Source: Alphaproteobacteria bacterium
GTDB taxonomy: Bacteria > Pseudomonadota > Alphaproteobacteria > MPNO01
Reading direction: 5' to 3'
Length of the DNA stretch: 64,000 nt
Assembly (NCBI GenBank): GCA_965200535.1
Contig: CBDAUF010000002.1
Span: 403,995 to 467,994 of the forward strand
A program made the position numbers and the translations under genes. How positions within the stretch are numbered: the first letter of the stretch is position 1; every line of letters begins with the position of its first letter. Positions 1 through 64,000 of this stretch are shown piece by piece. The notes beneath the pieces were generated by a model, which was not told the origin of the DNA, searched no databases, and was given only the letters and a program-made list of their open reading frames with translations.

Positions 1-1
1 G

Positions 2-325
2 ATGCAGATCAGCGGCAGCCTGACCCTCCTGTTCGTGTTCGCCGCGCTCTACGGCTTCCTCAACTTCGCCGCCATGCCCGTCATCGCGCACATTATCGCA
101 AGCCGCATGGGGGTCGGCGTGATCGGCCTCGCGATGGGGATCATCTTCGGCGGGCACTGGCTGGGCGCGGCCATCGGCGCCTATCTCGGCGGTGCGTTCT
201 ACACCCTGTGGGCGCGCTACGACGAACTCTGGATCGTCGCCGCGCTGGCGGTCGCCGCCGCCGGCTGCCTGTCGCTGTTCGTGCCCGAGGACCGGGAAAG
301 AGGGCCGGCGCTGCAACCGGCATGA
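2..325 (+). CDS. MFS-type transporter, C-terminal fragment (5' end lies outside the window)
   Basis: The ORF is open to the window edge. The translation is hydrophobic and TM-helix-like (LTLLFVFAALYGFLNF, GVIGLAMGIIFGG). Its stop overlaps the next start (ATGA at 322-325). Confidence 0.5.
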   Translation: MQISGSLTLLFVFAALYGFLNFAAMPVIAHIIASRMGVGVIGLAMGIIFGGHWLGAAIGAYLGGAFYTLWARYDELWIVAALAVAAAGCLSLFVPEDRERGPALQPA

Positions 326-1251
326 CCCGCCGCCCCATCGCTTCTCTGGCGGCCGGCGACGGCATAGCCCACGTCCTGATGGCGCTGGCGGCGCTGATAT
401 TCGCGCTCAACTACGTGATCGGCCGCTGGGCCGCCGGGGAGGTCGCGCCCTACACGCTGGGCTTTACCCGCTGGACGGTTGGCGCCCTCGTTCTCCTGCC
501 CTTCGCCTGGCAGCCCATTTGGCGCGACAGGGCGCTGCTCCGCCGGCACTGGAAACTGTTCTGCCTGCTCGGTTTCCTGATGCCGCTGATGGGCGCCGGG
601 ATCACCTATGTCGCGCTCAATTACACCACCGCGATCAACGGCGGGGTGATCCAGACGTCGCTGCCGGTGCTGATCCTGGTCCTCGCCTGGATCGTCCTCG
701 GCGAGCGCGCCACCCGCCTGCAGGCGTTCGGCGTCGTCCTCGCCGCCGCCGGTCTGCTCTACATGGTTTCGCGCGGCGATCCGGCGGTACTGCTCGGCCT
801 CGCCTTCAACCGGGGCGATGCGGTGCTGCTGCTCTGCAACCTGTGCCTGGCGGGCTACGGCGTGGCGGCGCGCCTGATGCCGCGGGAGGTCCATACCCTG
901 ACGCTGCTGACGACGGTCTGCGCGGTCGGCGCGGCCTGCCACGTCCCCTTCTTCGCCGTCGAACTGGTCGAGGAGGGGCTCCCTCCGGCCAGCACGAGGG
1001 CCGTCGTCTCGCTGGCGTTCGTCGCGATCTTCCCCTCCGTCGTCGCCATCCTCGGCTGGAACACTGCCATCGCCCGGCTCGGGTCCTCGCGCGCCGGGTT
1101 CTACATGTATCTGGTGCCCGTCTTCTCGGCGGCGATAAGCGTCCCCTTCCTCGGCGAAACGCTGAGCGCCTACCACCTGATCGGGGCGGCGCTCATCGTC
1201 GCCGGCGTCACCGTGTCCTCGCGCAAGCCGAGGGCCGGCGGGGCGGGGTAG
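322..1251 (+). CDS. EamA/DMT-family permease
   Basis: About 10 predicted TM segments in a duplicated EamA-like layout. ATG 322 is in frame inside track ORF 208..1251 and overlaps the upstream stop. Confidence 0.75.
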   Translation: MTRRPIASLAAGDGIAHVLMALAALIFALNYVIGRWAAGEVAPYTLGFTRWTVGALVLLPFAWQPIWRDRALLRRHWKLFCLLGFLMPLMGAGITYVALNYTTAINGGVIQTSLPVLILVLAWIVLGERATRLQAFGVVLAAAGLLYMVSRGDPAVLLGLAFNRGDAVLLLCNLCLAGYGVAARLMPREVHTLTLLTTVCAVGAACHVPFFAVELVEEGLPPASTRAVVSLAFVAIFPSVVAILGWNTAIARLGSSRAGFYMYLVPVFSAAISVPFLGETLSAYHLIGAALIVAGVTVSSRKPRAGGAG

Positions 1252-1345
1252 GCGCGGCGTCGAACGGACGGTGGCGGGGTGTGGCGTCCGCCCCGGTTGG
1301 GTCTACAATCGAACCGTCGCCGGGACGGATCGAAGGAGGCGCGCC

Positions 1346-2497
1346 ATGCAGGGGCACAAGGACCGGATTCTCACCACTCACGTCGGCAGCCTGCCGCGCA
1401 CCGTCGAGGTGCTCGATGCGATGAAGGCGAGGCACGAGGGCGAACCGTACGACGAAGACGCGTACAGGCGGAAAATCCGCACCGGCGTCGCGGACATCGT
1501 CAGACGCCAGATCGATCTCGGCATCGACGTGGTCGCCGACGGCGAGATGTCGAAGACCGGTTTCTTCGCGTATATCGAGGAGAGAATCGAGGGTTTCGAG
1601 CCCCGGCGGGACGAGAAATACAACCTCTTCGCAGCCGAGACCGCGGCGTTTCCCGAGTACTACGCCGAGTATTTCGCCCGCGTCATGATGGGCGGCGCGA
1701 TCGTGGCGATGGCCCCGATGTACCGTGTCGGCCCGGTTTCCTACAGGGGCGGGGCCGCGCTCGCCCGCGATCTCGACAACCTCAAGGCGGCGCTTGCCGA
1801 CATATCCTGTCACGACGCCTTCGTGCCCGCGATCTCGCCGGCGGGCGTCGGCTACAACGCCTATTACCGGACCGAGGAAGAATACGCGGCCGCCGTCGCC
1901 GAGGCGCTCAGGACCGAGTATCTGGCGATCGTCGAGGCGGGTTTCCTGCTGCAGGTGGACGATCCGTTCCTCTGCGACATCCTCGTCGACCCGGCGCTGG
2001 ACGAGACGGCGAAAGACCGCAAGTCGCGGCTCTATGTCGAGGCTCTGAACCACGCGCTGCGCGGCATCCCGGAGGAGCGGATCCGCTATCACACCTGCTA
2101 CGGCATCAACGAGGGGCCGCGCATCTACGAAGCGCCGATGGACGAGGTATGCAGATACATGCTCGACATCCGCGCCGGCAGCTATTCCTTCGAGGCGGCC
2201 AACCCGCGCCACGAGCACGAGTACCATATCTGGGAGGACATCGAACTTCCCGACGGCAAGGCGCTGATCCCCGGCGTCATCACCCACGCCAGCAACATCG
2301 TCGAGCACCCGGCCCTGATCGCCGAGCGCCTGGTGCGCTACGCCGAGCGCGTCGGCCGGGAAAATGTGCTCGCCGGCGGCGACTGCGGCTTTTCTTCCCA
2401 GGCCTGCTACCACACCGAGGTTCATCCGACCGTCATATGGGCCAAGTTCGAAGCGATGGCCGAAGGCGCCCGCTTGGCGACGGAGCAGCTCTGGTAG
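1346..2497 (+). CDS. Cobalamin-independent methionine synthase II-like (MetE C-terminal / Meth_synt_2 family) methyltransferase
   Basis: GAAGGAGG RBS at 1332-1339 precedes ATG 1346. The N-terminus ILTTHVGSLPR and the DGEMSK and CGF motifs are typical of single-domain MetE-like proteins. Confidence 0.7.
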   Translation: MQGHKDRILTTHVGSLPRTVEVLDAMKARHEGEPYDEDAYRRKIRTGVADIVRRQIDLGIDVVADGEMSKTGFFAYIEERIEGFEPRRDEKYNLFAAETAAFPEYYAEYFARVMMGGAIVAMAPMYRVGPVSYRGGAALARDLDNLKAALADISCHDAFVPAISPAGVGYNAYYRTEEEYAAAVAEALRTEYLAIVEAGFLLQVDDPFLCDILVDPALDETAKDRKSRLYVEALNHALRGIPEERIRYHTCYGINEGPRIYEAPMDEVCRYMLDIRAGSYSFEAANPRHEHEYHIWEDIELPDGKALIPGVITHASNIVEHPALIAERLVRYAERVGRENVLAGGDCGFSSQACYHTEVHPTVIWAKFEAMAEGARLATEQLW

Positions 2498-2544
2498 GGG
2501 CGGCGGACGCCGGCGCCGTGCGCGGCCGCCGTCCTCTGGCCCGG

Positions 2545-2573
2545 TTGCCCCGCACCGCGCCGGTTGCTATATC
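2545..2573 (+). promoter_or_regulatory. Putative sigma70-type promoter of ahcY (TTGCCC-17 nt-TATATC)
   Basis: Hexamers at 2545-2550 and 2568-2573 with a 17-nt spacer, about 48 nt upstream of the ahcY ATG. Pattern match only. Confidence 0.3.
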
Positions 2574-2620
2574 GCGCCGCCCGCCCTGCCGATGAAAACC
2601 GCCCGAACCGGGGAATGCGC

Positions 2621-3916
2621 ATGAGTGCAGCAGACGATTTCAAGGTCGCCGATCCTTCCCTCGCCGACTGGGGGCGCAAGGAAATCGCCATCGCCGAGAC
2701 GGAGATGCCCGGGCTGATGGCGCTCCGCGCCGAGTTCGGTGCCGCCAAGCCGCTCGCCGACGCGCGCATCGCCGGCTGCCTGCACATGACCGTCCAGACC
2801 GCCGTCCTGATCGAGACCCTGACCGCGCTGGGCGCCACCGTGCGGTGGAGTTCGTGCAACATCTTCTCGACCCAGGATCATGCCGCCGCCGCGATCGCCG
2901 CCGCCGGCGTTCCCGTGTTCGCCTGGAAGGGCATGTCGGAGGACGAGTTCTGGTGGGCGATCGACCGCACCGTCGAAGGGCCCGACGGCTGGCACCCCAA
3001 CCTACTGCTCGACGACGGCGGCGACCTGACGAAGGTGATGCACGAGAAGTTCCCCGCCCTGCTCGACGGCGTCCTCGGTCTGTCGGAAGAGACCACCACC
3101 GGGGTCCACCGGCTCTACGAGATGGCGCAGAACGGGACGCTCCGGGTGCCCGCGATCAACGTCAACGATTCGGTGACCAAGTCGAAGTTCGACAATCTCT
3201 ACGGCTGCCGCGAGAGCCTGGTCGACGGGATCAAGCGGGCGACCGATGTCATGGTCGCCGGCAAGACCGCCGTGGTGTGCGGTTTCGGCGATGTCGGCAA
3301 GGGCTCCGCCGCCTCGCTCCGCAACCAGGGCGCGCGCGTCGTCGTCACCGAGATCGACCCCATCTGCGCCCTGCAGGCGGCGATGGAGGGCTACGAGGTG
3401 CGGACGATGGACGAGGCCGCCCCGGCGGGCGATATCTTCGTCACCTGCACCGGCAATATCGATGTGATCACGCTCGACCACATGCGGGCGATGAAGGACC
3501 GGGCGATCGTCTGCAACATCGGACATTTCGACAGCGAGATCCAGATCGCCGCGCTGCGCAACTACCGGTGGGAGAACGTCAAGCCGCAGGTCGACGAGAT
3601 CGAGTTTCCCGACGGCAAGCGGCTGATCGTCCTCGCCGAGGGCAGGCTGGTGAATCTTGGCTGCGCGACCGGGCATCCGAGCTTCGTCATGAGCGCGTCC
3701 TTCACCAACCAGGTGCTCGCGCAGATCGAGCTGTGGCAGAACCACGGGGACTACGGCAACGAGGTCTATGTCCTGCCCAAGCGGCTCGACGAGAAGGTCG
3801 CGGCGCTCCACCTCGACAAGCTCGGGGTCAAGCTGACCGAGCTGACGCCGCAGCAGGCGGAGTATCTCGGCCTCGACAGGGGCGGGCCGTTCAAGCCCGA
3901 ATACTACCGCTACTGA
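2621..3916 (+). CDS. ahcY: S-adenosyl-L-homocysteine hydrolase (adenosylhomocysteinase)
   Basis: The N-terminus [29 protein letters not shown], the NAD-binding segment [10 protein letters not shown] and the C-terminus PFKPEYYRY are all hallmarks of AhcY. Confidence 0.95.
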
Positions 3917-3969
3917 GGCCGGTTTGCGCCTGCTTGCCGGCCGCGGCTGCGGTCGGTAGAACCGCTGCC

Positions 3970-4494
3970 ATGCCGGCGTCCCCGCTGTCCGAGGCGCCCC
4001 CGTCCGCCGCGCCCGTCTGTCTCGCCCTCCCCGATCCGGGCGCCACCCGGGCGCTCGCCGGCGCGCTCGCCGGCGCCGCCCGGACGGGCGATACGATCGG
4101 GCTCGCGGGTCCGGTCGGCGCCGGCAAGACAGTCTTCGCCCGCGCCTTCGTCAACGCCCGGTCGGCAGCGGCCGGGTCCGGGCCGGTCGAAGTCCCGAGC
4201 CCGACCTTCACCCTCGTCCAGCCCTACGATATCGGCGACGACACCGTGTACCATTTCGACCTCTACCGCCTCGAAGCGCCCGAGGATGCGTTCGAGCTCG
4301 GCATCGAGGATGCCTTCGCAACCGGCATTTCGCTGGTTGAGTGGCCGGAAAGGCTGGGCCCGCTGCTGCCCCGCGATGCGCTCGTTATCGTTCTCCGTCA
4401 GGGGGCCGGCGTCGACGCTCGGGAAGCCGCGGTCGAGGCCGGTCCCGGCTGGCGGGAGCGGATCGGAGGGGCGCTTGCACGCTTCCGCGCGTAG
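3970..4494 (+). CDS. tsaE: tRNA t6A37 biosynthesis ATPase TsaE
   Basis: P-loop GPVGAGKT plus the SPTFTLV and HFDLYRL motifs. ATG 3970 is in frame in the terminal part of track ORF 2845..4494. Confidence 0.85.
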   Translation: MPASPLSEAPPSAAPVCLALPDPGATRALAGALAGAARTGDTIGLAGPVGAGKTVFARAFVNARSAAAGSGPVEVPSPTFTLVQPYDIGDDTVYHFDLYRLEAPEDAFELGIEDAFATGISLVEWPERLGPLLPRDALVIVLRQGAGVDAREAAVEAGPGWRERIGGALARFRA

Positions 4495-5485
4495 CCGCGA
4501 GATCGACCGCTTCCTGGCCCGTGCGGGCTGGTGCGGCGCCGCGGTCGAACCGCTGGCTGCCGACGCCTCGTTCCGCCGCTATTTCAGGGTCAGGCGGGGC
4601 GGGGAGACGGCGGTGGTCATGGATGCCCCGCCCGGCCGCGAGCCGGTCGAACCCTTCGCCGCCATGGCTCGCCACCTCCTCGATCTCGGTTTCAGTGCGC
4701 CCCGGATCGCGGCGGAAGATCCGTCGGCCGGGTTTCTGCTGCTCGAGGATCTGGGCGACGACACCTTCACCCGGCTGCTCGACCGCGGCGCGGACGAGGC
4801 CGCCCTCTACGCGCTCGCCGTGGATACGTTGATCGCGCTCCACCGCCGTCCGGATGCGGTCCCGCCCCGGCTTCCGTCCTATTCGGACGATCTCCTGCTG
4901 GCCGAGGCGGCGCATCTGATCGACTGGTACGCACCCGCCGTCGGCGCGCCGATCGACGAGGCACGACGGTCCGACTACCGCGAGCGCTGGCGCGCGGCCT
5001 TCGCCGAGGCCCGCGCGGTTCCGGAGACCCTGGTGCTGCGCGACTTCCACGTCGATAACCTGATGCGGCTCGACGGCCGGCCGGAGGCCGCCGCCTGCGG
5101 ACTGGTCGATTTCCAGGACGCGGTGTCGGGCCCGGCGAGCTACGACTTCGTGTCGCTCGTTCAGGATGCGCGGCGGGATGTCGCACCGACGCTCGCCCGT
5201 GCGCTGCGCGACCGTTACCTCGCGGCTTTCCCCGATCTCGACCCGGAAGCGTTCGACCGTTCGTGCGCGGTCCTCGGCGCACAGCGGCACTGCAAGGTGA
5301 TCGGCATCTTCACGCGGCTGTCCCGGCGCGACGGGAAGGACGGCTACCTGCGCCATATTCCGCGGGTCTGGCGCTTGCTCGAGGGTGCCGCAGCGCATCC
5401 GGCACTCGATCACGTGCGCGGCTGGCTGGACGAGGCGATTCCGCCCGCCATGCGCACCGTCCCGCGCGCGGGGACGGCCGCGTGA
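4475..5485 (+). CDS. amgK: Aminoglycoside-phosphotransferase-fold kinase, likely anomeric MurNAc/GlcNAc kinase AmgK
   Basis: APH catalytic loop DFHVDNLM and the VDFQDA motif. A TTG start at 4475 follows a GGAGGG RBS (4465-4470). The gene lies directly upstream of a MurU-like gene. Confidence 0.6.
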   Translation: MHASARSREIDRFLARAGWCGAAVEPLAADASFRRYFRVRRGGETAVVMDAPPGREPVEPFAAMARHLLDLGFSAPRIAAEDPSAGFLLLEDLGDDTFTRLLDRGADEAALYALAVDTLIALHRRPDAVPPRLPSYSDDLLLAEAAHLIDWYAPAVGAPIDEARRSDYRERWRAAFAEARAVPETLVLRDFHVDNLMRLDGRPEAAACGLVDFQDAVSGPASYDFVSLVQDARRDVAPTLARALRDRYLAAFPDLDPEAFDRSCAVLGAQRHCKVIGIFTRLSRRDGKDGYLRHIPRVWRLLEGAAAHPALDHVRGWLDEAIPPAMRTVPRAGTAA

Positions 5486-6216
5486 GGCCGCGCCGGGCAA
5501 TGGTGCTGGCCGCCGGCCTCGGCAAGCGCATGCGCCCGCTGACCGACAGCGTGCCCAAGCCGCTGATCGAGGTCGGCGGGCGGACGATGCTGGACCGCGT
5601 CCTCGACCGGCTGGAAGCGTTCGGGATCGAAGAGGCGGTGGTCAACACCCATCACCTCGGCGAGCGGATCGAGGCCCGTCTGGCCGCCCGCCAGAGCCCG
5701 GGCACAGTCGTCAGCCGCGAGGAGACCCTGCTGGAAACCGGCGGCGGGGTGGCCGGCGCACTCGACCGGCTGGGCTCCGCCCCGTTCTTCGCGCTCAACG
5801 CCGACATCGTCTGGCTCGACGGGCCGACGCCGGCGCTCGAACGCCTTGCGCAGGCCTGGGACGACCGGACGATGAGCGCGCTCCTGCTGATGAGCCGCTG
5901 CGTCGGCGCCCACGGCTATACCGGCCGCGGCGATTATTTCATGGACACCTTCGGCGTCCTCCGACGGCGCTCGACCCACGAGGTTTCCCCTTACGTTTTC
6001 TCCGGCGTGCAGCTCCTCCATCCGCGCCTGTTCGAGGGTGCGCCGAACGGACCGTTCTCGCTCAACCGGCTCTACGACCGGGCCGAGGAAGGCGGACGCC
6101 TGTTCGGCATCGTCCATGACGGCGAATGGTTTCATATCGGCACTCCGGTGGCGCTCAAGACCGCCGAAGACCGGCTGCTCGGCCGGCCGGGCGCGCACGA
6201 CTTCCACGTTGGATGA
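5482..6216 (+). CDS. murU: Sugar-1-phosphate nucleotidyltransferase, likely MurNAc-1-P uridylyltransferase MurU
   Basis: N-terminal LAAGLGKRMRPLTDSVPKPL signature. The GTG start overlaps the amgK stop (GTGA at 5482-5485). Confidence 0.65.
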   Translation: MRPRRAMVLAAGLGKRMRPLTDSVPKPLIEVGGRTMLDRVLDRLEAFGIEEAVVNTHHLGERIEARLAARQSPGTVVSREETLLETGGGVAGALDRLGSAPFFALNADIVWLDGPTPALERLAQAWDDRTMSALLLMSRCVGAHGYTGRGDYFMDTFGVLRRRSTHEVSPYVFSGVQLLHPRLFEGAPNGPFSLNRLYDRAEEGGRLFGIVHDGEWFHIGTPVALKTAEDRLLGRPGAHDFHVG

Positions 6217-9155
6217 CTCGCATGGCGGCAGACCGGCAGCGCGTCTTCACCATCCCCGCCGGGACCTCCTTTCTCGACGCCCTGGCGCGCGGCCTGCTGA
6301 CGGCGGCCGGCGGCCGGGAGGCGGCGCGGACGACAGTGCTGCTGCCCAACCGGCGGGCCTGCCGCGAGCTTGTCGAGGCCGTGTTGCGGGTCAGCCCCGC
6401 GAAGACGCATTTGCTGCCGGCGATCCTGCCGATCGGAGATGTCGAGATCGACGAGGAGCTGGACGCCGGAGACACCGCCGCGCCGGCCGTGCTCGACCCG
6501 CCGCCGGCGATCCCGGCGCTTCGCCGCCAGCTCCTGCTCGCCGAGCTGGTCGGCGCCCGCGGGGAGTCGCCCGGCGGCGGCGATCCGGCGCGCGCGGCGG
6601 GTCTCGCCTTCGAACTCGCCCGCTTCCTCGATCAGGTGGAGACCGAGGGACTCGGTTTCGACCGGCTCGCCGGCCTGGCGCCGGAAACGCTCGCCGCGCA
6701 CTGGCAGATCACACTCGATTTCCTGCGCATCGTGACCGACCACTGGCCGGCGGTGCTCGCCGCGGAGGGCGCGGTCGGCCCCGCCGAGCGGCGCAATCGG
6801 CTGATCGAGGCCCGAATCGCGGCCTGGCGCGCCGCCCCGCCGGACGGGAAGGTCATCCTTGCCGGCTCGACCGGGAGCGTGCCCGCGACGCGCGCCCTGA
6901 TGGCTGCCGTCGCCGAACTGCCCGACGGCGCGGTGGTCCTCCCGGGGCTCGACCGGACGCTCGAACCGGCAGTCTGGGATGCGCTCGATGCGAGCCATCC
7001 GCAGTACGGCCTCAAGCTCGTCCTCGAAGCTCTCGGTGTCGAGCCCGCCGATGTCGCGCTCTGGCCGGGTGCGCCGCCGCCGCGGCGCGCGGCCGCCCGC
7101 GCCCGTCTGCTCGCCGCCGCCATGCGTCCCGCCGGGACCGAAGCGCCGCCGCTCGACGAGGCCGCGCAGGACGCTGCGCTCGACGGCGTTTGCCGCATCG
7201 ACTGCGCCGGCGCGCGGGAAGAGGCGGCGACCATCGCGCTCCTGTTGCGCGAGACGCTGGAGAGCGCGGGCAAGACGGCGGCGTTGGTTACGCCCGACCG
7301 TTCGCTCGCCCGACGGGTCGCTGCCGAACTGCTGCGCTGGGGAATCGAGATCGACGATTCGGGCGGCACGGATCTTGCCCGGACGCCGCCCGGCGCGTTT
7401 CTCCGGCTTCTCGCCCGGGCGCTCGCCGACCGCTGGGCGCCGGTCTCGCTGCTGTCGGTGCTCAAGCATCCGCTGGCCGCCGGCGGGATGGCGGTCGGGG
7501 ATTTCCGCGCCCGCGTGCGGGCGCTCGAACGCGGGGCGCTTCGCGGCCCGCGCCCGGCGCCGGGTGCCCGGGGTCTCCGGCTGGCGCTGGCCGGAAACCC
7601 GGGACTGGCCGCATGGGTGGACGCGCTCGCCGCCGCGGCGGCGCCGCTCGACAGTCTCGTTGCGGGCGGCGGGAAGGTCGGTGTCGCGGCCCTGGTCGAC
7701 GCCCATGTCGCCGCCGCCGAGCGGTTGGCGGCGAGCGCCGACGCTGGCGGCGCGGAGCGTTTGTGGGCCGGGGAAAACGGTGCCGCGGCGGCGTCCTTCA
7801 TGGATGAGCTCGCGGGTGCGGCGCGCGGTCTGCCGCCGGTCGAGGGGCGTGCCTGGCCCGACCTGCTCGATACCCTGATGCGCGGCCGTGCGGTCCGGCC
7901 GCGCTACGGTCGCCATCCGCGTCTTCGGATCCTGGGTGTGCTCGAAGCCCGTCTCCAGAGCGCCGACCGCCTGGTCCTGGGCGGGCTGAACGAGGGGGTC
8001 TGGCCGGCCCATCCGCCGACCGACCCGTGGATGGGCCGGCCGATGCGCGAGGCCTTCGGGTTGCCCCCGCACGAACGCCGGATCGGGCTCGCTGCGCACG
8101 ACTTCACCCAGTTCTTCTCCGCAGACGAGGTGTTCCTGACCCGCGCCGTACGGATGGCGGGCACGCCCACCGTCCCCTCGCGTTGGTTGATGCGCCTTGA
8201 CAATGCGCTGGGCGACCGCGTCGCCGAGTTCTCCCGGGGGGCGCGGCGATGGACCGGCTGGCAGGCGATGCTCGACCGGCCGGCCGAATACGAACAGATC
8301 CAGGCGCCGGCGCCAGCCCCGCCGGTCGAGGTGCGCCCGCGCCGGCTGTCCGTGACCCAGGTCGAAACCCTGATCCGCGACCCCTACGCGGTCTATGCCC
8401 GCCGCATCCTGGGTCTCGTCCCGCTCGATCCCTTGGACGCTGACCCGGGCGCGGCCGATCGCGGCCGGTTCGTCCACGGCGCGCTCGACCGGTTCCTGCA
8501 CGCCTTCCCGGACACTCTGCCGGCCGACGCCTATGACCGTTTGATCGCCTTCGGCCGCGACGAACTCCGCGAGATGAGCGAACGGCCCGGGGTGCGCGCC
8601 TTCTGGTGGCCCCGCTTCGAGCGGATCGCGCGCTGGTTCGTCGCCTGCGAGCGCAGCCGCCGGGCGAACATCGCGCAGACCCGGACTGAAATTACCGGCG
8701 AACTCCGGTTCGATGCGCCCGCCGGGCCGTTCACCCTGACCGCCAGGGCCGACCGCATCGATGCGATGGCCGACGGGAGCGTCGAGATCATCGACTACAA
8801 GACGGGGGCGACGCCGTCGCGCAGGGAGGTCCTGACGGGCGCGGCGCCGCAACTGCCTCTCGAAGCCGCGATCCTGGCGGCGGGCGGGTTTGCCGGCCTC
8901 TACGGCGCGCCCGACCCCCGGGCGGCCTACTGGAGACTCACCGGCGGCGATCCTGCCGGGGAAATCGTGGCGATCGACGCCAACCACGCGGCGGCGCGGG
9001 CCGGCCTCGAACGGTTGATCGCCCGTTTCGACGATGCCGAAGTCCCCTACGTGCCGCAGCCGCACGCCGGCCGCGCGCCGGGGTTCAACGACTACGAACA
9101 TCTGGAACGCCTCGCCGAATATGCCCCGGGACGAACCGCGGGGCGGCGACGATGA
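6213..9155 (+). CDS. addB: Double-strand break repair protein AddB (alphaproteobacterial type)
   Basis: About 980 aa with a C-terminal PD-(D/E)XK-like motif (VEIIDYKTG). ATGA overlaps link it to murU and to addA. ATG 6222 is an alternative start. Confidence 0.8.
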   Translation: MTRMAADRQRVFTIPAGTSFLDALARGLLTAAGGREAARTTVLLPNRRACRELVEAVLRVSPAKTHLLPAILPIGDVEIDEELDAGDTAAPAVLDPPPAIPALRRQLLLAELVGARGESPGGGDPARAAGLAFELARFLDQVETEGLGFDRLAGLAPETLAAHWQITLDFLRIVTDHWPAVLAAEGAVGPAERRNRLIEARIAAWRAAPPDGKVILAGSTGSVPATRALMAAVAELPDGAVVLPGLDRTLEPAVWDALDASHPQYGLKLVLEALGVEPADVALWPGAPPPRRAAARARLLAAAMRPAGTEAPPLDEAAQDAALDGVCRIDCAGAREEAATIALLLRETLESAGKTAALVTPDRSLARRVAAELLRWGIEIDDSGGTDLARTPPGAFLRLLARALADRWAPVSLLSVLKHPLAAGGMAVGDFRARVRALERGALRGPRPAPGARGLRLALAGNPGLAAWVDALAAAAAPLDSLVAGGGKVGVAALVDAHVAAAERLAASADAGGAERLWAGENGAAAASFMDELAGAARGLPPVEGRAWPDLLDTLMRGRAVRPRYGRHPRLRILGVLEARLQSADRLVLGGLNEGVWPAHPPTDPWMGRPMREAFGLPPHERRIGLAAHDFTQFFSADEVFLTRAVRMAGTPTVPSRWLMRLDNALGDRVAEFSRGARRWTGWQAMLDRPAEYEQIQAPAPAPPVEVRPRRLSVTQVETLIRDPYAVYARRILGLVPLDPLDADPGAADRGRFVHGALDRFLHAFPDTLPADAYDRLIAFGRDELREMSERPGVRAFWWPRFERIARWFVACERSRRANIAQTRTEITGELRFDAPAGPFTLTARADRIDAMADGSVEIIDYKTGATPSRREVLTGAAPQLPLEAAILAAGGFAGLYGAPDPRAAYWRLTGGDPAGEIVAIDANHAAARAGLERLIARFDDAEVPYVPQPHAGRAPGFNDYEHLERLAEYAPGRTAGRRR

Positions 9156-12100
9156 ACGGGGCCGACGGCCAGACGGTTGCCTCGCGCCCTGCGGTCTCCG
9201 CCTGGGTGGATGCCTCCGCCGGGACCGGCAAGACCAAGGTGCTGGCGGACCGGGTGCTGCGTCTGCTGCTCGCCGGCGCGCCGCCGTCCGGGATCCTTGC
9301 GCTCACCTTTACACGGGCGGCCGCGGCGGAGATGTCCAACCGTATCTTCTCCCAACTCGGCCGTTGGGAAGGGTTGTCCGACCGGGCGCTTCGCAGCACG
9401 CTCGCCGAGCTTCTCGAGGAGCCGCCCGACGACGACACCGTGGCCCGCGCCCGGGCGCTGTTTCTCCGGGTGCTGGATGCCCCCGGCGGAATGAAGATCC
9501 AGACCATCCACGCCTTCTGCCAGTCGGTCCTCGGCCGCTTCCCGCTCGAAGCCGGGATCAACCCGCATTTCCGGGTGATGGACGAGCGCACCGAGAGAGA
9601 GCTTCTGCAGCGCGCCCGCGACGCGGTGATCGCGGAAGCCGCGCGCGACCCCGGCTCCCCGCTTGCCGGTGCGCTCGGAATCGTTGCCGAGCGCGCCGGC
9701 GAGGGCGGGTTCGACGCGCTGATGGGCCAGCTTTCCCGATCCCGCAGCAAGGTCGAGGCGCTGGCCGGGAAGGCCCTGCCGGATATCGAGTCGGAGACGC
9801 ACCGGTATTTCGATCTCGATCCCGAGGAGACCGTGGAAACGGTTCTCGCCGCGGCCTGCGCCGAAAGCGCGTTCGACCGCGAGGGGCTCAGACGCGCCGC
9901 GAACGCGCTTTCCGGGGGAGGGAAAACCGACCAGGCCGCCGGCGAGGCGATCGGCGCTTGGCTCGCCGATCCGGCCTCGCGGGAAGACTCCTTCCACGAT
10001 TACATGGAGGCCTTCCTGACCCGCGCCGGCGAGATTCGGAAACGGCTGCCGACGAAGGCGGTCGCGGCGGCGGCGCCCGCGGCGGCCGAGGTCTGGCAAA
10101 CCGAGGCGGTGCGGGTGAAGGATGTCCGCGACCGCCTGCTTGCCGTCGCTGCCGCGGAGGAGAGCGCTGCGCTCGCCCGCGTCGGCGCCGCGCTGCTCTC
10201 GTCCTACCGGGCCGAAAAGGTCCTCATGGGCCGGCTCGATTACGACGACCTGATCGCTCGCGTGCAGCGCCTGGTCGAGAACGAGGCAGCGGCGGCCTGG
10301 GTTCTCTACAAGCTCGACGGCGGCATCGACCACGTCCTGATCGACGAGGCCCAGGACACCAACCCCCGGCAATGGGCGGTTGTCCGGGCGCTGGTCGGGG
10401 ACTTCTTCTCCGGCGAGAGCGCCCATGAGGGCGCACGCACCGTCTTCGCCGTCGGCGATCCGAAACAGTCGATCTACAGTTTCCAGGGCGTCGAAGCCGG
10501 CGACTTCGCCGCCGTGCGGGAAGACCTCCGACAGCGCGTCGAGCAGTCCGGTGCGGCGTGGGAGGGGGTCGAACTCGGACGTTCGTTCCGCTCCACCGGG
10601 GCGGTGCTGCGCGCCGTCGATGCGGTGTTCGCCGACGAGGATGCGCGGCGCGGCCTCGGCGGCCGGCCGGTGCGGCACGCGGCCAGCCGTATCGGGCAGG
10701 CGGGGCTGGTCGCGCTCTGGCCGCCGGCCCGGCCGAGCGACGGGGAGGACGCGGATCCCTGGCAGACGGCGGCGGCGCCGTTCGCTCACCAGACCGCCGC
10801 TTATCGCCTTGCCGAGGTCACAGCCGCCGCCGTCGAGGGGTGGATTGCATCGGGGGAGCGGGTGGAGAGCCGCGGCCGGCCGGTGCGCGCCGGCGACATC
10901 ATGGTGCTGGTCCGGCACCGGACCGAATTCGTCGATCACCTGGTCCGCGCCTTCAAGCAGCGGTCGGTGAACGTCGCCGGGGTCGACCGTCTGCTTCTGT
11001 CGCGGCAGCTCGCAGTGATGGACCTGCTCGCACTCGCCGAGGCGGCGCTGATGGTGGACGATGACCTTACCCTTGCCGCCGTCCTGAAGGGGCCCTTGAT
11101 CGGGCTCGACGAAGAGGCGCTGTTCGAGCTCGCTTACGGCCGCGACAAGGCGACCCTGGCATCCTGCCTCGCCGGGCGGGCGGGCGACCCGCGCTTCGCC
11201 GATGCCCACGCGGCGCTCCGCCCGGTGCTGGCGATGGCCGATTTCGTGCCGCCCTACGAGTTTTTCAGCCGCATCCTCGGCGCCCTGGGCGGGCGCGAAA
11301 GGATCGTCGCCCGCCTTGGCCCGGAGGCGGAGGATCCGATCGACGAGTTCCTCTCGCTCGCTCTCGATTACGAGCGCGAGCATGCGCCGTCCCTTCAGGG
11401 TTTCGTCGCCTGGTTCAACGATGCCCGGGCCGAGATCAAGCGCGATCTCGAGCAGGCCGCGCGCGACGAGGTCCGGGTGCTGACGGTCCACGGGGCCAAG
11501 GGTTTGCAGGCGCCCGTCGTCATCCTCGCCGACCGGATGCAGGCCCCCGTCCTCCGCGATCCCGTCCTGTGGTCGGACACGTCGCCGCCGGTTCTCGTCT
11601 GGAAACGGTCGGAGGCCGCGCGGGACCGAATCTCCGACAGCCTTGTCGACCGGGCGAAGATGAGCGGGGAGGAGGAATACCGCCGCCTGCTCTACGTCGC
11701 GATGACGCGGGCCGAGGACCGGCTCTACGTCGCCGGCTACATGTCGGGCAACGCCGTGCCCGAAGGGTGCTGGTACGACATGGTGGAGCGCGCCCTGAAG
11801 CCCATCGCCAAACCGCGCGAGATGCGCCTCGCGGCGCCGGAAGAAGGGATCGTCGTGACCGGGCCGGGGCTGGTCCTCGAGGAACCGCAGACCGCCCCGC
11901 CCGACCGTGCGGGGCGGATCCGCGGGGAAACGCCGGCGGAAGAGGCGCTTCCCGGCTGGGTGCGGCGCAGGGCGGCGGAGGAGCCGGCCGTGCGGCCCGT
12001 GCGAAGCCCGTCCCGGCTGGACGATGACGCGACGCCGGTCCGGTCGCCCGGCGGGGACGGCGCTTTCAGACGCGGGCGGATCGTCCATGACATCCTGCGT

Positions 12101-12559
12101 CGGATGCCGGCGCCGCCGCCGGCCGATATCCGCGCGGCGGTCGAAGCCTCTCTCGCCCGCCCGGTGTTCGAACTCGCGGCCGGCGAACGCGCTGCGATCG
12201 CCGGGGAGATCGCGGCGCTGTTCGCCGATCCGCGCGTGGCCGCCGTTTTCGCTCCCGGATCGCGGGCCGAGGTCGCGATCGCCGGGCGCATCGGCGAACG
12301 GGCGTATTCGGGGTCCATCGACCGGCTCGCGGTGGACGCGGAAACGGTCCGGCTGGTCGAGTTCAAGACCGACCGCGACCCGCCCGCGGCGGCGGCCGAC
12401 ATCCCGCGCCCCTATTTGCGGCAGATCGCCGCCTACCGGGCGCTGCTGTCCGGGGTCTATCCGGACAGGCGGATCGAAAGCACGCTGGTGTGGACGGTCG
12501 GGCCGGCGGCGATGGCGGTCCCCGACCCGCTGCTCGACAGGGCGCTCGCCCGACCTTGA
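9152..12559 (+). CDS. addA: Double-strand break repair helicase-nuclease AddA (UvrD/Rep superfamily 1)
   Basis: Walker A SAGTGKTKVL, helicase motif II VLIDEAQDTN and a C-terminal RecB-type nuclease motif (LVEFKTD). Its start overlaps the addB stop. Confidence 0.85.
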   Translation: MNGADGQTVASRPAVSAWVDASAGTGKTKVLADRVLRLLLAGAPPSGILALTFTRAAAAEMSNRIFSQLGRWEGLSDRALRSTLAELLEEPPDDDTVARARALFLRVLDAPGGMKIQTIHAFCQSVLGRFPLEAGINPHFRVMDERTERELLQRARDAVIAEAARDPGSPLAGALGIVAERAGEGGFDALMGQLSRSRSKVEALAGKALPDIESETHRYFDLDPEETVETVLAAACAESAFDREGLRRAANALSGGGKTDQAAGEAIGAWLADPASREDSFHDYMEAFLTRAGEIRKRLPTKAVAAAAPAAAEVWQTEAVRVKDVRDRLLAVAAAEESAALARVGAALLSSYRAEKVLMGRLDYDDLIARVQRLVENEAAAAWVLYKLDGGIDHVLIDEAQDTNPRQWAVVRALVGDFFSGESAHEGARTVFAVGDPKQSIYSFQGVEAGDFAAVREDLRQRVEQSGAAWEGVELGRSFRSTGAVLRAVDAVFADEDARRGLGGRPVRHAASRIGQAGLVALWPPARPSDGEDADPWQTAAAPFAHQTAAYRLAEVTAAAVEGWIASGERVESRGRPVRAGDIMVLVRHRTEFVDHLVRAFKQRSVNVAGVDRLLLSRQLAVMDLLALAEAALMVDDDLTLAAVLKGPLIGLDEEALFELAYGRDKATLASCLAGRAGDPRFADAHAALRPVLAMADFVPPYEFFSRILGALGGRERIVARLGPEAEDPIDEFLSLALDYEREHAPSLQGFVAWFNDARAEIKRDLEQAARDEVRVLTVHGAKGLQAPVVILADRMQAPVLRDPVLWSDTSPPVLVWKRSEAARDRISDSLVDRAKMSGEEEYRRLLYVAMTRAEDRLYVAGYMSGNAVPEGCWYDMVERALKPIAKPREMRLAAPEEGIVVTGPGLVLEEPQTAPPDRAGRIRGETPAEEALPGWVRRRAAEEPAVRPVRSPSRLDDDATPVRSPGGDGAFRRGRIVHDILRRMPAPPPADIRAAVEASLARPVFELAAGERAAIAGEIAALFADPRVAAVFAPGSRAEVAIAGRIGERAYSGSIDRLAVDAETVRLVEFKTDRDPPAAAADIPRPYLRQIAAYRALLSGVYPDRRIESTLVWTVGPAAMAVPDPLLDRALARP

Positions 12560-12618
12560 CCGGCACAGCGGCGATACCTACTTAGAAGACAGCCGCGCAA
12601 TCCCGCGCGGACGGGGAT

Positions 12619-12945
12619 TTGATCATGGCGACCAAGCCGATTTCGGACGACTCCTTTGATGCCGACGTGCTGCGGGCAGAGGGGCCCGTCGTCGTCGACT
12701 TCTGGGCCGAATGGTGCGGTCCGTGCAAGCAGATCGGGCCTTATCTCGAGGAGATCTCCGATGAGATGAGCGGCCAGGTCACGGTCGCCAAGCTCAATAT
12801 CGACGACAACCCGATGACGCCGTCGAAATACGGCGTGCGCGGCATCCCGACGCTGATGATCTTCGACGGAGGCGAACTCGCCGCCACCAAGGTGGGTGCG
12901 CTGCCGAAATCGAAGATCGTCGAATGGATCCGCTCCGCCCTCTGA
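12619..12945 (+). CDS. trxA: Thioredoxin
   Basis: 108 aa with the WCGPC active site and the GIPTLMIF motif. Confidence 0.95.
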
Positions 12946-12963
12946 GTCGACGCGGACCGCGGT

Positions 12964-13137
12964 TCAACCGCCCGCGGGTTTCAGCACGAACATCCGGTCG
13001 CAGTAGGGGCATTCCACCCGCCCGTCGTTGGCGAGGCTGAGATACACCCGCGGGTGGCCCAGCGGGCCGCCCCCGTCGCAGGCGACTTCGCGGGTTTCGA
13101 CCTCGACGATCTCGGGAGGCTCGATCGGCTCTGGCAT
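12964..13137 (-). CDS. Small zinc-finger (zf-CHCC / NDUFS6-like) protein
   Basis: 57 aa: MPEPIEPPEIVEVETREVACDGGGPLGHPRVYLSL...VECPYCDRMF. The internal ATG at 13137 was chosen because the longer track ORF (to 13317) runs through non-coding-looking AT-rich DNA and the parS palindrome. Confidence 0.7.
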   Translation of the reverse strand: MPEPIEPPEIVEVETREVACDGGGPLGHPRVYLSLANDGRVECPYCDRMFVLKPAGG

Positions 13138-13281
13138 GGCGGGTGCATCCGTCTGCGAAAGGCGCCGGATGATACCGCAAGGGCTCCGCCGATCAACGCG
13201 CGCCGGCCGGTATCCGGCAACGCGGCAATTCCCGCGTTCCTCATCCATCGTGCGAAGAAGACCGCGCAGTCTCATGATCAA

Positions 13282-13297
13282 TGTTTCACGTGAAACA
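13282..13297. promoter_or_regulatory. parS: parS (ParB-binding centromere-like site), 16/16 match to consensus TGTTTCACGTGAAACA
   Basis: Exact 16-mer, embedded in a perfect 22-bp palindrome CAATGTTTCACGTGAAACATTG (13279-13300). It lies in a locally AT-rich intergenic stretch. Confidence 0.8.
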
Positions 13298-13319
13298 TTG
13301 GTCAATATTGCTGCCATAA

Positions 13320-14531
<1,212 letters not shown>

Positions 14532-14557
14532 CTGCCGCCTCCCGGTCCGAGTTCGTC

Positions 14558-16633
<2,076 letters not shown>

Positions 16634-16684
16634 GTGCCGCTGTCGCCGTAGTTAGTGAGTGTCTAGCGTAGAGGGGGGAGAGGG

Positions 16685-17875
16685 ATGTCGAAGTCGAGGT
16701 TTGAGCGGACGAAGCCGCACTGCAATGTGGGGACGATCGGTCATGTGGATCATGGCAAGACGACGTTGACGGCGGCGATCACGAAGGTGTTGGCGGAGGC
16801 GGGCGGTGCGGAGTACACGGCGTACGACGAGATCGACAAGGCGCCGGAGGAGAAGGCGCGGGGGATCACGATAGCGACGGCGCATGTGGAGTACGAGACG
16901 GGGGAGCGTCATTACGCGCACGTGGATTGTCCGGGTCATGCGGACTATGTGAAGAACATGATCACGGGTGCGGCGCAGATGGACGGAGCGATTCTGGTGG
17001 TTTCTGCGGCGGACGGTCCGATGCCCCAGACGCGGGAGCACATATTGCTGGCGCGTCAGGTGGGGGTTCCGGCGATTGTGGTTTACATGAACAAGGTCGA
17101 TCAGGTGGACGACGAGGAGTTGCTGGATCTTGTTGAGTTGGAGGTTCGCGAGCTGCTGTCGAGTTATGATTTTCCCGGGGATGACATTCCGGTGGTTCGG
17201 GGTTCGGCGCTGTCGGCGTTGGAGGGAGTGTCTGATGCGTCCGGGACGGGATCGGTTCTTGAGTTGATGGCGGCGGTTGACGGTTATGTTCCCCAGCCGG
17301 ACCGTCCGAAGGACATGGCGTTTCTGATGCCGATCGAGGATGTGTTTTCGATTTCGGGTCGCGGGACGGTAGTGACGGGCCGTATTGAGCGCGGGACGAT
17401 CAAGGTCGGCGAGGAGGTGGAGATTGTCGGTCTGAAGGAGACGTCGAAGACGGTGGTGACGGGTGTCGAGATGTTCCGCAAGCTTCTGGACAGCGGCGAG
17501 GCGGGGGACAATGTGGGTTGTCTTCTGCGCGGGGTCGGTCGGACGGAGGTGGAGCGCGGCCAGGTATTGGCGCGGCCGGGTTCGATCACGCCGCACACGC
17601 GTTTCAAGGCGGAGGCGTACATTCTGACGAAGGACGAGGGCGGCCGACACACGCCGTTTTTCAGCAACTACCGGCCGCAGTTTTACTTCCGGACGACGGA
17701 TGTGACGGGCCAGGTGGCGTTGCCGGAGGGGACGGAGATGGTGATGCCGGGCGACAATGTGTCGATGGATGTGGAGTTGATCGTGCCGATCGCGATGGAC
17801 GAGGGGCTGCGCTTCGCCATCCGCGAAGGCGGCCGAACCGTCGGCGCCGGCGTCGTCGCACAGATCATCGAGTGA
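16685..17875 (+). CDS. tuf: Elongation factor Tu
   Basis: [26 protein letters not shown], 396 aa. Its codon usage is atypical (see findings). Confidence 0.97.
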
Positions 17876-17902
17876 CGGACAACGCCGGGCGGAGAGCAGC
17901 AA

Positions 17903-18211
<309 letters not shown>

Positions 18212-18221
18212 GGACGGGGCG

Positions 18222-18962
18222 ATGCGGACCGGCCTGATCGCCCGGAAACTTGGCATGACCCGCGTGTTTCGCGACGACGGCGCGCACGTCCCGGTGACGG
18301 TCCTCAGCGTCGACAATTGCCAGGTCGTGGCCGTCAAGACGGCGGAACGCGACGGCTACACCGCGCTCCAGCTCGGCGTCGGAACGGCCAGGGTAAAGAA
18401 TGTCTCGAAGCCCATGCGCGGGCACTTCGCCGGAGCCAGGGTCGAACCCAAGCGCAAGCTTGCCGAATTCCGCGTCTCCGGCGATGCGCTGCTCGATGTC
18501 GGCGCCGAACTGACCGTCGAGCATTTCGTTGCCGGCCAGTATGTCGACGTGGTCGGCACCAGCATCGGCAAGGGGTTCGCCGGCGCCATGAAACGGCACA
18601 ATTTCGGCGGGCTCGAAGCCACCCACGGCGTCTCGATCAGCCATCGCAGCCACGGCTCGACCGGCAACAGCCAGGATCCCGGCAAGGTGTTCAAGGGCAA
18701 GAAGATGGCCGGCCATCTCGGCGACGCCCGGACCACGGTGCAAAATCTCAGGATCCATTCCACCGATGCCGGGCGGGGGCTGATCATGGTGACCGGTGCG
18801 GTGCCCGGTGCGAAGGGCGGCTATGTGCTGGTCTCGGACGCGAAGAAGCGGCCGGCGCCCGACGGCGCGCCGTTCCCGGGCGCGGTCAGGGCCGGCGGCG
18901 CGGCCGACGGCGGGGATGGGAACGCGGCGCCGGAAGAGGCCGGGGGCGGCGATGAAAATTGA
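18222..18962 (+). CDS. rplC: 50S ribosomal protein L3
   Basis: [16 protein letters not shown]... Carries a low-complexity C-terminal tail. Confidence 0.95.
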
Positions 18963-19572
18963 CGTTGTGACCCTCGACAACGAGGCGGCGGGTTCGATCG
19001 AGCTCGCCGATCCGGTCTTCGCGGCGCCGATCCGCGGGGACATCCTCGCCCGCATGGTCAACTGGCAGCGGGCCAAGCGGCGGGCCGGCACCCACAGTAC
19101 CAGGGGCATCAGCGAAATCCGCGGGACCACGGCCAAACCCTACAAGCAGAAGGGCACCGGCCGCGCCCGCCAGGGCAGCCGCCGGTCGCCCCAGTTTCGC
19201 GGCGGGGCGGTGATCTTCGGCCCGAAGCCGCGCGACCATTCTCACAAGCTGCCGAAGAAGGTGCGCCGGCTGGCCCTGCGTGCGGCGCTGTCGAGCAAGC
19301 GCGAGGCGGGGCAACTCATCGTTCTCGACGCCGCGCGCACGGACGACCACAAGACCGCGGCGCTGGCCGCCCGGATCGCCGCCCTCGGCTGGCGCTCGGC
19401 ACTGATCATCGACGGGCCGGACCTCGATGCCAATTTCGTCCGCGCCGCCCGCAATCTTCCCGATATCGACGTGCTGCCGCAGCAGGGCGCCAACGTCTAC
19501 GACATACTGCGCTGCGAGACGCTGGTGCTGACCCGCGATGCGGTGGCCCATCTCGAGGAGCGGCTGTCGTGA
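18952..19572 (+). CDS. rplD: 50S ribosomal protein L4
   Basis: [10 protein letters not shown]...[15 protein letters not shown] 18952 overlaps the end of rplC. Confidence 0.95.
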
Positions 19573-19886
19573 AACGCACCGGGCAGGTTCGGGTGTCGGA
19601 GGGGCGGGCCTGCGAGCTGCTGCGCGCCCCGGTCATCACCGAGAAATCGACGGTGGCGAGCGAGCACAACCAGATCACCTTCCGGGTGCCGCTCGACGCC
19701 ACCAAGCCCGAGATCAAGGCGGCGGTGGAGAAGCTGTTCGACGTCAAGGTCCTGGCCGTCAACACCATCCGCCAGAAGGGGAAAGTCAAGCGCTTCCGCG
19801 GCCGCGTCGGACGCCGCCCGGACACCAAGAAGGCCATGGTCTCGCTCGCCGAGGGCCATTCGATCGACGTGACGACGGGGGTCTAG
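19569..19886 (+). CDS. rplW: 50S ribosomal protein L23
   Basis: [12 protein letters not shown] motif. The GTG start overlaps the rplD stop. Confidence 0.9.
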
Positions 19887-19889
19887 GCG

Positions 19890-20717
19890 ATGGCGCTCAA
19901 GAAGTTCAACCCGGTCACCTCCTCGCAGCGCGGGCTGATCCTGGTCGACCGTGCGGAGTTGTGGAAGGGGCGTCCGGTCAAGACGCTGACCGAGGGTCTT
20001 TCGTCCAAGGGCGGGCGCAACAATGCCGGCCGGATCACCGCGCGGCGGCGCGGCGGCGGCCACAAGCGGCTCTACCGCAAGATCGATTTCAAGCGGCGCA
20101 AGTTCGATGTGCCGGCGACGGTCGAGCGGATCGAGTACGACCCCAACCGGTCGGCGTTCATCGCGCTGCTCAAGTACGAGGACGGGGAGCAGAGCTACAT
20201 CATTGCGCCGCAGCGCCTCGCGGTCGGCGATACGGTGGTTGCCGGCAGGTCGGTGGACGTGAAGCCCGGCAACGCGATGCCGATGGAGAACATCCCGGTC
20301 GGCACCATCATCCACAACATTGAGATGCGGCCCGGCAAGGGCGCGCAGATTGCCCGGGCGGCGGGGACCTATGCGCAGCTCGTCGGCAAGGATTCGGGCT
20401 ACGCCCAGCTTCGCCTGACCTCGGGCGAAGCCCGCATGGTGCCGGCGCGGTGCATGGCGACGATCGGCGCCGTGTCCAATTCGGACAATCAGAACATCAA
20501 GAAGGCGAAGGCCGGCCGCAACCGCTGGCTCGGCAAGCGGCCTTCGGTGCGCGGGGTTGCCATGAACCCGGTCGACCATCCGCACGGCGGGGGCGAGGGG
20601 CGGAGTTCCGGCGGGCGCCATCCGGTGACGCCCTGGGGGGTGCCCACCAAGGGCAAGCGGACGCGCGGCAAGAAGAAGAGCGATGCGCTCATCATGCGCC
20701 GCCGCCACAAGAGGTAG
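19890..20717 (+). CDS. rplB: 50S ribosomal protein L2
   Basis: [10 protein letters not shown] motif, 275 aa. Confidence 0.97.
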
Positions 20718-20729
20718 GGGAGGCAGACC

Positions 20730-21008
20730 GTGTCTCGTTCGGTTTGGAAAGGCCCGTTCGTCGACGGCTATCTTCTCAGGAAGGCCCAGAGGGTGCGGGA
20801 GTCCGGGCGCAAGGAGATCATCCGGACCTGGTCCCGGCGCTCGACCATCCTGCCCCAGTTCGTCGGCCTGACCTTCGGCGTCCACAACGGCCAGAAGTTC
20901 CTGCCGGTGCTGGTGACCGAGAACATGGTGGGCCACAAGTTCGGCGAGTTCGCGATGACCCGCACCTATCACGGCCACGCGGCCGACAAGCGCGCGCGGC
21001 GGGGCTGA
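20730..21008 (+). CDS. rpsS: 30S ribosomal protein S19
   Basis: [11 protein letters not shown]..., 92 aa. Confidence 0.95.
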
Positions 21009-21009
21009 G

Positions 21010-21399
21010 ATGGGCAAGCCCTCGGCACCCCGGCGGCTCGACGAGAACGAGGCGATGGCCTATCTCAAGGGCATCCATGCCAGCCCGCGCAAGCTCAACC
21101 TCGTCGCCGGGATGATCCGCGGCATGGACGTCTCGCGCGCGCTGAACGCCCTTGCCTTCTCGCGCCGCCGCGTCGCCGGCGATGTCCGCAAGGTATTGCA
21201 GTCGGCGATTGCCAACGCCGAAAACAATCACCAACTCGATGTCGACCGGCTGGTCGTCGCCGAGGCCTTCGTTGGCCGCAGCTTCGTGATGAGACGATTT
21301 CGCGCGCGCGCCCGCGGACGGGTGGGACGGGTGGAAAAGCCGTTCAGCAACCTGACCGTCATCGTGCGGGAACGCGAGGAAGATGGAGAGAACGCCTGA
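21010..21399 (+). CDS. rplV: 50S ribosomal protein L22
   Basis: Sits at the expected position between rpsS and rpsC, 129 aa, with [14 protein letters not shown]. Confidence 0.95.
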
Positions 21400-22076
21400 T
21401 GGGTCAGAAGGTCAATCCGGTAGGCCTCAGGGTCGGTATCAACCGCACGTGGGATTCGCGCTGGTACGCCGATGCGCAGTACGGCGACCTGCTGCACGAG
21501 GACCTGAAGCTGAGAGATTACCTGTTCCGGCGCCTGTCGCAGGCCGGCGTCAGCCGGGTGGTGATCGAACGGCCGGCCAAGAAGGCGCGGGTGACCATCC
21601 ATTCCGCGCGCCCGGGCGTGGTGATCGGCAAGAAGGGCGCCGATATCGAGCGGCTCCGGCTCGACGTGTCCCGGATGACCAACTCGGATGTTCACATCAA
21701 TATCGTCGAGTTCCGCAAGCCCGAGATCGACGCCAGGCTGGTGGCGGAGAACATCGCCCAGCAGCTCGAGCGCAGGGTCGCGTTCCGGCGGGCGATGAAG
21801 CGCGCCGTCCAGTCGGCGATGCGGCTCGGCGCCGAGGGCATCCGGATCAACTGTGGCGGGCGGCTCGGCGGGGCCGAGATCGCGCGCATGGAGTGGTACC
21901 GGGAGGGCCGCGTGCCGCTGCACACCCTGCGCGCCAATGTCGATTACGGGATCGCGACGGCGCGGACCACCTACGGCACCTGCGGGGTCAAGGTCTGGGT
22001 ATTCAAGGGCGAAATCATGGCGCACGACCCGATGGCGCTCGACAAGACGGAACAGCAATTGCAGACCGCCCGCTAG
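21399..22076 (+). CDS. rpsC: 30S ribosomal protein S3
   Basis: [16 protein letters not shown]..., 225 aa. Confidence 0.95.
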
Positions 22077-22103
22077 GCGGCGCGGTGGTAGGGGTACGGA
22101 GCG

Positions 22104-22523
22104 ATGCTGAGCCCGAAACGAACCAAGTTCAGAAAGGCCCACAAGGGCCGGATTCACGGCAACGCCAAGGCCGGCACGACGCTCAATTTCGGCGCCTACG
22201 GGCTGAAGGCGATGGGGCCGGGCCGCGTCACGGCGCGCCAGATCGAGGCCTCGCGGCGGGCGATCACCCGCCACATGAAGCGTTCCGGGCGGGTGTGGAT
22301 CCGCATTTTCCCCGACGTTCCGGTGTCGCAGAAGCCGGCCGAGGTTCGCCAGGGCAAGGGCAAGGGCTCGCCCGAGTACTGGGCATGCCGGGTCAAGCCC
22401 GGCCGGATCATGTTCGAGATCGACGGCGTGCCCGCCGACATCGCCCGCTCCGCGCTCGGACTGGCTGCGGCGAAGCTGCCGATCCCGGTTCGCTTCGTCC
22501 AGCGGCTGGCGGAAGGGCATTGA
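22104..22523 (+). CDS. rplP: 50S ribosomal protein L16
   Basis: [16 protein letters not shown]..., 139 aa. Confidence 0.95.
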
Positions 22524-22525
22524 CC

Positions 22526-22732
22526 ATGAAGGCCGCGGAAGTGAGGCAGAAGACGCCCGACGAACTCGCCGAGTCGCTGCGCACGCTTCGCAGGGAAGCG
22601 CTCAACCTGAGGTTCCAGCGCGCCAGCGGGCAGCTCGAGGCGACTTCGAGGATGCGCGAGGTCAGGCGTGACATTGCGCGCATCCAGACCATCATCAACG
22701 AGCGCCGCCGAGCGGCCGTAGCGGAGGACTGA
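22526..22732 (+). CDS. rpmC: 50S ribosomal protein L29
   Basis: [18 protein letters not shown]...LRFQ. In frame at the end of track ORF 21383..22732. Confidence 0.9.
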
Positions 22733-22735
22733 GCG

Positions 22736-22987
22736 GTGCCGAGGCGCGTACTGCAGGGTGTCGTGGTAAGCGACAAGATGGACAAGACTGTCGTCGTGCG
22801 GGTCGAACGCCGGGTTCGGCATCCGCTCTACAAGAAATTCATCCGCCGGTCGGGCAAGTTTGCCGCGCACGACGCCGCGAACCGGTGCAAGGAAGGCGAC
22901 GTGGTGCGTATCCGCGAGTGCCGGCCGCTGTCGAGTTCCAAGCGGTGGGAAGTGATCGACGAGCCGGGCGCGGCGCCGGCGACGTGA
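22736..22987 (+). CDS. rpsQ: 30S ribosomal protein S17
   Basis: [16 protein letters not shown] motif, 83 aa. Confidence 0.9.
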
Positions 22988-22994
22988 GGACGCG

Positions 22995-23363
22995 ATGATC
23001 CAGGCCGAAAGCAAGCTCGAAGTCGCGGACAATTCGGGCGCCCGACGGGTCCAGTGCATCCGCATTCTCGGCGGGTCGCGGCGGCGCTGGGCGTCGGTCG
23101 GCGACGTGATCGTGGTTTCGGTCAAGGAAGCGATTCCGCGCGGCCGCGTGAAGAAGGGCGACATCCACAAGGCGGTCGTGGTGCGCACCGCGAAGGAGAT
23201 CCGCCGGCCCGACGGCACCGCCATCCGTTTCGACCGCAACGCGGCGGTCCTGATCAACCCCGCCGGCGAGCCCATCGGGACGCGTATCTTCGGCCCGGTC
23301 ACCCGCGAACTGCGCGCCAGACAGTACATGAAGATCATCTCGCTCGCGCCGGAGGTGCTGTGA
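22995..23363 (+). CDS. rplN: 50S ribosomal protein L14
   Basis: [17 protein letters not shown]..., 122 aa. Confidence 0.95.
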
Positions 23364-23364
23364 C

Positions 23365-23706
23365 ATGGGACGGGCAGCCAGGAGCGGCGGCCGGATCAAG
23401 AAGATTCGCAAGGGCGACAACGTGATCGTCCTGACCGGGCGCGACAAAGGGAAGCGCGGCAGCGTTCTCAGGGTGATGCCGAAGGAAGCGCGGCTGATCG
23501 TGCAGAGCGTCAATGTTGTCAAGCGCCACACGCGCCCGTCGCAGACCCAGACTGGGGGCATCGTCGAAAAGGAAGCCCCGATCCACGTTTCCAACGTGGC
23601 GCTGATCGACCCGGTTTCAGACAAGCCGACGCGGGTCGGGTTCCGCCTGCTCGAGGACGGCCGCAAGGTGCGCTACGCCAAGGCGTCCGGCGAGGTGATC
23701 GATTAG
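23365..23706 (+). CDS. rplX: 50S ribosomal protein L24
   Basis: [21 protein letters not shown] motif, 113 aa with a short N-terminal extension. Confidence 0.9.
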
Positions 23707-23717
23707 GGACGAGAGGG

Positions 23718-24257
23718 ATGCCGCGCCTTCAGGAACATTACGAACAGGTCGTCAGGCAGACGCTGCAGGACGAGTACGGTTACAGCAACCCGATGCAGGT
23801 GCCGAGGCTGGAGAAGGTCGTCCTCAATATGGGGGTGGGCGAAGCGGTCGGCGACTCGAAGAAGATCGAGGCGGCGGCGCGCGACATGGCGCTGATCGCC
23901 GGCCAGAAGCCGATCGTCATCCGCGCCCGCAAGTCGGTCGCCCAGTTCAAGCTCCGCGAAGGCATGGCGGTCGGCGTCAAGGTCACCCTGCGGCGGGCGA
24001 TGATGTACGAGTTTCTCGACCGGCTGATCACCATCGCGCTGCCGCGCGTGCGCGATTTCCGCGGCCTGTCGGCGAGGAGCTTCGACGGCAACGGCAACTA
24101 TGCGATGGGGCTGAAGGAGCAGATCGTCTTCCCCGAGATCGACTACGACACCGTCGACCAGATGCGCGGTATGGACATCGTCGTCGTCACCACCGCAAAG
24201 CGGGACGACGAGGCGAGATCGCTGCTCAGGGGATTCCAGTTTCCCTTCGTGAACTGA
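23718..24257 (+). CDS. rplE: 50S ribosomal protein L5
   Basis: Sits at the expected operon position, 179 aa, with [20 protein letters not shown]. Confidence 0.95.
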
Positions 24258-24279
24258 GGCAAGGACCGGGAACGATCGG

Positions 24280-24585
24280 ATGGCGAAGAAGAGCGCCGAG
24301 GAAAGAAACAGGAAACGCCAGCGGCTGGCCGCTCGCGACCGCGAGAGGCGCAATGCCCTGAAGGCGGCCGCGAACGACCGCAGCCTGCCGATGGAAGAGC
24401 GCTATGACGCGCGGCTCAAGCTCGCCAAGATGCCGCGCAACGGCTCGCCCGTACGCATCCGCAACCGCTGCGAACTCAGCGGGCGGCCGCGCGGGTATTA
24501 CCGGAAGTTCCGCATTTCGCGCATCGCGCTGCGCGACCTCGCTGCCTTCGGGCTGATCCCCGGCATGGTCAAGTCGAGTTGGTAG
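24280..24585 (+). CDS. rpsN: 30S ribosomal protein S14
   Basis: 101 aa, with the C-terminus [21 protein letters not shown]. Confidence 0.95.
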
Positions 24586-24598
24586 GAGGGGCGCAACG

Positions 24599-24997
24599 AT
24601 GACGATGAGCGATCCCCTGGGCGATATGCTGACCCGTATCCGCAACGGGCAGAGGGCGCACAAGACGGCGGTCGATGCGCCGGCCTCGAGGCTGCGCGCC
24701 AACGTGCTCGACGTGCTCCAGCGCGAGGGCTATATCCGCGGTTACAGCGAGAGCCAGCTCAAGAAGGGGATTTCCGAACTCCGCATCGAGTTGAAGTATC
24801 ACGAGGGCAGGCCGGTGATCCGCGAGATCCGGCGGATCTCCAAGCCGGGGCGGCGGGTCTATTCGAAGATCAGGGATCTGGCGCCGGTCTATAACGGTCT
24901 CGGCATCTCGATCCTGTCCACCCCGCGGGGCGTGATGTCGGACAGCGAGGCGCGGGCCGCCAATGTCGGCGGCGAAGTTCTCTGCATGGTGTTCTAG
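24599..24997 (+). CDS. rpsH: 30S ribosomal protein S8
   Basis: [14 protein letters not shown] motif, 132 aa. Confidence 0.95.
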
Positions 24998-25005
24998 GAG
25001 GCGGC

Positions 25006-25539
25006 ATGTCGCGCGTTGGACAGGTTCCGGTCACGCTTCCCGCCGGCGTCGAGGTGGCGATCGCCGGGCGCGAGGTGAACGCAACGGGAAAACTCGGCGC
25101 GTTGACGCTGACGTTGCCCGACGAGGTCGGGCTGACCCAGGAAGACGGCAGGCTGACGGTGACGCCGCGCAGTCAGACCAAGCGCGCTCGCGCGCTGTGG
25201 GGGACAACCAGGAGCCTGCTGCAGAATGTCGTCACCGGCGTCAGCGAGGGGTTCAAGATCGACCTCGAGATCACCGGCGTCGGCTATCGAGCGGCGGTGG
25301 ACGGCCGCGAACTCGTGCTCCAGCTCGGCTACAGCCACGAAATTCGGCACGCGATCCCGGACCGGATCGAGATCGCCTGCGAGCGGCCGACACGGATTTC
25401 CGTATCCGGTATCGACCGTCAGCAGGTGGGCCAGGTCGCGGCCGAAATCCGCGCCTATCGAAAGCCCGAACCCTACAAGGGCAAGGGCATCCGCTATGCC
25501 AACGAGGTCATCGTCCGCAAGGAAGGCAAGAAGAAGTAG
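25006..25539 (+). CDS. rplF: 50S ribosomal protein L6
   Basis: MSRVGQVPVTLPAGVEV..., 177 aa. Confidence 0.95.
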   Translation: MSRVGQVPVTLPAGVEVAIAGREVNATGKLGALTLTLPDEVGLTQEDGRLTVTPRSQTKRARALWGTTRSLLQNVVTGVSEGFKIDLEITGVGYRAAVDGRELVLQLGYSHEIRHAIPDRIEIACERPTRISVSGIDRQQVGQVAAEIRAYRKPEPYKGKGIRYANEVIVRKEGKKK

Positions 25540-25548
25540 GAACGACCG

Positions 25549-25911
25549 ATGACAAGCGTCTCCCATCTCGCCGCGAGGCGCCGCGCCAGAGTGCGGCGGC
25601 GGCTCAGGCGGAACAATACCGACCGTCCGCGGCTCTCCGTCCATCGGTCGAACAAGAATATCTCCGCCCAGGTGATCGACGACCGCATCGGCCGGACGCT
25701 GGCCGCGGCCTCGACCCTGGAGAAGGATGTGCGGTCCGGCCTCAAGACCGGGGCGGACACCGACGCAGCCGCCGCGGTCGGCCGGCTGATCGCCGAGCGC
25801 GCGCTCGCCAGCGGCGTTACGGAGGTCGTTTTCGACCGCGGCTCCTACGTTTACCACGGCAGGGTCAAGGCCCTGGCGGAGGCGGCCCGCGAGGGCGGCC
25901 TCGCATTCTGA
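25549..25911 (+). CDS. rplR: 50S ribosomal protein L18
   Basis: [19 protein letters not shown] motif, 120 aa. Confidence 0.93.
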
Positions 25912-25933
25912 GATTCTGGCTGGGGATCTGGCG

Positions 25934-26521
25934 ATGGCACGACGCCCGCGATCCGACCGCAACCAGCGGACGGACGATTCGGAACAAAACGAGCTTGTAG
26001 ACAAGCTGGTCAGCATCAACCGCGTCGCCAAGGTGGTGAAGGGCGGGCGGCGCTTCGGCTTCGCGGCGCTGGTCGTGGTGGGCGACGCCAAGGGGCGCGT
26101 CGGCTACGGCAGCGGCAAGGCGCGCGAGGTGCCCGAGGCGATCCGCAAGGCGACCGAACAGGCCAAGCGCACGCTGATCCGCGTACCGCTGCGCGAGGGG
26201 CGGACGTTGCACCACGACATCGTCGGCCGTTTCGGTGCCGGCCGGGTGGTGCTCCGTGCGGCGCCGCCCGGGACCGGGATCATCGCCGGCGGACCCATGC
26301 GGGCGGTGTTCGAGACCCTCGGCGTCCACGACGTCGTCGCCAAGTCGATCGGCACCGCCAACCCCTACAACATGGTCAAGGCGACGTTCGACGGGCTGTC
26401 CCGGCTGAATTCGCCGCGCGCGGTCGCGGCGCGGCGCGGCAAGAAGATCGGCGATATTCTCGGCCGCCGCCCGGGCGATGAGCCGCCGGCGCAGGCCGCG
26501 GGGGCCTCGGCCAATGGCTGA
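25934..26521 (+). CDS. rpsE: 30S ribosomal protein S5
   Basis: [16 protein letters not shown] motif, 195 aa with a low-complexity tail. Confidence 0.95.
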
Positions 26522-26708
26522 GGCGGGAAAGACCGTGACCGTGACCCAGATCAAGAGCCCGATCGGCCGTCCGGCCGACCAGCGTGCGACGCTGATCGGC
26601 CTCGGGCTCAACAAGCTGCACCGCACGCGGGTTCTGGAAGACACGCCTGCCGTGCGCGGGATGATCCGCAAGGTTTCACACCTCGTTTCGGTCGAGGAAC
26701 GGGGCTAG
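26514..26708 (+). CDS. rpmD: 50S ribosomal protein L30
   Basis: [23 protein letters not shown] motif. ATG 26514 overlaps the end of rpsE. Confidence 0.9.
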
Positions 26709-26734
26709 AGTCTGGCCGGGGCGGGAGCGACGCG

Positions 26735-27262
26735 ATGAGGCTGAACGAAATCCGCGACAACCCGGGCGCAAGGCGGCCGCGCAAGCGCATCGCCCGCGGC
26801 ATCGGATCGGGCTCCGGCAAGACGGCGGGCAAGGGCCAGAAGGGCCAGAAATCGAGGAGCGGCGTTTCGCTGGTCGGTTTCGAGGGCGGCCAGATGCCGC
26901 TCTACCGGCGCCTGCCCAAGCGCGGGTTCTACAACCCGTTCCGCAAGAACTACCGGATCGTCAACCTCGGCCGCCTGCAGGCGGCGATCGATGCGGGCAG
27001 GATCGATCCCGGCCAGCCGATCACCGAGGAGACGCTGATTGCCGCGGGGCTGGTCAAGTCCCGCCGGGACGGCATTCGCGTGCTCGCGCAGGGCGAGATC
27101 ACGGCGAGTGTGACGCTGCGGGTCTCGGGCGCGTCCAGGGCCGCGGTCGCGGCGGTCGAGAAGGCGGGGGGCACCCTGTCGAGCGACGCCGGTGCAGGCG
27201 GAGGGGAACCGGCGGGGGGCGCCGCGGCGGACGACGGAGACGGCACCGGGGCGGGAGGCTAG
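26735..27262 (+). CDS. rplO: 50S ribosomal protein L15
   Basis: [12 protein letters not shown]...[14 protein letters not shown], 175 aa with a Gly/Ala/Asp tail. Confidence 0.93.
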
Positions 27263-27265
27263 CCC

Positions 27266-28605
<1,340 letters not shown>

Positions 28606-28609
<4 letters not shown>

Positions 28610-29262
28610 ACCTGATCCTGCTCGGCCCGCCCGGCGCGGGGAAGGGCACCCAGGCAAGCCGCCTCGAGGAGGCGTGCGGGCCGGTGCAGCTTTCGACCGG
28701 CGACATGCTGCGCGCGGCCGTCGCCTCGGGCAGCGAGATCGGCCGGACGGCGAAGGCGATCATGGAAGCGGGCGAACTGGTTCCCGATGACGTAATGGTG
28801 TCGATGATCGAGCAGCGCATCGACGAACCGGACTGCGCCGGCGGGTTCATCCTCGACGGGTTTCCCCGCACCGTCGGGCAGGCCGAGGCGCTCGACGAGA
28901 TGCTCGCGCGCAAGGCCAGGCGGCTCGATGCGGTGATCGAGATGGCGGTCGACGACGGCATCCTTGTCGAGCGCATCGCCGGGCGCTTCTCCTGCGCCCG
29001 CTGCGGGGCGGGCTACCACCGGCGGTTCCAGCCGCCCGTCCGCGAGGGAATCTGCGACCGTTGCGGCGGCACCGAGTTCAAACAGCGGCCCGACGACAAT
29101 GCCGAGACCGTCAAGACCCGCCTTGCCGCCTATCACGCGCAGACCGCGCCGCTCCTGCCGTACTACCGGGAACGCGGCGTTCTCAGGACCGTCGACGGGA
29201 TGGCCGGAATCGACGAGGTGACGGGCCAGATACGCACGGTCGTCGATGCCCTCGGGGCCTGA
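28606..29262 (+). CDS. adk: Adenylate kinase (Cys4 zinc-lid type)
   Basis: GPPGAGKGTQ P-loop. Lid sequence CARCG...CDRCGG. Its start overlaps the secY stop. Confidence 0.95.
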
Positions 29263-29393
29263 TTGACCGCCGCCCGAGCCGCGATTACGCTTCGCCGAAA
29301 TCCCGCAGCCGCCGGCGTTCCGCGCCCCTGCATCGCAACCGACGGGGCCGGAGACCGTCGGCGCGCCGCCGCCGCCACGGGAGGAGTTCCGAG

Positions 29394-30524
29394 ATGACGC
29401 AGAAGAAGGCCGTCTTCATCGACCGCAGCGGGTACCGGACACCCGATATCGATCTCTGGGAACCCGTCGTCATTACCAGGGAAGAGATCGAGGAGGAGGC
29501 CGGGCGTCTCGCGGGCCTCGACCGGCCGCACAACGGACGGCGCCATTCGGTTGTCGCCCACCCCGACTGGCAGTCGCTCGGCGTCGGGCCCGGGCTTCAG
29601 CCCGGAGTCCGGGTCACCCTCGAGGTCCTGAAGCCGGGTGAGCAATCGGCGCCGATACGGCACAACTCGACCCAGGTCAATTTCTGCATCGGCGGCGGCG
29701 GCCATTCGATCGTCAACGGCAGGCGCATCCCGTTCGCGCGCTACGACGTGTGGAACTTCCCGTCGATGGCAACCTACTGGCACGTCAACGACACCGACGA
29801 CCTTCAGGTGCGGCTCACCTACTCCAACGCGCCGCTGCTGGAGAAGATGAACGTCCACATCGTCGATGAGGATCCGCCGCCGCTGATCGAGGCAGTCGGC
29901 GGCGAGCCGGAACCGGCCGCCGAGGCGGCGCCGGACCAGCGCGACGTCAACCCCTACGGCACGTTCCAGTTGACCGACGACGGGGCGTGGCTGATGCCCT
30001 ACGAGACGCTGATCAACCCCGCGGCGGTGGATTCGCCGGCGCTCCACTGGCCGTGGCAGGAGGTGAAGCGCGAGCTCGACAAGCTGCAGGACCTCGGTCA
30101 GGAGTATCGCGGCCGGCGCCTCTATCTCCTGTTCAATCCCATGACCGGCCGTTTCAACGGCACCACGCCCAACTTCTTCGCGACCATGACGGTGCGGCCG
30201 CCGAAGATCGTCGACCGCCCGCACCGCCACGTCTCCGCGGCGATCAACTACTATTTCTCGGGCAGCGGCCGTTCCACCGTGGAGGGCAAGGTCTACCAGT
30301 GGAAGGCCGGCGATCTGATGCTGTCGGCGCCGGGCTGGGCGGTCCACAACCATGCGTCTCACGACGAGGCGGTCTACGAGCTCACCATCCAGGACCAGCC
30401 GCTCAACATCGCCATGGAATCGCTCCTCTGGCAGGAAGACCTCAAGCATCCGTGGTCGGTGCTCGGCGCCAATGTCGGCTTCGAGACCAACAAGGAGCAG
30501 ATCCAGGCGGCGTTCGGCGAATAG
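29394..30524 (+). CDS. Bicupin protein, gentisate-1,2-dioxygenase-like
   Basis: GGGAGGAG RBS before ATG 29394. There are two cupin cores. The C-terminal one carries HRHVSAAINYYFSGSG...GD...HNH, resembling ring-cleavage bicupin dioxygenases. Confidence 0.6.
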   Translation: MTQKKAVFIDRSGYRTPDIDLWEPVVITREEIEEEAGRLAGLDRPHNGRRHSVVAHPDWQSLGVGPGLQPGVRVTLEVLKPGEQSAPIRHNSTQVNFCIGGGGHSIVNGRRIPFARYDVWNFPSMATYWHVNDTDDLQVRLTYSNAPLLEKMNVHIVDEDPPPLIEAVGGEPEPAAEAAPDQRDVNPYGTFQLTDDGAWLMPYETLINPAAVDSPALHWPWQEVKRELDKLQDLGQEYRGRRLYLLFNPMTGRFNGTTPNFFATMTVRPPKIVDRPHRHVSAAINYYFSGSGRSTVEGKVYQWKAGDLMLSAPGWAVHNHASHDEAVYELTIQDQPLNIAMESLLWQEDLKHPWSVLGANVGFETNKEQIQAAFGE

Positions 30525-31436
30525 GTGTCTGCAGCGATGATCGATCTGCCCGACGATTTCCTGCGCGGTTCGATCCCGCCCCTGATCACCCCGTTCCGCG
30601 GCGGGGCGGTGGACTACGCCGCCTACGCCGAGATGGTCGAGTTCCAGATTCGGGAGGGCTCGCACGGCATCCTCGTCAACGGCACGACCTCGGAACCGGC
30701 GACCCTGACCGTCGAGGAGCGCAACCGCGCGGTCGATATCGCGGTCGAGGCGGCGGCGGGACGGGTGCCGGTCGTGGCCGCCACCGGCTCGCAGTCCTTC
30801 GCCGACACCGGAGCGCTGACCCGCCATGCGGAACGGGCGGGCGCCGACGCGCTGCTGATCGTCACCCCGTACTTCCTGCGCCCGCCGCAGCGCGGGCTGG
30901 TGGCCTATTATCTCGAACTCGCCGGGGAGACCGGCCTGCCGTGGATGATCTACCACATCCCCGGCCGCGCCGCGGTCGGCGTGACCCTCGACACCCTCTC
31001 CGAAATCGCCGGCAAGGCGGACAATTTCGTCGGCATGAAGCACGCGGTCGACGATCTCGGCTTCGTCAGCCGCTGCCTGGCGAAATTCGGCATGCGGTTC
31101 CGCATCTTCGTCGGGCTCGAGGATCTGAGCTACCCGATGATGGCGGTCGGCGCCTGCGGGCTGATGAACGCGGTCGGCAACCTCCAGCCGGCGCGGCTCG
31201 CGGCGATGTGCGAAGCGGTCCGGGAAGGCAGTCTCCAGAAGGCCCGGGACATCCACTATGCGCTGTTCGAGATCAACCAGGCGGTCTTCTTCGACACCAA
31301 CCCGATCCCCATCAAGTACATGATGAAACGGCTCGGCCTGATCCCGCAGAACGAGCACCGCCTGCCCATGGTCCCCGCCCTCCCCGAACTGGAAAAGCGC
31401 CTCGACGGGGTGCTCGAGCGGGCGGGAATGATCTGA
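30525..31436 (+). CDS. Dihydrodipicolinate synthase/N-acetylneuraminate lyase (DapA) family class I aldolase or dehydratase
   Basis: PPLITPF, VNGTTSE, IYHIPGR and the Schiff-base lysine context VGMKHA. It starts immediately after the bicupin stop. Confidence 0.8.
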   Translation: MSAAMIDLPDDFLRGSIPPLITPFRGGAVDYAAYAEMVEFQIREGSHGILVNGTTSEPATLTVEERNRAVDIAVEAAAGRVPVVAATGSQSFADTGALTRHAERAGADALLIVTPYFLRPPQRGLVAYYLELAGETGLPWMIYHIPGRAAVGVTLDTLSEIAGKADNFVGMKHAVDDLGFVSRCLAKFGMRFRIFVGLEDLSYPMMAVGACGLMNAVGNLQPARLAAMCEAVREGSLQKARDIHYALFEINQAVFFDTNPIPIKYMMKRLGLIPQNEHRLPMVPALPELEKRLDGVLERAGMI

Positions 31437-31520
31437 TCCCGACGTACCGGCGTTGTGCCTCCAGGTGGGAGGCGCAGCGAACCCGGGCGTTGCACCAGAT
31501 TGTCCGGTTTCGGGCGGTAT

Positions 31521-31572
31521 CGGACCGCGGGCTCCGCTATGGCTTCGACGCCACAACCTTGCCCGCGGTCCG
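31521..31572. repeat. 12-bp perfect inverted repeat (CGGACCGCGGGC / GCCCGCGGTCCG) separated by 28 nt
   Basis: Read directly. It lies in the convergent intergenic region between the DapA-family gene and the TRAP binding-protein gene, and has no U-tract. Confidence 0.5.
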
Positions 31573-31616
31573 GGAAGCGGCAGTACGGCGGGCGATCCCC
31601 GCCTGCCGGATCGGTC

Positions 31617-32738
31617 CTAGATCCGGTCGGGATCGAGCTTGCTGAACACCTCGTCCCACAGCGCCTGCGCGAACTTGTCGGGGTCGTCGCCGATATTCTG
31701 GTGGATCTTCTCCCATTTAGCGACGTTGGCGAGATGGGCCTTGACGATCGCATCCGCCGATTTGACCCCGTCCTTCTTCGCCAGGGAGGGAACGATGTCC
31801 AGTTCCTTCTTCTTGTAGACCTCGAACGCGGGAGCCATCGAGCCATCCTCGACGGTGATCGTGACGCCCCGCTTGGCCGCCTCCGCGCGCACGTGCACGT
31901 CCTCCGCCATGTAGCCCCGGATCGTGATGTTGGCGATCAGGCCGGGAGCGTGCTTGACCATCGCCGTCCTTTCGGACGTCGACAACGCCTTCCAGGCGTC
32001 GCGGTTGACCACCATGCCGGACGGCGTCGGCTGGATCGCGAGATGCGCATCGAGCACGTGCTTTGTGAGATCCCACAGCCCGAACGACTGCAGCCAGCTG
32101 ATAGGTCCGGCTATGCAGTCGAGATTGCCGCGTTGAATCGCCTGCACCGCCTTCGCCGGGCTTCCGCCGACCGGAACGGCGCCGAGCGACTTGAGGAAGC
32201 GGCCGAGCGCGCCGACGACCCGCACCCGCCGACCCTTCATGTCAGACGCCTTGGTGATCGGCGCACGGCACAGGAGATTGAACCGCGTCGATGCATAGTT
32301 GGCCAGGAACAGCGCGTTGTTCCTGGAGAAGTCCGCCTTGCATGCCGGACAATCGAGATGATAGGTCTCGGCCACCGCGCCCGCCATGACGACCGGCGAC
32401 ACCGACGCGTTGATCAGATCGTAAACGACGTTGGCAGCGCGCAGTTCCTTGCGGGTGAACGCCGGAATGACCGGCCCGCCCGCGTCGGCGATGCGGTCAC
32501 GGATGCCGGCCAATGTGGCGCGGCCGCCGAACAACTGTCCGCCGGCGAGGACTTTCCACTTGAGCGATCCGCTCGTCTCCCCGGTGACCGCCTTCAAATA
32601 GGGCACCACGCCCTGGGTCAGCACCACGTTCTTCGGGCTATTCCACGATCCGTATACGTAATCGGCCGCCGCCGCAGACTGTGCCGCAAAGGCCAGCACA
32701 GCGGCAACACCCGTCGAGAGCATCCATCTGTTCGACAT
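31617..32738 (-). CDS. TRAP-type periplasmic solute-binding protein
   Basis: Signal peptide MSNRWMLSTGVAAVLAFAAQSAAAADY. GGGAGGG RBS. Divergent from the dctQ/dctM-type genes. Confidence 0.65.
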   Translation of the reverse strand: MSNRWMLSTGVAAVLAFAAQSAAAADYVYGSWNSPKNVVLTQGVVPYLKAVTGETSGSLKWKVLAGGQLFGGRATLAGIRDRIADAGGPVIPAFTRKELRAANVVYDLINASVSPVVMAGAVAETYHLDCPACKADFSRNNALFLANYASTRFNLLCRAPITKASDMKGRRVRVVGALGRFLKSLGAVPVGGSPAKAVQAIQRGNLDCIAGPISWLQSFGLWDLTKHVLDAHLAIQPTPSGMVVNRDAWKALSTSERTAMVKHAPGLIANITIRGYMAEDVHVRAEAAKRGVTITVEDGSMAPAFEVYKKKELDIVPSLAKKDGVKSADAIVKAHLANVAKWEKIHQNIGDDPDKFAQALWDEVFSKLDPDRI

Positions 32739-32896
32739 TTCGTATTCCCTCCCGGTTCTCGTCGTTCTGCCCCGTTCGGAACCCGAGCCGGCCCGGCAGG
32801 GCGTTTGTGATTGGGTGCAATCCTGCCAGACTGCATCGTCCGGGTTCCTCAAGTCAAAGATCGTACCGCTGCGGGAACTGAAGCGGGGGAGGTGGT

Positions 32897-33442
32897 ATGG
32901 CGCGGTTCAACCCCGAGCGTCCGCTCAGAAGGCTGGGCGAGGGTCTCGCCATCGGCGGCGGCGCGGCGCTGGTGCTGATGATGCTGCACATCGTTGCCGA
33001 CGTCGCGACCAAGTACCTGTTCAACGATCCGATCGACGGCACGACAGAGATCGTCGCCGCCTACTACATGGTTGCGGTGGTGTTCCTGCCGCTGGCCTAT
33101 GTGACGATTGCCGAGGGACACCTGATCGTCGAACTGTTTACCGTCCGGATCGGCGGCCGCCCGCTTGCCGCGCTGGTGGGCGCCGCCGGACTGATAACGC
33201 TCCTGTACCTTCTGTTCTTCATCTACCACACCGCGGTGGAGGCGGTTCGCCGCACCCGTGAAGGCGAGGCGTGGGAGACCTCGGTCGACCTCGTGGCGGT
33301 CTGGCCGAGCCGCTGGTTCCTGACCGTCGGCCTCACGGCGATGGCGCTCTATGTCGCGCTGGCGCTGGCCCGCCACTTCAGCCGCCGCTCCCCGGAACCG
33401 GGGTGGGCCCGGCTCGAAATCCCCACCCGCGACGCCTATTGA
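32897..33442 (+). CDS. TRAP transporter small permease (DctQ-type)
   Basis: 181 aa with 4 TM segments, directly upstream of the large permease. Confidence 0.75.
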   Translation: MARFNPERPLRRLGEGLAIGGGAALVLMMLHIVADVATKYLFNDPIDGTTEIVAAYYMVAVVFLPLAYVTIAEGHLIVELFTVRIGGRPLAALVGAAGLITLLYLLFFIYHTAVEAVRRTREGEAWETSVDLVAVWPSRWFLTVGLTAMALYVALALARHFSRRSPEPGWARLEIPTRDAY

Positions 33443-33479
33443 GCCGGGGCGGCGCGAATGAGCGTTCGGGACGCTTGAC

Positions 33480-34787
33480 GTGACCCACCTCGAGATCGGC
33501 TTTGCCGGGATCGGCGCGGTCCTCGCGCTGATCGCGGTGCGGGTGCCGATCGGCGTGGCGCTCGGCGGTGTATCGATCGTCGGCATCATCTTTATCCGCG
33601 GCCCCGACGTCGCAGCCGGCGTGGTCAAGAATACGCCCTTCGAGTTCGCCGCCAACTGGTCGATCTCCGCGATTCCGATGTTTCTGCTGATGGGGGCGGT
33701 CGCGCACCATTCCGGGATCAGTGCGTCGCTGTTCCAGGCGGCGCGGCTATGGCTCGGCAATCTGCCCGGCGGGCTCGCGGTCGCCAGCAACTTCGCCTGT
33801 GCCGGTTTCTCTGCTGCGTCGGGGTCGAGCCTGGCAACCGCGGCCGCGATGGGCCGGATCACCATCCCCGAGATGATCGGTCACGGGTACGACAAGGGGC
33901 TATCGACCGGCGTGGTGGTCGCGGCGGGGACGCTGGGTTCGCTCATCCCGCCCTCCATCCTGATGGTGCTCTACGGCATCTTCGCCGAGACCTCGATCGC
34001 GCAGCTCCTGATCGCCGGCGTGTTGCCCGGCATCCTCACCGCCGTGGTGTACGCCGCGATGATCGTCGCGCGCTGCAGCCTGAGTCCTGCGCTCGCCCCG
34101 CCGGTCCGGGAGCGGGTCCCGCTCGGCCGAAAACTCGCCGCGCTCGGCGATGTGTGGCCGATCCTGGTCCTGATCCTCGGGATCGTCGGCGGCATCTACT
34201 CCGGGTTGGTGACGCCGACCGAGGCGGGCGCCTTCGGCGCGTTCCTGTCCTTGGTTATCGCCACATTCCAGGGGCGCATGAGCTGGGATCTATTCAGGAC
34301 CAGCGTCATGGAAGCCCTTGTCGGCACGGCGAAGATATTTTTCATCGCCATCGGCGCGGTGCTGCTCACCCGGTTTCTGGCTCTGAGCGGCGTCCCGTTC
34401 TTCATCGGCGAGATGATCGGCGACTGGGCGCTCGATCCGCTGCTGCTGGTCCTTGCGACCTCGCTGATCTACGTGCTGCTCGGCATGTTTCTCGAGCCGC
34501 TCGGGCTGATGCTGCTGACCCTGCCCTTGCTGTTGCCGATGTTCGAGGCCCTCAACCTCGATCTCGTGTGGCTGGGCGTGCTGGTCATCAAATATCTCGA
34601 GATCGGGCTGATGACACCGCCGGTCGGCTTCAACGTCTATATCGTCAAGAGCGTGGTCGGCGACGACGTTCCCCTCGGCACCATCTTCCGTGGTGTGACC
34701 TGGTTCCTCGCTTGCGAAGTCGTGGTCGTCGGTCTGCTTGTTGCCTTCCCCGAGATTTCCCTGTTCCTTCCCCGATTGATGACATAA
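33480..34787 (+). CDS. TRAP transporter large permease (DctM-type)
   Basis: 435 aa and polytopic, with typical DctM segments (IPMFLLMG, GSLIPPSI). Confidence 0.9.
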   Translation: MTHLEIGFAGIGAVLALIAVRVPIGVALGGVSIVGIIFIRGPDVAAGVVKNTPFEFAANWSISAIPMFLLMGAVAHHSGISASLFQAARLWLGNLPGGLAVASNFACAGFSAASGSSLATAAAMGRITIPEMIGHGYDKGLSTGVVVAAGTLGSLIPPSILMVLYGIFAETSIAQLLIAGVLPGILTAVVYAAMIVARCSLSPALAPPVRERVPLGRKLAALGDVWPILVLILGIVGGIYSGLVTPTEAGAFGAFLSLVIATFQGRMSWDLFRTSVMEALVGTAKIFFIAIGAVLLTRFLALSGVPFFIGEMIGDWALDPLLLVLATSLIYVLLGMFLEPLGLMLLTLPLLLPMFEALNLDLVWLGVLVIKYLEIGLMTPPVGFNVYIVKSVVGDDVPLGTIFRGVTWFLACEVVVVGLLVAFPEISLFLPRLMT

Positions 34788-34847
34788 CCCGGCATCCCGA
34801 CCGTCTCCCGGCAGCCTCCGCGGGGCGGTTGCAGGATCGGGGCGCCC

Positions 34848-35690
34848 TTACAGCCCGAGAATCGACTCCGCGTTGCCGTGGAAGAATTTTTCCAGGAATG
34901 TGTCGCTGTAGCCGACCTGGCCCCATTCCTCGAACAGCCGCGGGTAAGGCATCGACGGGTAGTCGCTGCCGAACATGACCTTGTCCCTGAGGCGCGAGCG
35001 CATGTCGCGGAGCAGCGAGGCGGGGATGTATTTCGGCGCCCAGCCCGACATTTCCCAGAACACGTTGCCCTTGTGCAGCGCGACCGCGGTCATTTCCTCG
35101 ATCCACGGCCAGCCGGGATGTGCCGCCACGATGGTGAGCGTCGGGAAGTCCGCGGCGATGTCGTCGATCGACGACGGGTGGGCATGGCGGATCCTGGCGC
35201 CGAGACCCCCCGGCATCCCGGCGCCCATACCGGTGGTGCCGACATCGATCATCACCGGAACCCCCAGGGCGGCGATGGCTTCCCAAAGCGGGTAGAAGCG
35301 GCGTTCGTTGACCGCGAAATGGCCCATGATGGGGTGGAAGTGAAAGCCGAGCATCCCGAGATCCCCGACCGCATGCTCGGCCTCGGCGATGGCGGCCTCT
35401 CCCTTCAGGGGGTCGACCGCGCCCCATGCCTGGACGATGCGCTCCGGGTGGCGCTTCCACATGCCCGCGACGTAGTCGTTGGAGCATGGCGGGGTGCCCA
35501 CGGTGGTCTCCAGGTCGAGCGCCACCAGCACGGCATCGACGCCCGCCTCGGCGAAATCGCGGACCACCTCTTCTTCCTCTTTGGCGGTCCAGTCGCGTTT
35601 CCAGTACTCCGCCAGCGCCTCGACATAGGGCCCCTGGCAGTCGATCCAGGGCTGGGTGTTGGGATAGCAGTGCAGGTCGATTATGCGCAT
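34848..35690 (-). CDS. Amidohydrolase_2 (ACMSD / aryl-acid decarboxylase-like) family metal hydrolase
   Basis: MRIIDLHCYP..., HFHP, VAAHPGWPW and FGSDYP motifs. This is the only coding-looking part of the 953-aa track ORF 34848..37709. Confidence 0.75.
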   Translation of the reverse strand: MRIIDLHCYPNTQPWIDCQGPYVEALAEYWKRDWTAKEEEEVVRDFAEAGVDAVLVALDLETTVGTPPCSNDYVAGMWKRHPERIVQAWGAVDPLKGEAAIAEAEHAVGDLGMLGFHFHPIMGHFAVNERRFYPLWEAIAALGVPVMIDVGTTGMGAGMPGGLGARIRHAHPSSIDDIAADFPTLTIVAAHPGWPWIEEMTAVALHKGNVFWEMSGWAPKYIPASLLRDMRSRLRDKVMFGSDYPSMPYPRLFEEWGQVGYSDTFLEKFFHGNAESILGL

Positions 35691-35704
35691 CGATGGGCCC
35701 GCCG

Positions 35705-37354
35705 CTAACCGTCTGCCTCTGCCGCGAGCTTCGCGGAGATGGTCTCCACCAGGGTCTTCTTCGAGACCTTGCCGAAAGCGGAGACCGGGAAGCTGTCGAC
35801 GATCTCGATCCGCTCGGGCAGCTTGAAGCGGGCGATTTCCTTGGCCTCGAGGAACCGGACCAACTCGCCCAGTTCGACGCGCCCGCCCGGATGGAGGATC
35901 AGGTAGGCGCACATGCGCTCGCCGAGGCGGGCGTCGGGCATCGGAACGCACGCCACATTGCGCACCGCCGGGTGCATGAGGATCAGGTTTTCGATCTCCT
36001 CCGCCGAAATCTTCTCGCCGCCGCGGTTGATGAGGTCCTTGATCCGCCCTTCGACGATGTAGTTGCCGGACGGATGCTGGCGCAGGAGGTCGCCCGACCG
36101 GTAGAAGCCGTCGTTGGTGAAGGCCCGCGCGTTGTGTTCCTCCGCCGCGAAATAACCGCGCAGGGTGTAGGGGCCGCGCACGCAAAATTCGCCCACCTCG
36201 CCGAACGGCACCACGTTGTCGTCCTCGTCCAGCAGCATCACCTCGTCGTCCGCACACATCGGCTGACCCACCGTTTCGAGTTGCGCATCCTCGCTGTCGG
36301 TGCGCTTGACGAACATCAGCGTGCCCTCCGCCATGCCGAAATTCTCCTGCACGAAGGCGTTGGGATAGACCTCGCGCATCCTGCGCTTGACCTCGGGCTG
36401 GAGGCGCTGGCCGCCGCTGCCGATCATCCGCACCGACGACAGGTCGTGATCGGCGGCCGCGGGATCGTTGATCCAGCCGATATGCAGCGCCGGAACGCCG
36501 ATGACATGGGTGACGCGGTGCTTCTCGATCATCGCGAAGGCGTTCGGCGCCCGGGCGCTGGTCGACAACACCACCGCTGCACCGGAGAGCAGGTAGCCCT
36601 GCAATCCCGGGCAGGCGAGCGGCAGGTTGTGCGCGATCGGCAGCACGATCAGCAGGCGGGACTCCGGCGTCACCTCGGTTTCCCGCGCCGCCTGTTTCGA
36701 GTTGTAGGCGTAATCGTTGTGGCTGCGCGGGATCAGCTTGGGGATCCCGGTGGTGCCGCCGGACAACTGGAACACGGCGGGGTCGGCCGGATCGATATCG
36801 ATGGCGGCGAGCGCCCCGGCATCGAGCGGCGCCGGCCGTTCGATCAGCCGGTGCAGCGAGAGCGCCTCCCCCTCCGCGTCGCCCATGACGATGAGGTGTT
36901 TCAGATGGCTGTTTTCCGCCTGCACGCGCACCGCCATGGCGCGGTAGTCGAAGCCTCGTATGACATCCGGAACCACGCAGGCGGCGGCGCCCGAGAGCGC
37001 CGCGAACTGGTTGATTTCGGCGAATCGGTGAGTGACCAGCGCGGCGATGGGGATACAGCCGGCCTTCTGCAAGGCCACGTAGAGGACGGCGAACTCCCGC
37101 ACGTTGGGAAGCTGGACGACCACCCGGTCGAGCGGCTGCAGGCCCAACGCGACCAGGTTGAGCGCCAGGTTGGTCGACAGCCGGTCGAGTTCGCCGTAGG
37201 TGTACTGTCCGGTCTCGTCGATCACTGCCACACGGTCGGCAAATCTTTCCAGGCACGGCTGCAACTCCTCGCGCAGCGTGCGGTCTTCCCAGTACCCCTT
37301 TTCGCGGTAGATCTTCCGGAACTCCGGGGGAAAGGGAACGACGCCTTCCAGCAT
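35705..37354 (-). CDS. Aryl-acid adenylating enzyme (EntE/DhbE-like ANL-superfamily ligase)
   Basis: SGGTTGIPKLIPRSHNDYAYN, AHNLPLACPG, YRSGDL and GRIKDLINRGGEKISAEEIE. Collinear with 2,3-dihydroxybenzoate/salicylate-AMP ligases over its whole length. Confidence 0.85.
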   Translation of the reverse strand: MLEGVVPFPPEFRKIYREKGYWEDRTLREELQPCLERFADRVAVIDETGQYTYGELDRLSTNLALNLVALGLQPLDRVVVQLPNVREFAVLYVALQKAGCIPIAALVTHRFAEINQFAALSGAAACVVPDVIRGFDYRAMAVRVQAENSHLKHLIVMGDAEGEALSLHRLIERPAPLDAGALAAIDIDPADPAVFQLSGGTTGIPKLIPRSHNDYAYNSKQAARETEVTPESRLLIVLPIAHNLPLACPGLQGYLLSGAAVVLSTSARAPNAFAMIEKHRVTHVIGVPALHIGWINDPAAADHDLSSVRMIGSGGQRLQPEVKRRMREVYPNAFVQENFGMAEGTLMFVKRTDSEDAQLETVGQPMCADDEVMLLDEDDNVVPFGEVGEFCVRGPYTLRGYFAAEEHNARAFTNDGFYRSGDLLRQHPSGNYIVEGRIKDLINRGGEKISAEEIENLILMHPAVRNVACVPMPDARLGERMCAYLILHPGGRVELGELVRFLEAKEIARFKLPERIEIVDSFPVSAFGKVSKKTLVETISAKLAAEADG

Positions 37355-37372
37355 GACGGCCTCCCGGGCGGT

Positions 37373-38137
37373 TCAGGTGACGGCGGTAAAGCCGCCGTCG
37401 ATGACGACGATGTGGCCGGTGACGAACCTGTTGCCCTCGATCAGGCCGAGCATGGTCTCCGCCACGTCCTCCGCGGTGGCGATCCGCTTCAGAGGCGTGT
37501 AGCGCGCCCGCCGCGCCATCAGCCCTTCGTAATTCCCGGCCAGAGTGCGCTCCATCCACTCGCCTTCCATCCAGCCGGGGGCCACCGCGTTGACCCTGAT
37601 CTCGGGGCCAAGCGCGCCAGCCAGCGTCTGCGTCAGATTGGCCACCGCCGCCTTGCTGGCGGCGTAGGGCAGCGGCTGCGGGCCGGGCCGCAGCCCGGCG
37701 ATGGAGCACGTGTTGACGATGCAGGGATCGGAGGATTTGCGCAGCAGGGGCACGGCGGCGCGGGTGACCTGGAACAGGCCGCGCACGTTGACGGCGAAGA
37801 CGCGGTCCCAGGCGTCGAGATCGACGCCGTCCATGTCCTTCGGTCCGGTCTCGACGGTGGTGCCGGCGTTGTTGATCAGGACATCGAGGCGGCCGAAAGC
37901 GTCCTCGCAGGCGGCGAGCATAGCCTTGACGCCGGCGTCATCGGCGACATCGCACCTGACCGCGAACGCCTTTGCGCCCTCCGCTGTGCAGGCGGCCACC
38001 GTCTCCTCCGCGCGCGCCCCGGAGGCCGCGTAGTTGACGGCGACGTCGTAGCCCGCGCGGGCGAGCGCCACGGCCGCCGCGGCGCCGATGCCGCTCGACG
38101 ATCCGGTCACCAGTGCAGCCCGCCGTTCGCCGTTCAT
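37373..38137 (-). CDS. Short-chain dehydrogenase/reductase (FabG/EntA-like)
   Basis: TGSSSGIG cofactor motif and YAASKAA catalytic motif. The internal ATG 38137 was chosen as the start. Confidence 0.85.
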   Translation of the reverse strand: MNGERRAALVTGSSSGIGAAAAVALARAGYDVAVNYAASGARAEETVAACTAEGAKAFAVRCDVADDAGVKAMLAACEDAFGRLDVLINNAGTTVETGPKDMDGVDLDAWDRVFAVNVRGLFQVTRAAVPLLRKSSDPCIVNTCSIAGLRPGPQPLPYAASKAAVANLTQTLAGALGPEIRVNAVAPGWMEGEWMERTLAGNYEGLMARRARYTPLKRIATAEDVAETMLGLIEGNRFVTGHIVVIDGGFTAVT

Positions 38138-38262
38138 GCAGAAACTCCGGGATCGGGGAAAAGGCTCGGAAGCCAATCGGTCGACCGGCGGCCAGTATTC
38201 TAGCCGGGAGCGGCGCGGTCAATTTGCCGCGGATCGGGGCCGCCCTCCATCGGCCGGGCGCA

Positions 38263-39000
38263 TCACCGCCGCCGCTTTCCGGCGAGGGCCGCGATCATTT
38301 CCCGGTATCGCGCGGACAGCCTTGCCGCCGGGCTGCCGGGGTCGGCGGCGCAGGCCGCACACATGTTGAGGCTGGTATAGGGAGCAGGCCGAACGTTGAC
38401 CGCCCGGGCGATCTGCGCCTGCTCCTCCCCGGTTTGCGGGAGAAGCGATTCCCCGCCTTCGATGCGGCGGCGCATCTCCGCCTCGTCGCCGCCGGCGCGG
38501 CGCAGCATCAGATCGAATGTCGCGCGCTCGAACGCGGCCGCTTCCTCGTAGTGCGCCGCGACGCAGCACCGGGGAAAGCCGAGAAGCCGGGCCTCCTGCG
38601 CGACGGTCGGACGCCCGCCGGAGGCGGCGAGCGCCTTGACCTCTTCCGCAACGGCGCGGGCCCTGGCGACGTAGTGCGCCCGTCCGCCCTCGATCCGGGT
38701 TCGGGACGGGGCGGTGAACCACTCCGGCAGGTCGGAGGCTGCCGGTTCCGCCTGCCAGTAGGGTCCGGGCACGACGTGGAGCCGGTTCGCCGCCGCGAGA
38801 TCGAGCACCACCGCACACCAGCCGTCGTGGTCGAACCCGCGGCCCGACACGTAGACCGGTTTGATCCCCGCCATCGCCGCAACGAAATCGATCGCTTCCT
38901 GTTCGGCTGTCCGGTGGATGTAGCGGTCCGACCAGTCGATCTTCGCCGTATGGAGCTTTCTCAGCGCCGAACGCAGCCTGGGCTTGTCCGGCAGCCTCAC
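38263..39000 (-). CDS. Hypothetical Cys-rich protein (no family recognised)
   Basis: 245 aa. The GTG start overlaps the MFS stop (GTGA at 38997-39000). Motifs GFPRCCVAAHY and NMCAACAADP. Confidence 0.5.
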   Translation of the reverse strand: MRLPDKPRLRSALRKLHTAKIDWSDRYIHRTAEQEAIDFVAAMAGIKPVYVSGRGFDHDGWCAVVLDLAAANRLHVVPGPYWQAEPAASDLPEWFTAPSRTRIEGGRAHYVARARAVAEEVKALAASGGRPTVAQEARLLGFPRCCVAAHYEEAAAFERATFDLMLRRAGGDEAEMRRRIEGGESLLPQTGEEQAQIARAVNVRPAPYTSLNMCAACAADPGSPAARLSARYREMIAALAGKRRR

Positions 39001-40535
39001 GGGCCTGCCCTCCGCCGCCGCGGAGGCCCGGCGGTGCGCAACAACGCGACCAGCGGAATCGTTGCCAGGGCCGCGATGGCGATGGCGTGAAAGTCGTTGG
39101 CAAACCCGATCGCCTGCGCCTGGCGGAAGATCTCGCTGTCGAGCGACGCCAGGCCCGCGGGCGTCGAGAGATCCCAGTCCTGCGGCAGGTAGGGGGGAAG
39201 GGCGCCCTCGCTGTAGGGGTTCACCCGCCACGAAATCTCACCGTGCGAGACCGTCCGGGTGCGGCTCAGAATCGCAACGACGATGGAAACGCCGACCCCG
39301 GAGCCGTAGTTGCGCGCCAGGCTGGTCAGGGTGGACGCCTCCGTCCTGTGGCGCGCCGGCAGGGTCTCGAAACAGATCACGGTGAGCGGCACCCAGATGA
39401 AGCCGATGCCCAGCCCGTTGACGAATGCCGCCACGGAGACATCGTAGAGGTCGACATCGGGCGAGAACGTCGAAAGATCATAGGACGAGACGGCGACGCA
39501 GGCGAAGCCCAGCGCTGCGACCAGCCTGCCGTCCACGCGGCGGGCCAGCCATCCGGCGAGCAGGAGCGAGACGAAGGTGCCGAGGCCGCGCGGCGCCATC
39601 ACGAACCCGGCGGTCATCACCGGAAGCCCGCGGAGCGCCTGCAGGAACAAGGGCAGGATCACGTTGAGGGCGAGTACGCAGACGCCGAGCAGGAACATGA
39701 AAAAGAGGCCGAGCACGAGGTTCCGATCGGACAGGATGCCGCGCGAGATGAAGGGATTGTCGGTGGTCAGGGAATGGGCGGCGAAGATGTAGAAGCCGAG
39801 CACGACGACCGCCGCCTCGATGACGATCTCGGGCGACTCGAACCAGCCCTTGAGTTCGCCGCGGTCGAGCAGGAGTTGCAGCGCGGCGAGCGCGCAGGCG
39901 AGGGCGACGAAGCCGAACAGATCGAACGGACGGTCTTCCTTGGCGAGCGTCTCGCGCATGAACGCGAGCCCGAGCGCGAGGCCGGCGAGGGCAAAGGGAA
40001 TGCCGATGAAGAAGATCCACTGCCAGCCATAGTTCTCGGTGACGAAACCGCCGACCACCGGCCCCATGACCGGGGCGAACATCACTCCGGTTCCCCAGAT
40101 CGCAAGCGCCGCGCCGTGCCGTTCGGGCGGGTAGTTGTCGAGCATCAGCGCCTGGGAGATCGGGATCACCGGCGCGCTCATCGCTCCCTGGAAGGCGCGG
40201 TAGACGAGGATCTCGGGCAGCGATGTCGCGCTTCCCGACAACAGCGAAAAGCCCATGAAACCGGTGAGGGCGAGCAGGAAGGTGCGCTTGCGCCCGATAC
40301 GGTCCGCCACCCAGCCGGTGCATGCCGTGGACACCGCCTGACAGACGAAATAGGTGGTCATCACCCAGCCGATCTGGTCCTGGCTGGCGCCCAGGCTTCC
40401 CTGCATGTGAGGCAGCGCGATCGAGGCGATGGTCATGTCGAGAATGACGACCGTGGTCGCCATCATCACCGCGACGGTAACCATCGAACGCGCCAGGTCG
40501 GACCGGGGCGGGTCCGGCCCTGCGGCCGACGTCAT
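38997..40535 (-). CDS. DHA2-family (EmrB/QacA-type, 14-TMS) MFS efflux permease
   Basis: MFS motif A GWVADRIGRKR, about 512 aa. ATG 40535 overlaps the HlyD stop (ATGA). Confidence 0.85.
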   Translation of the reverse strand: MTSAAGPDPPRSDLARSMVTVAVMMATTVVILDMTIASIALPHMQGSLGASQDQIGWVMTTYFVCQAVSTACTGWVADRIGRKRTFLLALTGFMGFSLLSGSATSLPEILVYRAFQGAMSAPVIPISQALMLDNYPPERHGAALAIWGTGVMFAPVMGPVVGGFVTENYGWQWIFFIGIPFALAGLALGLAFMRETLAKEDRPFDLFGFVALACALAALQLLLDRGELKGWFESPEIVIEAAVVVLGFYIFAAHSLTTDNPFISRGILSDRNLVLGLFFMFLLGVCVLALNVILPLFLQALRGLPVMTAGFVMAPRGLGTFVSLLLAGWLARRVDGRLVAALGFACVAVSSYDLSTFSPDVDLYDVSVAAFVNGLGIGFIWVPLTVICFETLPARHRTEASTLTSLARNYGSGVGVSIVVAILSRTRTVSHGEISWRVNPYSEGALPPYLPQDWDLSTPAGLASLDSEIFRQAQAIGFANDFHAIAIAALATIPLVALLRTAGPPRRRRAGP

Positions 40536-41593
40536 TCGCCCGGAGCCATGAACGCGAGGGCCGAGCCGAAGAAATCGAACAGCGAAATGTCGCGTTTGGT
40601 GTCGATGCTGACCGACACCGTGACACCCGCCGGCATGTCGAACGGCCGCCCGGTCGCGTCGTCGATCTCTATCCGCACCGGCACCCGCTGGACGATCTTG
40701 ACCCAGTTCCCGGAAGCGTTCTGCGGCGGCAGGACGGAGAGTTCGGCGCCTGTCGACGGGCTGATGCTTGCAACCCGCGCCCGCCACGAGAGGTCCGGAT
40801 AGGCGTCGACGACAATCTCCGCCTCCTGCCCGACCTCGACGTGGGTCAGCTGGGTCTCCTTCAGGTTGGCCTCGACCCAGGCGCCGGCGGTCTGGATCAG
40901 CGGCATGACCGCTTCGCCCGCCTCGACATACTCGCCGCCCTGCAGCCGGATCCGTCCGATGGCGCCGTCCGCGGGCGCGTGGATCACGGTGCGCTTCATA
41001 TCGATTTCGGCGCGGTCGCGCGCCGCCAGCGCGTGGAGAAACTGCGGGCTGTCTTCGGCTCTGAGTTCGGGGTTGCCGCCGAGGCTGGCGAGGATACGGA
41101 GACCCTTCTGGCGGATCGTTCTGGCCCGCTGGCGGGCCGCTGCCAGCTTCTGTTCGGCCTCCTCGAACCGTGCGCGCGAGGCGTGACCTCGCCCGGAGAG
41201 CGACCTCAGGCGATCGAAGACGCGCTTGTGGTAGGCGATCTCCTGTTCGGCCTCCTCGAGCTCGGTCTGGGCGCCGCGATAGGAGGCGCGGAGCGCGTGG
41301 ATCTCGTTTCTGACCAACGCCAGCCTCGCATCGGCCTCGGCCAGGGCGACGCGGAAAGGCGCCGGGTCGATGGAAAAGATCGGATCGCCCGTCTGCACGA
41401 GCGCGTTCTCCCGCACGAACACGTCGGCGACCCGGCCCGATATTTCCGCGCTGATGCGGATCAGGTTGGTCTTCACATAGGCGTTTTCGGTTGTCACGTA
41501 GCGGCCTGCGGCGACCCAGAAATGCGCGCCTGCGGCAATAGCCGCCCCCGGCACGACGACGAGCAGGAGTATGCGCAGCAGTCCGCGCTTCAC
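40532..41593 (-). CDS. HlyD/EmrA-family membrane fusion (periplasmic adaptor) protein
   Basis: N-terminal TM segment (LLRILLLVVVPGAAIAAGA), a coiled-coil middle and a beta-barrel C-terminus. GTG 41593 was chosen. The upstream start at 41671 (track ORF start) is an alternative. Confidence 0.8.
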   Translation of the reverse strand: MKRGLLRILLLVVVPGAAIAAGAHFWVAAGRYVTTENAYVKTNLIRISAEISGRVADVFVRENALVQTGDPIFSIDPAPFRVALAEADARLALVRNEIHALRASYRGAQTELEEAEQEIAYHKRVFDRLRSLSGRGHASRARFEEAEQKLAAARQRARTIRQKGLRILASLGGNPELRAEDSPQFLHALAARDRAEIDMKRTVIHAPADGAIGRIRLQGGEYVEAGEAVMPLIQTAGAWVEANLKETQLTHVEVGQEAEIVVDAYPDLSWRARVASISPSTGAELSVLPPQNASGNWVKIVQRVPVRIEIDDATGRPFDMPAGVTVSVSIDTKRDISLFDFFGSALAFMAPGE

Positions 41594-41802
41594 CGCCTCT
41601 ACCCCTTCCCCTGTCCGGCCCGCCGCAAGCCGGCGGTTTCCCGGATCGAACCCAGGTTCGCCAGAGTACAAGTATTCTCCACGACCGGCAAAGCGCGCGG
41701 CCGCGACGAATGCGACGGGACGGATGTGCGGACGGATGTTGTCTGCCGGCCGGACGACCGTATTATTGCACCGGATCGGAGGCGGGCGGCGCGAGAGGGA
41801 AG

Positions 41803-42648
41803 ATGGGTTTCCGCATCGACAGACTTCACGACTCCATCGGCGCCGAGATTGTCGGCGTCGATCTCGCGAAACCGTTGTCCGACGCCGAAACCGCCCGCAT
41901 CGAGAGCGCGTGGCTCGAGCACATCGTGCTCGTCTTCCGCGGCCAGAAACTCGATCAGGACGCGCAGCTCCGGTTCGCGGCGCAGTTCGGCGTGGTCGGC
42001 GAACGGTCGCGGCCGGCGGCGCTCAGGCCCGAGGGCGCCGATTTCCACCCGGCGATCATCTTGGTCTCCAATATTCGCGAGAACGGCCGGCCGATCGGCT
42101 CCCTGCCCGACGGCGAGATGTGGTTCCACCACGACATGTGCTACGTGGCCGAGCCGTACCGGGGCACCATGCTCCACGCGCTCGAGATCCCGACGACCGG
42201 CGGCAACACCCTGTTCGCCAACATGTATGCGGCCTACGACCGTCTCGACCCCGCCACCAGGGCGCGGATCGCCGGTCTGCAGGCGCTCCAGATTTACAAC
42301 TACTCGGTTACCGAACGGGTTTCGCTGGACAGCGATCTGGACGCATACCCGCACTGCGTCCAGCCGGTCGCGATCGCCCATCCGAGGACCGGGCGCAAGG
42401 CGCTCTACGTCAATCCGCTGATGACGGCTCGTATCGAGGGGCTGCCGGCGGCGGAGAGCGACGCGCTGCTTGAGGAGTTGTTCGCGTTTACCGGCGACCG
42501 CGGGCTCATCTACGAGCATGTCTGGCGCGAGGGCGATCTGGTGATGTGGGACAACTGGTGTTCGTGCCACGCGCGCACCGATTTTCCGGCAACCGAACGC
42601 CGGCTGCTCCGGCGCTGCACCATCCTCGGCGAAGCGCTGGCGGAATAG
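41803..42648 (+). CDS. TauD/TfdA-family Fe(II)/2-oxoglutarate dioxygenase
   Basis: GAGAGGGA RBS. HxD in WFHHDMCY, and a distal His/Arg in CSCHARTDF. Confidence 0.8.
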   Translation: MGFRIDRLHDSIGAEIVGVDLAKPLSDAETARIESAWLEHIVLVFRGQKLDQDAQLRFAAQFGVVGERSRPAALRPEGADFHPAIILVSNIRENGRPIGSLPDGEMWFHHDMCYVAEPYRGTMLHALEIPTTGGNTLFANMYAAYDRLDPATRARIAGLQALQIYNYSVTERVSLDSDLDAYPHCVQPVAIAHPRTGRKALYVNPLMTARIEGLPAAESDALLEELFAFTGDRGLIYEHVWREGDLVMWDNWCSCHARTDFPATERRLLRRCTILGEALAE

Positions 42649-42659
42649 GAGGCCATGAA

Positions 42660-43505
42660 ATGGCGTTCAGAACGAAAATGCTGTCTCCGCATATCGGCGT
42701 CGAGGTCATCGGGCTCGACCTCTCCAGCAGGCCCGACGAGTCGACGATCGGACGGCTCTACGATCTCTGGCTCGACAGGCTTCTGGTGGTCTTCCGCGGC
42801 CAGTCGCTGACCCAGGAGACGTTGCTGGAGGTCACCGGGTATTTCGGCGAGCCCGGGGCCAATGCGCGGCCGAAGGAATACCGCACCTCGGGGCAGCACG
42901 AAATGCTGCCCGGCATCATGCTCATCAGCAACGTGCGGGCGAACGGCGAGCCCATCGGCGCGCTGCCCGACGGCGACATGATGTTCCACCACGACATGAT
43001 CCACGCCGACATCCCGGACAAGGCGACCTGCCTCTACGCCGTCGAGATCCCGTCGGAGGGCGGCGAGACCCTGTTCGCCAGCGGCTACGCCGCCTATGAG
43101 ACGCTCGATCCCGCGTTCCGCGATGGGCTCGAGGGGAAGTGCGCCTTCCACCATTACAATTACGGCTCGCAGCACCGCGGAGACGATATCGGCACGCCGG
43201 CTTTCTCGGAGTCCCGGCACCCCGTCTTTCGCACCCATCCCGAGACCGGCCGCAAGGCGGTCTATGTCGATCGCCTGATCACCATGTCGATCGACGGCAT
43301 GGCGGAGAACGCAAGCGATGCCGCCCTGACCCGGCTGTTCGACCATTCGGAGCAGGACGGGTTCGTCTACGAACATGTCTGGCAGGAGGGCGACCTGCTG
43401 CTCTGGGACAACCGGTGCTCGATGCACGCCCGGCGGGATTTCCCCTCCGCCGAGCGGCGGCTCCTGTGGCGTACCACGGTGAAGAGCGACGAGCGGCCGG
43501 TCTGA
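42660..43505 (+). CDS. TauD/TfdA-family Fe(II)/2-oxoglutarate dioxygenase (paralogue)
   Basis: AGGAGG RBS at 42647-42652. MFHHDMIH and CSMHARRDF. Collinear with the upstream paralogue. Confidence 0.8.
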   Translation: MAFRTKMLSPHIGVEVIGLDLSSRPDESTIGRLYDLWLDRLLVVFRGQSLTQETLLEVTGYFGEPGANARPKEYRTSGQHEMLPGIMLISNVRANGEPIGALPDGDMMFHHDMIHADIPDKATCLYAVEIPSEGGETLFASGYAAYETLDPAFRDGLEGKCAFHHYNYGSQHRGDDIGTPAFSESRHPVFRTHPETGRKAVYVDRLITMSIDGMAENASDAALTRLFDHSEQDGFVYEHVWQEGDLLLWDNRCSMHARRDFPSAERRLLWRTTVKSDERPV

Positions 43506-43517
43506 GGGAGAGGCTTC

Positions 43518-44330
43518 GTGGGCAAGGCGCTGAGCGCCGTTCAGGTCGAGGCCTACCGGCGGGACGGCTTCGTATTCCCGGTCCGGATCATGGAGCGCGC
43601 GGAGGCGGACGCCCTGCACCGGCGGTTCGACGCGCTCGAGGCCGAGACCGGGGCCGAATTGCAGAGCCGGTTCAAGATCAAGGCGCACCTGCCGCTGACC
43701 TGGCTCAACGACCTGGTGCGAAACCCCGTCATGCTCGATGCGGTGGAGGACCTGATCGGCCCCGATATCCTGTGCTGGGGCTCGAGCTTCTTCACCAAGC
43801 GGGCGCACGACCCCCGCTTCGTCTCGTGGCATCAGGACTCGACCTATTACGGGCTGCGCCCCGCCGAGACCGTCACCACGTGGGTTGCGTTCACCGACAG
43901 CAAGATCGAGTCCGGCTGTGTCCGCTTCGTTCCCGGAACCCACAGGGGCGGGATCCTGGATCACGAGGAGACGATGGACCCCGAAAACCTGCTGATGAAA
44001 GGCCAGACTATCAACGGGATCGACGAGACCCGGGCCGTCGATTGCGAGCTTTCCCCCGGCGAGATCTCGATCCATCACGAATCGGTGGTGCACGGGTCGA
44101 ACGCCAACACGTCCGCCCGCCCGCGGATCGGCCTGTCGATCCACTATATCGCCCCGCACGTGCGCCAGACGGCGTTCGACGACGCGACCGCGCTGGTGGT
44201 GCGGGGGCGCGACACCCACGGCCACTGGAAACCCGAACCCGAGCCTCGGCGCGATCTCGATCCGGTCTGCCTCGCCGCCCTCGACGAGGTTTATGCGCAG
44301 TACCGGAGCGGGCGGGGCAAGCGCGTCTGA
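43518..44330 (+). CDS. Phytanoyl-CoA dioxygenase (PhyH) family Fe(II)/2OG oxygenase
   Basis: SWHQDSTYY (HxD) and IHHESVVHGS. 270 aa with a GTG start. Confidence 0.8.
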   Translation: MGKALSAVQVEAYRRDGFVFPVRIMERAEADALHRRFDALEAETGAELQSRFKIKAHLPLTWLNDLVRNPVMLDAVEDLIGPDILCWGSSFFTKRAHDPRFVSWHQDSTYYGLRPAETVTTWVAFTDSKIESGCVRFVPGTHRGGILDHEETMDPENLLMKGQTINGIDETRAVDCELSPGEISIHHESVVHGSNANTSARPRIGLSIHYIAPHVRQTAFDDATALVVRGRDTHGHWKPEPEPRRDLDPVCLAALDEVYAQYRSGRGKRV

Positions 44331-44355
44331 CGGGGCGGGACGGCGGTTCCCGGGC

Positions 44356-45204
44356 ATGGTGCGGCGTGCGATGCCGAACCCCGGCGCGGCGCCCCTTTCC
44401 CGGCTGATCGAGGCGGACCACGGGTGCATCGCCTGCCGGGAGGCGGGCGATGCCTCCCGGCCCGCCATCGTTCTCTTGCACGGTCTCGGCGGGAACGCCG
44501 CAATGTGGCGGCGGCAATACGCTGCGCTTTCGGACCGCTTCCGCGTCCTCGGCTGGGACATGCCGGGCTACGGCGGTTCCGACCCGCTCCCGGGGATGCC
44601 GGGGCCGGCGGAGTACGCCCGTGCGCTGGCCGTCCTGCTCGACAAGATCGGCGTCGCCGCGGCCTGCGTCGTTGGCCAGTCGGCGGCGGCGCTGATCGCC
44701 GCGTCCCTTGCGCGCGCCCGGCCCGAACGGGTCGCCGCCCTGGTTCTCGCCCACCCGTTGTTCGGATTCGGGGCGCTGCCGCCCGCCCGGCGCGCGGCCG
44801 CTGTCGAGGAGAGGGCGGGCGCGTTCGAGCGGCTGGGGCCGCACGCCTTCGCCCTGGACCGGGCGCCGCGCCTCCTCGCTCCCGGCGCGCCGAAAGAGCT
44901 CGTCGCCGAGGTCGTCGACGGCATGGCGGCTGCACGCCCGGCCGGTTACCGGCAGGCGGTCGCGATGATGGCAAACGCGGACCTTCCGTCCGACATCGCG
45001 CGGGTCGCCGCACCGGTCACCGTGATCGCCGGCGCGCATGACCCTCTGGCGCCGCCGGAACGCTGCCGCAGCCTCGGTGCGCACCTCGTCGCGGTCGAGC
45101 GGGCGGGGCACTATGCCGCCCTCGAACGGCCGGACGCGTTCAACGCCGCGGTCGCCGCCGCCGCAGGCGGCAAATGGCCTCCTGCGGGGCAAGCCGCCGG
45201 GTAG
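44356..45204 (+). CDS. Alpha/beta-fold hydrolase
   Basis: LLHGLGGN oxyanion region and the nucleophile elbow VGQSAAA (G-x-S-x-A/G). The start is uncertain (44293, 44356 or 44371). Confidence 0.75.
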   Translation: MVRRAMPNPGAAPLSRLIEADHGCIACREAGDASRPAIVLLHGLGGNAAMWRRQYAALSDRFRVLGWDMPGYGGSDPLPGMPGPAEYARALAVLLDKIGVAAACVVGQSAAALIAASLARARPERVAALVLAHPLFGFGALPPARRAAAVEERAGAFERLGPHAFALDRAPRLLAPGAPKELVAEVVDGMAAARPAGYRQAVAMMANADLPSDIARVAAPVTVIAGAHDPLAPPERCRSLGAHLVAVERAGHYAALERPDAFNAAVAAAAGGKWPPAGQAAG

Positions 45205-45329
45205 ACCGCGGGCCGCAGCGATTCTGCGCGGCACTGGAGATTCGTCTCCCGCGATGGTCTATGTTCCCCCGCCAGTCCAGTGCCCGCCGCTTCCCCCGCC
45301 GCACGGCAGTCAATGTGGAACCGCGTCCG

Positions 45330-46334
45330 ATGATCGAACGCAGAAAACTCCGGATCGGGGTCGTCGGCTGCGGCCGCTGGGGGCGGAATCTGGTCCGCAA
45401 CGTTCACGAGATGGGCTTGCTGGCAGCGGTCAGCGACATCGACGCCGAAACCGCGGCCGCCTTTGCCGCCCGCTACGGGGTTCCTGCCCTGACCGCCGGA
45501 GACCTGCTGGATGCGGATCGGATCGATGCTGTCGTCATCGCGGTTCCGGCGGAAGACCACGGAAAGCTGGCGCTTCGCGCGGTTGCCGCCGGCAAGCATG
45601 TCTTTGTCGAGAAGCCGATGGCGGTCTCCGATGCGGAAGCGCTCTCCCTGGCCGCCGCGGCCCGGGACCGCGGCCGCGTGCTGATGGTCGGTCACGTGCT
45701 GAGATATCACCCGTGTTTCCGGGAACTCCACCGCATCGTGGATGCGGGCGGGATCGGCCGCATCCGGCATATCCGCACGGTCAGGGGAGCGAGCCGCGCT
45801 TTCCGCCGCGACGAAAACGTGCTCTGGGGTTTTGCGCCGCACGATATTTCGATGATCCTCGCGCTGACCGGCGAAGCGCCCACGGGCGTCGCCGCACTCG
45901 GAGACTGCAGCCCCGGACGGCGGGGCCCCGACGTTGCAACGGCCGTGTTCGACTTCCCCTCGGGGATAAGGGCGGACCTGTTCGTCTCCTGGTTCAATCA
46001 CGTCAAGGAACAGAAACTCATCGTATCGGGAGAAACCGGCGCGATCGTGTTCGACGACTGCGAGGACTGGGAAAGCAAGGTGACGATTTACCGCGACGGC
46101 GGCGGGAGCGACCGCATCGCGGTCGAACGGGGAGAGCCCCTGCGTATCGAGTGCGAGCACTTTGTCGAGTGTATCTCCAACGGCCGGGAACCGCTGACCG
46201 GCGGCGCGGAGGGGGTCGAGGTCGTCCGCGCTCTCGCGGCCATTGCCCGGTCCATGGCGTCGGGCGGGCGGGTGGAGATGGCCGCCTGCCGCCCGCCCGG
46301 GGCGCAATCCCGTGCGACCGGGGCCGGCCGATGA
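45330..46334 (+). CDS. Gfo/Idh/MocA-family NAD(P)-dependent oxidoreductase
   Basis: Rossmann motif IGVVGCGRWGRN and the VFVEKPMA motif. Confidence 0.8.
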   Translation: MIERRKLRIGVVGCGRWGRNLVRNVHEMGLLAAVSDIDAETAAAFAARYGVPALTAGDLLDADRIDAVVIAVPAEDHGKLALRAVAAGKHVFVEKPMAVSDAEALSLAAAARDRGRVLMVGHVLRYHPCFRELHRIVDAGGIGRIRHIRTVRGASRAFRRDENVLWGFAPHDISMILALTGEAPTGVAALGDCSPGRRGPDVATAVFDFPSGIRADLFVSWFNHVKEQKLIVSGETGAIVFDDCEDWESKVTIYRDGGGSDRIAVERGEPLRIECEHFVECISNGREPLTGGAEGVEVVRALAAIARSMASGGRVEMAACRPPGAQSRATGAGR

Positions 46335-47458
46335 TCCCCTTTATCGATCTGGGCGCCCAGAGAGCGCGCCTCGACGGCCGGATCGAGGCTGCGATCGCGC
46401 GCGTCCTCGACCACGGCGCCTTCATCATGGGTCCCGAAGTCCGGCAGCTTGAGGACCGGCTTGCCGGATATTGCGGGGCGGGAAATGCGATCGCCTGTTC
46501 GAGCGGAACCGACGCGCTGCTGCTTGCCCTGATGGCGCTCGGCGCCGGCCCCGGCGATGCGGTGCTGGTTCCGGGTTTCACCTTCGTGGCGACGGCCGAA
46601 GCCGTCGTCCTCGTCGGTGCGACCCCGGTCTTCGTCGATATCGAACGGAACGGGTTCTGTCTCGCCGAAGACGCCCTCGAGGCCGGCGCGGCCGCGGCCG
46701 TCGACCGGGGTCTGCGGCCGGTCGGCGTCATCGCCGTCGACCTCTTCGGCCAGCCCGCCGATTACGATCCGATCGAGCAGGCGGCCGGGGAACTGGGGCT
46801 GTGGCTGGTGTGCGATGCGGCGCAGAGCTTCGGTGCGGCCTATCGCGGCCGCAGGGTCGGCACCATCGGCACGGTGACGACCACCAGTTTCTACCCGTCG
46901 AAACCGCTCGGCTGCTACGGCGACGGGGGCGCGCTGTTCACCGACGACGATGCCCTCGCCCGCACCATTCGTTCGATCCTCGAGCACGGCGCGGGCGAGG
47001 ACAGGTATCACAATGTCCGGATCGGGATGAACGGCCGGCTCGACACCCTCCAGGCGGCGGTCCTTCTCGAAAAGCTTTCGGTGTTCGATGACGAGATCGC
47101 ACGAAGAGACGCCGTCGCCGCGCGCTATTCCGAGGCGTTCGGCCGGCTGAACGCCCTCGCGGTTCCGCGGATCCGCGAGGGTGCGACATCGGTGTGGGCC
47201 CAATACACGCTGTTGCTCGACGGTCACGACCGCGATGCGTTCCGGGCCCGGCTTCGCGAACGCGGCGTCCCCACGGCGGTCTACTATCCGCAGCCGCTCC
47301 ACCGGCAGCCGGTCTACCGGGATTTCCCGGCGGCGAAAGACGGTCTGCCGGTTTCCGAGGAGCTGAGCCGGCGCGTGGTCAGCCTTCCGCTGCACGCCTA
47401 TCTCGATCCCGCCGTGCAGCGCCGGATCGTCAGCGCGGTCGGAGAGGCGGTGTCCTGA
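46331..47458 (+). CDS. DegT/DnrJ/EryC1/StrS-family PLP-dependent aminotransferase
   Basis: CSSGTDAL, DAAQSFGA and SFYPSKPLGCYGDGGA (PLP lysine). ATGA overlap with the upstream oxidoreductase. Confidence 0.9.
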   Translation: MIPFIDLGAQRARLDGRIEAAIARVLDHGAFIMGPEVRQLEDRLAGYCGAGNAIACSSGTDALLLALMALGAGPGDAVLVPGFTFVATAEAVVLVGATPVFVDIERNGFCLAEDALEAGAAAAVDRGLRPVGVIAVDLFGQPADYDPIEQAAGELGLWLVCDAAQSFGAAYRGRRVGTIGTVTTTSFYPSKPLGCYGDGGALFTDDDALARTIRSILEHGAGEDRYHNVRIGMNGRLDTLQAAVLLEKLSVFDDEIARRDAVAARYSEAFGRLNALAVPRIREGATSVWAQYTLLLDGHDRDAFRARLRERGVPTAVYYPQPLHRQPVYRDFPAAKDGLPVSEELSRRVVSLPLHAYLDPAVQRRIVSAVGEAVS

Positions 47459-47482
47459 GACCCTGCCCCGGCCGGACGGGTA

Positions 47483-49564
47483 TCAGACCGGCCGGATCCA
47501 GACGGCGGTGTCGTGGTAGACCGCACCGCCGTAGGGCGGGCCGGGTTCGGCGCTGACCAGCGCGTTGACCCCGAGGCCTTCCTCGAACGCGGCGTTCGGC
47601 CAGATGCCTTCGATGATCGCCACGCCGCGCTGCATCCCGTCGAACGGCTCGGCATGGACGACGATGCTGGCCAGCCGGTTGCCCACCCGCACCCGGCCGC
47701 CCGCGGATGCGCCGACCGCCACCAGGTCCTCCGGGTGCAGCTTGACCGTCGGCCTGCCCTCGCGCTTCCGCGAGGATGGCGTCTCGGTGAAGCTGCTGTT
47801 GAGATAGCTGCGTGACGGCGCGGTCACCAGGCGGAACGGGCGCTCGTCGTCGGCCTCATCGACGATCGCCAGATGGTCCGGCAGTTCGGGCATCCGGTCC
47901 CCGTCGCGGCCGGTCGCCGACCAGTCCGGCCGGAAGCGGAACCGGCCGTCCGCATGGCCGAACCCGTTCTGGAAGCGCATCTCTGCGGACGGCCTGGCGC
48001 AGTCGATCCAGCGGCCGTCGGCCGCCGTGTCGGCGTCGCCGAGCCCGGAGGCCCTGAGCGTTGCGTCGATGATCTCCCATTCGCTCATGCGGAAGCCGGG
48101 ATGGTCGATGCCGAGGCGCTCGGCCAGCCCGCACAGCACGGCGTGGTTCGACCGGCACGCGCCGAGCGGCTCGATGGCCCTGCGCGCCACCTGGAGGAAG
48201 GTGTGGCCGCCCGCGACATACATGTCGTCGTGCTCCAGGAAGGTCGTCGCCGGCAGCACGATATCGGCCATGGCGGCGGTCTCGGTCATGAACTGCTCGT
48301 GGACGCAGACGAACAGGTCGTCCCGCAGAAAGCCCTCGCGAACCTTGCGGGTTTCCGGCGCCACCATCATCGGATTGGTGTTCTGGATGAACATCGCCTT
48401 GACCGGCTGCGCCGCGCTCCCGCCGCCGATATCGCGCGCATCGCCGGTCAGGACCGGGCCGATCCGCGCTTGGTCGAGCAGCCGCGTCGACCTGTCCATC
48501 GCGTCGAGCCCGCGGATCAGGGTGAAATCGACGCCATAGAGGTCGCCGTTGGAATAGAGCGCCCCGCCCGCGCGGTGGCGCCACTTGCCGGCGACGGTCG
48601 GGATGCAGCTCACCGCGTGCATGTTGGCCGCGCCGTTGCGCGAGCGGGTGAAACCGTAGCCGACCCGCATATAGGCCCGGTCGGTGCGGCCGTAGAGGGC
48701 GGCGAAGGCTTCGATCTCGGCGGTCGAGAGCCCGGTGATGGCGGCGGCCCAGTCCGGCCCCCGGGTTCGCAGATGGGCCTCCAGCGCCGCCGGGCAATCG
48801 GCGTACTGCTCCATGAACTCCCGGTCGGCGTAGCCGTCGCGGAACAGGATGTGCATCACCGCGCAGGCCAGCGCGCCGTCGGTGCCCGGCCGCAGGGCGA
48901 GATGCATGTCCGCCTGTTCCGCCGTGCCCGTGCGGTAGGGGTCGATGACGACCAGCCGGGCGTCCCGGTCCCTGCGCGCCCGCGCGATGTGCGTCATCAC
49001 GTTGATCTGGGTGTTCACCGGGTTGCCGCCCCACACCACGATGAGGTCGGCCTCCTGCATATCCCGCGAATCGGTGCCGCGCTTGGCGCCGGCCCCGGCG
49101 CGCCAGCCGGCGTCCGCCAGGGCGACGCAGAACGTCGAGTGCTGGCGCGCATAGCGCATGGTGTGGCGCAGACGGTCGATGCCGTCGCGCTGCACCAGCC
49201 CCATGGTGCCGGCGTAGAAATAGGGCCACACCGACTCGCTGCCCCATTCGGCGGCGGCGGCCTGCAGCCTGTCGGCGACCTCGTCCAGCGCCTCGTCCCA
49301 GCCCACCGGCGCGAATGCGGAGACGCCTTCGCCCTTGGCCCCCGTGCGGCGCAGCGGATGCGTCAGGCGGGCCGGGTGGTGCACCCGTTCGGCGTAGCGG
49401 GCGACCTTGGCGCACACCACCCCGGCGGTATAGGGATTGCTTCTGGCGCCGTGGATGCGGCCGATCGTGGCGGAGTCCAGGCGTTCCACATCCAGCGCGC
49501 AGGTGCTGGGGCAGTCGTGCGGGCAGGTCGAGGGAACGATCTCGGGCGCGGCGTCCAGCGGCAT
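47483..49564 (-). CDS. Molybdopterin (bis-MGD) oxidoreductase family protein with an N-terminal 4Fe-4S motif
   Basis: CPHDCPSTCAL Cys cluster and 693 aa. MopB-like core with a C-terminal MGD-binding beta-barrel region. No signal or Tat motif seen. Confidence 0.85.
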   Translation of the reverse strand: MPLDAAPEIVPSTCPHDCPSTCALDVERLDSATIGRIHGARSNPYTAGVVCAKVARYAERVHHPARLTHPLRRTGAKGEGVSAFAPVGWDEALDEVADRLQAAAAEWGSESVWPYFYAGTMGLVQRDGIDRLRHTMRYARQHSTFCVALADAGWRAGAGAKRGTDSRDMQEADLIVVWGGNPVNTQINVMTHIARARRDRDARLVVIDPYRTGTAEQADMHLALRPGTDGALACAVMHILFRDGYADREFMEQYADCPAALEAHLRTRGPDWAAAITGLSTAEIEAFAALYGRTDRAYMRVGYGFTRSRNGAANMHAVSCIPTVAGKWRHRAGGALYSNGDLYGVDFTLIRGLDAMDRSTRLLDQARIGPVLTGDARDIGGGSAAQPVKAMFIQNTNPMMVAPETRKVREGFLRDDLFVCVHEQFMTETAAMADIVLPATTFLEHDDMYVAGGHTFLQVARRAIEPLGACRSNHAVLCGLAERLGIDHPGFRMSEWEIIDATLRASGLGDADTAADGRWIDCARPSAEMRFQNGFGHADGRFRFRPDWSATGRDGDRMPELPDHLAIVDEADDERPFRLVTAPSRSYLNSSFTETPSSRKREGRPTVKLHPEDLVAVGASAGGRVRVGNRLASIVVHAEPFDGMQRGVAIIEGIWPNAAFEEGLGVNALVSAEPGPPYGGAVYHDTAVWIRPV

Positions 49565-49785
49565 AGCGCGGGTCTCCGGGCGGCGGGGGGAGGATGCGCA
49601 CTCTACGGCCGGCGTTTCCGCGGAGCAAGCTGCGCATGGTGCGCGGCGGGCGCCTATCGGGTGGAGATCGCGCGCGGAATCCTCTATCAGAGACTTGGCC
49701 GTCCCGCCTTTTCGGACGGGATGCCGCGCCGTTCGGCCGGGCGGGCGGAGAGCGGTCGCGCCCGGCCCCGGGGAAGGAGACGCGA

Positions 49786-50772
49786 ATGTCGGTCCCGGTC
49801 ATCGATATCGGCCCCTATTTGCAGGGCGGTCCGGAGCAGCGGCGCAGGGTGGCGGACGGGATCGCCGCGGCGTGCGAAGAATCCGGGTTTTTCTGTATCG
49901 TCGGGCACGGGGTTCCCGCCGGTCTGATTGCCCGCACCCGGCAGGCGGCGGCCGATTTCTTCGCCCTGCCGGCCGCCGAGAAGCGGTTGATCCTGCGGCC
50001 GGCGAACCGCGTCGGGCGCGGCTACTACCCGTTCGCCGACCGGTCGCTCGCCTACACGCTCGGCGTCGAGACGCCGCCGGACCTGCAGGAGGCCTATGCC
50101 ATGGGCCCGCCCGATGTCCCCGACGATCCCTACTACCGGGGCGAGACGGCGGCCTATTTCTTCGCCGACAACCGGTACCCGGCGCGGCCCGAAGGCTTCC
50201 GCGAGACGGTGGACGAGTATTTCCGCACACTGCTCGGCCTCGGCAACCGCCTGATGGGGGCGATGGCGCTCGCCCTCGGGCTCGACGAGGGGTTCTTCGC
50301 CGACAAGATCGACCGGCCGGCCTGCGCCATGCGCCTCATCCGCTACCCGGCGCAGAGCGATCGTCCGGCGGAGCGGCAGCTGCGCGCCGGCGCCCACACC
50401 GACTACGGCACGCTCACCATCCTGCGCGGGGACGACGTGCCGGGGACGCTGCAGGTCAAACTGAAGCAGGGCGGCTGGACCGATCTGCGCCCGCCCGCCG
50501 ACGCCTTCGTGTGCAATCTGGGCGATGCGATGGCGCGCTGGACCGGCGGCCGTTGGGCATCGACCCTGCACCGGGTCTCCAACCCGCCGGAGGGCGCCGC
50601 CCAGCGCGACCGTATCTCGCTGGTCTTCTTCCATCAGCCCAACTACGACGCGATGCTGGGCGGGATCTTCGACGACACGGGCGAGGCGGTGAGCCTCGCC
50701 GATCACTACATCGAGAAGATCCACCGGGCGGCGGGCGCCGGACACTCCCCCCCGCCCGCGGGCGCCGGATAG
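49786..50772 (+). CDS. 2OG-Fe(II) oxygenase, isopenicillin-N-synthase-like family
   Basis: GAAGGAGA RBS. VPVIDI N-terminus, HTDYGTLTIL (HxD), STLHRV and RISLVFF (RxS). Confidence 0.8.
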   Translation: MSVPVIDIGPYLQGGPEQRRRVADGIAAACEESGFFCIVGHGVPAGLIARTRQAAADFFALPAAEKRLILRPANRVGRGYYPFADRSLAYTLGVETPPDLQEAYAMGPPDVPDDPYYRGETAAYFFADNRYPARPEGFRETVDEYFRTLLGLGNRLMGAMALALGLDEGFFADKIDRPACAMRLIRYPAQSDRPAERQLRAGAHTDYGTLTILRGDDVPGTLQVKLKQGGWTDLRPPADAFVCNLGDAMARWTGGRWASTLHRVSNPPEGAAQRDRISLVFFHQPNYDAMLGGIFDDTGEAVSLADHYIEKIHRAAGAGHSPPPAGAG

Positions 50773-51094
50773 CCGGACCGCCCGCCCGCCGCCGGACGCT
50801 GCGCCGGCGCCGATACCGCTATATCCTGACCATATAGATTAGCTGGACACCATATGTTGATGATAAGAAACGGCTTTGCCGATTCGCTCCTTTCCTGCCA
50901 GCGTTATCGCAGACGATGTCGTCGAAACCTGCTGGCCGGAGACGGGAGGGGACCGCGATGTATATTTCAAGCGATTCTGCAGCGAATGCGCTGTGTCACG
51001 GGTCGATAGCCGGGGCCGTCCGCGGGGCGGCGGGCAACCCGGGCGAAGGAATTTTCCCGCAGGGGCTGACAAGCCGGGCCGGGCTTCGCTCCGG

Positions 51095-51100
51095 TATAAT
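51095..51100 (+). promoter_or_regulatory. Isolated perfect TATAAT hexamer (possible -10 element for the autotransporter gene)
   Basis: TATAAT lies 3 nt upstream of the pentanucleotide tract. There is no good -35 at 16-18 nt (the CTGACA at 51066-51071 is 23 nt away). Confidence 0.25.
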
Positions 51101-51102
51101 TA

Positions 51103-51180
51103 AGCCAAGCCGAGCCAAGCCGAGCCGAGCCGAGCCGAGCCGAGCCGAGCCGAGCCGAGCCGAGCCGAGCCGAGCCGAGC
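51103..51180. repeat. Pentanucleotide microsatellite: AGCCA-AGCCG-AGCCA-(AGCCG)x12, then a partial AGC
   Basis: Read directly. There are 12 perfect units at 51118-51177 and 15 units in total from 51103. The tract ends 27 nt before ATG 51205. Confidence 0.97.
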
Positions 51181-51204
51181 GGCCAGAAGTGCGGGCGCGG
51201 CATT

Positions 51205-54200
51205 ATGCGCCGGAACCTTTCGACGCAGCACCGATCCCGCCGACCCTGGAGCCGGGTCTTTCCCGGGCTCTCCGCATTCCTGCTCGGGCTCGCCGCGCTC
51301 GCGGCCGGGCCGGCCCACGCCCAGACCTATCTGAATACGACGATGACCGTCGGGACGCTGAGCGGTTTTCTCGGCTTCAATAAGGGCGAAAGTGCAGGCT
51401 CCCTCGGAAAGGACTTCTTCGTACATGACGGCGGGACCTACGACATAACCCATCTGGGCCACACCCCGACCCACGCCGAGATCAGCACGACGCCCCCGCT
51501 TCCCCTGGGCGTCCTCAACAGTTTCCACGTGACCATCGATTCCACCGCGTACCAGGGGGGATGGACCCAGGACGCCAACGCGAACGTGCACCGGATTGCC
51601 AAGGGTTCTCTCGATCTGACGAGCGGCGACACAGACATCGCCGTGAAGATCGTCCAGGTGCCCGAGCAGGTCACCGGCCTGTCGCTGACGACGAACAACG
51701 GCGAAATCACGGCGAGCTGGACGGCGGCGGGCAACGACCCTTCGGACATTACCGGCTACGAACTGGAATTCCGCGAGTCGCCGAGCGGCTCGTGGATGAA
51801 ATCCAGCTTCAGCCACACCAACACGACCCACACCATCGAGAACCGCACCAACGGCACCAAATATGACATCCGCGTGCGGGCCGTGAACGGGCCGGCCTAC
51901 GGCGCATGGTCGGCCACCGCGAAGGCGACGCCGACGGAGGAGCCCAACAGCCCGCCGGTCCTCGCCCTCCCGGATGCGGGGAGCATTGCCGAGAACAGCA
52001 CGGGCACGGTCCTGACAGTCACGGCCAGCGATTCGGACAGCGATGACAACTCTAACTTCCGCTATGAGCTGGATCAGGATCATACCGACAATGGGTGCTT
52101 CGATATGATTGGCGCGACAGTGCACGTTGACAGCGGCTATTGTACCCTCGATTACGAGCGCCTTGATCCGTTCGGAGGGGGCGCTTTCGATGAGGACGGG
52201 AGTCCCTTTTACAATGTGATGGTCACGGTCAAGAGCGGCACGGGCGACCGCGAGTTGACGGCGTCGGGGTTTGTCAAGATCACGATAACCGACGTCCGCG
52301 AGCCGCCCGGCGAGGTGGGACAGCCGACGGTCACGACGGCGGGCAGCGGCGAACTGAAGGTCACCTGGTCGAAGCCGTCGTACAATCTCGGACCGGCGGT
52401 CAGCGGCTATGACGTGCGGTTCCGGGAGTACGGCGCTGCCAATAAGGACAAATGGCACTATCACGCCCATGAGGGCACGGAGACGAAGGCCGTGCTCACG
52501 CACCTGAAGAACGACACCCAGTATTGGGTCGAGGTGCGGGCGAAGAACGACGAAGGCGACGGCTTCTGGTCCCAGTCGCAAAACGGCACGCCGAAGGCAG
52601 TGCCGGACAAGGTCAGCCATCTGGTGCTGGTCGCGGGCGACCGCGAAATCACGGCGAGCTGGGTCGAGCCGTACGACAACATCCCCGAAGAACCTCCCAC
52701 GCCGCCGGCGGACAACATCGACGGCTACAAGGTGGAATACCGCGAGTCCTCGGCGACCTCTTGGACCGACGCCGGCCACAGCGGCACCGCAACCACGCTC
52801 ACCAGGTCCGGCCTGAACAACGGCACGGCCTATGACTTCCGCGTGCGGGCCGTGAATGCCAATGGCGACGGCCCCTGGTCGGATATCGCGACGGCGACGC
52901 CGGCCACGGAGAGCCCGGTGGTTGTCTCGTCGACCTGGGTGTCGGTGAAGGAGAACAACGGGGGCAAGGCGCGCTACGGCGTGTCGCTCGCCGGCACCGA
53001 AGTGCCGTCGAGCACGGTAACGGTGAAGCTGTCCGCCTCCGGCGATGTCGATGCGGTGGAGATCGAGCCTTCGAGCCAGACCCTGATTTTCACCGTCGGC
53101 CCCAACGGGAACTGGAACGCGGTCCAGGTGGTGACGATCGCCGGGGTGGATGACACCACGCACCAACCGGACCACCGCGAAGTCACGATTTCGCACACGG
53201 CGACTTCCGGGGATTCGAACTTCAACAACAAGACCGCCTCGGTCGATGTGCGCATCTATGACGACGACCCGGACCCGAACAATCCGACGCCGGCGGCACC
53301 GACGAATCTGGAGATATCCCATGCCGGCGGCTCGGCCACGACGGCCACGCTGACCTGGGATCACACATTCAACACTCCGGAACAGCCGACGCTGAAGGAC
53401 GGCTATCACCGCTATGTCATCTGGCGCTGCACAGGGGCCGAGTGCGATCCCAAGTCCAGCTATTACGACCGGGTCGGCGGCCTGGCCAACAAGAAGAACG
53501 GGGAGGGCACCGAGTGGATTCCGACCTATACGAAGGAATTCAACGACGGCACGAAGCCCAGAAAGATGCCTGTCCCGCTGGAGCAGGGGGTGACGCATCG
53601 CTATGCGGTGACGGCGGAATACGGCAAGGGAGAGGTCTATAGCTCGGACCCCTCGGGTGTCGCCACACTCTCCGTCGGCACCGCGCAGACCGCGCCGCCG
53701 CCGCCGAAACCGAAGCCCGGCAACGGCTTTGTGCGCCTCGACTGGCAGTCGGCGGACGAGGATGCGGGCGGCAACGGCGGCAGCAATGGGCAGTCCATCG
53801 GCTCCCTGCGCTCCATCGGTTCGCTGATCGAGCGCGGCCTGCGGATGGTGCGGGGCCTGAGCGCGGAGTCCGAGGAGCCGGCGGCGCCGGAATACAAGGT
53901 GAGCTACACCGAGGAAGGCGCGGACTGGAGCGAGGGCTACACCGAGACGGTGCCCGACACCTCGACCGTGATCGAGGCGCTCGAGAACGGCGTGAGCTAC
54001 GCCTTCCGGGTGCGTTCGGTGACGAACGGCGAGGCCGGCCCGTGGTCGGACACGGTGACGGCGACGCCCAAGGCCCCGGACAATGCACCGGTCGAGGGGC
54101 CGAGCTACGAGGGCGTCGAGTCTCCCGCGCTGAGCTTCGTCGCCGGCGAGGCGGTCGCACTGGTGACGCTGCCTGCGGCAAGCGGCGGCAGCGGGGCGCT

Positions 54201-56853
54201 GACCTACTCGGTGGCGCCGGCGCTCGCCAACGGCCTCGCCTTCGACGCGGCAACGCGCCAGATCTCCGGCACGCCGGCTGCGGCCGCGGAGGCGGCAAGC
54301 CACACGCTGACCGCCGCCGATGAGGACGGCAACACGGCCGAGCTTGCCTTCACCGTCGCGGTGACCGAGGCCGCCGACACCGTGGCCCCGACGGCAGCGC
54401 TGTCCGTGGCGGACGGTGTCGAGACCCCGGTTACCGGCGCCTTCGGCATCGCGGTGACCTTCAGCGAGCCGGTGACGGGCTTTGCGCTGGCCGACCTGAC
54501 GGTTGCCAACGGCGCGGTCTCGGACCTCGCAGGCTCGGATGCGTCGTGGACGGCGACCGTGACCCCGGACGAGGGGTTCTCCGGCGACCTGACGGTGGAC
54601 CTCGCGGCGGGCACGGTCGAGGACGCGGCCGGCAATGGCAACGAGGCGGCACCGACGCTGACGGTGGCGGCGGAGTCTCCGGTGACCAGGCCGACCAACG
54701 TGGCGAACGCCACGACGGCGGCGACGGCGTGGAAGTCCATGGATGTGGCCTTCGATGCGCCGCCCGCGCGGACGGGCTGGGTTGCATCGAACACCCAGAT
54801 CCGCGTGCTCGGGATGAAGAAGGGCGCGAAGCGGACGGGGTGGAGGAGCCTGAAGCGGGTCTATGTGAAGAACGGCCGGGCCGAGGGCACGACGCGGGCG
54901 TTTCTCGCCATCGGGCGGGTCTACGAGGTGGAGCTGCGCTATTGCGGCGCGAAGATCTCGAAGGCGACCTGCAGCGAGCCTTCGGAGATGGTCTACGGCG
55001 CCTCGCCGGCGTCTGCGCCGAAGGGCGCGAAGGCGGGTCCGACCGACCCGGCGTCGCAGACGGCGCTGAAGCTCGCGTGGCGCATCGGCAATATCGGCGG
55101 CAAGAAGAACCTGCAGGCGGCCTACGAGATCGGCTACGCCAAGGACACGACCGCCAGCGCGCCGGAGACGCTGCTGTCTTCGGTCCCCGCCTTCGGCGTG
55201 AAGGAAGCGGAGGTGGACGGTCTCGAGCCGGGGACCGCCTACCGCCTGTTCGTGCGCAGCAAGATCGACTGGCAGGGTGCGCGGCTGTTCGCCTCGAACT
55301 GGACGTCGGCGACGGCATCGACGGCGTCGGGTGCGGAGAGCCTTGCGGGCGAGGCGCTGAAGCGCGCGCTCGCGGGCCAGGCGCGCAGCCTGCTTGAGGA
55401 TGCATCGTCGGTGATCGGCCGGCGGATGTCGTCGGGCGGCGCGGGCAGCGACGTGCTGTCGGCGTTTGCCGGTCTGCTCGGGGGCCAGGGACCGGGCGGC
55501 TGTGCGCTCGAGGACAGCATCGAGGACTGCGTGACCGGCGGGGAGAGTAAGTCCCTCGCGCAGACGCACGGCGGCTTCGGCGGCGCGGGCCACGGCTTCG
55601 GCGGCGCGGGCAGCGGCTTCGAGGGCCACGGCTTCGGGGGCGGCGGCGGTACGGACCGTTCGTACAGCCTCTCGGACCTGCGCGACCTGATGAAGAGCCA
55701 GGGCTTTGCGATCTCGCTCAACCGCCCGCTGCCGACCATGGGCTTCGCCCAGGAGGAGGCGCCGGCCGATGACGCCGGGATGCAGCTGACCCTGTGGGGC
55801 CAGGGCGCCGGGGGCGGTTCGGACGGTGCGATGTTCTGGGGCATGGACGCCTCGATGGGCGAGCGCTGGATGACGGGGATCGCCTTTGCCGAGAGCGGCG
55901 CCATCGCCTCGTCGGGTCTCAAGCACGGGGACGCGCGCGTCTCCGGGTTCGCGGAGAGCGAGGTGACGGCGGTCTACCCCTACGCGCGGGGCCGCTTTGC
56001 CTCGGGTCTGGAACTCTGGAGCCTGGCCGGCTGGGGCAAGGGCCGCGTGGACAGCAAGTGGACGGGGTTTGCCCCGGGATCGGGTCCGGTGGAGATCGAT
56101 CTCGCCGGCGGTCTCGGGTTCAGCCTCGGCATGGCGGGTGCGGAACAGGTTCTGTACGAGGCCGACGGTCTCAGCATCTCCGCGGTCGGCGATGCCGGCT
56201 GGTCGCGGCTCGCGGTCTCGGGCGGCACGGCGGACGGTGTGTCGGCGACGGTCACGCGGACGCGGGTTGCGGTGTCTGGCCGGTATGCGGAAGGCGGTCT
56301 GGCGTCGTCGCTCCGCATCGGCGGGCGGGTGGACGGCGGCGACGGCGAGACGGCGTCTGGCGCCGAGGTGTCGGGCGAGGTCCGCCACGCGTGGGGCCGC
56401 TGGGAAGTGGGCGCGCAAGGCCGCTGGTACACGGCGGAGACGACGGGCGCCGGGTTCGGCGAGCGGGGCGTGCGTGCCGCGGTGGGCCTGCGTGCGCGCG
56501 GCGACGGGACGGGTCTCGCGTTCGCACTGTCTCCAGGCTGGGGCGCGACAGGCGCGCAGCAGGGCGAGAGCGGCCTGCTGGGCACGCTGGACGGCGATGC
56601 CGATGAGCACACGCCTGCGGCGCATCTCGACGGGCGCATCTCGTGGGGCATCCGGGTCCCGGGTCTGATCGCGCACCGCGAGATGCTGCGCCCGTACGCG
56701 GAGTTCTGGCTCACGGACGGCGCCGCGCACCGGCTGCGCACGGGCGTCGCGCTGGAGGGTCCGGTGCGGATCAACCTCGCGCTGGAGCACCGGAAGGACG
56801 CCGCCGGCCCCGCCGAACACGGCGCCGTCCTGCGCCTCGACAGCCGGTTCTGA
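51205..56853 (+). CDS. Large surface protein: type Va autotransporter with an FN3/cadherin-like/Calx-beta-like/Ig-like passenger
   Basis: Signal peptide ...AFLLGLAALAAGPAHA|QT. Several FN3-like modules (e.g. GYELEFRE...YDIRVRAVN, GYDVRFRE...YWVEVRAKN, GYKVEYRE...YDFRVRAVN). A Gly-rich linker (GFGGAGHGFGGAGSGF). A C-terminal region of roughly 280 aa with alternating beta-strand pattern, ending in LRLDSRF. Confidence 0.8.
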   Translation: MRRNLSTQHRSRRPWSRVFPGLSAFLLGLAALAAGPAHAQTYLNTTMTVGTLSGFLGFNKGESAGSLGKDFFVHDGGTYDITHLGHTPTHAEISTTPPLPLGVLNSFHVTIDSTAYQGGWTQDANANVHRIAKGSLDLTSGDTDIAVKIVQVPEQVTGLSLTTNNGEITASWTAAGNDPSDITGYELEFRESPSGSWMKSSFSHTNTTHTIENRTNGTKYDIRVRAVNGPAYGAWSATAKATPTEEPNSPPVLALPDAGSIAENSTGTVLTVTASDSDSDDNSNFRYELDQDHTDNGCFDMIGATVHVDSGYCTLDYERLDPFGGGAFDEDGSPFYNVMVTVKSGTGDRELTASGFVKITITDVREPPGEVGQPTVTTAGSGELKVTWSKPSYNLGPAVSGYDVRFREYGAANKDKWHYHAHEGTETKAVLTHLKNDTQYWVEVRAKNDEGDGFWSQSQNGTPKAVPDKVSHLVLVAGDREITASWVEPYDNIPEEPPTPPADNIDGYKVEYRESSATSWTDAGHSGTATTLTRSGLNNGTAYDFRVRAVNANGDGPWSDIATATPATESPVVVSSTWVSVKENNGGKARYGVSLAGTEVPSSTVTVKLSASGDVDAVEIEPSSQTLIFTVGPNGNWNAVQVVTIAGVDDTTHQPDHREVTISHTATSGDSNFNNKTASVDVRIYDDDPDPNNPTPAAPTNLEISHAGGSATTATLTWDHTFNTPEQPTLKDGYHRYVIWRCTGAECDPKSSYYDRVGGLANKKNGEGTEWIPTYTKEFNDGTKPRKMPVPLEQGVTHRYAVTAEYGKGEVYSSDPSGVATLSVGTAQTAPPPPKPKPGNGFVRLDWQSADEDAGGNGGSNGQSIGSLRSIGSLIERGLRMVRGLSAESEEPAAPEYKVSYTEEGADWSEGYTETVPDTSTVIEALENGVSYAFRVRSVTNGEAGPWSDTVTATPKAPDNAPVEGPSYEGVESPALSFVAGEAVALVTLPAASGGSGALTYSVAPALANGLAFDAATRQISGTPAAAAEAASHTLTAADEDGNTAELAFTVAVTEAADTVAPTAALSVADGVETPVTGAFGIAVTFSEPVTGFALADLTVANGAVSDLAGSDASWTATVTPDEGFSGDLTVDLAAGTVEDAAGNGNEAAPTLTVAAESPVTRPTNVANATTAATAWKSMDVAFDAPPARTGWVASNTQIRVLGMKKGAKRTGWRSLKRVYVKNGRAEGTTRAFLAIGRVYEVELRYCGAKISKATCSEPSEMVYGASPASAPKGAKAGPTDPASQTALKLAWRIGNIGGKKNLQAAYEIGYAKDTTASAPETLLSSVPAFGVKEAEVDGLEPGTAYRLFVRSKIDWQGARLFASNWTSATASTASGAESLAGEALKRALAGQARSLLEDASSVIGRRMSSGGAGSDVLSAFAGLLGGQGPGGCALEDSIEDCVTGGESKSLAQTHGGFGGAGHGFGGAGSGFEGHGFGGGGGTDRSYSLSDLRDLMKSQGFAISLNRPLPTMGFAQEEAPADDAGMQLTLWGQGAGGGSDGAMFWGMDASMGERWMTGIAFAESGAIASSGLKHGDARVSGFAESEVTAVYPYARGRFASGLELWSLAGWGKGRVDSKWTGFAPGSGPVEIDLAGGLGFSLGMAGAEQVLYEADGLSISAVGDAGWSRLAVSGGTADGVSATVTRTRVAVSGRYAEGGLASSLRIGGRVDGGDGETASGAEVSGEVRHAWGRWEVGAQGRWYTAETTGAGFGERGVRAAVGLRARGDGTGLAFALSPGWGATGAQQGESGLLGTLDGDADEHTPAAHLDGRISWGIRVPGLIAHREMLRPYAEFWLTDGAAHRLRTGVALEGPVRINLALEHRKDAAGPAEHGAVLRLDSRF

Positions 56854-56860
56854 GACCGGG

Positions 56861-56897
56861 CAGGCGGCGGCGGGGAGACCTGCCGCCGCCTGTTTCC
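56861..56897 (+). terminator. Rho-independent-type terminator hairpin between the convergent autotransporter and GST genes
   Basis: 11-bp perfect GC stem (CAGGCGGCGGC / GCCGCCGCCTG) with a 10-nt loop, followed by TTTCC. It starts 8 nt after the stop codon. Confidence 0.6.
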
Positions 56898-56901
56898 GCA
56901 G

Positions 56902-57714
56902 TCAGGCTGCGATGCCGAGAATGGCTGCGACCTCCGGCCAACTCCTCGCGCCGTTGGTTTTCAGATCGTGGACCAGCCCGTCGGGCATCCAGCGCCAGAT
57001 CGCCGGCTCGAAGGACGGGCGGGCCTTGATATGCACAAGCCATTCCGCGACCCGCGGCAGCCGCCCATCTTCCCATAGCGGCTGCATCGACAGCATGTCG
57101 AGCCGCATCACGTAGGGGATGATCGCGATATCGGCGAAGGTGAAGCTGTCGCCGGCGAGCCAGCGGCTCTCTTGCAGCGCTTCTTCCATCTTGTGCAGAT
57201 ACCGGTCGTAGAGTTCGACCTTCTTGCGGGCGTCCGGCGCCTCGAAGCCGAACTGGACATACGCCTTCTTCTGCGCGTGCCAGTCGGCAGAGACGGAGAA
57301 GGGCGGCGTGGAATCGAGGAACTCCCGCATTCCCTCCTCGCCCAGGGCGCGAATAGTGTGGCGGTGCGACGACATGAACGTCAGCGCGCCGCAGGCGGGA
57401 TGAAGCTCCTCGTCGATGGCCTTGGTCCAGTAGCGCACCTCCGCGCGTGCGACCGGGTCGGCGGGGCGGATCGTATTTTCCGGGAAAACATCGTCGAGAT
57501 ATTCGCAGATATTCGTCGATTCCCGGATCACGGTTCCGTCATGCACCAGGGAGGGAACGACGGCCTTCGGATTGATCTTCAGATAATCCGGCGCGAACTG
57601 CTCGCCCTTGAGGATATCGATATAGTGGCCCGTCCATGCCAGCTCCTTTTCTTCGAGATAGAGCCTGACCTTGGCGGCGCACACCGATGAACCGTGATGA
57701 TAGAGTTCGAGCAC
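56902..57714 (-). CDS. Glutathione S-transferase family protein
   Basis: N-terminal thioredoxin-like fold (LELYHHGSSVCAAKVRLYLEEK, VVPSL, ESTNICEYL). GTG 57714 was chosen because the upstream part of track ORF ..57924 is low-complexity. Confidence 0.8.
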   Translation of the reverse strand: MLELYHHGSSVCAAKVRLYLEEKELAWTGHYIDILKGEQFAPDYLKINPKAVVPSLVHDGTVIRESTNICEYLDDVFPENTIRPADPVARAEVRYWTKAIDEELHPACGALTFMSSHRHTIRALGEEGMREFLDSTPPFSVSADWHAQKKAYVQFGFEAPDARKKVELYDRYLHKMEEALQESRWLAGDSFTFADIAIIPYVMRLDMLSMQPLWEDGRLPRVAEWLVHIKARPSFEPAIWRWMPDGLVHDLKTNGARSWPEVAAILGIAA

Positions 57715-57903
57715 GTCTCCGCTCCCTGATGCAAACGTCCGGGCGGGCGCCCCGGTCCGTCCGCGGCCGGGGGCCGCTGCGGGGCGCCCTGCGACGGAAA
57801 ATAACGCTCTCCCCGGCCGACCGAAAGCCGGGCATGGCGCGGTCGTCGTGCTAGAGTTCCGGCATCCGGCGTTTGCCAAGCCGGTGTCCGCGGGGAGGGA
57901 GAC

Positions 57904-59346
57904 ATGACCGGGAATGCGGTGCATCGGGATCGGCTCGGACTGACCGTCAGCACGGCCAGCCGCGAGGCGGCGTCACGGTATCAGGCGGGGGTCGATCTCC
58001 ACATGTCCGGGAACCCGGGCGGCGAGGCGGCGCTGAGGGAGGCGGCGGCGGCGGACCCCGGCTTCGCTCTCGCCCCCGCCGCGCTGAGCATGGTGCTGCG
58101 CGAGACCGGCCGGCGCGAAGAGGCGAAGGAGCACGCCGCCCGCGCGCGGTCGCTGGCCGCAGGGGCGACCCGGCGCGAAAGGCAGCATGTCGAGGCCGTC
58201 GCCGTCCTCGCCGGCGGCGACGGGCCGCGCGCGTTCGCGCTGATGCAGGCCCATCTCGCGGAGTTCCCGCGCGACGCCATGGTCCTGCTGGGCGCCGACC
58301 GTTACCTGTTCTACAGCGGCGGCGAGAACCGCCAGCAGCTGCAGTTCGAGCTGCTCGACGGGTTCGCCCGCGACTATGACGACGATTGGTGGTTTCCCGG
58401 CCAGTACGGCTTCGCGCTGGGCGAATGCGGCCATTACGGGAAGGCGGTGGAGGCGGCGCAGCGCTCGCTCGCCCTCAACCCGAAGAACCTCTGGGCCGCC
58501 CATACGCTCGCCCACGTCCACGCCGACACCAAGGACGACGAGGCGGGCGCGGCCTTCCTCGGCCCGTGGCTCGGCGACTTCGATCCGCGCGCGCCCATGT
58601 TCGGGCACACCTCGTGGCATCTGGCCCTGTTCGAGCTGGGGCGCGGACGCCACGCGCGGGCGATGGAAATCTACCGGACGGCGGTGCGCCCGGCGGTCTG
58701 CAAGCACCGCAGCACGCTCAACAATTCGGCTTCGTTCCTGTGGCGCTGCATGGTCTACGGCTACGCGCCGACGGCGCGGCAGTGGGACGAACTGCAGCCG
58801 TTGGCCGACGGCGTCGCCGGGCCCGCGAAGGGCGAATGGGACGGCATGAACGCCGCGCTCGCGTTCGCCGGCGCCGGCAACGAGGCGGGCAAGAACGAAC
58901 TCTGCCGCGCCATCCGCGAACTGGGCGCGGGCGGCCGGACGACGGCGGCAGAGGTCGGGCTGCCGCTGGTCGAGGGCGCCTGGGCGTTCGCCCGCGGGGA
59001 TTACGATGCGGCCATCCGCTCGATGGCGCCCGCGATCGGGCGCATCGGCGGCGTCGGCGGCAGCAACGCCCAGCACGAGGTGTTCTGGGACGCCCTGATC
59101 GAGGCCTGTCTCTGCACCGGCCGTTTCGCCGACGCCGAGGACCTGCAGAGGAGCCGGCTCGACCCGCGCCCCACGGTCCGCGACCTGTCCCGCCTCGGCC
59201 GCGCGCAGATCGGCGCAGGCAAGCGGCAAGAGGGGGCCGCCAATCTGCGCCGCGCGGCCAAGGGCTGGCGGGGTGCGGACCCGGGCTCGCCCGAGGTGGC
59301 GGCGATCGATGCGCTTCTGCAACGCATCGAACGGGCGGCGGGTTAG
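57904..59346 (+). CDS. Tetratricopeptide-like helical repeat protein (TTC38-like)
   Basis: 480 aa, all-helical, with TPR-like repeats (GKAVEAAQRSLALNPKNLWAAHTLAHV). Confidence 0.55.
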   Translation: MTGNAVHRDRLGLTVSTASREAASRYQAGVDLHMSGNPGGEAALREAAAADPGFALAPAALSMVLRETGRREEAKEHAARARSLAAGATRRERQHVEAVAVLAGGDGPRAFALMQAHLAEFPRDAMVLLGADRYLFYSGGENRQQLQFELLDGFARDYDDDWWFPGQYGFALGECGHYGKAVEAAQRSLALNPKNLWAAHTLAHVHADTKDDEAGAAFLGPWLGDFDPRAPMFGHTSWHLALFELGRGRHARAMEIYRTAVRPAVCKHRSTLNNSASFLWRCMVYGYAPTARQWDELQPLADGVAGPAKGEWDGMNAALAFAGAGNEAGKNELCRAIRELGAGGRTTAAEVGLPLVEGAWAFARGDYDAAIRSMAPAIGRIGGVGGSNAQHEVFWDALIEACLCTGRFADAEDLQRSRLDPRPTVRDLSRLGRAQIGAGKRQEGAANLRRAAKGWRGADPGSPEVAAIDALLQRIERAAG

Positions 59347-59372
59347 GTTAGCAGCGCAACCGCGCCGCCGCC

Positions 59373-61076
59373 TCAGCGCACGCCGAGCGCGAAATCGCCG
59401 GCGCCGCCCGCCGGCTCGAACTTCGAGAAGAACTCGGCGACGATCGCTGGGTCGCCCTCGAGCGCGACCGCGCCGCTCTCGATCCCCTCTTCGAAGCTCG
59501 GACCGCCGCCGGCCCAGGCGCTGAGAAATTGCCGCGGGAATGTCAGCGATGCGTCGCATCCCTCCGGCGGCGTTTCGTGGAACTGGCAAATGCCGCGCCT
59601 GATTTCCAGGGCGAACGACTCCCCTGTATCGGTCGTCGCGAAGCCGAGGGCGATCCGGGTGTCCATGCAGTCTTCGGCCCTGAGGCGGACGGTCAGCAGT
59701 TCGAGCAGTCCGCCCATCGGGTAGTTGCGGGCCTGGTTGGCCTGGATCCGGTGGCCTCCGCGGATCTCGCCCAGGCGATTTTCCAGCTCGAGCGCCTGGC
59801 ACAGCGCCCAGTTGCGCCAGGTGCTCGTCTTCTGCCGGTACCCCCAGCCGCGCAATGCCGCCGCCTTGACGCCCCGCGCCTCCATGTCGGCGTTGTCCGC
59901 CCGCACGGCCCAGGTGGCGATATCGGCCGCCCAGCGAAACTCCTCGTCCTCTATCGCCTTCCGCGCTTCCGCCAGCACGGCGTCGCGCCCGCCCATCGCG
60001 CGGACATAACGCTCGGCCCGTTCGCGCCAGGGCAGCGGGTCCAATTCCACCGCATCGCCCTGGAACCAGCCGACATAGCCCGCATAGACGCTGCGGACCG
60101 AGTGTTTGTAGCTGCCGTAAAACTCGCCCAGCCAGGGGTGCTCGGCGAGGTGCGGCGGCATGACCACCCTTTCCGCCAGCTCGTCCCAGGTGCATCCCTT
60201 GTTGATCCATCGCACGGCCTGGTCGTGCAGGTACTGGATGGCATCCCGATGCGCGGTCAAGACGTCTTCGACGGCGTCCGCTCCCTCCACGGTGGGCCCG
60301 TGATGGGGGATCAGGATCTCGGCGCCGAACGCGCGCAGCCGATCGATTCCCTTCGCCCACAGCATGGGGTTTCGAAACTGCGTGCCGCGCAGCGCATAGA
60401 CGTTCGGAAAGGTCATGCCCTGGATGGCGTCGGCGGAGATCAGCACCTTTTCGTCGGGCAGCCAGACGACGCTCTGATCGTCGGTTTCGCTCGGCACATG
60501 CACGATGTGCAGCCGGATGCCGGCAATCTCGACCTCGATCCTGTCCTCGAAGGTCCGGGTCGGATTGGCGAAGCCCGCCTTGCCGCGCCGCGGCGGGGCG
60601 CCGATCGCGCTGCCGAAGGAGCCGGTCTCGCCGAAGCCGAGATGCGCGCCGAATTGATAGGGGCCGCGGCGGCGCCGGATGGGCGCGAGAATGCCTTCGT
60701 CGCGCAGCAGGTTGTCGGTCAGTTCGGACTGGGCGATGACCTCCACCCTGCCGGACCGAATGTGCTCCTCGGAAACGAAGCTGAAGATGCCGCTGACGTG
60801 ATCGCCGTGAAAGTGGGTGACGATCACCGCCCTGATCGGCAGGTCGGTGATCTCGCGGAAGGCGGCCGCGGCTTCATCGCCGGGCAGTTCGCCGCTCAGC
60901 GTGTCCACCAGGACGCAGCCGTCGGCGCCCACGATGAGCGTGCAGTTCGAGCCGGTGTAGCAGTGCGCCGTATGGATATGGCCCCGCGTCGTGATGATCC
61001 GCGGCGTCTTGTAGAGCGCCATCTGGGCCGCGAGATCGGGATGCACGCTCGGTTCGGTAACGGCTTGCGCTGGCAT
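59373..61076 (-). CDS. Alkyl/aryl-sulfatase (metallo-beta-lactamase fold with dimerisation and SCP2-like C-terminal domains)
   Basis: HxHxDH motif in VTHFHGDHVSG. Length of 567 aa and C-terminal domain order as in SdsA1/BDS1-type sulfatases. Confidence 0.8.
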   Translation of the reverse strand: MPAQAVTEPSVHPDLAAQMALYKTPRIITTRGHIHTAHCYTGSNCTLIVGADGCVLVDTLSGELPGDEAAAAFREITDLPIRAVIVTHFHGDHVSGIFSFVSEEHIRSGRVEVIAQSELTDNLLRDEGILAPIRRRRGPYQFGAHLGFGETGSFGSAIGAPPRRGKAGFANPTRTFEDRIEVEIAGIRLHIVHVPSETDDQSVVWLPDEKVLISADAIQGMTFPNVYALRGTQFRNPMLWAKGIDRLRAFGAEILIPHHGPTVEGADAVEDVLTAHRDAIQYLHDQAVRWINKGCTWDELAERVVMPPHLAEHPWLGEFYGSYKHSVRSVYAGYVGWFQGDAVELDPLPWRERAERYVRAMGGRDAVLAEARKAIEDEEFRWAADIATWAVRADNADMEARGVKAAALRGWGYRQKTSTWRNWALCQALELENRLGEIRGGHRIQANQARNYPMGGLLELLTVRLRAEDCMDTRIALGFATTDTGESFALEIRRGICQFHETPPEGCDASLTFPRQFLSAWAGGGPSFEEGIESGAVALEGDPAIVAEFFSKFEPAGGAGDFALGVR

Positions 61077-61238
61077 CGAATGGCTCCCGGGAAATGGAAG
61101 AGGGGGTCAGTATAGCCGCATGCCCGCCCCGGTTTGACCAGGCGGCCCGTCGCCCGGCGCCCTTCCGCCGGCGGTGGCGCCCGGCCCCGCTTCGCTTGCT
61201 ATAATCCGGCCTTGGCCTGCCGGAGGAGCCTGCTGAGG

Positions 61239-63167
61239 ATGTCGCCTGGCGCTCGCGTTGTCACTTGGAGCCGGAGGTTGGCGGATGTCCTTTCGCTCGG
61301 GCTGGCTGCGTTCGCGATCTATGTTGCCGGGTTCGGGGTCTTCGACGAGGTCTGGGTCCGGGCCGCGACCACCGGGCTGCCGATCCTGATCTCGCTCCTC
61401 TGCTTCTCCACCGAGAACATGGACGTCAGGCGCAAGACCGTCACCGGGGGGTCGATCGCGCTCAACGCCGTGATGCTGCTCGCGCTCGCGCCGATCTACT
61501 ATCTGTGGATCACCCTGATGACGGAGCAGCTCGACTTCTTCGTCGATTTTTCGACGTTCGACTACCTGGTGGGCTTCGCCGGGGTCGCGCTGCTGTTCTA
61601 CCTCACCTACCGGCATTTCGGCGCCCCGCTGTTCCTCGTCTGCCTGCTCTCGCTGGTCGTCCTGCTCTTCGGGAACCTGATTCCGGGCACGCTGAACATC
61701 CCGGAGGTCGAGTGGTTCCTGATCTCGGAGAAGCTCTGGTACAGCACCGACGGGGTGTTCGGCCGGCCGGTCGCCGTGGTCGGGCAGGTCGTGCTGGTGT
61801 TCATCCTGTTCGGCGCGATCCTGGAGACCTCGGGCGCGGGCGCGACGCTTCTCAAATTCGCCTTCGCGGTGACCGGCCCGCTGCGCGGCGGCCCGGCGCA
61901 CGCGGCGATCATCGGCAGCGCCAGCTTCGGCACCATGAACGGCGCCGCCGTCGCCAACGTGGTGACCACCGGCGTCTTCACCATCCCGATGATCAAGCGC
62001 ACCGGCTTCCGGCCCAAATTCGCCGGCGCGGTCGAGGCGGCGGCGTCGACCGGCGGCCAGATCATGCCGCCGGTGATGGGCGCGGTCGCATTCCTGATGG
62101 CGGATCTCACCGGGATCCCCTACCTCACGATCATCGTCGCGGCGGCGATCCCGGCCCTGATGTACTATCTCAGCCTGTTCTCGGTGGTCTGGCTGGAGGC
62201 GCGGCGGCAGGGGCTGCGGCCGACGCCGAAGGAAGAGCGCGTCCGGCTGGAGGCGACCGACTGGATCCGCTCGATCTCGTTCTTCGTCCCGCTCGGTGTC
62301 ATCGTCTACGTGCTGATGACCGGGCGGACCGCCCAGAACGCCGGTTTCTACGGGCTGATCGCCGCCTTCGTGCTGTCGCTCGTCCTCTATCCGGAATTCC
62401 GGTCGCCGCGGAAGATTCTGGCCGCCCTGATGCGCGGCGGGCGCACCTGCGCGACCATCATGATCGTCGTTGCCGCGATCGGCTTCGTGGTCGGCATGGT
62501 CAACATGTCCGGCCTCGGCATCAAGTTCGCGGCAACCATCCTGTCGATCGCGGGGGACAGCCTGTTCCTGTCGCTGGTCGTGATGGCGGTCGGCTGCCTG
62601 CTGCTCGGCACGGGGGTGCCGGTGGGCGCGGCCTACCTGATCATCGTGCTGATCATCGGGCCGGCGCTCGGCAAGCTCGGGTTATCGCTGCTGCTCACCC
62701 ATCTCTTCGTCATCTACTACGCGGTGCTGTCGGCAATCACGCCGCCGGTTGCCATCGCCGCCTTCGCCGCCGCACCCATCGCCGGCTCGAAACCGATCGA
62801 GACCGGCGTCGTCGCCGTCAGGCTGGCGATCGCGGGGTTCCTGATCCCGTTCGTCTTCGTCTACCATTCGAGCGTCGTGCTGGTGGATCCGGGCTTCAGC
62901 TATGCGGGGCTGGCATGGGGGATAGGGGTCTTCGCCGTCTCGACGGTCGCGCTGGCGACCGGGCTCGGCGCCTATTCCATCGGGCCTATCGGGCCGGTAC
63001 AACGACTCGTGCGGGTCGTGGCCGGCGTCGCCGTGCTGGTGCCGGATCTGCTGGTTGCGGGCGTCTGCACCGCCGTCGTGGCGGCATCGTTCCTGGTCGA
63101 AAGCCGGATGTCCGGCCCGTCCATGGCGGTGCGCGCGGCGCACCAAAAAGAGGGAGGCTCAACATGA
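61239..63167 (+). CDS. TRAP transporter fused (4TM/12TM) permease, TAXI-system type
   Basis: About 640 aa and polytopic. Followed by an overlapping TAXI-type binding-protein gene. Confidence 0.8.
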   Translation: MSPGARVVTWSRRLADVLSLGLAAFAIYVAGFGVFDEVWVRAATTGLPILISLLCFSTENMDVRRKTVTGGSIALNAVMLLALAPIYYLWITLMTEQLDFFVDFSTFDYLVGFAGVALLFYLTYRHFGAPLFLVCLLSLVVLLFGNLIPGTLNIPEVEWFLISEKLWYSTDGVFGRPVAVVGQVVLVFILFGAILETSGAGATLLKFAFAVTGPLRGGPAHAAIIGSASFGTMNGAAVANVVTTGVFTIPMIKRTGFRPKFAGAVEAAASTGGQIMPPVMGAVAFLMADLTGIPYLTIIVAAAIPALMYYLSLFSVVWLEARRQGLRPTPKEERVRLEATDWIRSISFFVPLGVIVYVLMTGRTAQNAGFYGLIAAFVLSLVLYPEFRSPRKILAALMRGGRTCATIMIVVAAIGFVVGMVNMSGLGIKFAATILSIAGDSLFLSLVVMAVGCLLLGTGVPVGAAYLIIVLIIGPALGKLGLSLLLTHLFVIYYAVLSAITPPVAIAAFAAAPIAGSKPIETGVVAVRLAIAGFLIPFVFVYHSSVVLVDPGFSYAGLAWGIGVFAVSTVALATGLGAYSIGPIGPVQRLVRVVAGVAVLVPDLLVAGVCTAVVAASFLVESRMSGPSMAVRAAHQKEGGST

Positions 63168-64000
63168 TGAAACGTTGGAGCGTACTGGCCGCCGCCGGCC
63201 TGCTGGCGGCCGTGGCCGCGGCGCCCGCCGAGGCGCAGAAGCGGCAGATCAAGATGTCGACCATAGCACCGGGCACGTCGATGTATCTCGTGATGACCAC
63301 CTTTGCCAATCTGGTGAACCAGGGGCAGAAGGATTTCGAGATCACCGTCGATGCCACCGGCACGGCGACCAAGCACATGGTCGACGTTGCGCGCGGCTCG
63401 ATCGACATGTCGATGACCGCACCGATTGCCTATCACTGGATGAAAAACGGGACCCGGGTCTACAAGAAGTTGAAGGGCGTCAAGGAACTGGCCAAGAAGC
63501 TGAGGACGGTGTTCTGGTTCCCCGCCGGCGCCTTCCACTACACCGTCTATGAGAACTCCGGAATGAAGACGCTGGCGGACCTCAAGGGCAAGCGCGCCTT
63601 TATCGGTCCGCCGTCCGGCGGCCAGCTCGTGACCGGACTCGCCTTCGTCAAGGCGGTGACCGGGCTTTCGCCGAAGAGCGGCGATTTCAAGAGCGTGAAC
63701 CTCAACTTCATCTCCGCCCTGCAAGCGTTCCAGGATCGCCAGATCGACGTCTACACCATCGCCTGCCTCGATCCCTGCGCGCAGCTCCAGCAGGTCGCGG
63801 CGACCTCCAAGATCCGGTTCCTCGGCCTGCCGAACGCGGCCGACCTCGACAAGACGCCGGCGCTCAAGAAATTCTTCAGCCCGCTCGGCCGGATCAAGGG
63901 CGTCATCAAGAAGGGCGTCTACGGCTCGGCCCAGGCGAACGAGGCCGATGTCCACAGCAACGGCGCGATTCTCGGCGTCACGGCGCGCGAGGGCCTCGAC
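63164..64000 (+). CDS. TAXI-family TRAP solute-binding protein (3' end lies outside the window)
   Basis: Hand-translated, as it is absent from the track: MMKRWSVLAAAGLLAAVAAAPAEA|QKRQIKMSTIAPGTSMYLVMTTFANLV... The frame is open to the window end. Its start overlaps the permease stop (ATGATGA). Confidence 0.7.
   Translation, partial: MMKRWSVLAAAGLLAAVAAAPAEAQKRQIKMSTIAPGTSMYLVMTTFANLVNQGQKDFEITVDATGTATKHMVDVARGSIDMSMTAPIAYHWMKNGTRVYKKLKGVKELAKKLRTVFWFPAGAFHYTVYENSGMKTLADLKGKRAFIGPPSGGQLVTGLAFVKAVTGLSPKSGDFKSVNLNFISALQAFQDRQIDVYTIACLDPCAQLQQVAATSKIRFLGLPNAADLDKTPALKKFFSPLGRIKGVIKKGVYGSAQANEADVHSNGAILGVTAREGLD

Follow-up and report, generated by a model that had tools for sequence, protein, structure and literature searches.

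The 64,000-nt stretch of alphaproteobacterial DNA analyzed here (the window) contains, between positions 34848 and 50772, a tightly packed array of genes for efflux components, oxygenases and other enzymes (Table 1). The gene content originally predicted for this interval was borne out, with refined coordinates, and calls on identical Logan contigs agree. Two divergent gene sets share, as had been noticed, the intergenic region at 41.6-41.8 kb, which spans exactly 209 nt (41594-41802). Translational coupling, proposed for both sets, is apparent in the minus-strand efflux genes but not in the plus-strand set, where gaps of 11, 12 and 25 nt precede a longer one (125 nt) that separates the hydrolase gene from Gfo, and only Gfo and DegT overlap (ATGA). 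Domain searches of the called proteins of the interval revealed no PKS, NRPS or carrier domain. The window also lacks a regulator, as had been stated; in orthologous loci, however, a MarR gene lies upstream of EmrA.

Table 1 Features of the locus, with positions in the window
Feature	Position	Strand	Remarks
Bicupin	29394-30524	+	outside the originally delimited interval
DapA/DHDPS-family protein	30525-31436	+	outside the originally delimited interval
TRAP transporter	31617-34787	DctP (-), DctQ and DctM (+)	Pfam
Amidohydro_2 (amidohydrolase_2)	34848-35690	-	Pfam/NCBIfam
Aryl-AMP ligase, EntE/CahJ-like	35705-37354	-	Pfam/NCBIfam
SDR	37373-38137	-	125-nt gap to unk
Promoter-like site upstream of SDR	38194-38222	-	consensus scan, TTGACC-17-AATACT
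unk, orphan, 245 aa	38263-39000	-	GTGA overlap with EmrB; last gene of efflux operon
EmrB-type DHA2 MFS pump	38997-40535	-	ATGA overlap with EmrA
EmrA/HlyD adaptor	40532-41593	-	Pfam HlyD_D23 and HlyD_3
Sigma-70-type promoter, TauD operon	41739-41766	+	consensus scan, TTGTCT-16-TATTAT
TauD1	41803-42648	+	Pfam
TauD2	42660-43505	+	Pfam
PhyH	43518-44330	+	Pfam
Alpha/beta hydrolase, PcaD-like	44356-45204	+	Pfam
Gfo/Idh/MocA, sugar-nucleotide 3-dehydrogenase-like	45330-46334	+	
DegT aminotransferase, WbpE/GnnB-like	46331-47458	+	
Molybdopterin oxidoreductase, cytoplasmic	47483-49564	-	convergent with DegT
DIOX_N/2OG-FeII_Oxy oxygenase, IPNS-like	49786-50772	+	Pfam

The locus is transcribed in situ: contigs assembled from sponge metatranscriptomes, which are unstranded, of low depth and may contain DNA, represent every gene. 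One of these contigs covers positions 41797-43908, and contig starts at 41795 and 41797 lie just after the promoter site of the TauD operon. This promoter is conserved, with most of each hexamer (TTGTC, TAT.AT) invariant in seven members of the clade and variable flanks. The intergenic stretch 41647-41794 falls between the longest contigs listed, other contigs begin separately at 45304 and 45316, ahead of Gfo, and in three of the four runs the top contig depth belongs to DctP. The promoter-like site in front of the SDR gene, inside the 125-nt gap, comes from a consensus scan and is weak evidence by itself.

Oxygenase and efflux core

Gene neighborhoods were compared across 80 genome loci centered on PhyH homologs, 46 of which carry TauD genes (these include L071, L074 and L076, with only a distant TauD match of 35-36% identity ~8 kb away). 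The co-conservation analysis, which had been suggested along with the original prediction, supported the divergent efflux and 2-oxoglutarate (2OG) oxygenase genes, but not the ligase, SDR and amidohydrolase trio, the Gfo-DegT pair, the molybdoenzyme or the IPNS-like oxygenase. Across the 80 loci, unk, EmrB and EmrA, joined by MarR in relatives, travel together with the divergently oriented TauD, TauD, PhyH and hydrolase genes, and a second PhyH is often present in relatives. The oxygenase block is co-conserved in 43 loci. Among the 46 TauD-bearing loci, orthologs of unk were found in 34, EmrA in 29, EmrB in 28, the DapA-like (DHDPS) protein in 19 (67-89% identity) and MarR in 18. The ligase trio is present in 8-9 of these loci, and none has Gfo (at least 40% identity), DegT, the molybdoenzyme or the IPNS-like oxygenase. 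Bicupin orthologs (66-88% identity) adjoin DHDPS or unk in relatives, where an ornithine cyclodeaminase (OCD)/mu-crystallin gene often lies beside the cupin-DHDPS pair. In the closest relatives (88% identity), the hydrolase gene is followed by pntA/pntB rather than by Gfo-DegT, and neighbors at distant core loci include genes for a Rieske ring-hydroxylating alpha subunit, a luciferase-like monooxygenase, HpaB, a GMC oxidoreductase, an amidase, UbiD and an acyl-CoA ligase. Besides sponges, the core locus is found in MAGs of free-living plankton and lakes. This uncharacterized core, which carries an exporter and no importer, is conserved across many uncultured Alphaproteobacteria, and, in line with the original prediction, no described pathway matching it was found.

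The two TauD proteins, which are 47% identical to each other, match the Pfam TauD domain over their full length and retain intact HxD..H triads and C-terminal Arg residues; the best PDB matches of TauD1 are RdpA (1e-37), the 2,4-D dioxygenase TfdA and TauD. PhyH contains H105-x-D107 and matches 6zyk (8e-46). EmrB exceeds the cut-off of TIGR00711 efflux_EmrB (359 bits), and EmrA scores below that of TIGR00998 EmrA/EmrK (224 bits) and above those of Pfam HlyD_D23 and HlyD_3. The product of unk had been called Cys-rich, an overstatement for a protein with 6 Cys in 245 residues; its conserved motif is CC..H..CxxC (CCV..H and CxxC), with C145 and C146 invariant and C214, C217 and H150 present in at least 90% of the sequences. 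With no Pfam or NCBIfam match, 77 homologs in 5.8 billion sequences and 319 representatives recovered by profile search, unk represents a small orphan family. Its AlphaFold model (pLDDT 95, pTM 0.90) predicts with confidence a fold that has no PDB match (best E = 1.1), and it is the most novel item of the locus.

The bicupin, which carries an HRH..H motif in its C-terminal cupin domain, matches 3bu7 (1e-16) in the PDB and, below the respective cut-offs, MabB (1.8e-23) and gentisate 1,2-dioxygenase (4.4e-16) in NCBIfam. This weak similarity to ring-cleaving enzymes (E = 1e-16 to 1e-23) suggests a distant relationship to gentisate/5-aminosalicylate 1,2-dioxygenases. The DapA-like gene starts on the base directly after the bicupin stop codon, and its product matches Pfam DHDPS (2.8e-69), with DapA enzymes as the best PDB matches. 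Because it passes the cut-off of TIGR00674 dapA (247 bits; the 296 bits for TIGR02313 are below cut-off), this protein could be an ordinary or biosynthetic DapA.

Modules adjoining the core

The SDR, ligase and amidohydrolase_2 genes constitute a separate and very widespread cassette. In most of 80 metagenome loci, the trio is found in unchanged order with 60-78% identity, and in 79 of the 80 the oxygenase and efflux genes are absent. Only in the Defluviicoccus-like clade does the cassette lie beside the core, as an insertion. Recurrence of the self-contained cassette without oxygenase or efflux genes argues against the ligase as the "aroylation" gene of a single shared pathway. In the PDB, the ligase matches 5wm2 (1e-143) and DhbE (2.5e-136), and the amidohydrolase matches 3irs (5e-23). 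Since the orthologs elsewhere are surrounded by genes for LysR, enoyl-CoA hydratase (ECH), thiolase, TctC and ABC/MFS uptake systems, the enzyme is more probably an aryl-CoA ligase of catabolism.

Gfo and DegT likewise form a separate module, a nucleotide-sugar 3-oxidation/3-amination pair of the WbpB/WbpE or GnnA/GnnB type. DegT matches 4qgr, another DegT-family aminotransferase (1e-116), and WbpE 3nu7 (2e-110), and Gfo matches NF040723 UDP-GlcNAc 3-dehydrogenase (1.5e-46) below its cut-off. The pair lies beside PhyH in none of the 80 loci, including relatives at 88% identity, and is kept, at 57-60% and 67-72% identity, in unrelated neighborhoods (L087 and L088), which argues against these "amination" genes as part of a single shared pathway.

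The TRAP genes, not seen in relatives, sit as an insertion at the DHDPS/amidohydrolase junction; in L004, L007, L010 and L036, DHDPS abuts the amidohydrolase gene and TRAP genes are absent. Neither the molybdoenzyme, which contains Molybdopterin, Molydop_binding and Fe4S4 Pfam domains and reaches no NCBIfam equivalog, nor the IPNS-like oxygenase has an ortholog in the 80 PhyH loci, L085 containing only a 33%-identical IPNS-family member ~4 kb from the TauD genes. Both lie outside the conserved locus.

Probable mosaic organization and possible functions

The genes of this locus are inherited in modules, and the 16-kb interval appears to consist of several independently inherited modules lying side by side rather than of a single biosynthetic pathway. 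The explanation that we favor, with a probability of about 0.6, is that the interval combines, as a mosaic, five or more such units of a Defluviicoccus-like alphaproteobacterium associated with a sponge: (A) the bicupin and DapA-like genes, the EmrA/EmrB/unk operon and the divergent TauD-TauD-PhyH-hydrolase operon, with the function outlined below; (B) a clade-specific insertion of the ubiquitous SDR/aryl-CoA ligase/amidohydrolase_2 cassette, presumably of a CoA-dependent catabolic route; (C) a TRAP importer specific to the strain; (D) a pair of the gnnA/gnnB or wbpB/wbpE type, predicted to supply the cell envelope with a 3-amino sugar nucleotide; and (E) an apparently unrelated molybdoenzyme and IPNS-like oxygenase.

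For unit A, we infer a catabolic direction, a substrate type and an order of steps. Most likely, the core would oxidize an anionic compound, aromatic or alicyclic, in order to catabolize or detoxify it, and the pump would act as a relief valve. The TauD enzymes and the PhyH hydroxylase would oxidize, dealkylate or hydroxylate the substrate, the hydrolase would open an ester or lactone, the bicupin would cleave the hydroxylated aromatic acid, the DapA-like enzyme would handle the ring-fission product, and EmrAB would export surplus substrate or toxic intermediates. The recurrent neighbors, namely the GDO-like bicupin, DapA-like protein, Rieske oxygenase, luciferase-like monooxygenase and acyl-CoA ligase, argue for catabolism or detoxification over biosynthesis. 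Counting against the model, no enzyme reached an equivalog cut-off, the bicupin resembles ring-cleaving dioxygenases only weakly, and the DapA-like protein may have an ordinary role. Furthermore, assimilation accounts for an exporter without an importer no better than export or detoxification does, and the OCD/mu-crystallin gene beside cupin-DHDPS gives a hint of chemistry on imino or amino acids instead of aromatics.

The latter two observations would suit a biosynthetic role for the core alone, in which the 2OG oxygenases, the DapA-like enzyme and, in relatives, OCD turn a primary metabolite, for instance an amino or imino acid, into an oxidized product for export by EmrAB. Enzymes of the DapA-like and OCD families are typically met in cyclic imino-acid chemistry, many amino-acid hydroxylases belong to the TauD and PhyH families (with PDB matches to GriE, MysH and EctD), and a PtlD/PtlH-type pairing of TauD and PhyH, with weak NCBIfam matches here, is known from pentalenolactone biosynthesis. 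We nevertheless consider this role unlikely in view of the classic degradative neighbors (to those named above, HpaB, amidase and UbiD can be added), the frequency of the locus among streamlined planktonic MAGs, the typical function of MarR-EmrAB systems as relief pumps for drugs and aromatic acids, and the absence from the core of any scaffold-building ligase, synthase or transferase. Next in rank, and doubtful as well, is a defense or detoxification island in which a toxic compound of the sponge host or of neighboring microbes is inactivated by oxidation and pumped out without assimilation of its carbon. The oxygenases are divergently paired with MarR/EmrAB in many loci, the source is a sponge metagenome, and the TauD-TauD-PhyH-PhyH block of L086 adjoins integrases and a transposase, a mobile-gene setting that fits a horizontally traded, resistance-like trait. 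However, MAGs from the open ocean and from lakes carry the same locus, the presence of cupin and DapA-like genes suggests that the compound is broken down further and not just inactivated, and on present data such an island is hard to tell from the favored explanation.

Far less probable is the original prediction that the whole of 34.8-50.8 kb is one biosynthetic gene cluster making and exporting a hydroxylated, aminated, aroylated molecule of the aroyl amino-sugar or aminocyclitol type. All the needed enzyme types are adjacent and closely packed, with a dedicated exporter on site and metatranscriptome contigs for every gene, but relatives do not conserve the parts together, the finding that the prediction itself had named first as speaking against it. 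With Gfo, DegT, the molybdoenzyme and the IPNS-like oxygenase missing from all 80 related loci, the ligase trio confined among these to the Defluviicoccus-like clade, and both the trio and Gfo-DegT recurring elsewhere as independent modules, a single cluster is already largely refuted; the gap of 125 nt and the distinct starts of RNA contigs ahead of Gfo, the promoter-like site preceding SDR, and the lack of a scaffold-forming enzyme or carrier protein among the called proteins point the same way. It is just as hard to believe that the core genes have no functional link and are adjacent merely through inherited synteny by the ribosomal-protein operon: the block directly follows secY-adk in the window and in L008, but cupin-DHDPS, unk, Emr and TauD-PhyH genes occur together in distant loci (50-75% identity) with no secY or adk nearby, and the block is rearranged in L022 and adjoins mobile-element genes in L086.

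Relation to characterized systems

The emrRAB operon of Escherichia coli encodes a MarR-regulated EmrA/EmrB efflux system of the DHA2 type. Similarly, at our locus the adaptor gene precedes the pump gene, with overlapping stop and start codons, and the operon of relatives is headed by a MarR gene; the differences are that the window lacks MarR, that the orphan Cys/His gene is coupled to the pump, and that EmrA falls below the equivalog and subfamily cut-offs. TfdA, RdpA, SdpA and TauD are Fe(II)/2OG dioxygenases that cleave ethers, sulfonates and sulfate esters. The full-length TauD domain, HxD..H motif and C-terminal Arg are shared with these enzymes, but the score of 162 versus 313 bits is well under the taurine dioxygenase equivalog cut-off and, unlike in the TfdA, RdpA and TauD systems, two or three tandem paralogs are followed by one or two PhyH genes. 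To our knowledge, no characterized operon displays such an arrangement of tandem TauD and then PhyH.

The bicupin architecture, the metal motif and the best-scoring families recall the gentisate, salicylate and 5-aminosalicylate 1,2-dioxygenase pathways, but the scores are far under the cut-offs and a DapA-like protein, rather than maleylpyruvate isomerase or hydrolase, is encoded downstream; the mab cluster exemplifies a 3-aminobenzoate pathway (PMC9584955). The ligase is similar over its full length to EntE, DhbE and CahJ, the aryl-acid adenylating enzymes of siderophore NRPS systems, but scores 529 versus 724 bits, below the TIGR02275 cut-off, and the aryl-carrier protein, isochorismatase and NRPS of those pathways are all absent.

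Finally, WbpB and WbpE carry out 3-oxidation and transamination of UDP-GlcNAcA. As in wbpB/wbpE and gnnA/gnnB, a Gfo/Idh/MocA dehydrogenase gene overlaps a DegT aminotransferase gene at our locus, although the dehydrogenase is below every equivalog cut-off and wbpA, wbpD, wbpI and lpx genes are not nearby. GnnA and GnnB, which mediate 3-oxidation and transamination of UDP-GlcNAc for GlcN3N-containing lipid A, are widespread among Alphaproteobacteria (PMC7663294).

Gene content and surroundings of the interval

Genes in the window (G+C content ~68%) were chosen by third-position GC and start-codon context and verified with Pfam and NCBIfam, and their coordinates match gene calls on identical public contigs. 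The gene list of the original prediction, which had read 34848-50772 as a single small-molecule cluster, proved correct, and so did its statement that PKS, NRPS, carrier proteins and regulators are missing; Pfam scans of all called proteins detected no PKS, NRPS or carrier protein.

Features from the bicupin gene to the IPNS-like oxygenase gene, with strand and supporting database or remark
Feature	Coordinates	Strand	Remark
Bicupin	29394-30524		left of the originally predicted interval
DapA/DHDPS-family gene	30525-31436		left of the originally predicted interval
TRAP transporter	31617-34787		left of the originally predicted interval
Amidohydro_2	34848-35690	-	Pfam/NCBIfam
Aryl-AMP ligase	35705-37354	-	Pfam/NCBIfam
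SDR	37373-38137	-	Pfam/NCBIfam
Gap between SDR and orphan genes			125 nt, minus-strand set
Orphan protein, 245 aa	38263-39000	-	
EmrB-type MFS	38997-40535	-	Pfam/NCBIfam
EmrA/HlyD	40532-41593	-	Pfam/NCBIfam
TauD (first)	41803-42648	+	Pfam
TauD (second)	42660-43505	+	Pfam
PhyH	43518-44330	+	Pfam
Alpha/beta hydrolase	44356-45204	+	Pfam
Gap between hydrolase and Gfo genes			125 nt, plus-strand set
Gfo/Idh/MocA	45330-46334	+	Pfam
DegT	46331-47458	+	ATGA overlap with Gfo
Cytoplasmic molybdoenzyme	47483-49564	-	flanking
DIOX_N/2OG-FeII oxygenase, IPNS-like	49786-50772		flanking

The block from the bicupin gene onward comes after secY-adk, the closing genes of the ribosomal-protein operon. Positions 1-29262 carry housekeeping genes: those for EamA, a MetE-like protein, AdoHcy hydrolase, an APH-family kinase, an AddB-like nuclease, an AddA-like helicase and EF-G, as well as the S10-spc-alpha ribosomal protein operons, secY and adk. 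At 51205-56853 (+) lies the gene for an 1882-aa protein with FN3, Big_12, He_PIG and cadherin-like domains; adhesin-like, 'eukaryotic-like' proteins of this kind are a frequent finding in sponge symbionts. An SdsA1-type alkyl sulfatase (MBL, Alkyl_sulf_dimr, Alkyl_sulf_C) is encoded beside a 677-aa TRAP permease at 59373-63167, and these genes, together with the TauD-family ones, suggest a genome rich in functions for scavenging organosulfur compounds and organic acids. Sponge metagenomes and four sponge metatranscriptomes contain the exact window sequence, and the closest PhyH homologues (88% identity) belong to Defluviicoccus sp. and other alphaproteobacterial MAGs.

Distribution of the genes among related loci

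PhyH homologues were aligned, and 80 genome loci with 10-kb flanks were collected in a scan anchored on PhyH. Because a simple GC3-based gene caller missed some genes in high-GC loci, co-occurrence was analyzed by mapping every window protein with tblastn. TauD lies beside PhyH in 46 of the 80 loci, three of which have only a distant TauD match ~8 kb away. The orphan protein is present in 34 of these 46 TauD-bearing loci, EmrA in 29, EmrB in 28, a second PhyH in 22 and DHDPS in 19; a MarR gene lies upstream of EmrA in 18, and the bicupin was found in nine, many loci ending short of its position. The trio of SDR, ligase and amidohydrolase accompanies TauD in 8-9 loci, all from a Defluviicoccus-like clade, and is independent elsewhere. 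Gfo (at an identity of at least 40%), DegT, the molybdoenzyme and the IPNS-like oxygenase were detected by tblastn in none of the 46, nor in any of the 80 PhyH loci. The co-occurrence test, which the original prediction had named first among the outcomes that would refute it, thus speaks against a single co-inherited cluster: the interval is a mosaic of modules. Its conserved part comprises the bicupin and DapA-like genes; the orphan gene with EmrBA, joined by MarR in relatives; and TauD-TauD-PhyH with the hydrolase, to which relatives add another PhyH. The closest relatives have pntA/pntB and genes for a phosphatase, an aquaporin and CopD after the hydrolase gene.

A view anchored on the orphan protein is consistent with the PhyH-anchored one. 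The bicupin and the DapA-like gene, not the pump, accompany it most steadily, at 66-76% identity versus 40-45% for the orphan protein itself, and an ornithine-cyclodeaminase/mu-crystallin gene, a hydrolase gene and TauD are frequent companions, with or without EmrAB. Neither secY nor adk lies near the conserved locus in distant loci, so that the association is not merely ribosomal-operon synteny. PhyH orthologues stand alone in Binatia and Thermodesulfobacteriota. A Rieske oxygenase faces a TauD-TauD-PhyH-PhyH block in two loci, L085 (5621-6880) and L086 (2586-7040). Adjoining that block are a group II intron reverse transcriptase in the former and two phage-type integrases and a transposase in the latter, which suggests horizontal mobility of the oxygenase block.

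The junction between the DapA-like and amidohydrolase genes (31436-34848) is a variable insertion point, which is occupied by the TRAP transporter in the window, empty in several relatives (L004, L007, L010, L036) and filled by a different 3.5-kb insert in L089. In L008, a metallo-beta-lactamase-fold gene replaces the ligase trio.

The Gfo-DegT pair and the ligase cassette

The Gfo/Idh/MocA and DegT genes form a module of their own; as in GnnA/GnnB or WbpB/WbpE, they are adjacent and kept paired, here with an ATGA overlap. The top family match of Gfo is UDP-GlcNAc 3-dehydrogenase (NF040723; 159 bits versus a cut-off of 450), and it matches 7bvj at 1.3e-22, which we take to be GnnA, an identity that the literature on 7BVJ did not confirm. 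DegT resembles WbpE (2e-110) and, at 1e-116, a further aminotransferase of the DegT family, 4qgr. Its nearest non-self homologues are 72-74% identical, as against 88-94% for relatives of the neighboring genes, and thousands of alphaproteobacterial relatives lie at 60-65%. Two loci with otherwise unrelated genes, L087 and L088, also carry the pair (57-60% and 67-72% identity). Thus, an amino-sugar or aminocyclitol natural product made via this pair, as originally proposed, was rejected: the pair is WbpE-like, stands independently and is missing beside PhyH in the relatives' 80 loci.

Scanning metagenomes with the ligase gave over 557 relatives, from which 80 loci (L089-L168) were retrieved. In most of them, the order of the trio is fixed, at 60-78% identity; TauD, PhyH and Emr genes lie alongside in only one of the 80, a Defluviicoccus-like contig. 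Recurrent neighbors are a divergent LysR, enoyl-CoA hydratase, thiolase, a second Amidohydro_2 and uptake components (TctC, Bra-type, MFS). The cassette, extremely widespread in soil, lake and marine metagenomes, is a module separate from the oxygenase and efflux genes. Its ligase, to which the original prediction would have assigned an aroylation step, is closely related to CahJ, DhbE and EntE. The LysR, enoyl-CoA hydratase, thiolase and uptake genes nearby speak for an enzyme that makes aryl- or acyl-CoA within CoA-dependent catabolism. A siderophore or aroyl-transfer role was rejected on this catabolic setting of the orthologues and on the lack of a carrier protein or NRPS partner within the window (Pfam). 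The cassette appears to represent an uncharacterized CoA-dependent catabolic route, which suggests that a siderophore-type adenylating enzyme was recruited to catabolism.

The conserved oxygenase and efflux locus

The two TauD paralogs are 47% identical, and both retain the HxD..H triad and C-terminal Arg residues that, after E. coli TauD, presumably bind 2OG and the anionic group of the substrate. Among solved proteins, they come closest to RdpA, a 2,4-D dioxygenase and TauD; true taurine dioxygenases were rejected (NF007104, 162 and 137 bits versus a cut-off of 313), and, judging from sequence, the two are superfamily members only. PhyH carries H105-Q-D107, with H105 and D107 invariant among 22 homologues. 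It aligns to the N-terminal half of TIGR01762, and some homologues are named 'halogenase'. A SyrB2/CytC3-type Fe(II)/2OG halogenase was rejected (no HxA/G), and, because the HxD triad is intact, PhyH is of the hydroxylase type. The literature on its nearest solved relative, the uncharacterized 'monooxygenase' 6zyk (and 6zyl), yielded nothing relevant. The alpha/beta hydrolase is PcaD-like, and the DHDPS protein falls in the DapA clade. The bicupin has an HRH..H motif in its C-terminal cupin domain, and its sole family matches are 5-aminosalicylate and gentisate 1,2-dioxygenases, with scores far below the cut-offs (for the MabB context, see PMC9584955). EmrB is a DHA2 (14-TMS) MFS permease (TIGR00711, 359 bits versus a cut-off of 230). 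The gene for its adaptor EmrA is adjacent, with an ATGA overlap, as in EmrAB-type tripartite efflux; HlyD_D23 and HlyD_3 match EmrA above their cut-offs, and TIGR00998 scores 224 bits versus 391.

The 245-aa orphan protein has no match in Pfam, NCBIfam or, by sequence, the PDB, and only 77 homologues among 5.8 billion sequences; a profile search gave 319 representative clusters. C145, C146 and V147 are invariant, and H150, C214 and C217 are found in at least 90% of sequences. Distant family members carry a C-terminal SEC-C zinc-binding motif (Pfam scans); an ankyrin match in one distant protein is spurious. The AlphaFold model is confident (pLDDT 95, pTM 0.90), and a Foldseek search of the PDB found no match to it (best E = 1.1, TM 0.14). 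This small family with a predicted fold and no solved counterpart is a lead worth following up. The gene adjoins the TauD operon without EmrAB in four loci (L016-L018, L022) and the cupin-DHDPS genes without TauD or Emr in L169. As it occurs without the pump, the protein seems to belong with the enzymes instead.

The divergent intergenic region (41594-41802) contains a TTGTCT-16-TATTAT promoter, whose hexamer positions (TTGTC, TAT.AT) are mostly invariant in seven clade members, with variable flanks. Relatives share an inverted-repeat element, GTTAGATTACTAAC, in this region (alignment A3), of which CCAGAGTACAAGTA is the degenerate window version; it may be an operator whose MarR regulator was lost in this clade. 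A promoter-like site also lies within the 125-nt gap upstream of the SDR gene. Among the longest metatranscriptome contigs listed, two start at 41795 and 41797, one spanning TauD1 to PhyH (41797-43908), and those on the EmrA side reach no further than 41613 and 41646; that 41647-41794 is left open argues for RNA rather than DNA. Separate contigs begin at 45304 and 45316, just upstream of Gfo, and depth over the hydrolase gene is below that on both sides. As the assemblies are unstranded and of low depth, they lend support but do not settle the matter. A contig joint, 38101->38491, occurs in two runs, its sides separated by 30 foreign letters, and two runs show a 3244-nt skip (43430->46675) resting on only 21 letters. 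Both probably reflect chimeric assembly between conserved motifs, a strain variant being less likely.

Recurrent neighbors of the conserved locus are a Rieske oxygenase, a luciferase-like monooxygenase, HpaB, a GMC oxidoreductase, amidase, UbiD and an acyl-CoA ligase. These favor catabolism, originally deemed the less likely option, or detoxification. On the most economical reading, the locus would be an island that oxidatively degrades or detoxifies an anionic compound, aromatic or alicyclic, and EmrAB would be its relief valve. More broadly, we tentatively propose (probability roughly 0.3) that it represents an undescribed oxidative pathway, comprising the cupin and DapA-like genes, the orphan gene, EmrAB with MarR, two to three TauD, one to two PhyH and the hydrolase, and widespread in uncultured marine, lake and sponge Alphaproteobacteria. 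The orphan protein would then be a new-fold Cys4/His metalloprotein serving as an obligatory enzyme, sensor or chaperone, not a pump accessory. Three observations weaken the catabolic or detoxification reading: the locus has an exporter and no importer, no enzyme in it reaches an equivalog threshold, and the presence of DapA-like and OCD-family genes may hint at imino-acid chemistry instead of an aromatic or alicyclic substrate. For these same reasons we retain, as an unlikely alternative, that the locus makes and exports a metabolite, against which the recurrent neighbors speak; a purely detoxifying role is kept on the same three grounds and is slightly less probable still. The 16-kb single-cluster model is very improbable. 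A secondary-metabolite gene cluster was rejected, as Pfam found no scaffold-forming or condensing enzyme (PKS, NRPS, terpene synthase, ATP-grasp or similar) or carrier protein, and the members are not co-inherited as a unit among the relatives' 80 loci.

For genome mining, the interval is a caution: dense tailoring-type enzymes and an exporter mimic a biosynthetic cluster, which comparative genomics splits into independent modules. The 2OG-oxygenase and efflux locus recurs, though only in uncultured Alphaproteobacteria, and sponge tissue contains its transcripts; knowing the substrate could inform on how dissolved organic matter or host metabolites are turned over. The EntE-like catabolic cassette and the orphan fold most deserve follow-up.

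The original remark that no described pathway is recognizable stands: literature on a TauD-PhyH cluster or a Defluviicoccus sponge-symbiont pathway gave nothing specific, and the conserved locus was not found described. Compared with EntE/DhbE siderophore enzymes, the window ligase is below the equivalog score for DHB-AMP ligase (TIGR02275, 529 bits versus a cut-off of 724) and lacks an aryl-carrier protein or NRPS. The Gfo-DegT pair would, on sequence grounds, follow the gnnA/gnnB or wbpB/wbpE logic; gnnA/gnnB convert UDP-GlcNAc to UDP-GlcNAc3N for lipid A (PMC7663294). EmrAB-type tripartite MFS efflux is represented in the window by permease and adaptor without a MarR-type repressor, which 18 orthologous loci have. 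All the enzymes come from well-known superfamilies, and oxygenases combined with a MarR/EmrAB pump are a known kind of system.

What the first reader, a model, noticed from the sequence alone, without database searches (positions are those of the whole stretch)
51095..51207. Fifteen-unit AGCCG pentanucleotide tract between a TATAAT box and the start of a giant autotransporter: candidate phase-variation switch
Seen in sequence: 51103-51177 is AGCCA-AGCCG-AGCCA followed by 12 perfect AGCCG units. The tract starts 3 nt after a perfect TATAAT and ends 27 nt before the ATG (51205) of a 1,882-aa signal-peptide-bearing surface protein.

- I found no other comparable microsatellite in the 64 kb.
- The unit length is not a multiple of 3.
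- All three frames are open through the tract.
- Track ORF 50916..51383 reads the tract as (PSRAE)n and overlaps the adhesin start.
- In the adhesin frame there is no stop between 51100 and 51205. A +1 or -2 unit change would therefore fuse that upstream ORF in frame to the adhesin.

Established knowledge: slipped-strand mispairing at 4-7-nt repeats in promoters, leaders or signal-peptide regions of surface-protein genes is the classical contingency-locus mechanism, for example the CTCTT repeats in Neisseria opa genes.

Inference: expression of this adhesin may be stochastically switched. As far as I know, this is hardly documented for high-GC alphaproteobacteria.
Basis: partly seen in the sequence, partly recalled or inferred. 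Interest (0 to 1): 0.7.

Follow-up and report, generated by a model that had tools for sequence, protein, structure and literature searches.

The report
Slippery repeat switch before adhesin gene
A run of fifteen AGCCG units sits just ahead of a giant surface-protein gene, and relatives carry the same run at the same spot with 2, 6, 9, 12 or at least 15 units, so it is very probably a mutational switch for that protein, here in uncultured sponge-associated bacteria where such switches have not been described.

Summary
Positions 51103-51180 are AGCCA-AGCCG-AGCCA plus 12 perfect AGCCG units. This is the only strong microsatellite in the 64 kb. It lies between TATAAT (51095-51100) and the ATG (51205) of a 1,882-aa secreted repeat protein.

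Comparative data support a contingency locus:
- Homologous adhesin genes in related uncultured Alphaproteobacteria carry the same tract at the same place, with 6, 9, 12 and at least 15 units.
- One homologue has poly-C17 there instead.
- Two homologues have no repeat.
- A paralogue in the same species keeps only about 2 units.

The tract lies inside a leader reading frame that opens at a conserved Shine-Dalgarno-ATG (50958). In the paralogue this ATG is in frame with the signal peptide. Several relatives have no other usable start. In every repeat-bearing locus, exactly one of three phases fuses the leader to the adhesin.

My best reading (about 0.5) is a translational frame switch of the Opa/lav type. 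The 15-unit allele is out of frame; 13 or 16 units would fuse. This copy also has its own ATG, so the switch may act as high/low rather than on/off.

A promoter or 5'-UTR mechanism is the main rival. Switching within a population could not be tested. I class it as a new member of a known kind, in a new ecological setting.

The parts
50944..50951 (+). Shine-Dalgarno-like GGGAGGGG, ending 6 nt before the leader ATG
   Evidence: Read from the sequence. A GGAGG-type motif 6-9 nt before an ATG or GTG is conserved at the equivalent place in L001/L002, L005, L006, L007, L045, L128 and L129-131.
50958..51383 (+). Leader ORF. It encodes 141 aa in the 15-unit allele (MYISSDSAANALCHG...QGLTSR...GIIK(PSRAE)n...), reads through CTGACA, TATAAT and the tract, and then overlaps the adhesin start in the -1 register relative to the adhesin frame (leader codons begin one base before adhesin codons).
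   Evidence: The same ATG and first 18 codons open the paralogue protein P0140, where they are in frame with the signal peptide.
51008..51012 (+). Isolated AGCCG unit inside the leader. It is the left end-point of the deletion seen in the paralogue.
   Evidence: Alignment A2. The paralogue reads GATAGCCGAGCCGAGCGGCC, which joins this unit to the last two units of the tract.
51066..51071 (+). CTGACA, a -35-like hexamer. It also supplies the Leu-Thr codons of the conserved GLTxR motif of the leader.
   Evidence: TTGACA or TTGACT is conserved in L001/L002, L006, L007, L045 and L128. Its spacing to the -10-like box is 20 or 23 nt. The codons are rare in this genome.
51095..51100 (+). TATAAT, a -10-like hexamer read as Ile-Ile in the leader frame
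   Evidence: It is present in L001/L002 and L045 and absent in L006. No sigma-70 site is called here.
51103..51180 (+). Pentanucleotide simple sequence repeat: AGCCA, AGCCG, AGCCA, (AGCCG)12, then AGC
   Evidence: Homologous tracts have 6 units (L001), 9 (L002), 12 (L006), at least 15 (L045) and 2.6 (L129-131). L005 has poly-C17 at this position.
51205..51321 (+). The adhesin's own ATG and its 39-aa signal peptide (n-region with Arg residues, hydrophobic core, AHA|Q cleavage motif)
   Evidence: GC3 rises to 0.88 from this ATG onward, against 0.65 in the leader. The start context GCGCGGCAT(T)ATG resembles that of the repeat-free homologue L128.
51205..56853 (+). 1,882-aa surface protein. It has an N-terminal family-specific domain, 4 fn3 domains, cadherin-like, He_PIG and Big_12 domains, and a C-terminal beta-barrel ending in ...LRLDSRF.
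   Evidence: Pfam scan. C-terminal family hits at 45-62% identity in related MAGs. AF2 model and Foldseek search.

Best explanation
**Proposed mechanism.** The AGCCG tract is a slipped-strand-mispairing hotspot kept in the 5' leader of a family of giant adhesin genes. It works mainly at the level of the reading frame.

1. Ribosomes start at a conserved Shine-Dalgarno-ATG (window 50958) and read through the tract.
2. Each unit is 5 nt, so gain or loss of one unit moves these ribosomes among three frames.
3. One frame continues into the signal peptide and the adhesin. The other two end in short peptides.

The assembled 15-unit allele of this window is in a non-fusing phase. Alleles with 16 or 13 units would make an adhesin with a long presequence from the strong upstream start.

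This copy also has its own SD-less ATG at 51205. The likely output is therefore a high/low switch, or a long-presequence/short-presequence switch, rather than a clean on/off switch.

**Shown:**
- the tract and its uniqueness in the window;
- length differences between homologues and between paralogues;
- the conserved upstream start;
- the frame arithmetic;
- one paralogue in which the leader ATG is the only start for the signal peptide.

**Inferred:**
- that slippage occurs at a useful rate in living populations;
- that the leader is translated;
- that the fused protein is exported;
- that expression differs between phases.
For: **1. The repeat is real and labile.**
- 15.6 copies, TRF score 142, none in shuffles.
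- The same motif sits at the same position in L001 (6 units) and L002 (9 units). These two paralogues are about 18 kb apart in one 3.43-Mb MAG, and their flanks are 98% identical.
- L006 has 12 units. L045, from a Sarcotragus foetidus sponge metagenome, has at least 15.
- The paralogue of the window's own species has 2.6 units.

**2. A different repeat type occupies the equivalent place.** Poly-C17 lies in the homologous leader of L005. The leaders of L045 and L005 share MxM(T/P)(A/G)G and ADERRA, with 4 synonymous and 0 non-synonymous differences.

**3. The SD-ATG is conserved** in all eight leaders examined.

**4. Several loci have no usable start codon for the signal peptide downstream of the repeat.**
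- L005 has none.
- L006 has only an ATG inside the hydrophobic core.
- In L001/L002 the nearest ATG is 1 nt out of frame, and the called TTG sits in the hydrophobic core.

**5. The paralogue P0140 uses the leader ATG.** It starts with the same MYISSDSAANAL as window 50958 and runs in frame into ...QHRSRRPWSRVFPGLSAFLLGLAALAAGPANA|QTYLDTTMTVG, with no internal ATG.

**6. Exactly one phase in three fuses leader and adhesin at each repeat-bearing locus**. A TGA closes each of the other two frames within about 25 nt after the tract in L001/L002 and L006.

**7. The spacing between the GLT and GI(I/M/L) motifs** (the TTGACA and TATAAT hexamers) is 20, 20, 20, 23 and 23 nt in the five loci where a -10-like box can be identified. 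All differences are in frame, as expected for coding sequence.

**8. The gene family looks like a contingency family:** several paralogues per genome, a conserved 5' leader/signal peptide and 3' barrel around divergent passengers, pseudogenes, IS insertions and a tRNA-adjacent duplication.
Against: - **No repeat-bearing locus is in the fusing phase.** All five are out of phase as assembled. In the two repeat-free homologues (L007, L128) the leader ATG is also out of frame with the signal peptide. L128 clearly uses its own ATG 113 nt after the leader stop.
- **This window has its own ATG** in a context like L128's. The coding signature (GC3 0.88) begins there, while the leader is flat in all frames (GC1/2/3 0.62/0.62/0.65). 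The linker after the tract in L001 is equally flat.
- **The fused presequences would be long**: about 120 aa in the window and about 115-120 aa in L001. The only observed fused case (P0140) and the L005 prediction are both about 70 aa.
- **Openness of the adhesin frame between tract and signal peptide is not significant** (joint shuffle probability 0.13).
- **The in-frame paralogue is itself frameshifted** after 180 codons, so its phase could be chance.
- **TTGACA and TATAAT use very rare codons**. This suggests DNA-level selection on them.
- **No within-population length data** could be obtained.
Confidence: 0.5

Rival explanations
1. **Promoter-proximal or 5'-UTR repeat, like H. influenzae HMW1/2 or Moraxella UspA2.** In this reading, TTGACA...TATAAT is a real, possibly activator-dependent promoter. 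Transcription starts in the first units of the tract. The adhesin is translated from its own ATG (51205). Unit number then changes the length or structure of the untranslated leader, and with it transcript level, stability or translation.
For: - TATAAT lies 2-5 nt before the tract in the window, L001/L002 and L045. TTGAC(A/T) is conserved in six leaders.
- These hexamers use codons that are rare here: TTG is 1.8% of Leu codons, ACA 3.3% of Thr, ATA 2.8% and ATT 10% of Ile. The leader also lacks the GC3 signature of genes.
- The window and L128 have their own ATG with a shared context.
- Unrelated loci show canonical promoters placed directly before (AGCCG)n. A gut-metagenome family has TTGACA-N16/17-TAnnnT with conserved hexamers and variable spacer sequence. 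L078 has TTGACT-N16-TATGGT.
- Repeats in the 5' UTR of large adhesin genes are an established mechanism (HMW1A: PMC12721329).
Against: - The spacer is 23 nt in the window and 20 nt in L001/L002, L045 and L128. L006 has no clear -10 box. All are outside the 16-18 nt range, and no site is called.
- TATAAT is missing in L006.
- In L005, L006 and L001/L002 no usable start codon lies downstream.
- The paralogue lost both hexamers yet kept an open frame from the leader ATG.
- A leader RNA starting at the tract folds no better than shuffles (z = 0.03), and the longer leader folds worse (z = 1.48). An HMW-type long hairpin is therefore not supported. There is no Rfam match.
Confidence: 0.25
2. **Microsatellite with no regulatory role.** The tract is a mutational by-product of a slippage-prone GC-rich leader. 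It varies in length, but the adhesin is expressed from ATG 51205 regardless.
For: - The gene has its own start and signal peptide.
- (AGCCG)5 or longer tracts are common in metagenomes in many contexts.
- Every assembled allele is in a non-fusing phase.
- Two homologues (L007, L128) do without any repeat.
Against: - Perfect tracts persist at one position across homologues whose conserved C-terminal domain is only 45-62% identical. A different repeat type occupies the same position in L005. Neither is expected without selection.
- There is no other comparable repeat in 64 kb.
- The association with a multi-copy surface-protein family, and the placement of stop codons after the tract, match known contingency loci.
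Confidence: 0.15
3. **The leader ORF is a separate regulatory upstream ORF or small protein.** Its C-terminal part contains a (PSRAE)n pentapeptide repeat. Selection keeps the unit number divisible by three, and the adhesin is controlled indirectly, for example by ribosomes reading across its start.
For: - All four complete tracts have 6, 9, 12 or 15 units.
- In L128 the leader is a stand-alone 43-codon ORF that ends 113 nt before the adhesin ATG.
- In the window, leader ribosomes run across ATG 51205 in every non-fusing phase.
Against: - The peptide tail after the tract is not conserved between the window and the MAG loci.
- With n divisible by 3, the leader in L001 and L006 does not stop at the conserved TCTGA that L128 uses.
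- Four values are few (chance 1/27 to 1/81).
- The paralogue fuses the leader to the adhesin.
Confidence: 0.1

Closest known systems
Neisseria opa genes (CTCTT pentanucleotide repeats in the signal-peptide coding region)
   Same: Both have a pentanucleotide unit lying between the initiation codon and the mature outer-membrane or surface protein. In both, one of three phases gives full-length protein. Both are multi-copy families with conserved ends and variable middles. (The Opa facts rest on my own knowledge; the window facts come.)
   Different: - Here the tract encodes a hydrophilic PSRAE repeat far upstream of the hydrophobic core, not the core itself.
- The fused presequence would be 70-120 aa long.
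- This copy has a second, downstream ATG.
- The protein is a 1,882-aa fn3/cadherin repeat protein with a C-terminal barrel, not a small 8-stranded barrel.
- The organism is an uncultured, probably sponge-associated alphaproteobacterium.
Haemophilus influenzae lav and other autotransporter genes with tetranucleotide repeats
   Same: In both, an autotransporter-type surface-protein gene carries a repeat whose unit is not a multiple of 3. In lav the unit number differs between strains, from 14 to 30 CAAG units (PMC2651432).
   Different: The unit is 5 nt and GC-rich. Variation is documented here only between paralogues and homologues, not between strains. Membership of the barrel in the autotransporter family is unproven.
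H. influenzae HMW1A/HMW2A heptanucleotide repeats in the 5' UTR
   Same: Both have a repeat just upstream of a very large adhesin gene, downstream of promoter-like hexamers. In HMW1A, expression falls as the ATCTTTC unit number rises (PMC12721329).
   Different: The HMW repeat forms a long RNase III-cleaved hairpin with a G-rich arm. The window's leader folds no better than shuffled sequence. The HMW repeat is not inside a translated leader with a conserved SD-ATG.
Homopolymeric-tract frame switches in 5' coding regions (for example Neisseria pilC, Campylobacter and Helicobacter surface genes)
   Same: Homologue L005 has poly-C17 between the conserved leader ATG and the signal peptide, and no other start codon.
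   Different: That is the homologue, not the window. The homopolymer length in a long-read assembly is uncertain.

Membership tests
SSR-driven phase-variable (contingency) locus | Long, perfect tandem repeat of a short unit, far beyond chance | tested here: met
   12 perfect and 3 near-perfect AGCCG units. TRF score 142. 0 matches in 100 shuffles.
SSR-driven phase-variable (contingency) locus | Unit length not divisible by 3, placed so that a length change alters a reading frame or a promoter | tested here: met
   The 5-nt unit lies inside ORF 50958-51383. Simulated alleles with 13 or 16 units fuse that ORF to the adhesin.
SSR-driven phase-variable (contingency) locus | Tract length differs between otherwise similar sequences (strains, paralogues) | tested here: met
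   6 versus 9 units between paralogues with 98% identical flanks. 12, 15 and at least 15 units in other homologues. About 2 units in the same-species paralogue.
SSR-driven phase-variable (contingency) locus | Length heterogeneity within one population, with reversible high-frequency switching of expression | not testable with these tools
SSR-driven phase-variable (contingency) locus | The controlled gene encodes a surface-exposed or host-interaction product | tested here: met
   Signal peptide; fn3, cadherin, He_PIG and Big_12 repeats; predicted C-terminal outer-membrane barrel.
Opa-type translational switch (repeat between start codon and mature protein) | The repeat lies downstream of the functional initiation codon | tested here: inconclusive
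   A conserved SD-ATG lies 145 nt upstream, and the paralogue P0140 uses it. The leader, however, lacks the GC3 signature of coding sequence.
Opa-type translational switch (repeat between start codon and mature protein) | No alternative start between the repeat and the signal peptide, so out-of-frame alleles are null | tested here: not met
   In the window, ATG 51205 lies 27 nt after the tract and opens a normal signal peptide. The feature is met in homologues L005, L006 and L001/L002.
Promoter-spacer SSR (for example Bordetella fim, Neisseria porA/opc, H. influenzae hif) | The repeat lies between the -35 and -10 elements, so its length sets promoter spacing | tested here: not met
   The tract begins after TATAAT. 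No sigma-70 site is called. The CTGACA-TATAAT spacer is 23 nt.
5'-UTR SSR with structured leader (HMW1A type) | The repeat is transcribed in the 5' UTR and forms a stable long hairpin with a complementary arm | tested here: not met
   Leader folds have z-scores of 0.03 and 1.48 against shuffles. There is no Rfam family match. The transcription start itself is not testable here.
Classical (type Va) autotransporter | C-terminal beta-domain matching the autotransporter family (PF03797; 12-stranded barrel) | tested here: inconclusive
   - No Pfam hit for the window's C-terminus even at E = 10.
- 1 of 17 family members hits PF03797, at 5.8e-5.
- The AF2 model is an all-beta barrel with mean pLDDT 66.5.
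- The best Foldseek matches are TonB-dependent and Omp85 barrels. EspP and BrkA rank lower. All TM-scores are below 0.5.
Classical (type Va) autotransporter | N-terminal Sec signal peptide followed by a passenger, all in one polypeptide | tested here: met
   A single 1,882-aa ORF with a signal peptide and repeat-domain passenger.

The most novel reading that the evidence does not exclude
The repeat may sit in a dual-purpose leader. It would be inside a translated leader ORF and, at the same time, at the start site of an internal promoter built from rare codons (TTGACA...TATAAT). Unit number would then select among three outputs:
- adhesin made from the strong upstream start with a long presequence;
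- adhesin made from its own weak ATG;
- interference by leader ribosomes reading across that ATG.

This would be a three-state gearbox rather than an on/off switch. It would be used by sponge symbionts to vary eukaryote-like adhesins. The unexplained fact that all complete tracts have unit numbers divisible by three would then reflect selection for one particular state.
Probability: 0.12. Interest if true: 0.75.

Novelty: new member of a known kind. Interest (0 to 1): 0.58.

Why it matters
Repeat-driven phase variation is textbook biology for a handful of host-restricted pathogens such as Neisseria, Haemophilus, Campylobacter, Helicobacter and Mycoplasma. It is essentially undescribed for uncultured, high-GC, mutualistic or commensal marine symbionts. 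Searches of the held literature found no report of AGCCG-mediated switching, and none of phase variation in sponge symbionts.

The family studied here carries fn3 and cadherin 'eukaryote-like' repeats. One member comes from a Sarcotragus foetidus sponge metagenome. Other fn3 hits are named for sponge-associated taxa.

If the switch is real, these symbionts would stochastically vary large host-interaction proteins. That bears on how sponge symbionts avoid phagocytosis or immune recognition. It also gives a simple sequence marker, tract length, that can be read directly from long-read metagenomes.

There is a practical point as well. Gene callers miss the true 5' ends of these genes, placing starts inside the signal-peptide core or far downstream.

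Tried and rejected
- **Strain comparison by exact-protein look-up.** Look-ups of the adhesin, the upstream oxygenase and the leader ORFs all returned 'not on record' or 'not in the collection'. No same-locus alleles from other samples could be obtained.
- **Scans for the exact promoter-plus-tract pattern.** The genome collection returned only the one related MAG. The metagenome collection returned nothing.
- **A general (AGCCG)5 scan of metagenomes.** It returned more than 120 loci, mostly unrelated. Only L045 belongs to the family.
- **An nhmmer profile of the leader core.** It found no further copy in the window or in any fetched locus.
- **A canonical sigma-70 promoter at TATAAT.** Rejected: no site was called and the spacer is 23 nt.
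- **A promoter-spacing mechanism.** Rejected because the tract is downstream of the -10 box.
- **An HMW-type RNA hairpin or a known RNA family.** Rejected.
- **The open adhesin frame between tract and signal peptide as statistical proof of translation.** Rejected as not significant.
- **GC3 periodicity as proof that the leader is coding.** It argues the other way, and I list it as evidence against.
- **Programmed ribosomal frameshifting or transcriptional slippage as a way to join the frames.** I considered both and saw no slippery site, so I did not pursue them.
- **Pfam membership of the C-terminal barrel.** Not obtained.
Full report
**1. The observation**

The sequence is as described:
- TATAAT at 51095-51100, followed by TA.
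- AGCCA, AGCCG, AGCCA and then twelve perfect AGCCG units at 51103-51177, followed by AGC.
- The ATG of a 1,882-codon ORF at 51205.

Tandem Repeats Finder lists the tract as period 5, 15.6 copies, score 142. The next best array in the window scores 86 and has a 21-nt period. A 20-nt probe of four units matches 12 times, all in the tract, and never in 100 dinucleotide-preserving shuffles.

The ORF begins with a normal signal peptide, MRRNLSTQHRSRRPWSRVFPGLSAFLLGLAALAAGPAHA|QT. It contains four fn3 domains plus cadherin-like, He_PIG and Big_12 domains.

The upstream ORF 50916-51383 reads the tract as PSRAE repeats and overlaps the adhesin start. The last stop in the adhesin frame is the TAA inside TATAAT. 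Simulated alleles with 16 or 13 units join the upstream ORF to the adhesin.

**2. Relatives**

The adhesin's C-terminal 500 aa defines a family in large contigs of uncultured Alphaproteobacteria. Nearly all of these contigs come from one long-read metagenome, ERZ25068043. I fetched the 5' regions of six homologous loci.

| Locus | Source | Repeat at the equivalent position |
|---|---|---|
| L001 | 3.43-Mb MAG | (AGCCG)6 |
| L002 | same MAG, about 18 kb away, flanks 98% identical | (AGCCG)9 |
| L006 | another contig; gene interrupted by IS elements | (AGCCG)12 |
| L045 | Sarcotragus foetidus sponge metagenome | (AGCCG)15 or more, cut by the contig end |
| L005 | another contig | poly-C17 |
| L007, L128 | another MAG | none |

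L001 and L002 both carry ...GGGGTTGACA-20 nt-TATAAT-GA- immediately before their tracts. L045 has the same leader architecture.

A search with an in-silico fused leader found P0140, a protein of the window's own genome encoded elsewhere. Its DNA was recovered from three independent run assemblies, L129-131. Compared with the window, it is 91% identical in the upstream region and the first part of the leader, and 96% identical in the signal peptide. It lacks everything between an isolated AGCCG unit (window 51008-51012) and the last two units of the tract.

So the repeat has been kept at one position over considerable divergence. It has changed length repeatedly, has been replaced by another repeat type, and has been lost. 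That is the comparative footprint of a contingency locus.

**3. Anatomy of the leader**

All eight leaders have a GGAGG-type Shine-Dalgarno motif 6-9 nt before an ATG (GTG in L007). In the window these are GGGAGGGG at 50944-51 and ATG at 50958.

The ORF that opens there reads through a conserved G-L-T-x-R motif (DNA GGGGYTGACA) and, in most loci, a G/A-I-I/M/L motif (DNA TATAAT or similar). It then enters the repeat.

Three observations suggest the leader is translated:
- The spacing between the two hexamers is 20, 20, 20, 23 and 23 nt in the five loci where a -10-like box can be identified. All differences are in frame.
- The leaders of L045 and L005 share ADERRA, with four synonymous and no non-synonymous differences.
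- In L001/L002 and L006, a TGA closes each of the two non-adhesin frames within about 25 nt after the tract, while the adhesin frame stays open to the signal peptide.

Downstream of the repeat, several loci lack a usable start for the signal peptide:
- L005 has no start codon at all.
- L006 has only an ATG inside the hydrophobic core.
- In L001/L002 the nearest ATG is 1 nt out of frame, and the gene caller's TTG sits in the hydrophobic core.

In the paralogue L129-131 the leader ATG is in frame with the signal peptide, there is no internal ATG, and the presequence is 70 aa. In every repeat-bearing locus, exactly one phase in three fuses leader and adhesin.

**4. What does not fit**

- None of the five repeat-bearing loci is in the fusing phase as assembled.
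- The two repeat-free loci are also out of frame. L128 clearly uses its own ATG, 113 nt after the leader's stop.
- The window has such an ATG of its own, in a similar context (GCGCGGCAT(T)ATG). The coding signature starts there: GC3 is 0.88 from that point, against a flat 0.62/0.62/0.65 in the leader. The linker after the tract in L001 is equally flat.
- The open adhesin frame between tract and signal peptide is not statistically remarkable (joint probability 0.13).
- The hexamers use codons that are very rare in this genome: TTG 1.8%, ACA 3.3%, ATA 2.8%, ATT 10%. This points to selection on the DNA sequence itself.
- All four complete tracts have unit numbers divisible by three. I cannot explain this.
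- The in-frame paralogue is frameshifted after 180 codons, so it may be decaying.

**5. Mechanism**

I rate the translational frame switch as the best single explanation, at about 0.5. It alone accounts for the conserved start, the missing downstream starts, the interchangeability of a 5-nt and a 1-nt repeat, the stop codons after the tract, and the paralogue.

For this window the 15-unit allele is out of phase. One unit more, or two fewer, would give a 1,966- or 1,961-aa preprotein. Because ATG 51205 exists, the effect is probably quantitative, or a switch between two presequences.

The rivals, in order:
- **Promoter or 5'-UTR model (about 0.25).** The hexamers and the rare codons favour it. 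So do unrelated loci where canonical promoters abut (AGCCG)n. Against it stand the 19-23 nt spacers, the failed promoter scan, the loss of TATAAT in L006, and leader RNA that folds no better than shuffles.
- **A functionless microsatellite (about 0.15).**
- **A separate regulatory leader peptide (about 0.1).**

**6. Comparison with known systems**

It works most like Neisseria opa (a pentanucleotide between the start codon and the mature protein) and like the repeat-bearing autotransporter genes of H. influenzae such as lav (PMC2651432). It is not a promoter-spacer repeat. It lacks the hairpin of the HMW1A 5'-UTR repeat (PMC12721329).

The 'autotransporter' label is only partly earned:
- The window's C-terminus has no Pfam hit.
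- One of 17 relatives touches PF03797.
- The AF2 model is a beta-barrel of moderate confidence.
- Its best structural matches are larger barrels, with TM-scores below 0.5.

**7. Novelty and verdict**

The mechanism class is well known. The setting is new: a high-GC, uncultured, probably sponge-associated alphaproteobacterium, a GC-rich AGCCG unit, and giant fn3/cadherin adhesins. I found nothing comparable in the held literature.

I classify it as a new member of a known kind, with interest 0.58. The decisive test is a read-level length census at 51.0-51.3 kb. It is feasible with existing data but not with the tools available here.

Noticed in passing
L014, L016, L019, L023, L030, L043, L044, L046, L047, L049, L050, L061, L063, L068, L082, L097, L099, L107, L108, L123 (metagenome contigs, mostly human gut; for example L049 4938-4987): An unrelated, recurrent (AGCCG)n locus with n = 5-15 that varies between contigs. 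One strand carries a canonical promoter, with TTGACA and TAnnnT conserved and a 16-17 nt spacer of variable sequence, ending 7 nt before the tract. The other strand carries a strong AAGGAGGA-N7-ATG followed by about 10 codons (MANGNATIIV...) that read into the tract. All three phases occur and give ORFs of 25-80 aa.
   Followed up: partly
L005 2982-2998: A homologous adhesin gene has poly-C17 between the conserved leader ATG (2912) and a signal peptide that has no start codon of its own. C15 or C18 would fuse them. The same gene is split into two ORFs at 8001-8004.
   Followed up: partly
L129-L131 (for example L129 431-973); proteins P0140 and P0121: - The window's own species has at least one further adhesin copy, with a near-identical leader and signal peptide (P0140).
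- P0140's N-terminal domain is only about 46% identical to the window's at the DNA level.
- P0121 is 98% identical to the window's C-terminus and may belong to the same copy. If so, the family is a mosaic with conserved ends and a variable middle.
- The P0140 copy is frameshifted after 180 codons.
- A poly-T run upstream of its leader differs between samples (T6 in L129, T7 in L130).
   Followed up: partly
window 51103-51177; L001 3730-3759; L002 3724-3768; L006 2870-2929: All four complete AGCCG tracts have unit numbers divisible by three (15, 6, 9, 12). This is not the fusing phase at any of these loci. Chance would give this in 1/27 to 1/81 of cases. Unexplained.
   Followed up: partly
L002 3231-3320; L001 3291-3352: The duplicated leader of the two MAG paralogues begins exactly at the 3' end of a tRNA-Ser(CGA) gene in L002. 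L001 has an inverted repeat (TTTGCCACAATTT... / ...AAATTGTGGCAAA) at the same junction. L006 is flanked by IS elements and three integrase genes. Together these suggest that the adhesin cassettes move or recombine.
   Followed up: no
L078 1300-1438 (Ga0196963_10072371): A high-GC contig ends in (AGCCG)19 or more. The tract is preceded by a canonical TTGACT-N16-TATGGT promoter and 7 nt, with no leader ORF reading into it. The gene context is unknown because the contig stops in the repeat.
   Followed up: no
window 55693-56850 (adhesin residues about 1497-1882): The C-terminal domain, ending ...LRLDSRF, has no Pfam family. It recurs in at least 18 proteins of uncultured bacteria, both as the end of giant proteins and in proteins of about 620 aa. 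It is predicted to form a beta-barrel with more strands than a classical 12-stranded autotransporter domain.
   Followed up: partly
window 51100-56820, minus strand: A 1,906-codon open frame lies antisense to the adhesin gene. It is typical of high-GC sequence and almost certainly not a gene.
   Followed up: no
L001 4001, L002 4001, L007 10001, L005 3277: Gene callers placed the starts of these adhesin genes inside the hydrophobic core of the signal peptide, or far downstream of it. Database proteins of this family therefore lack their true N-termini.
   Followed up: yes
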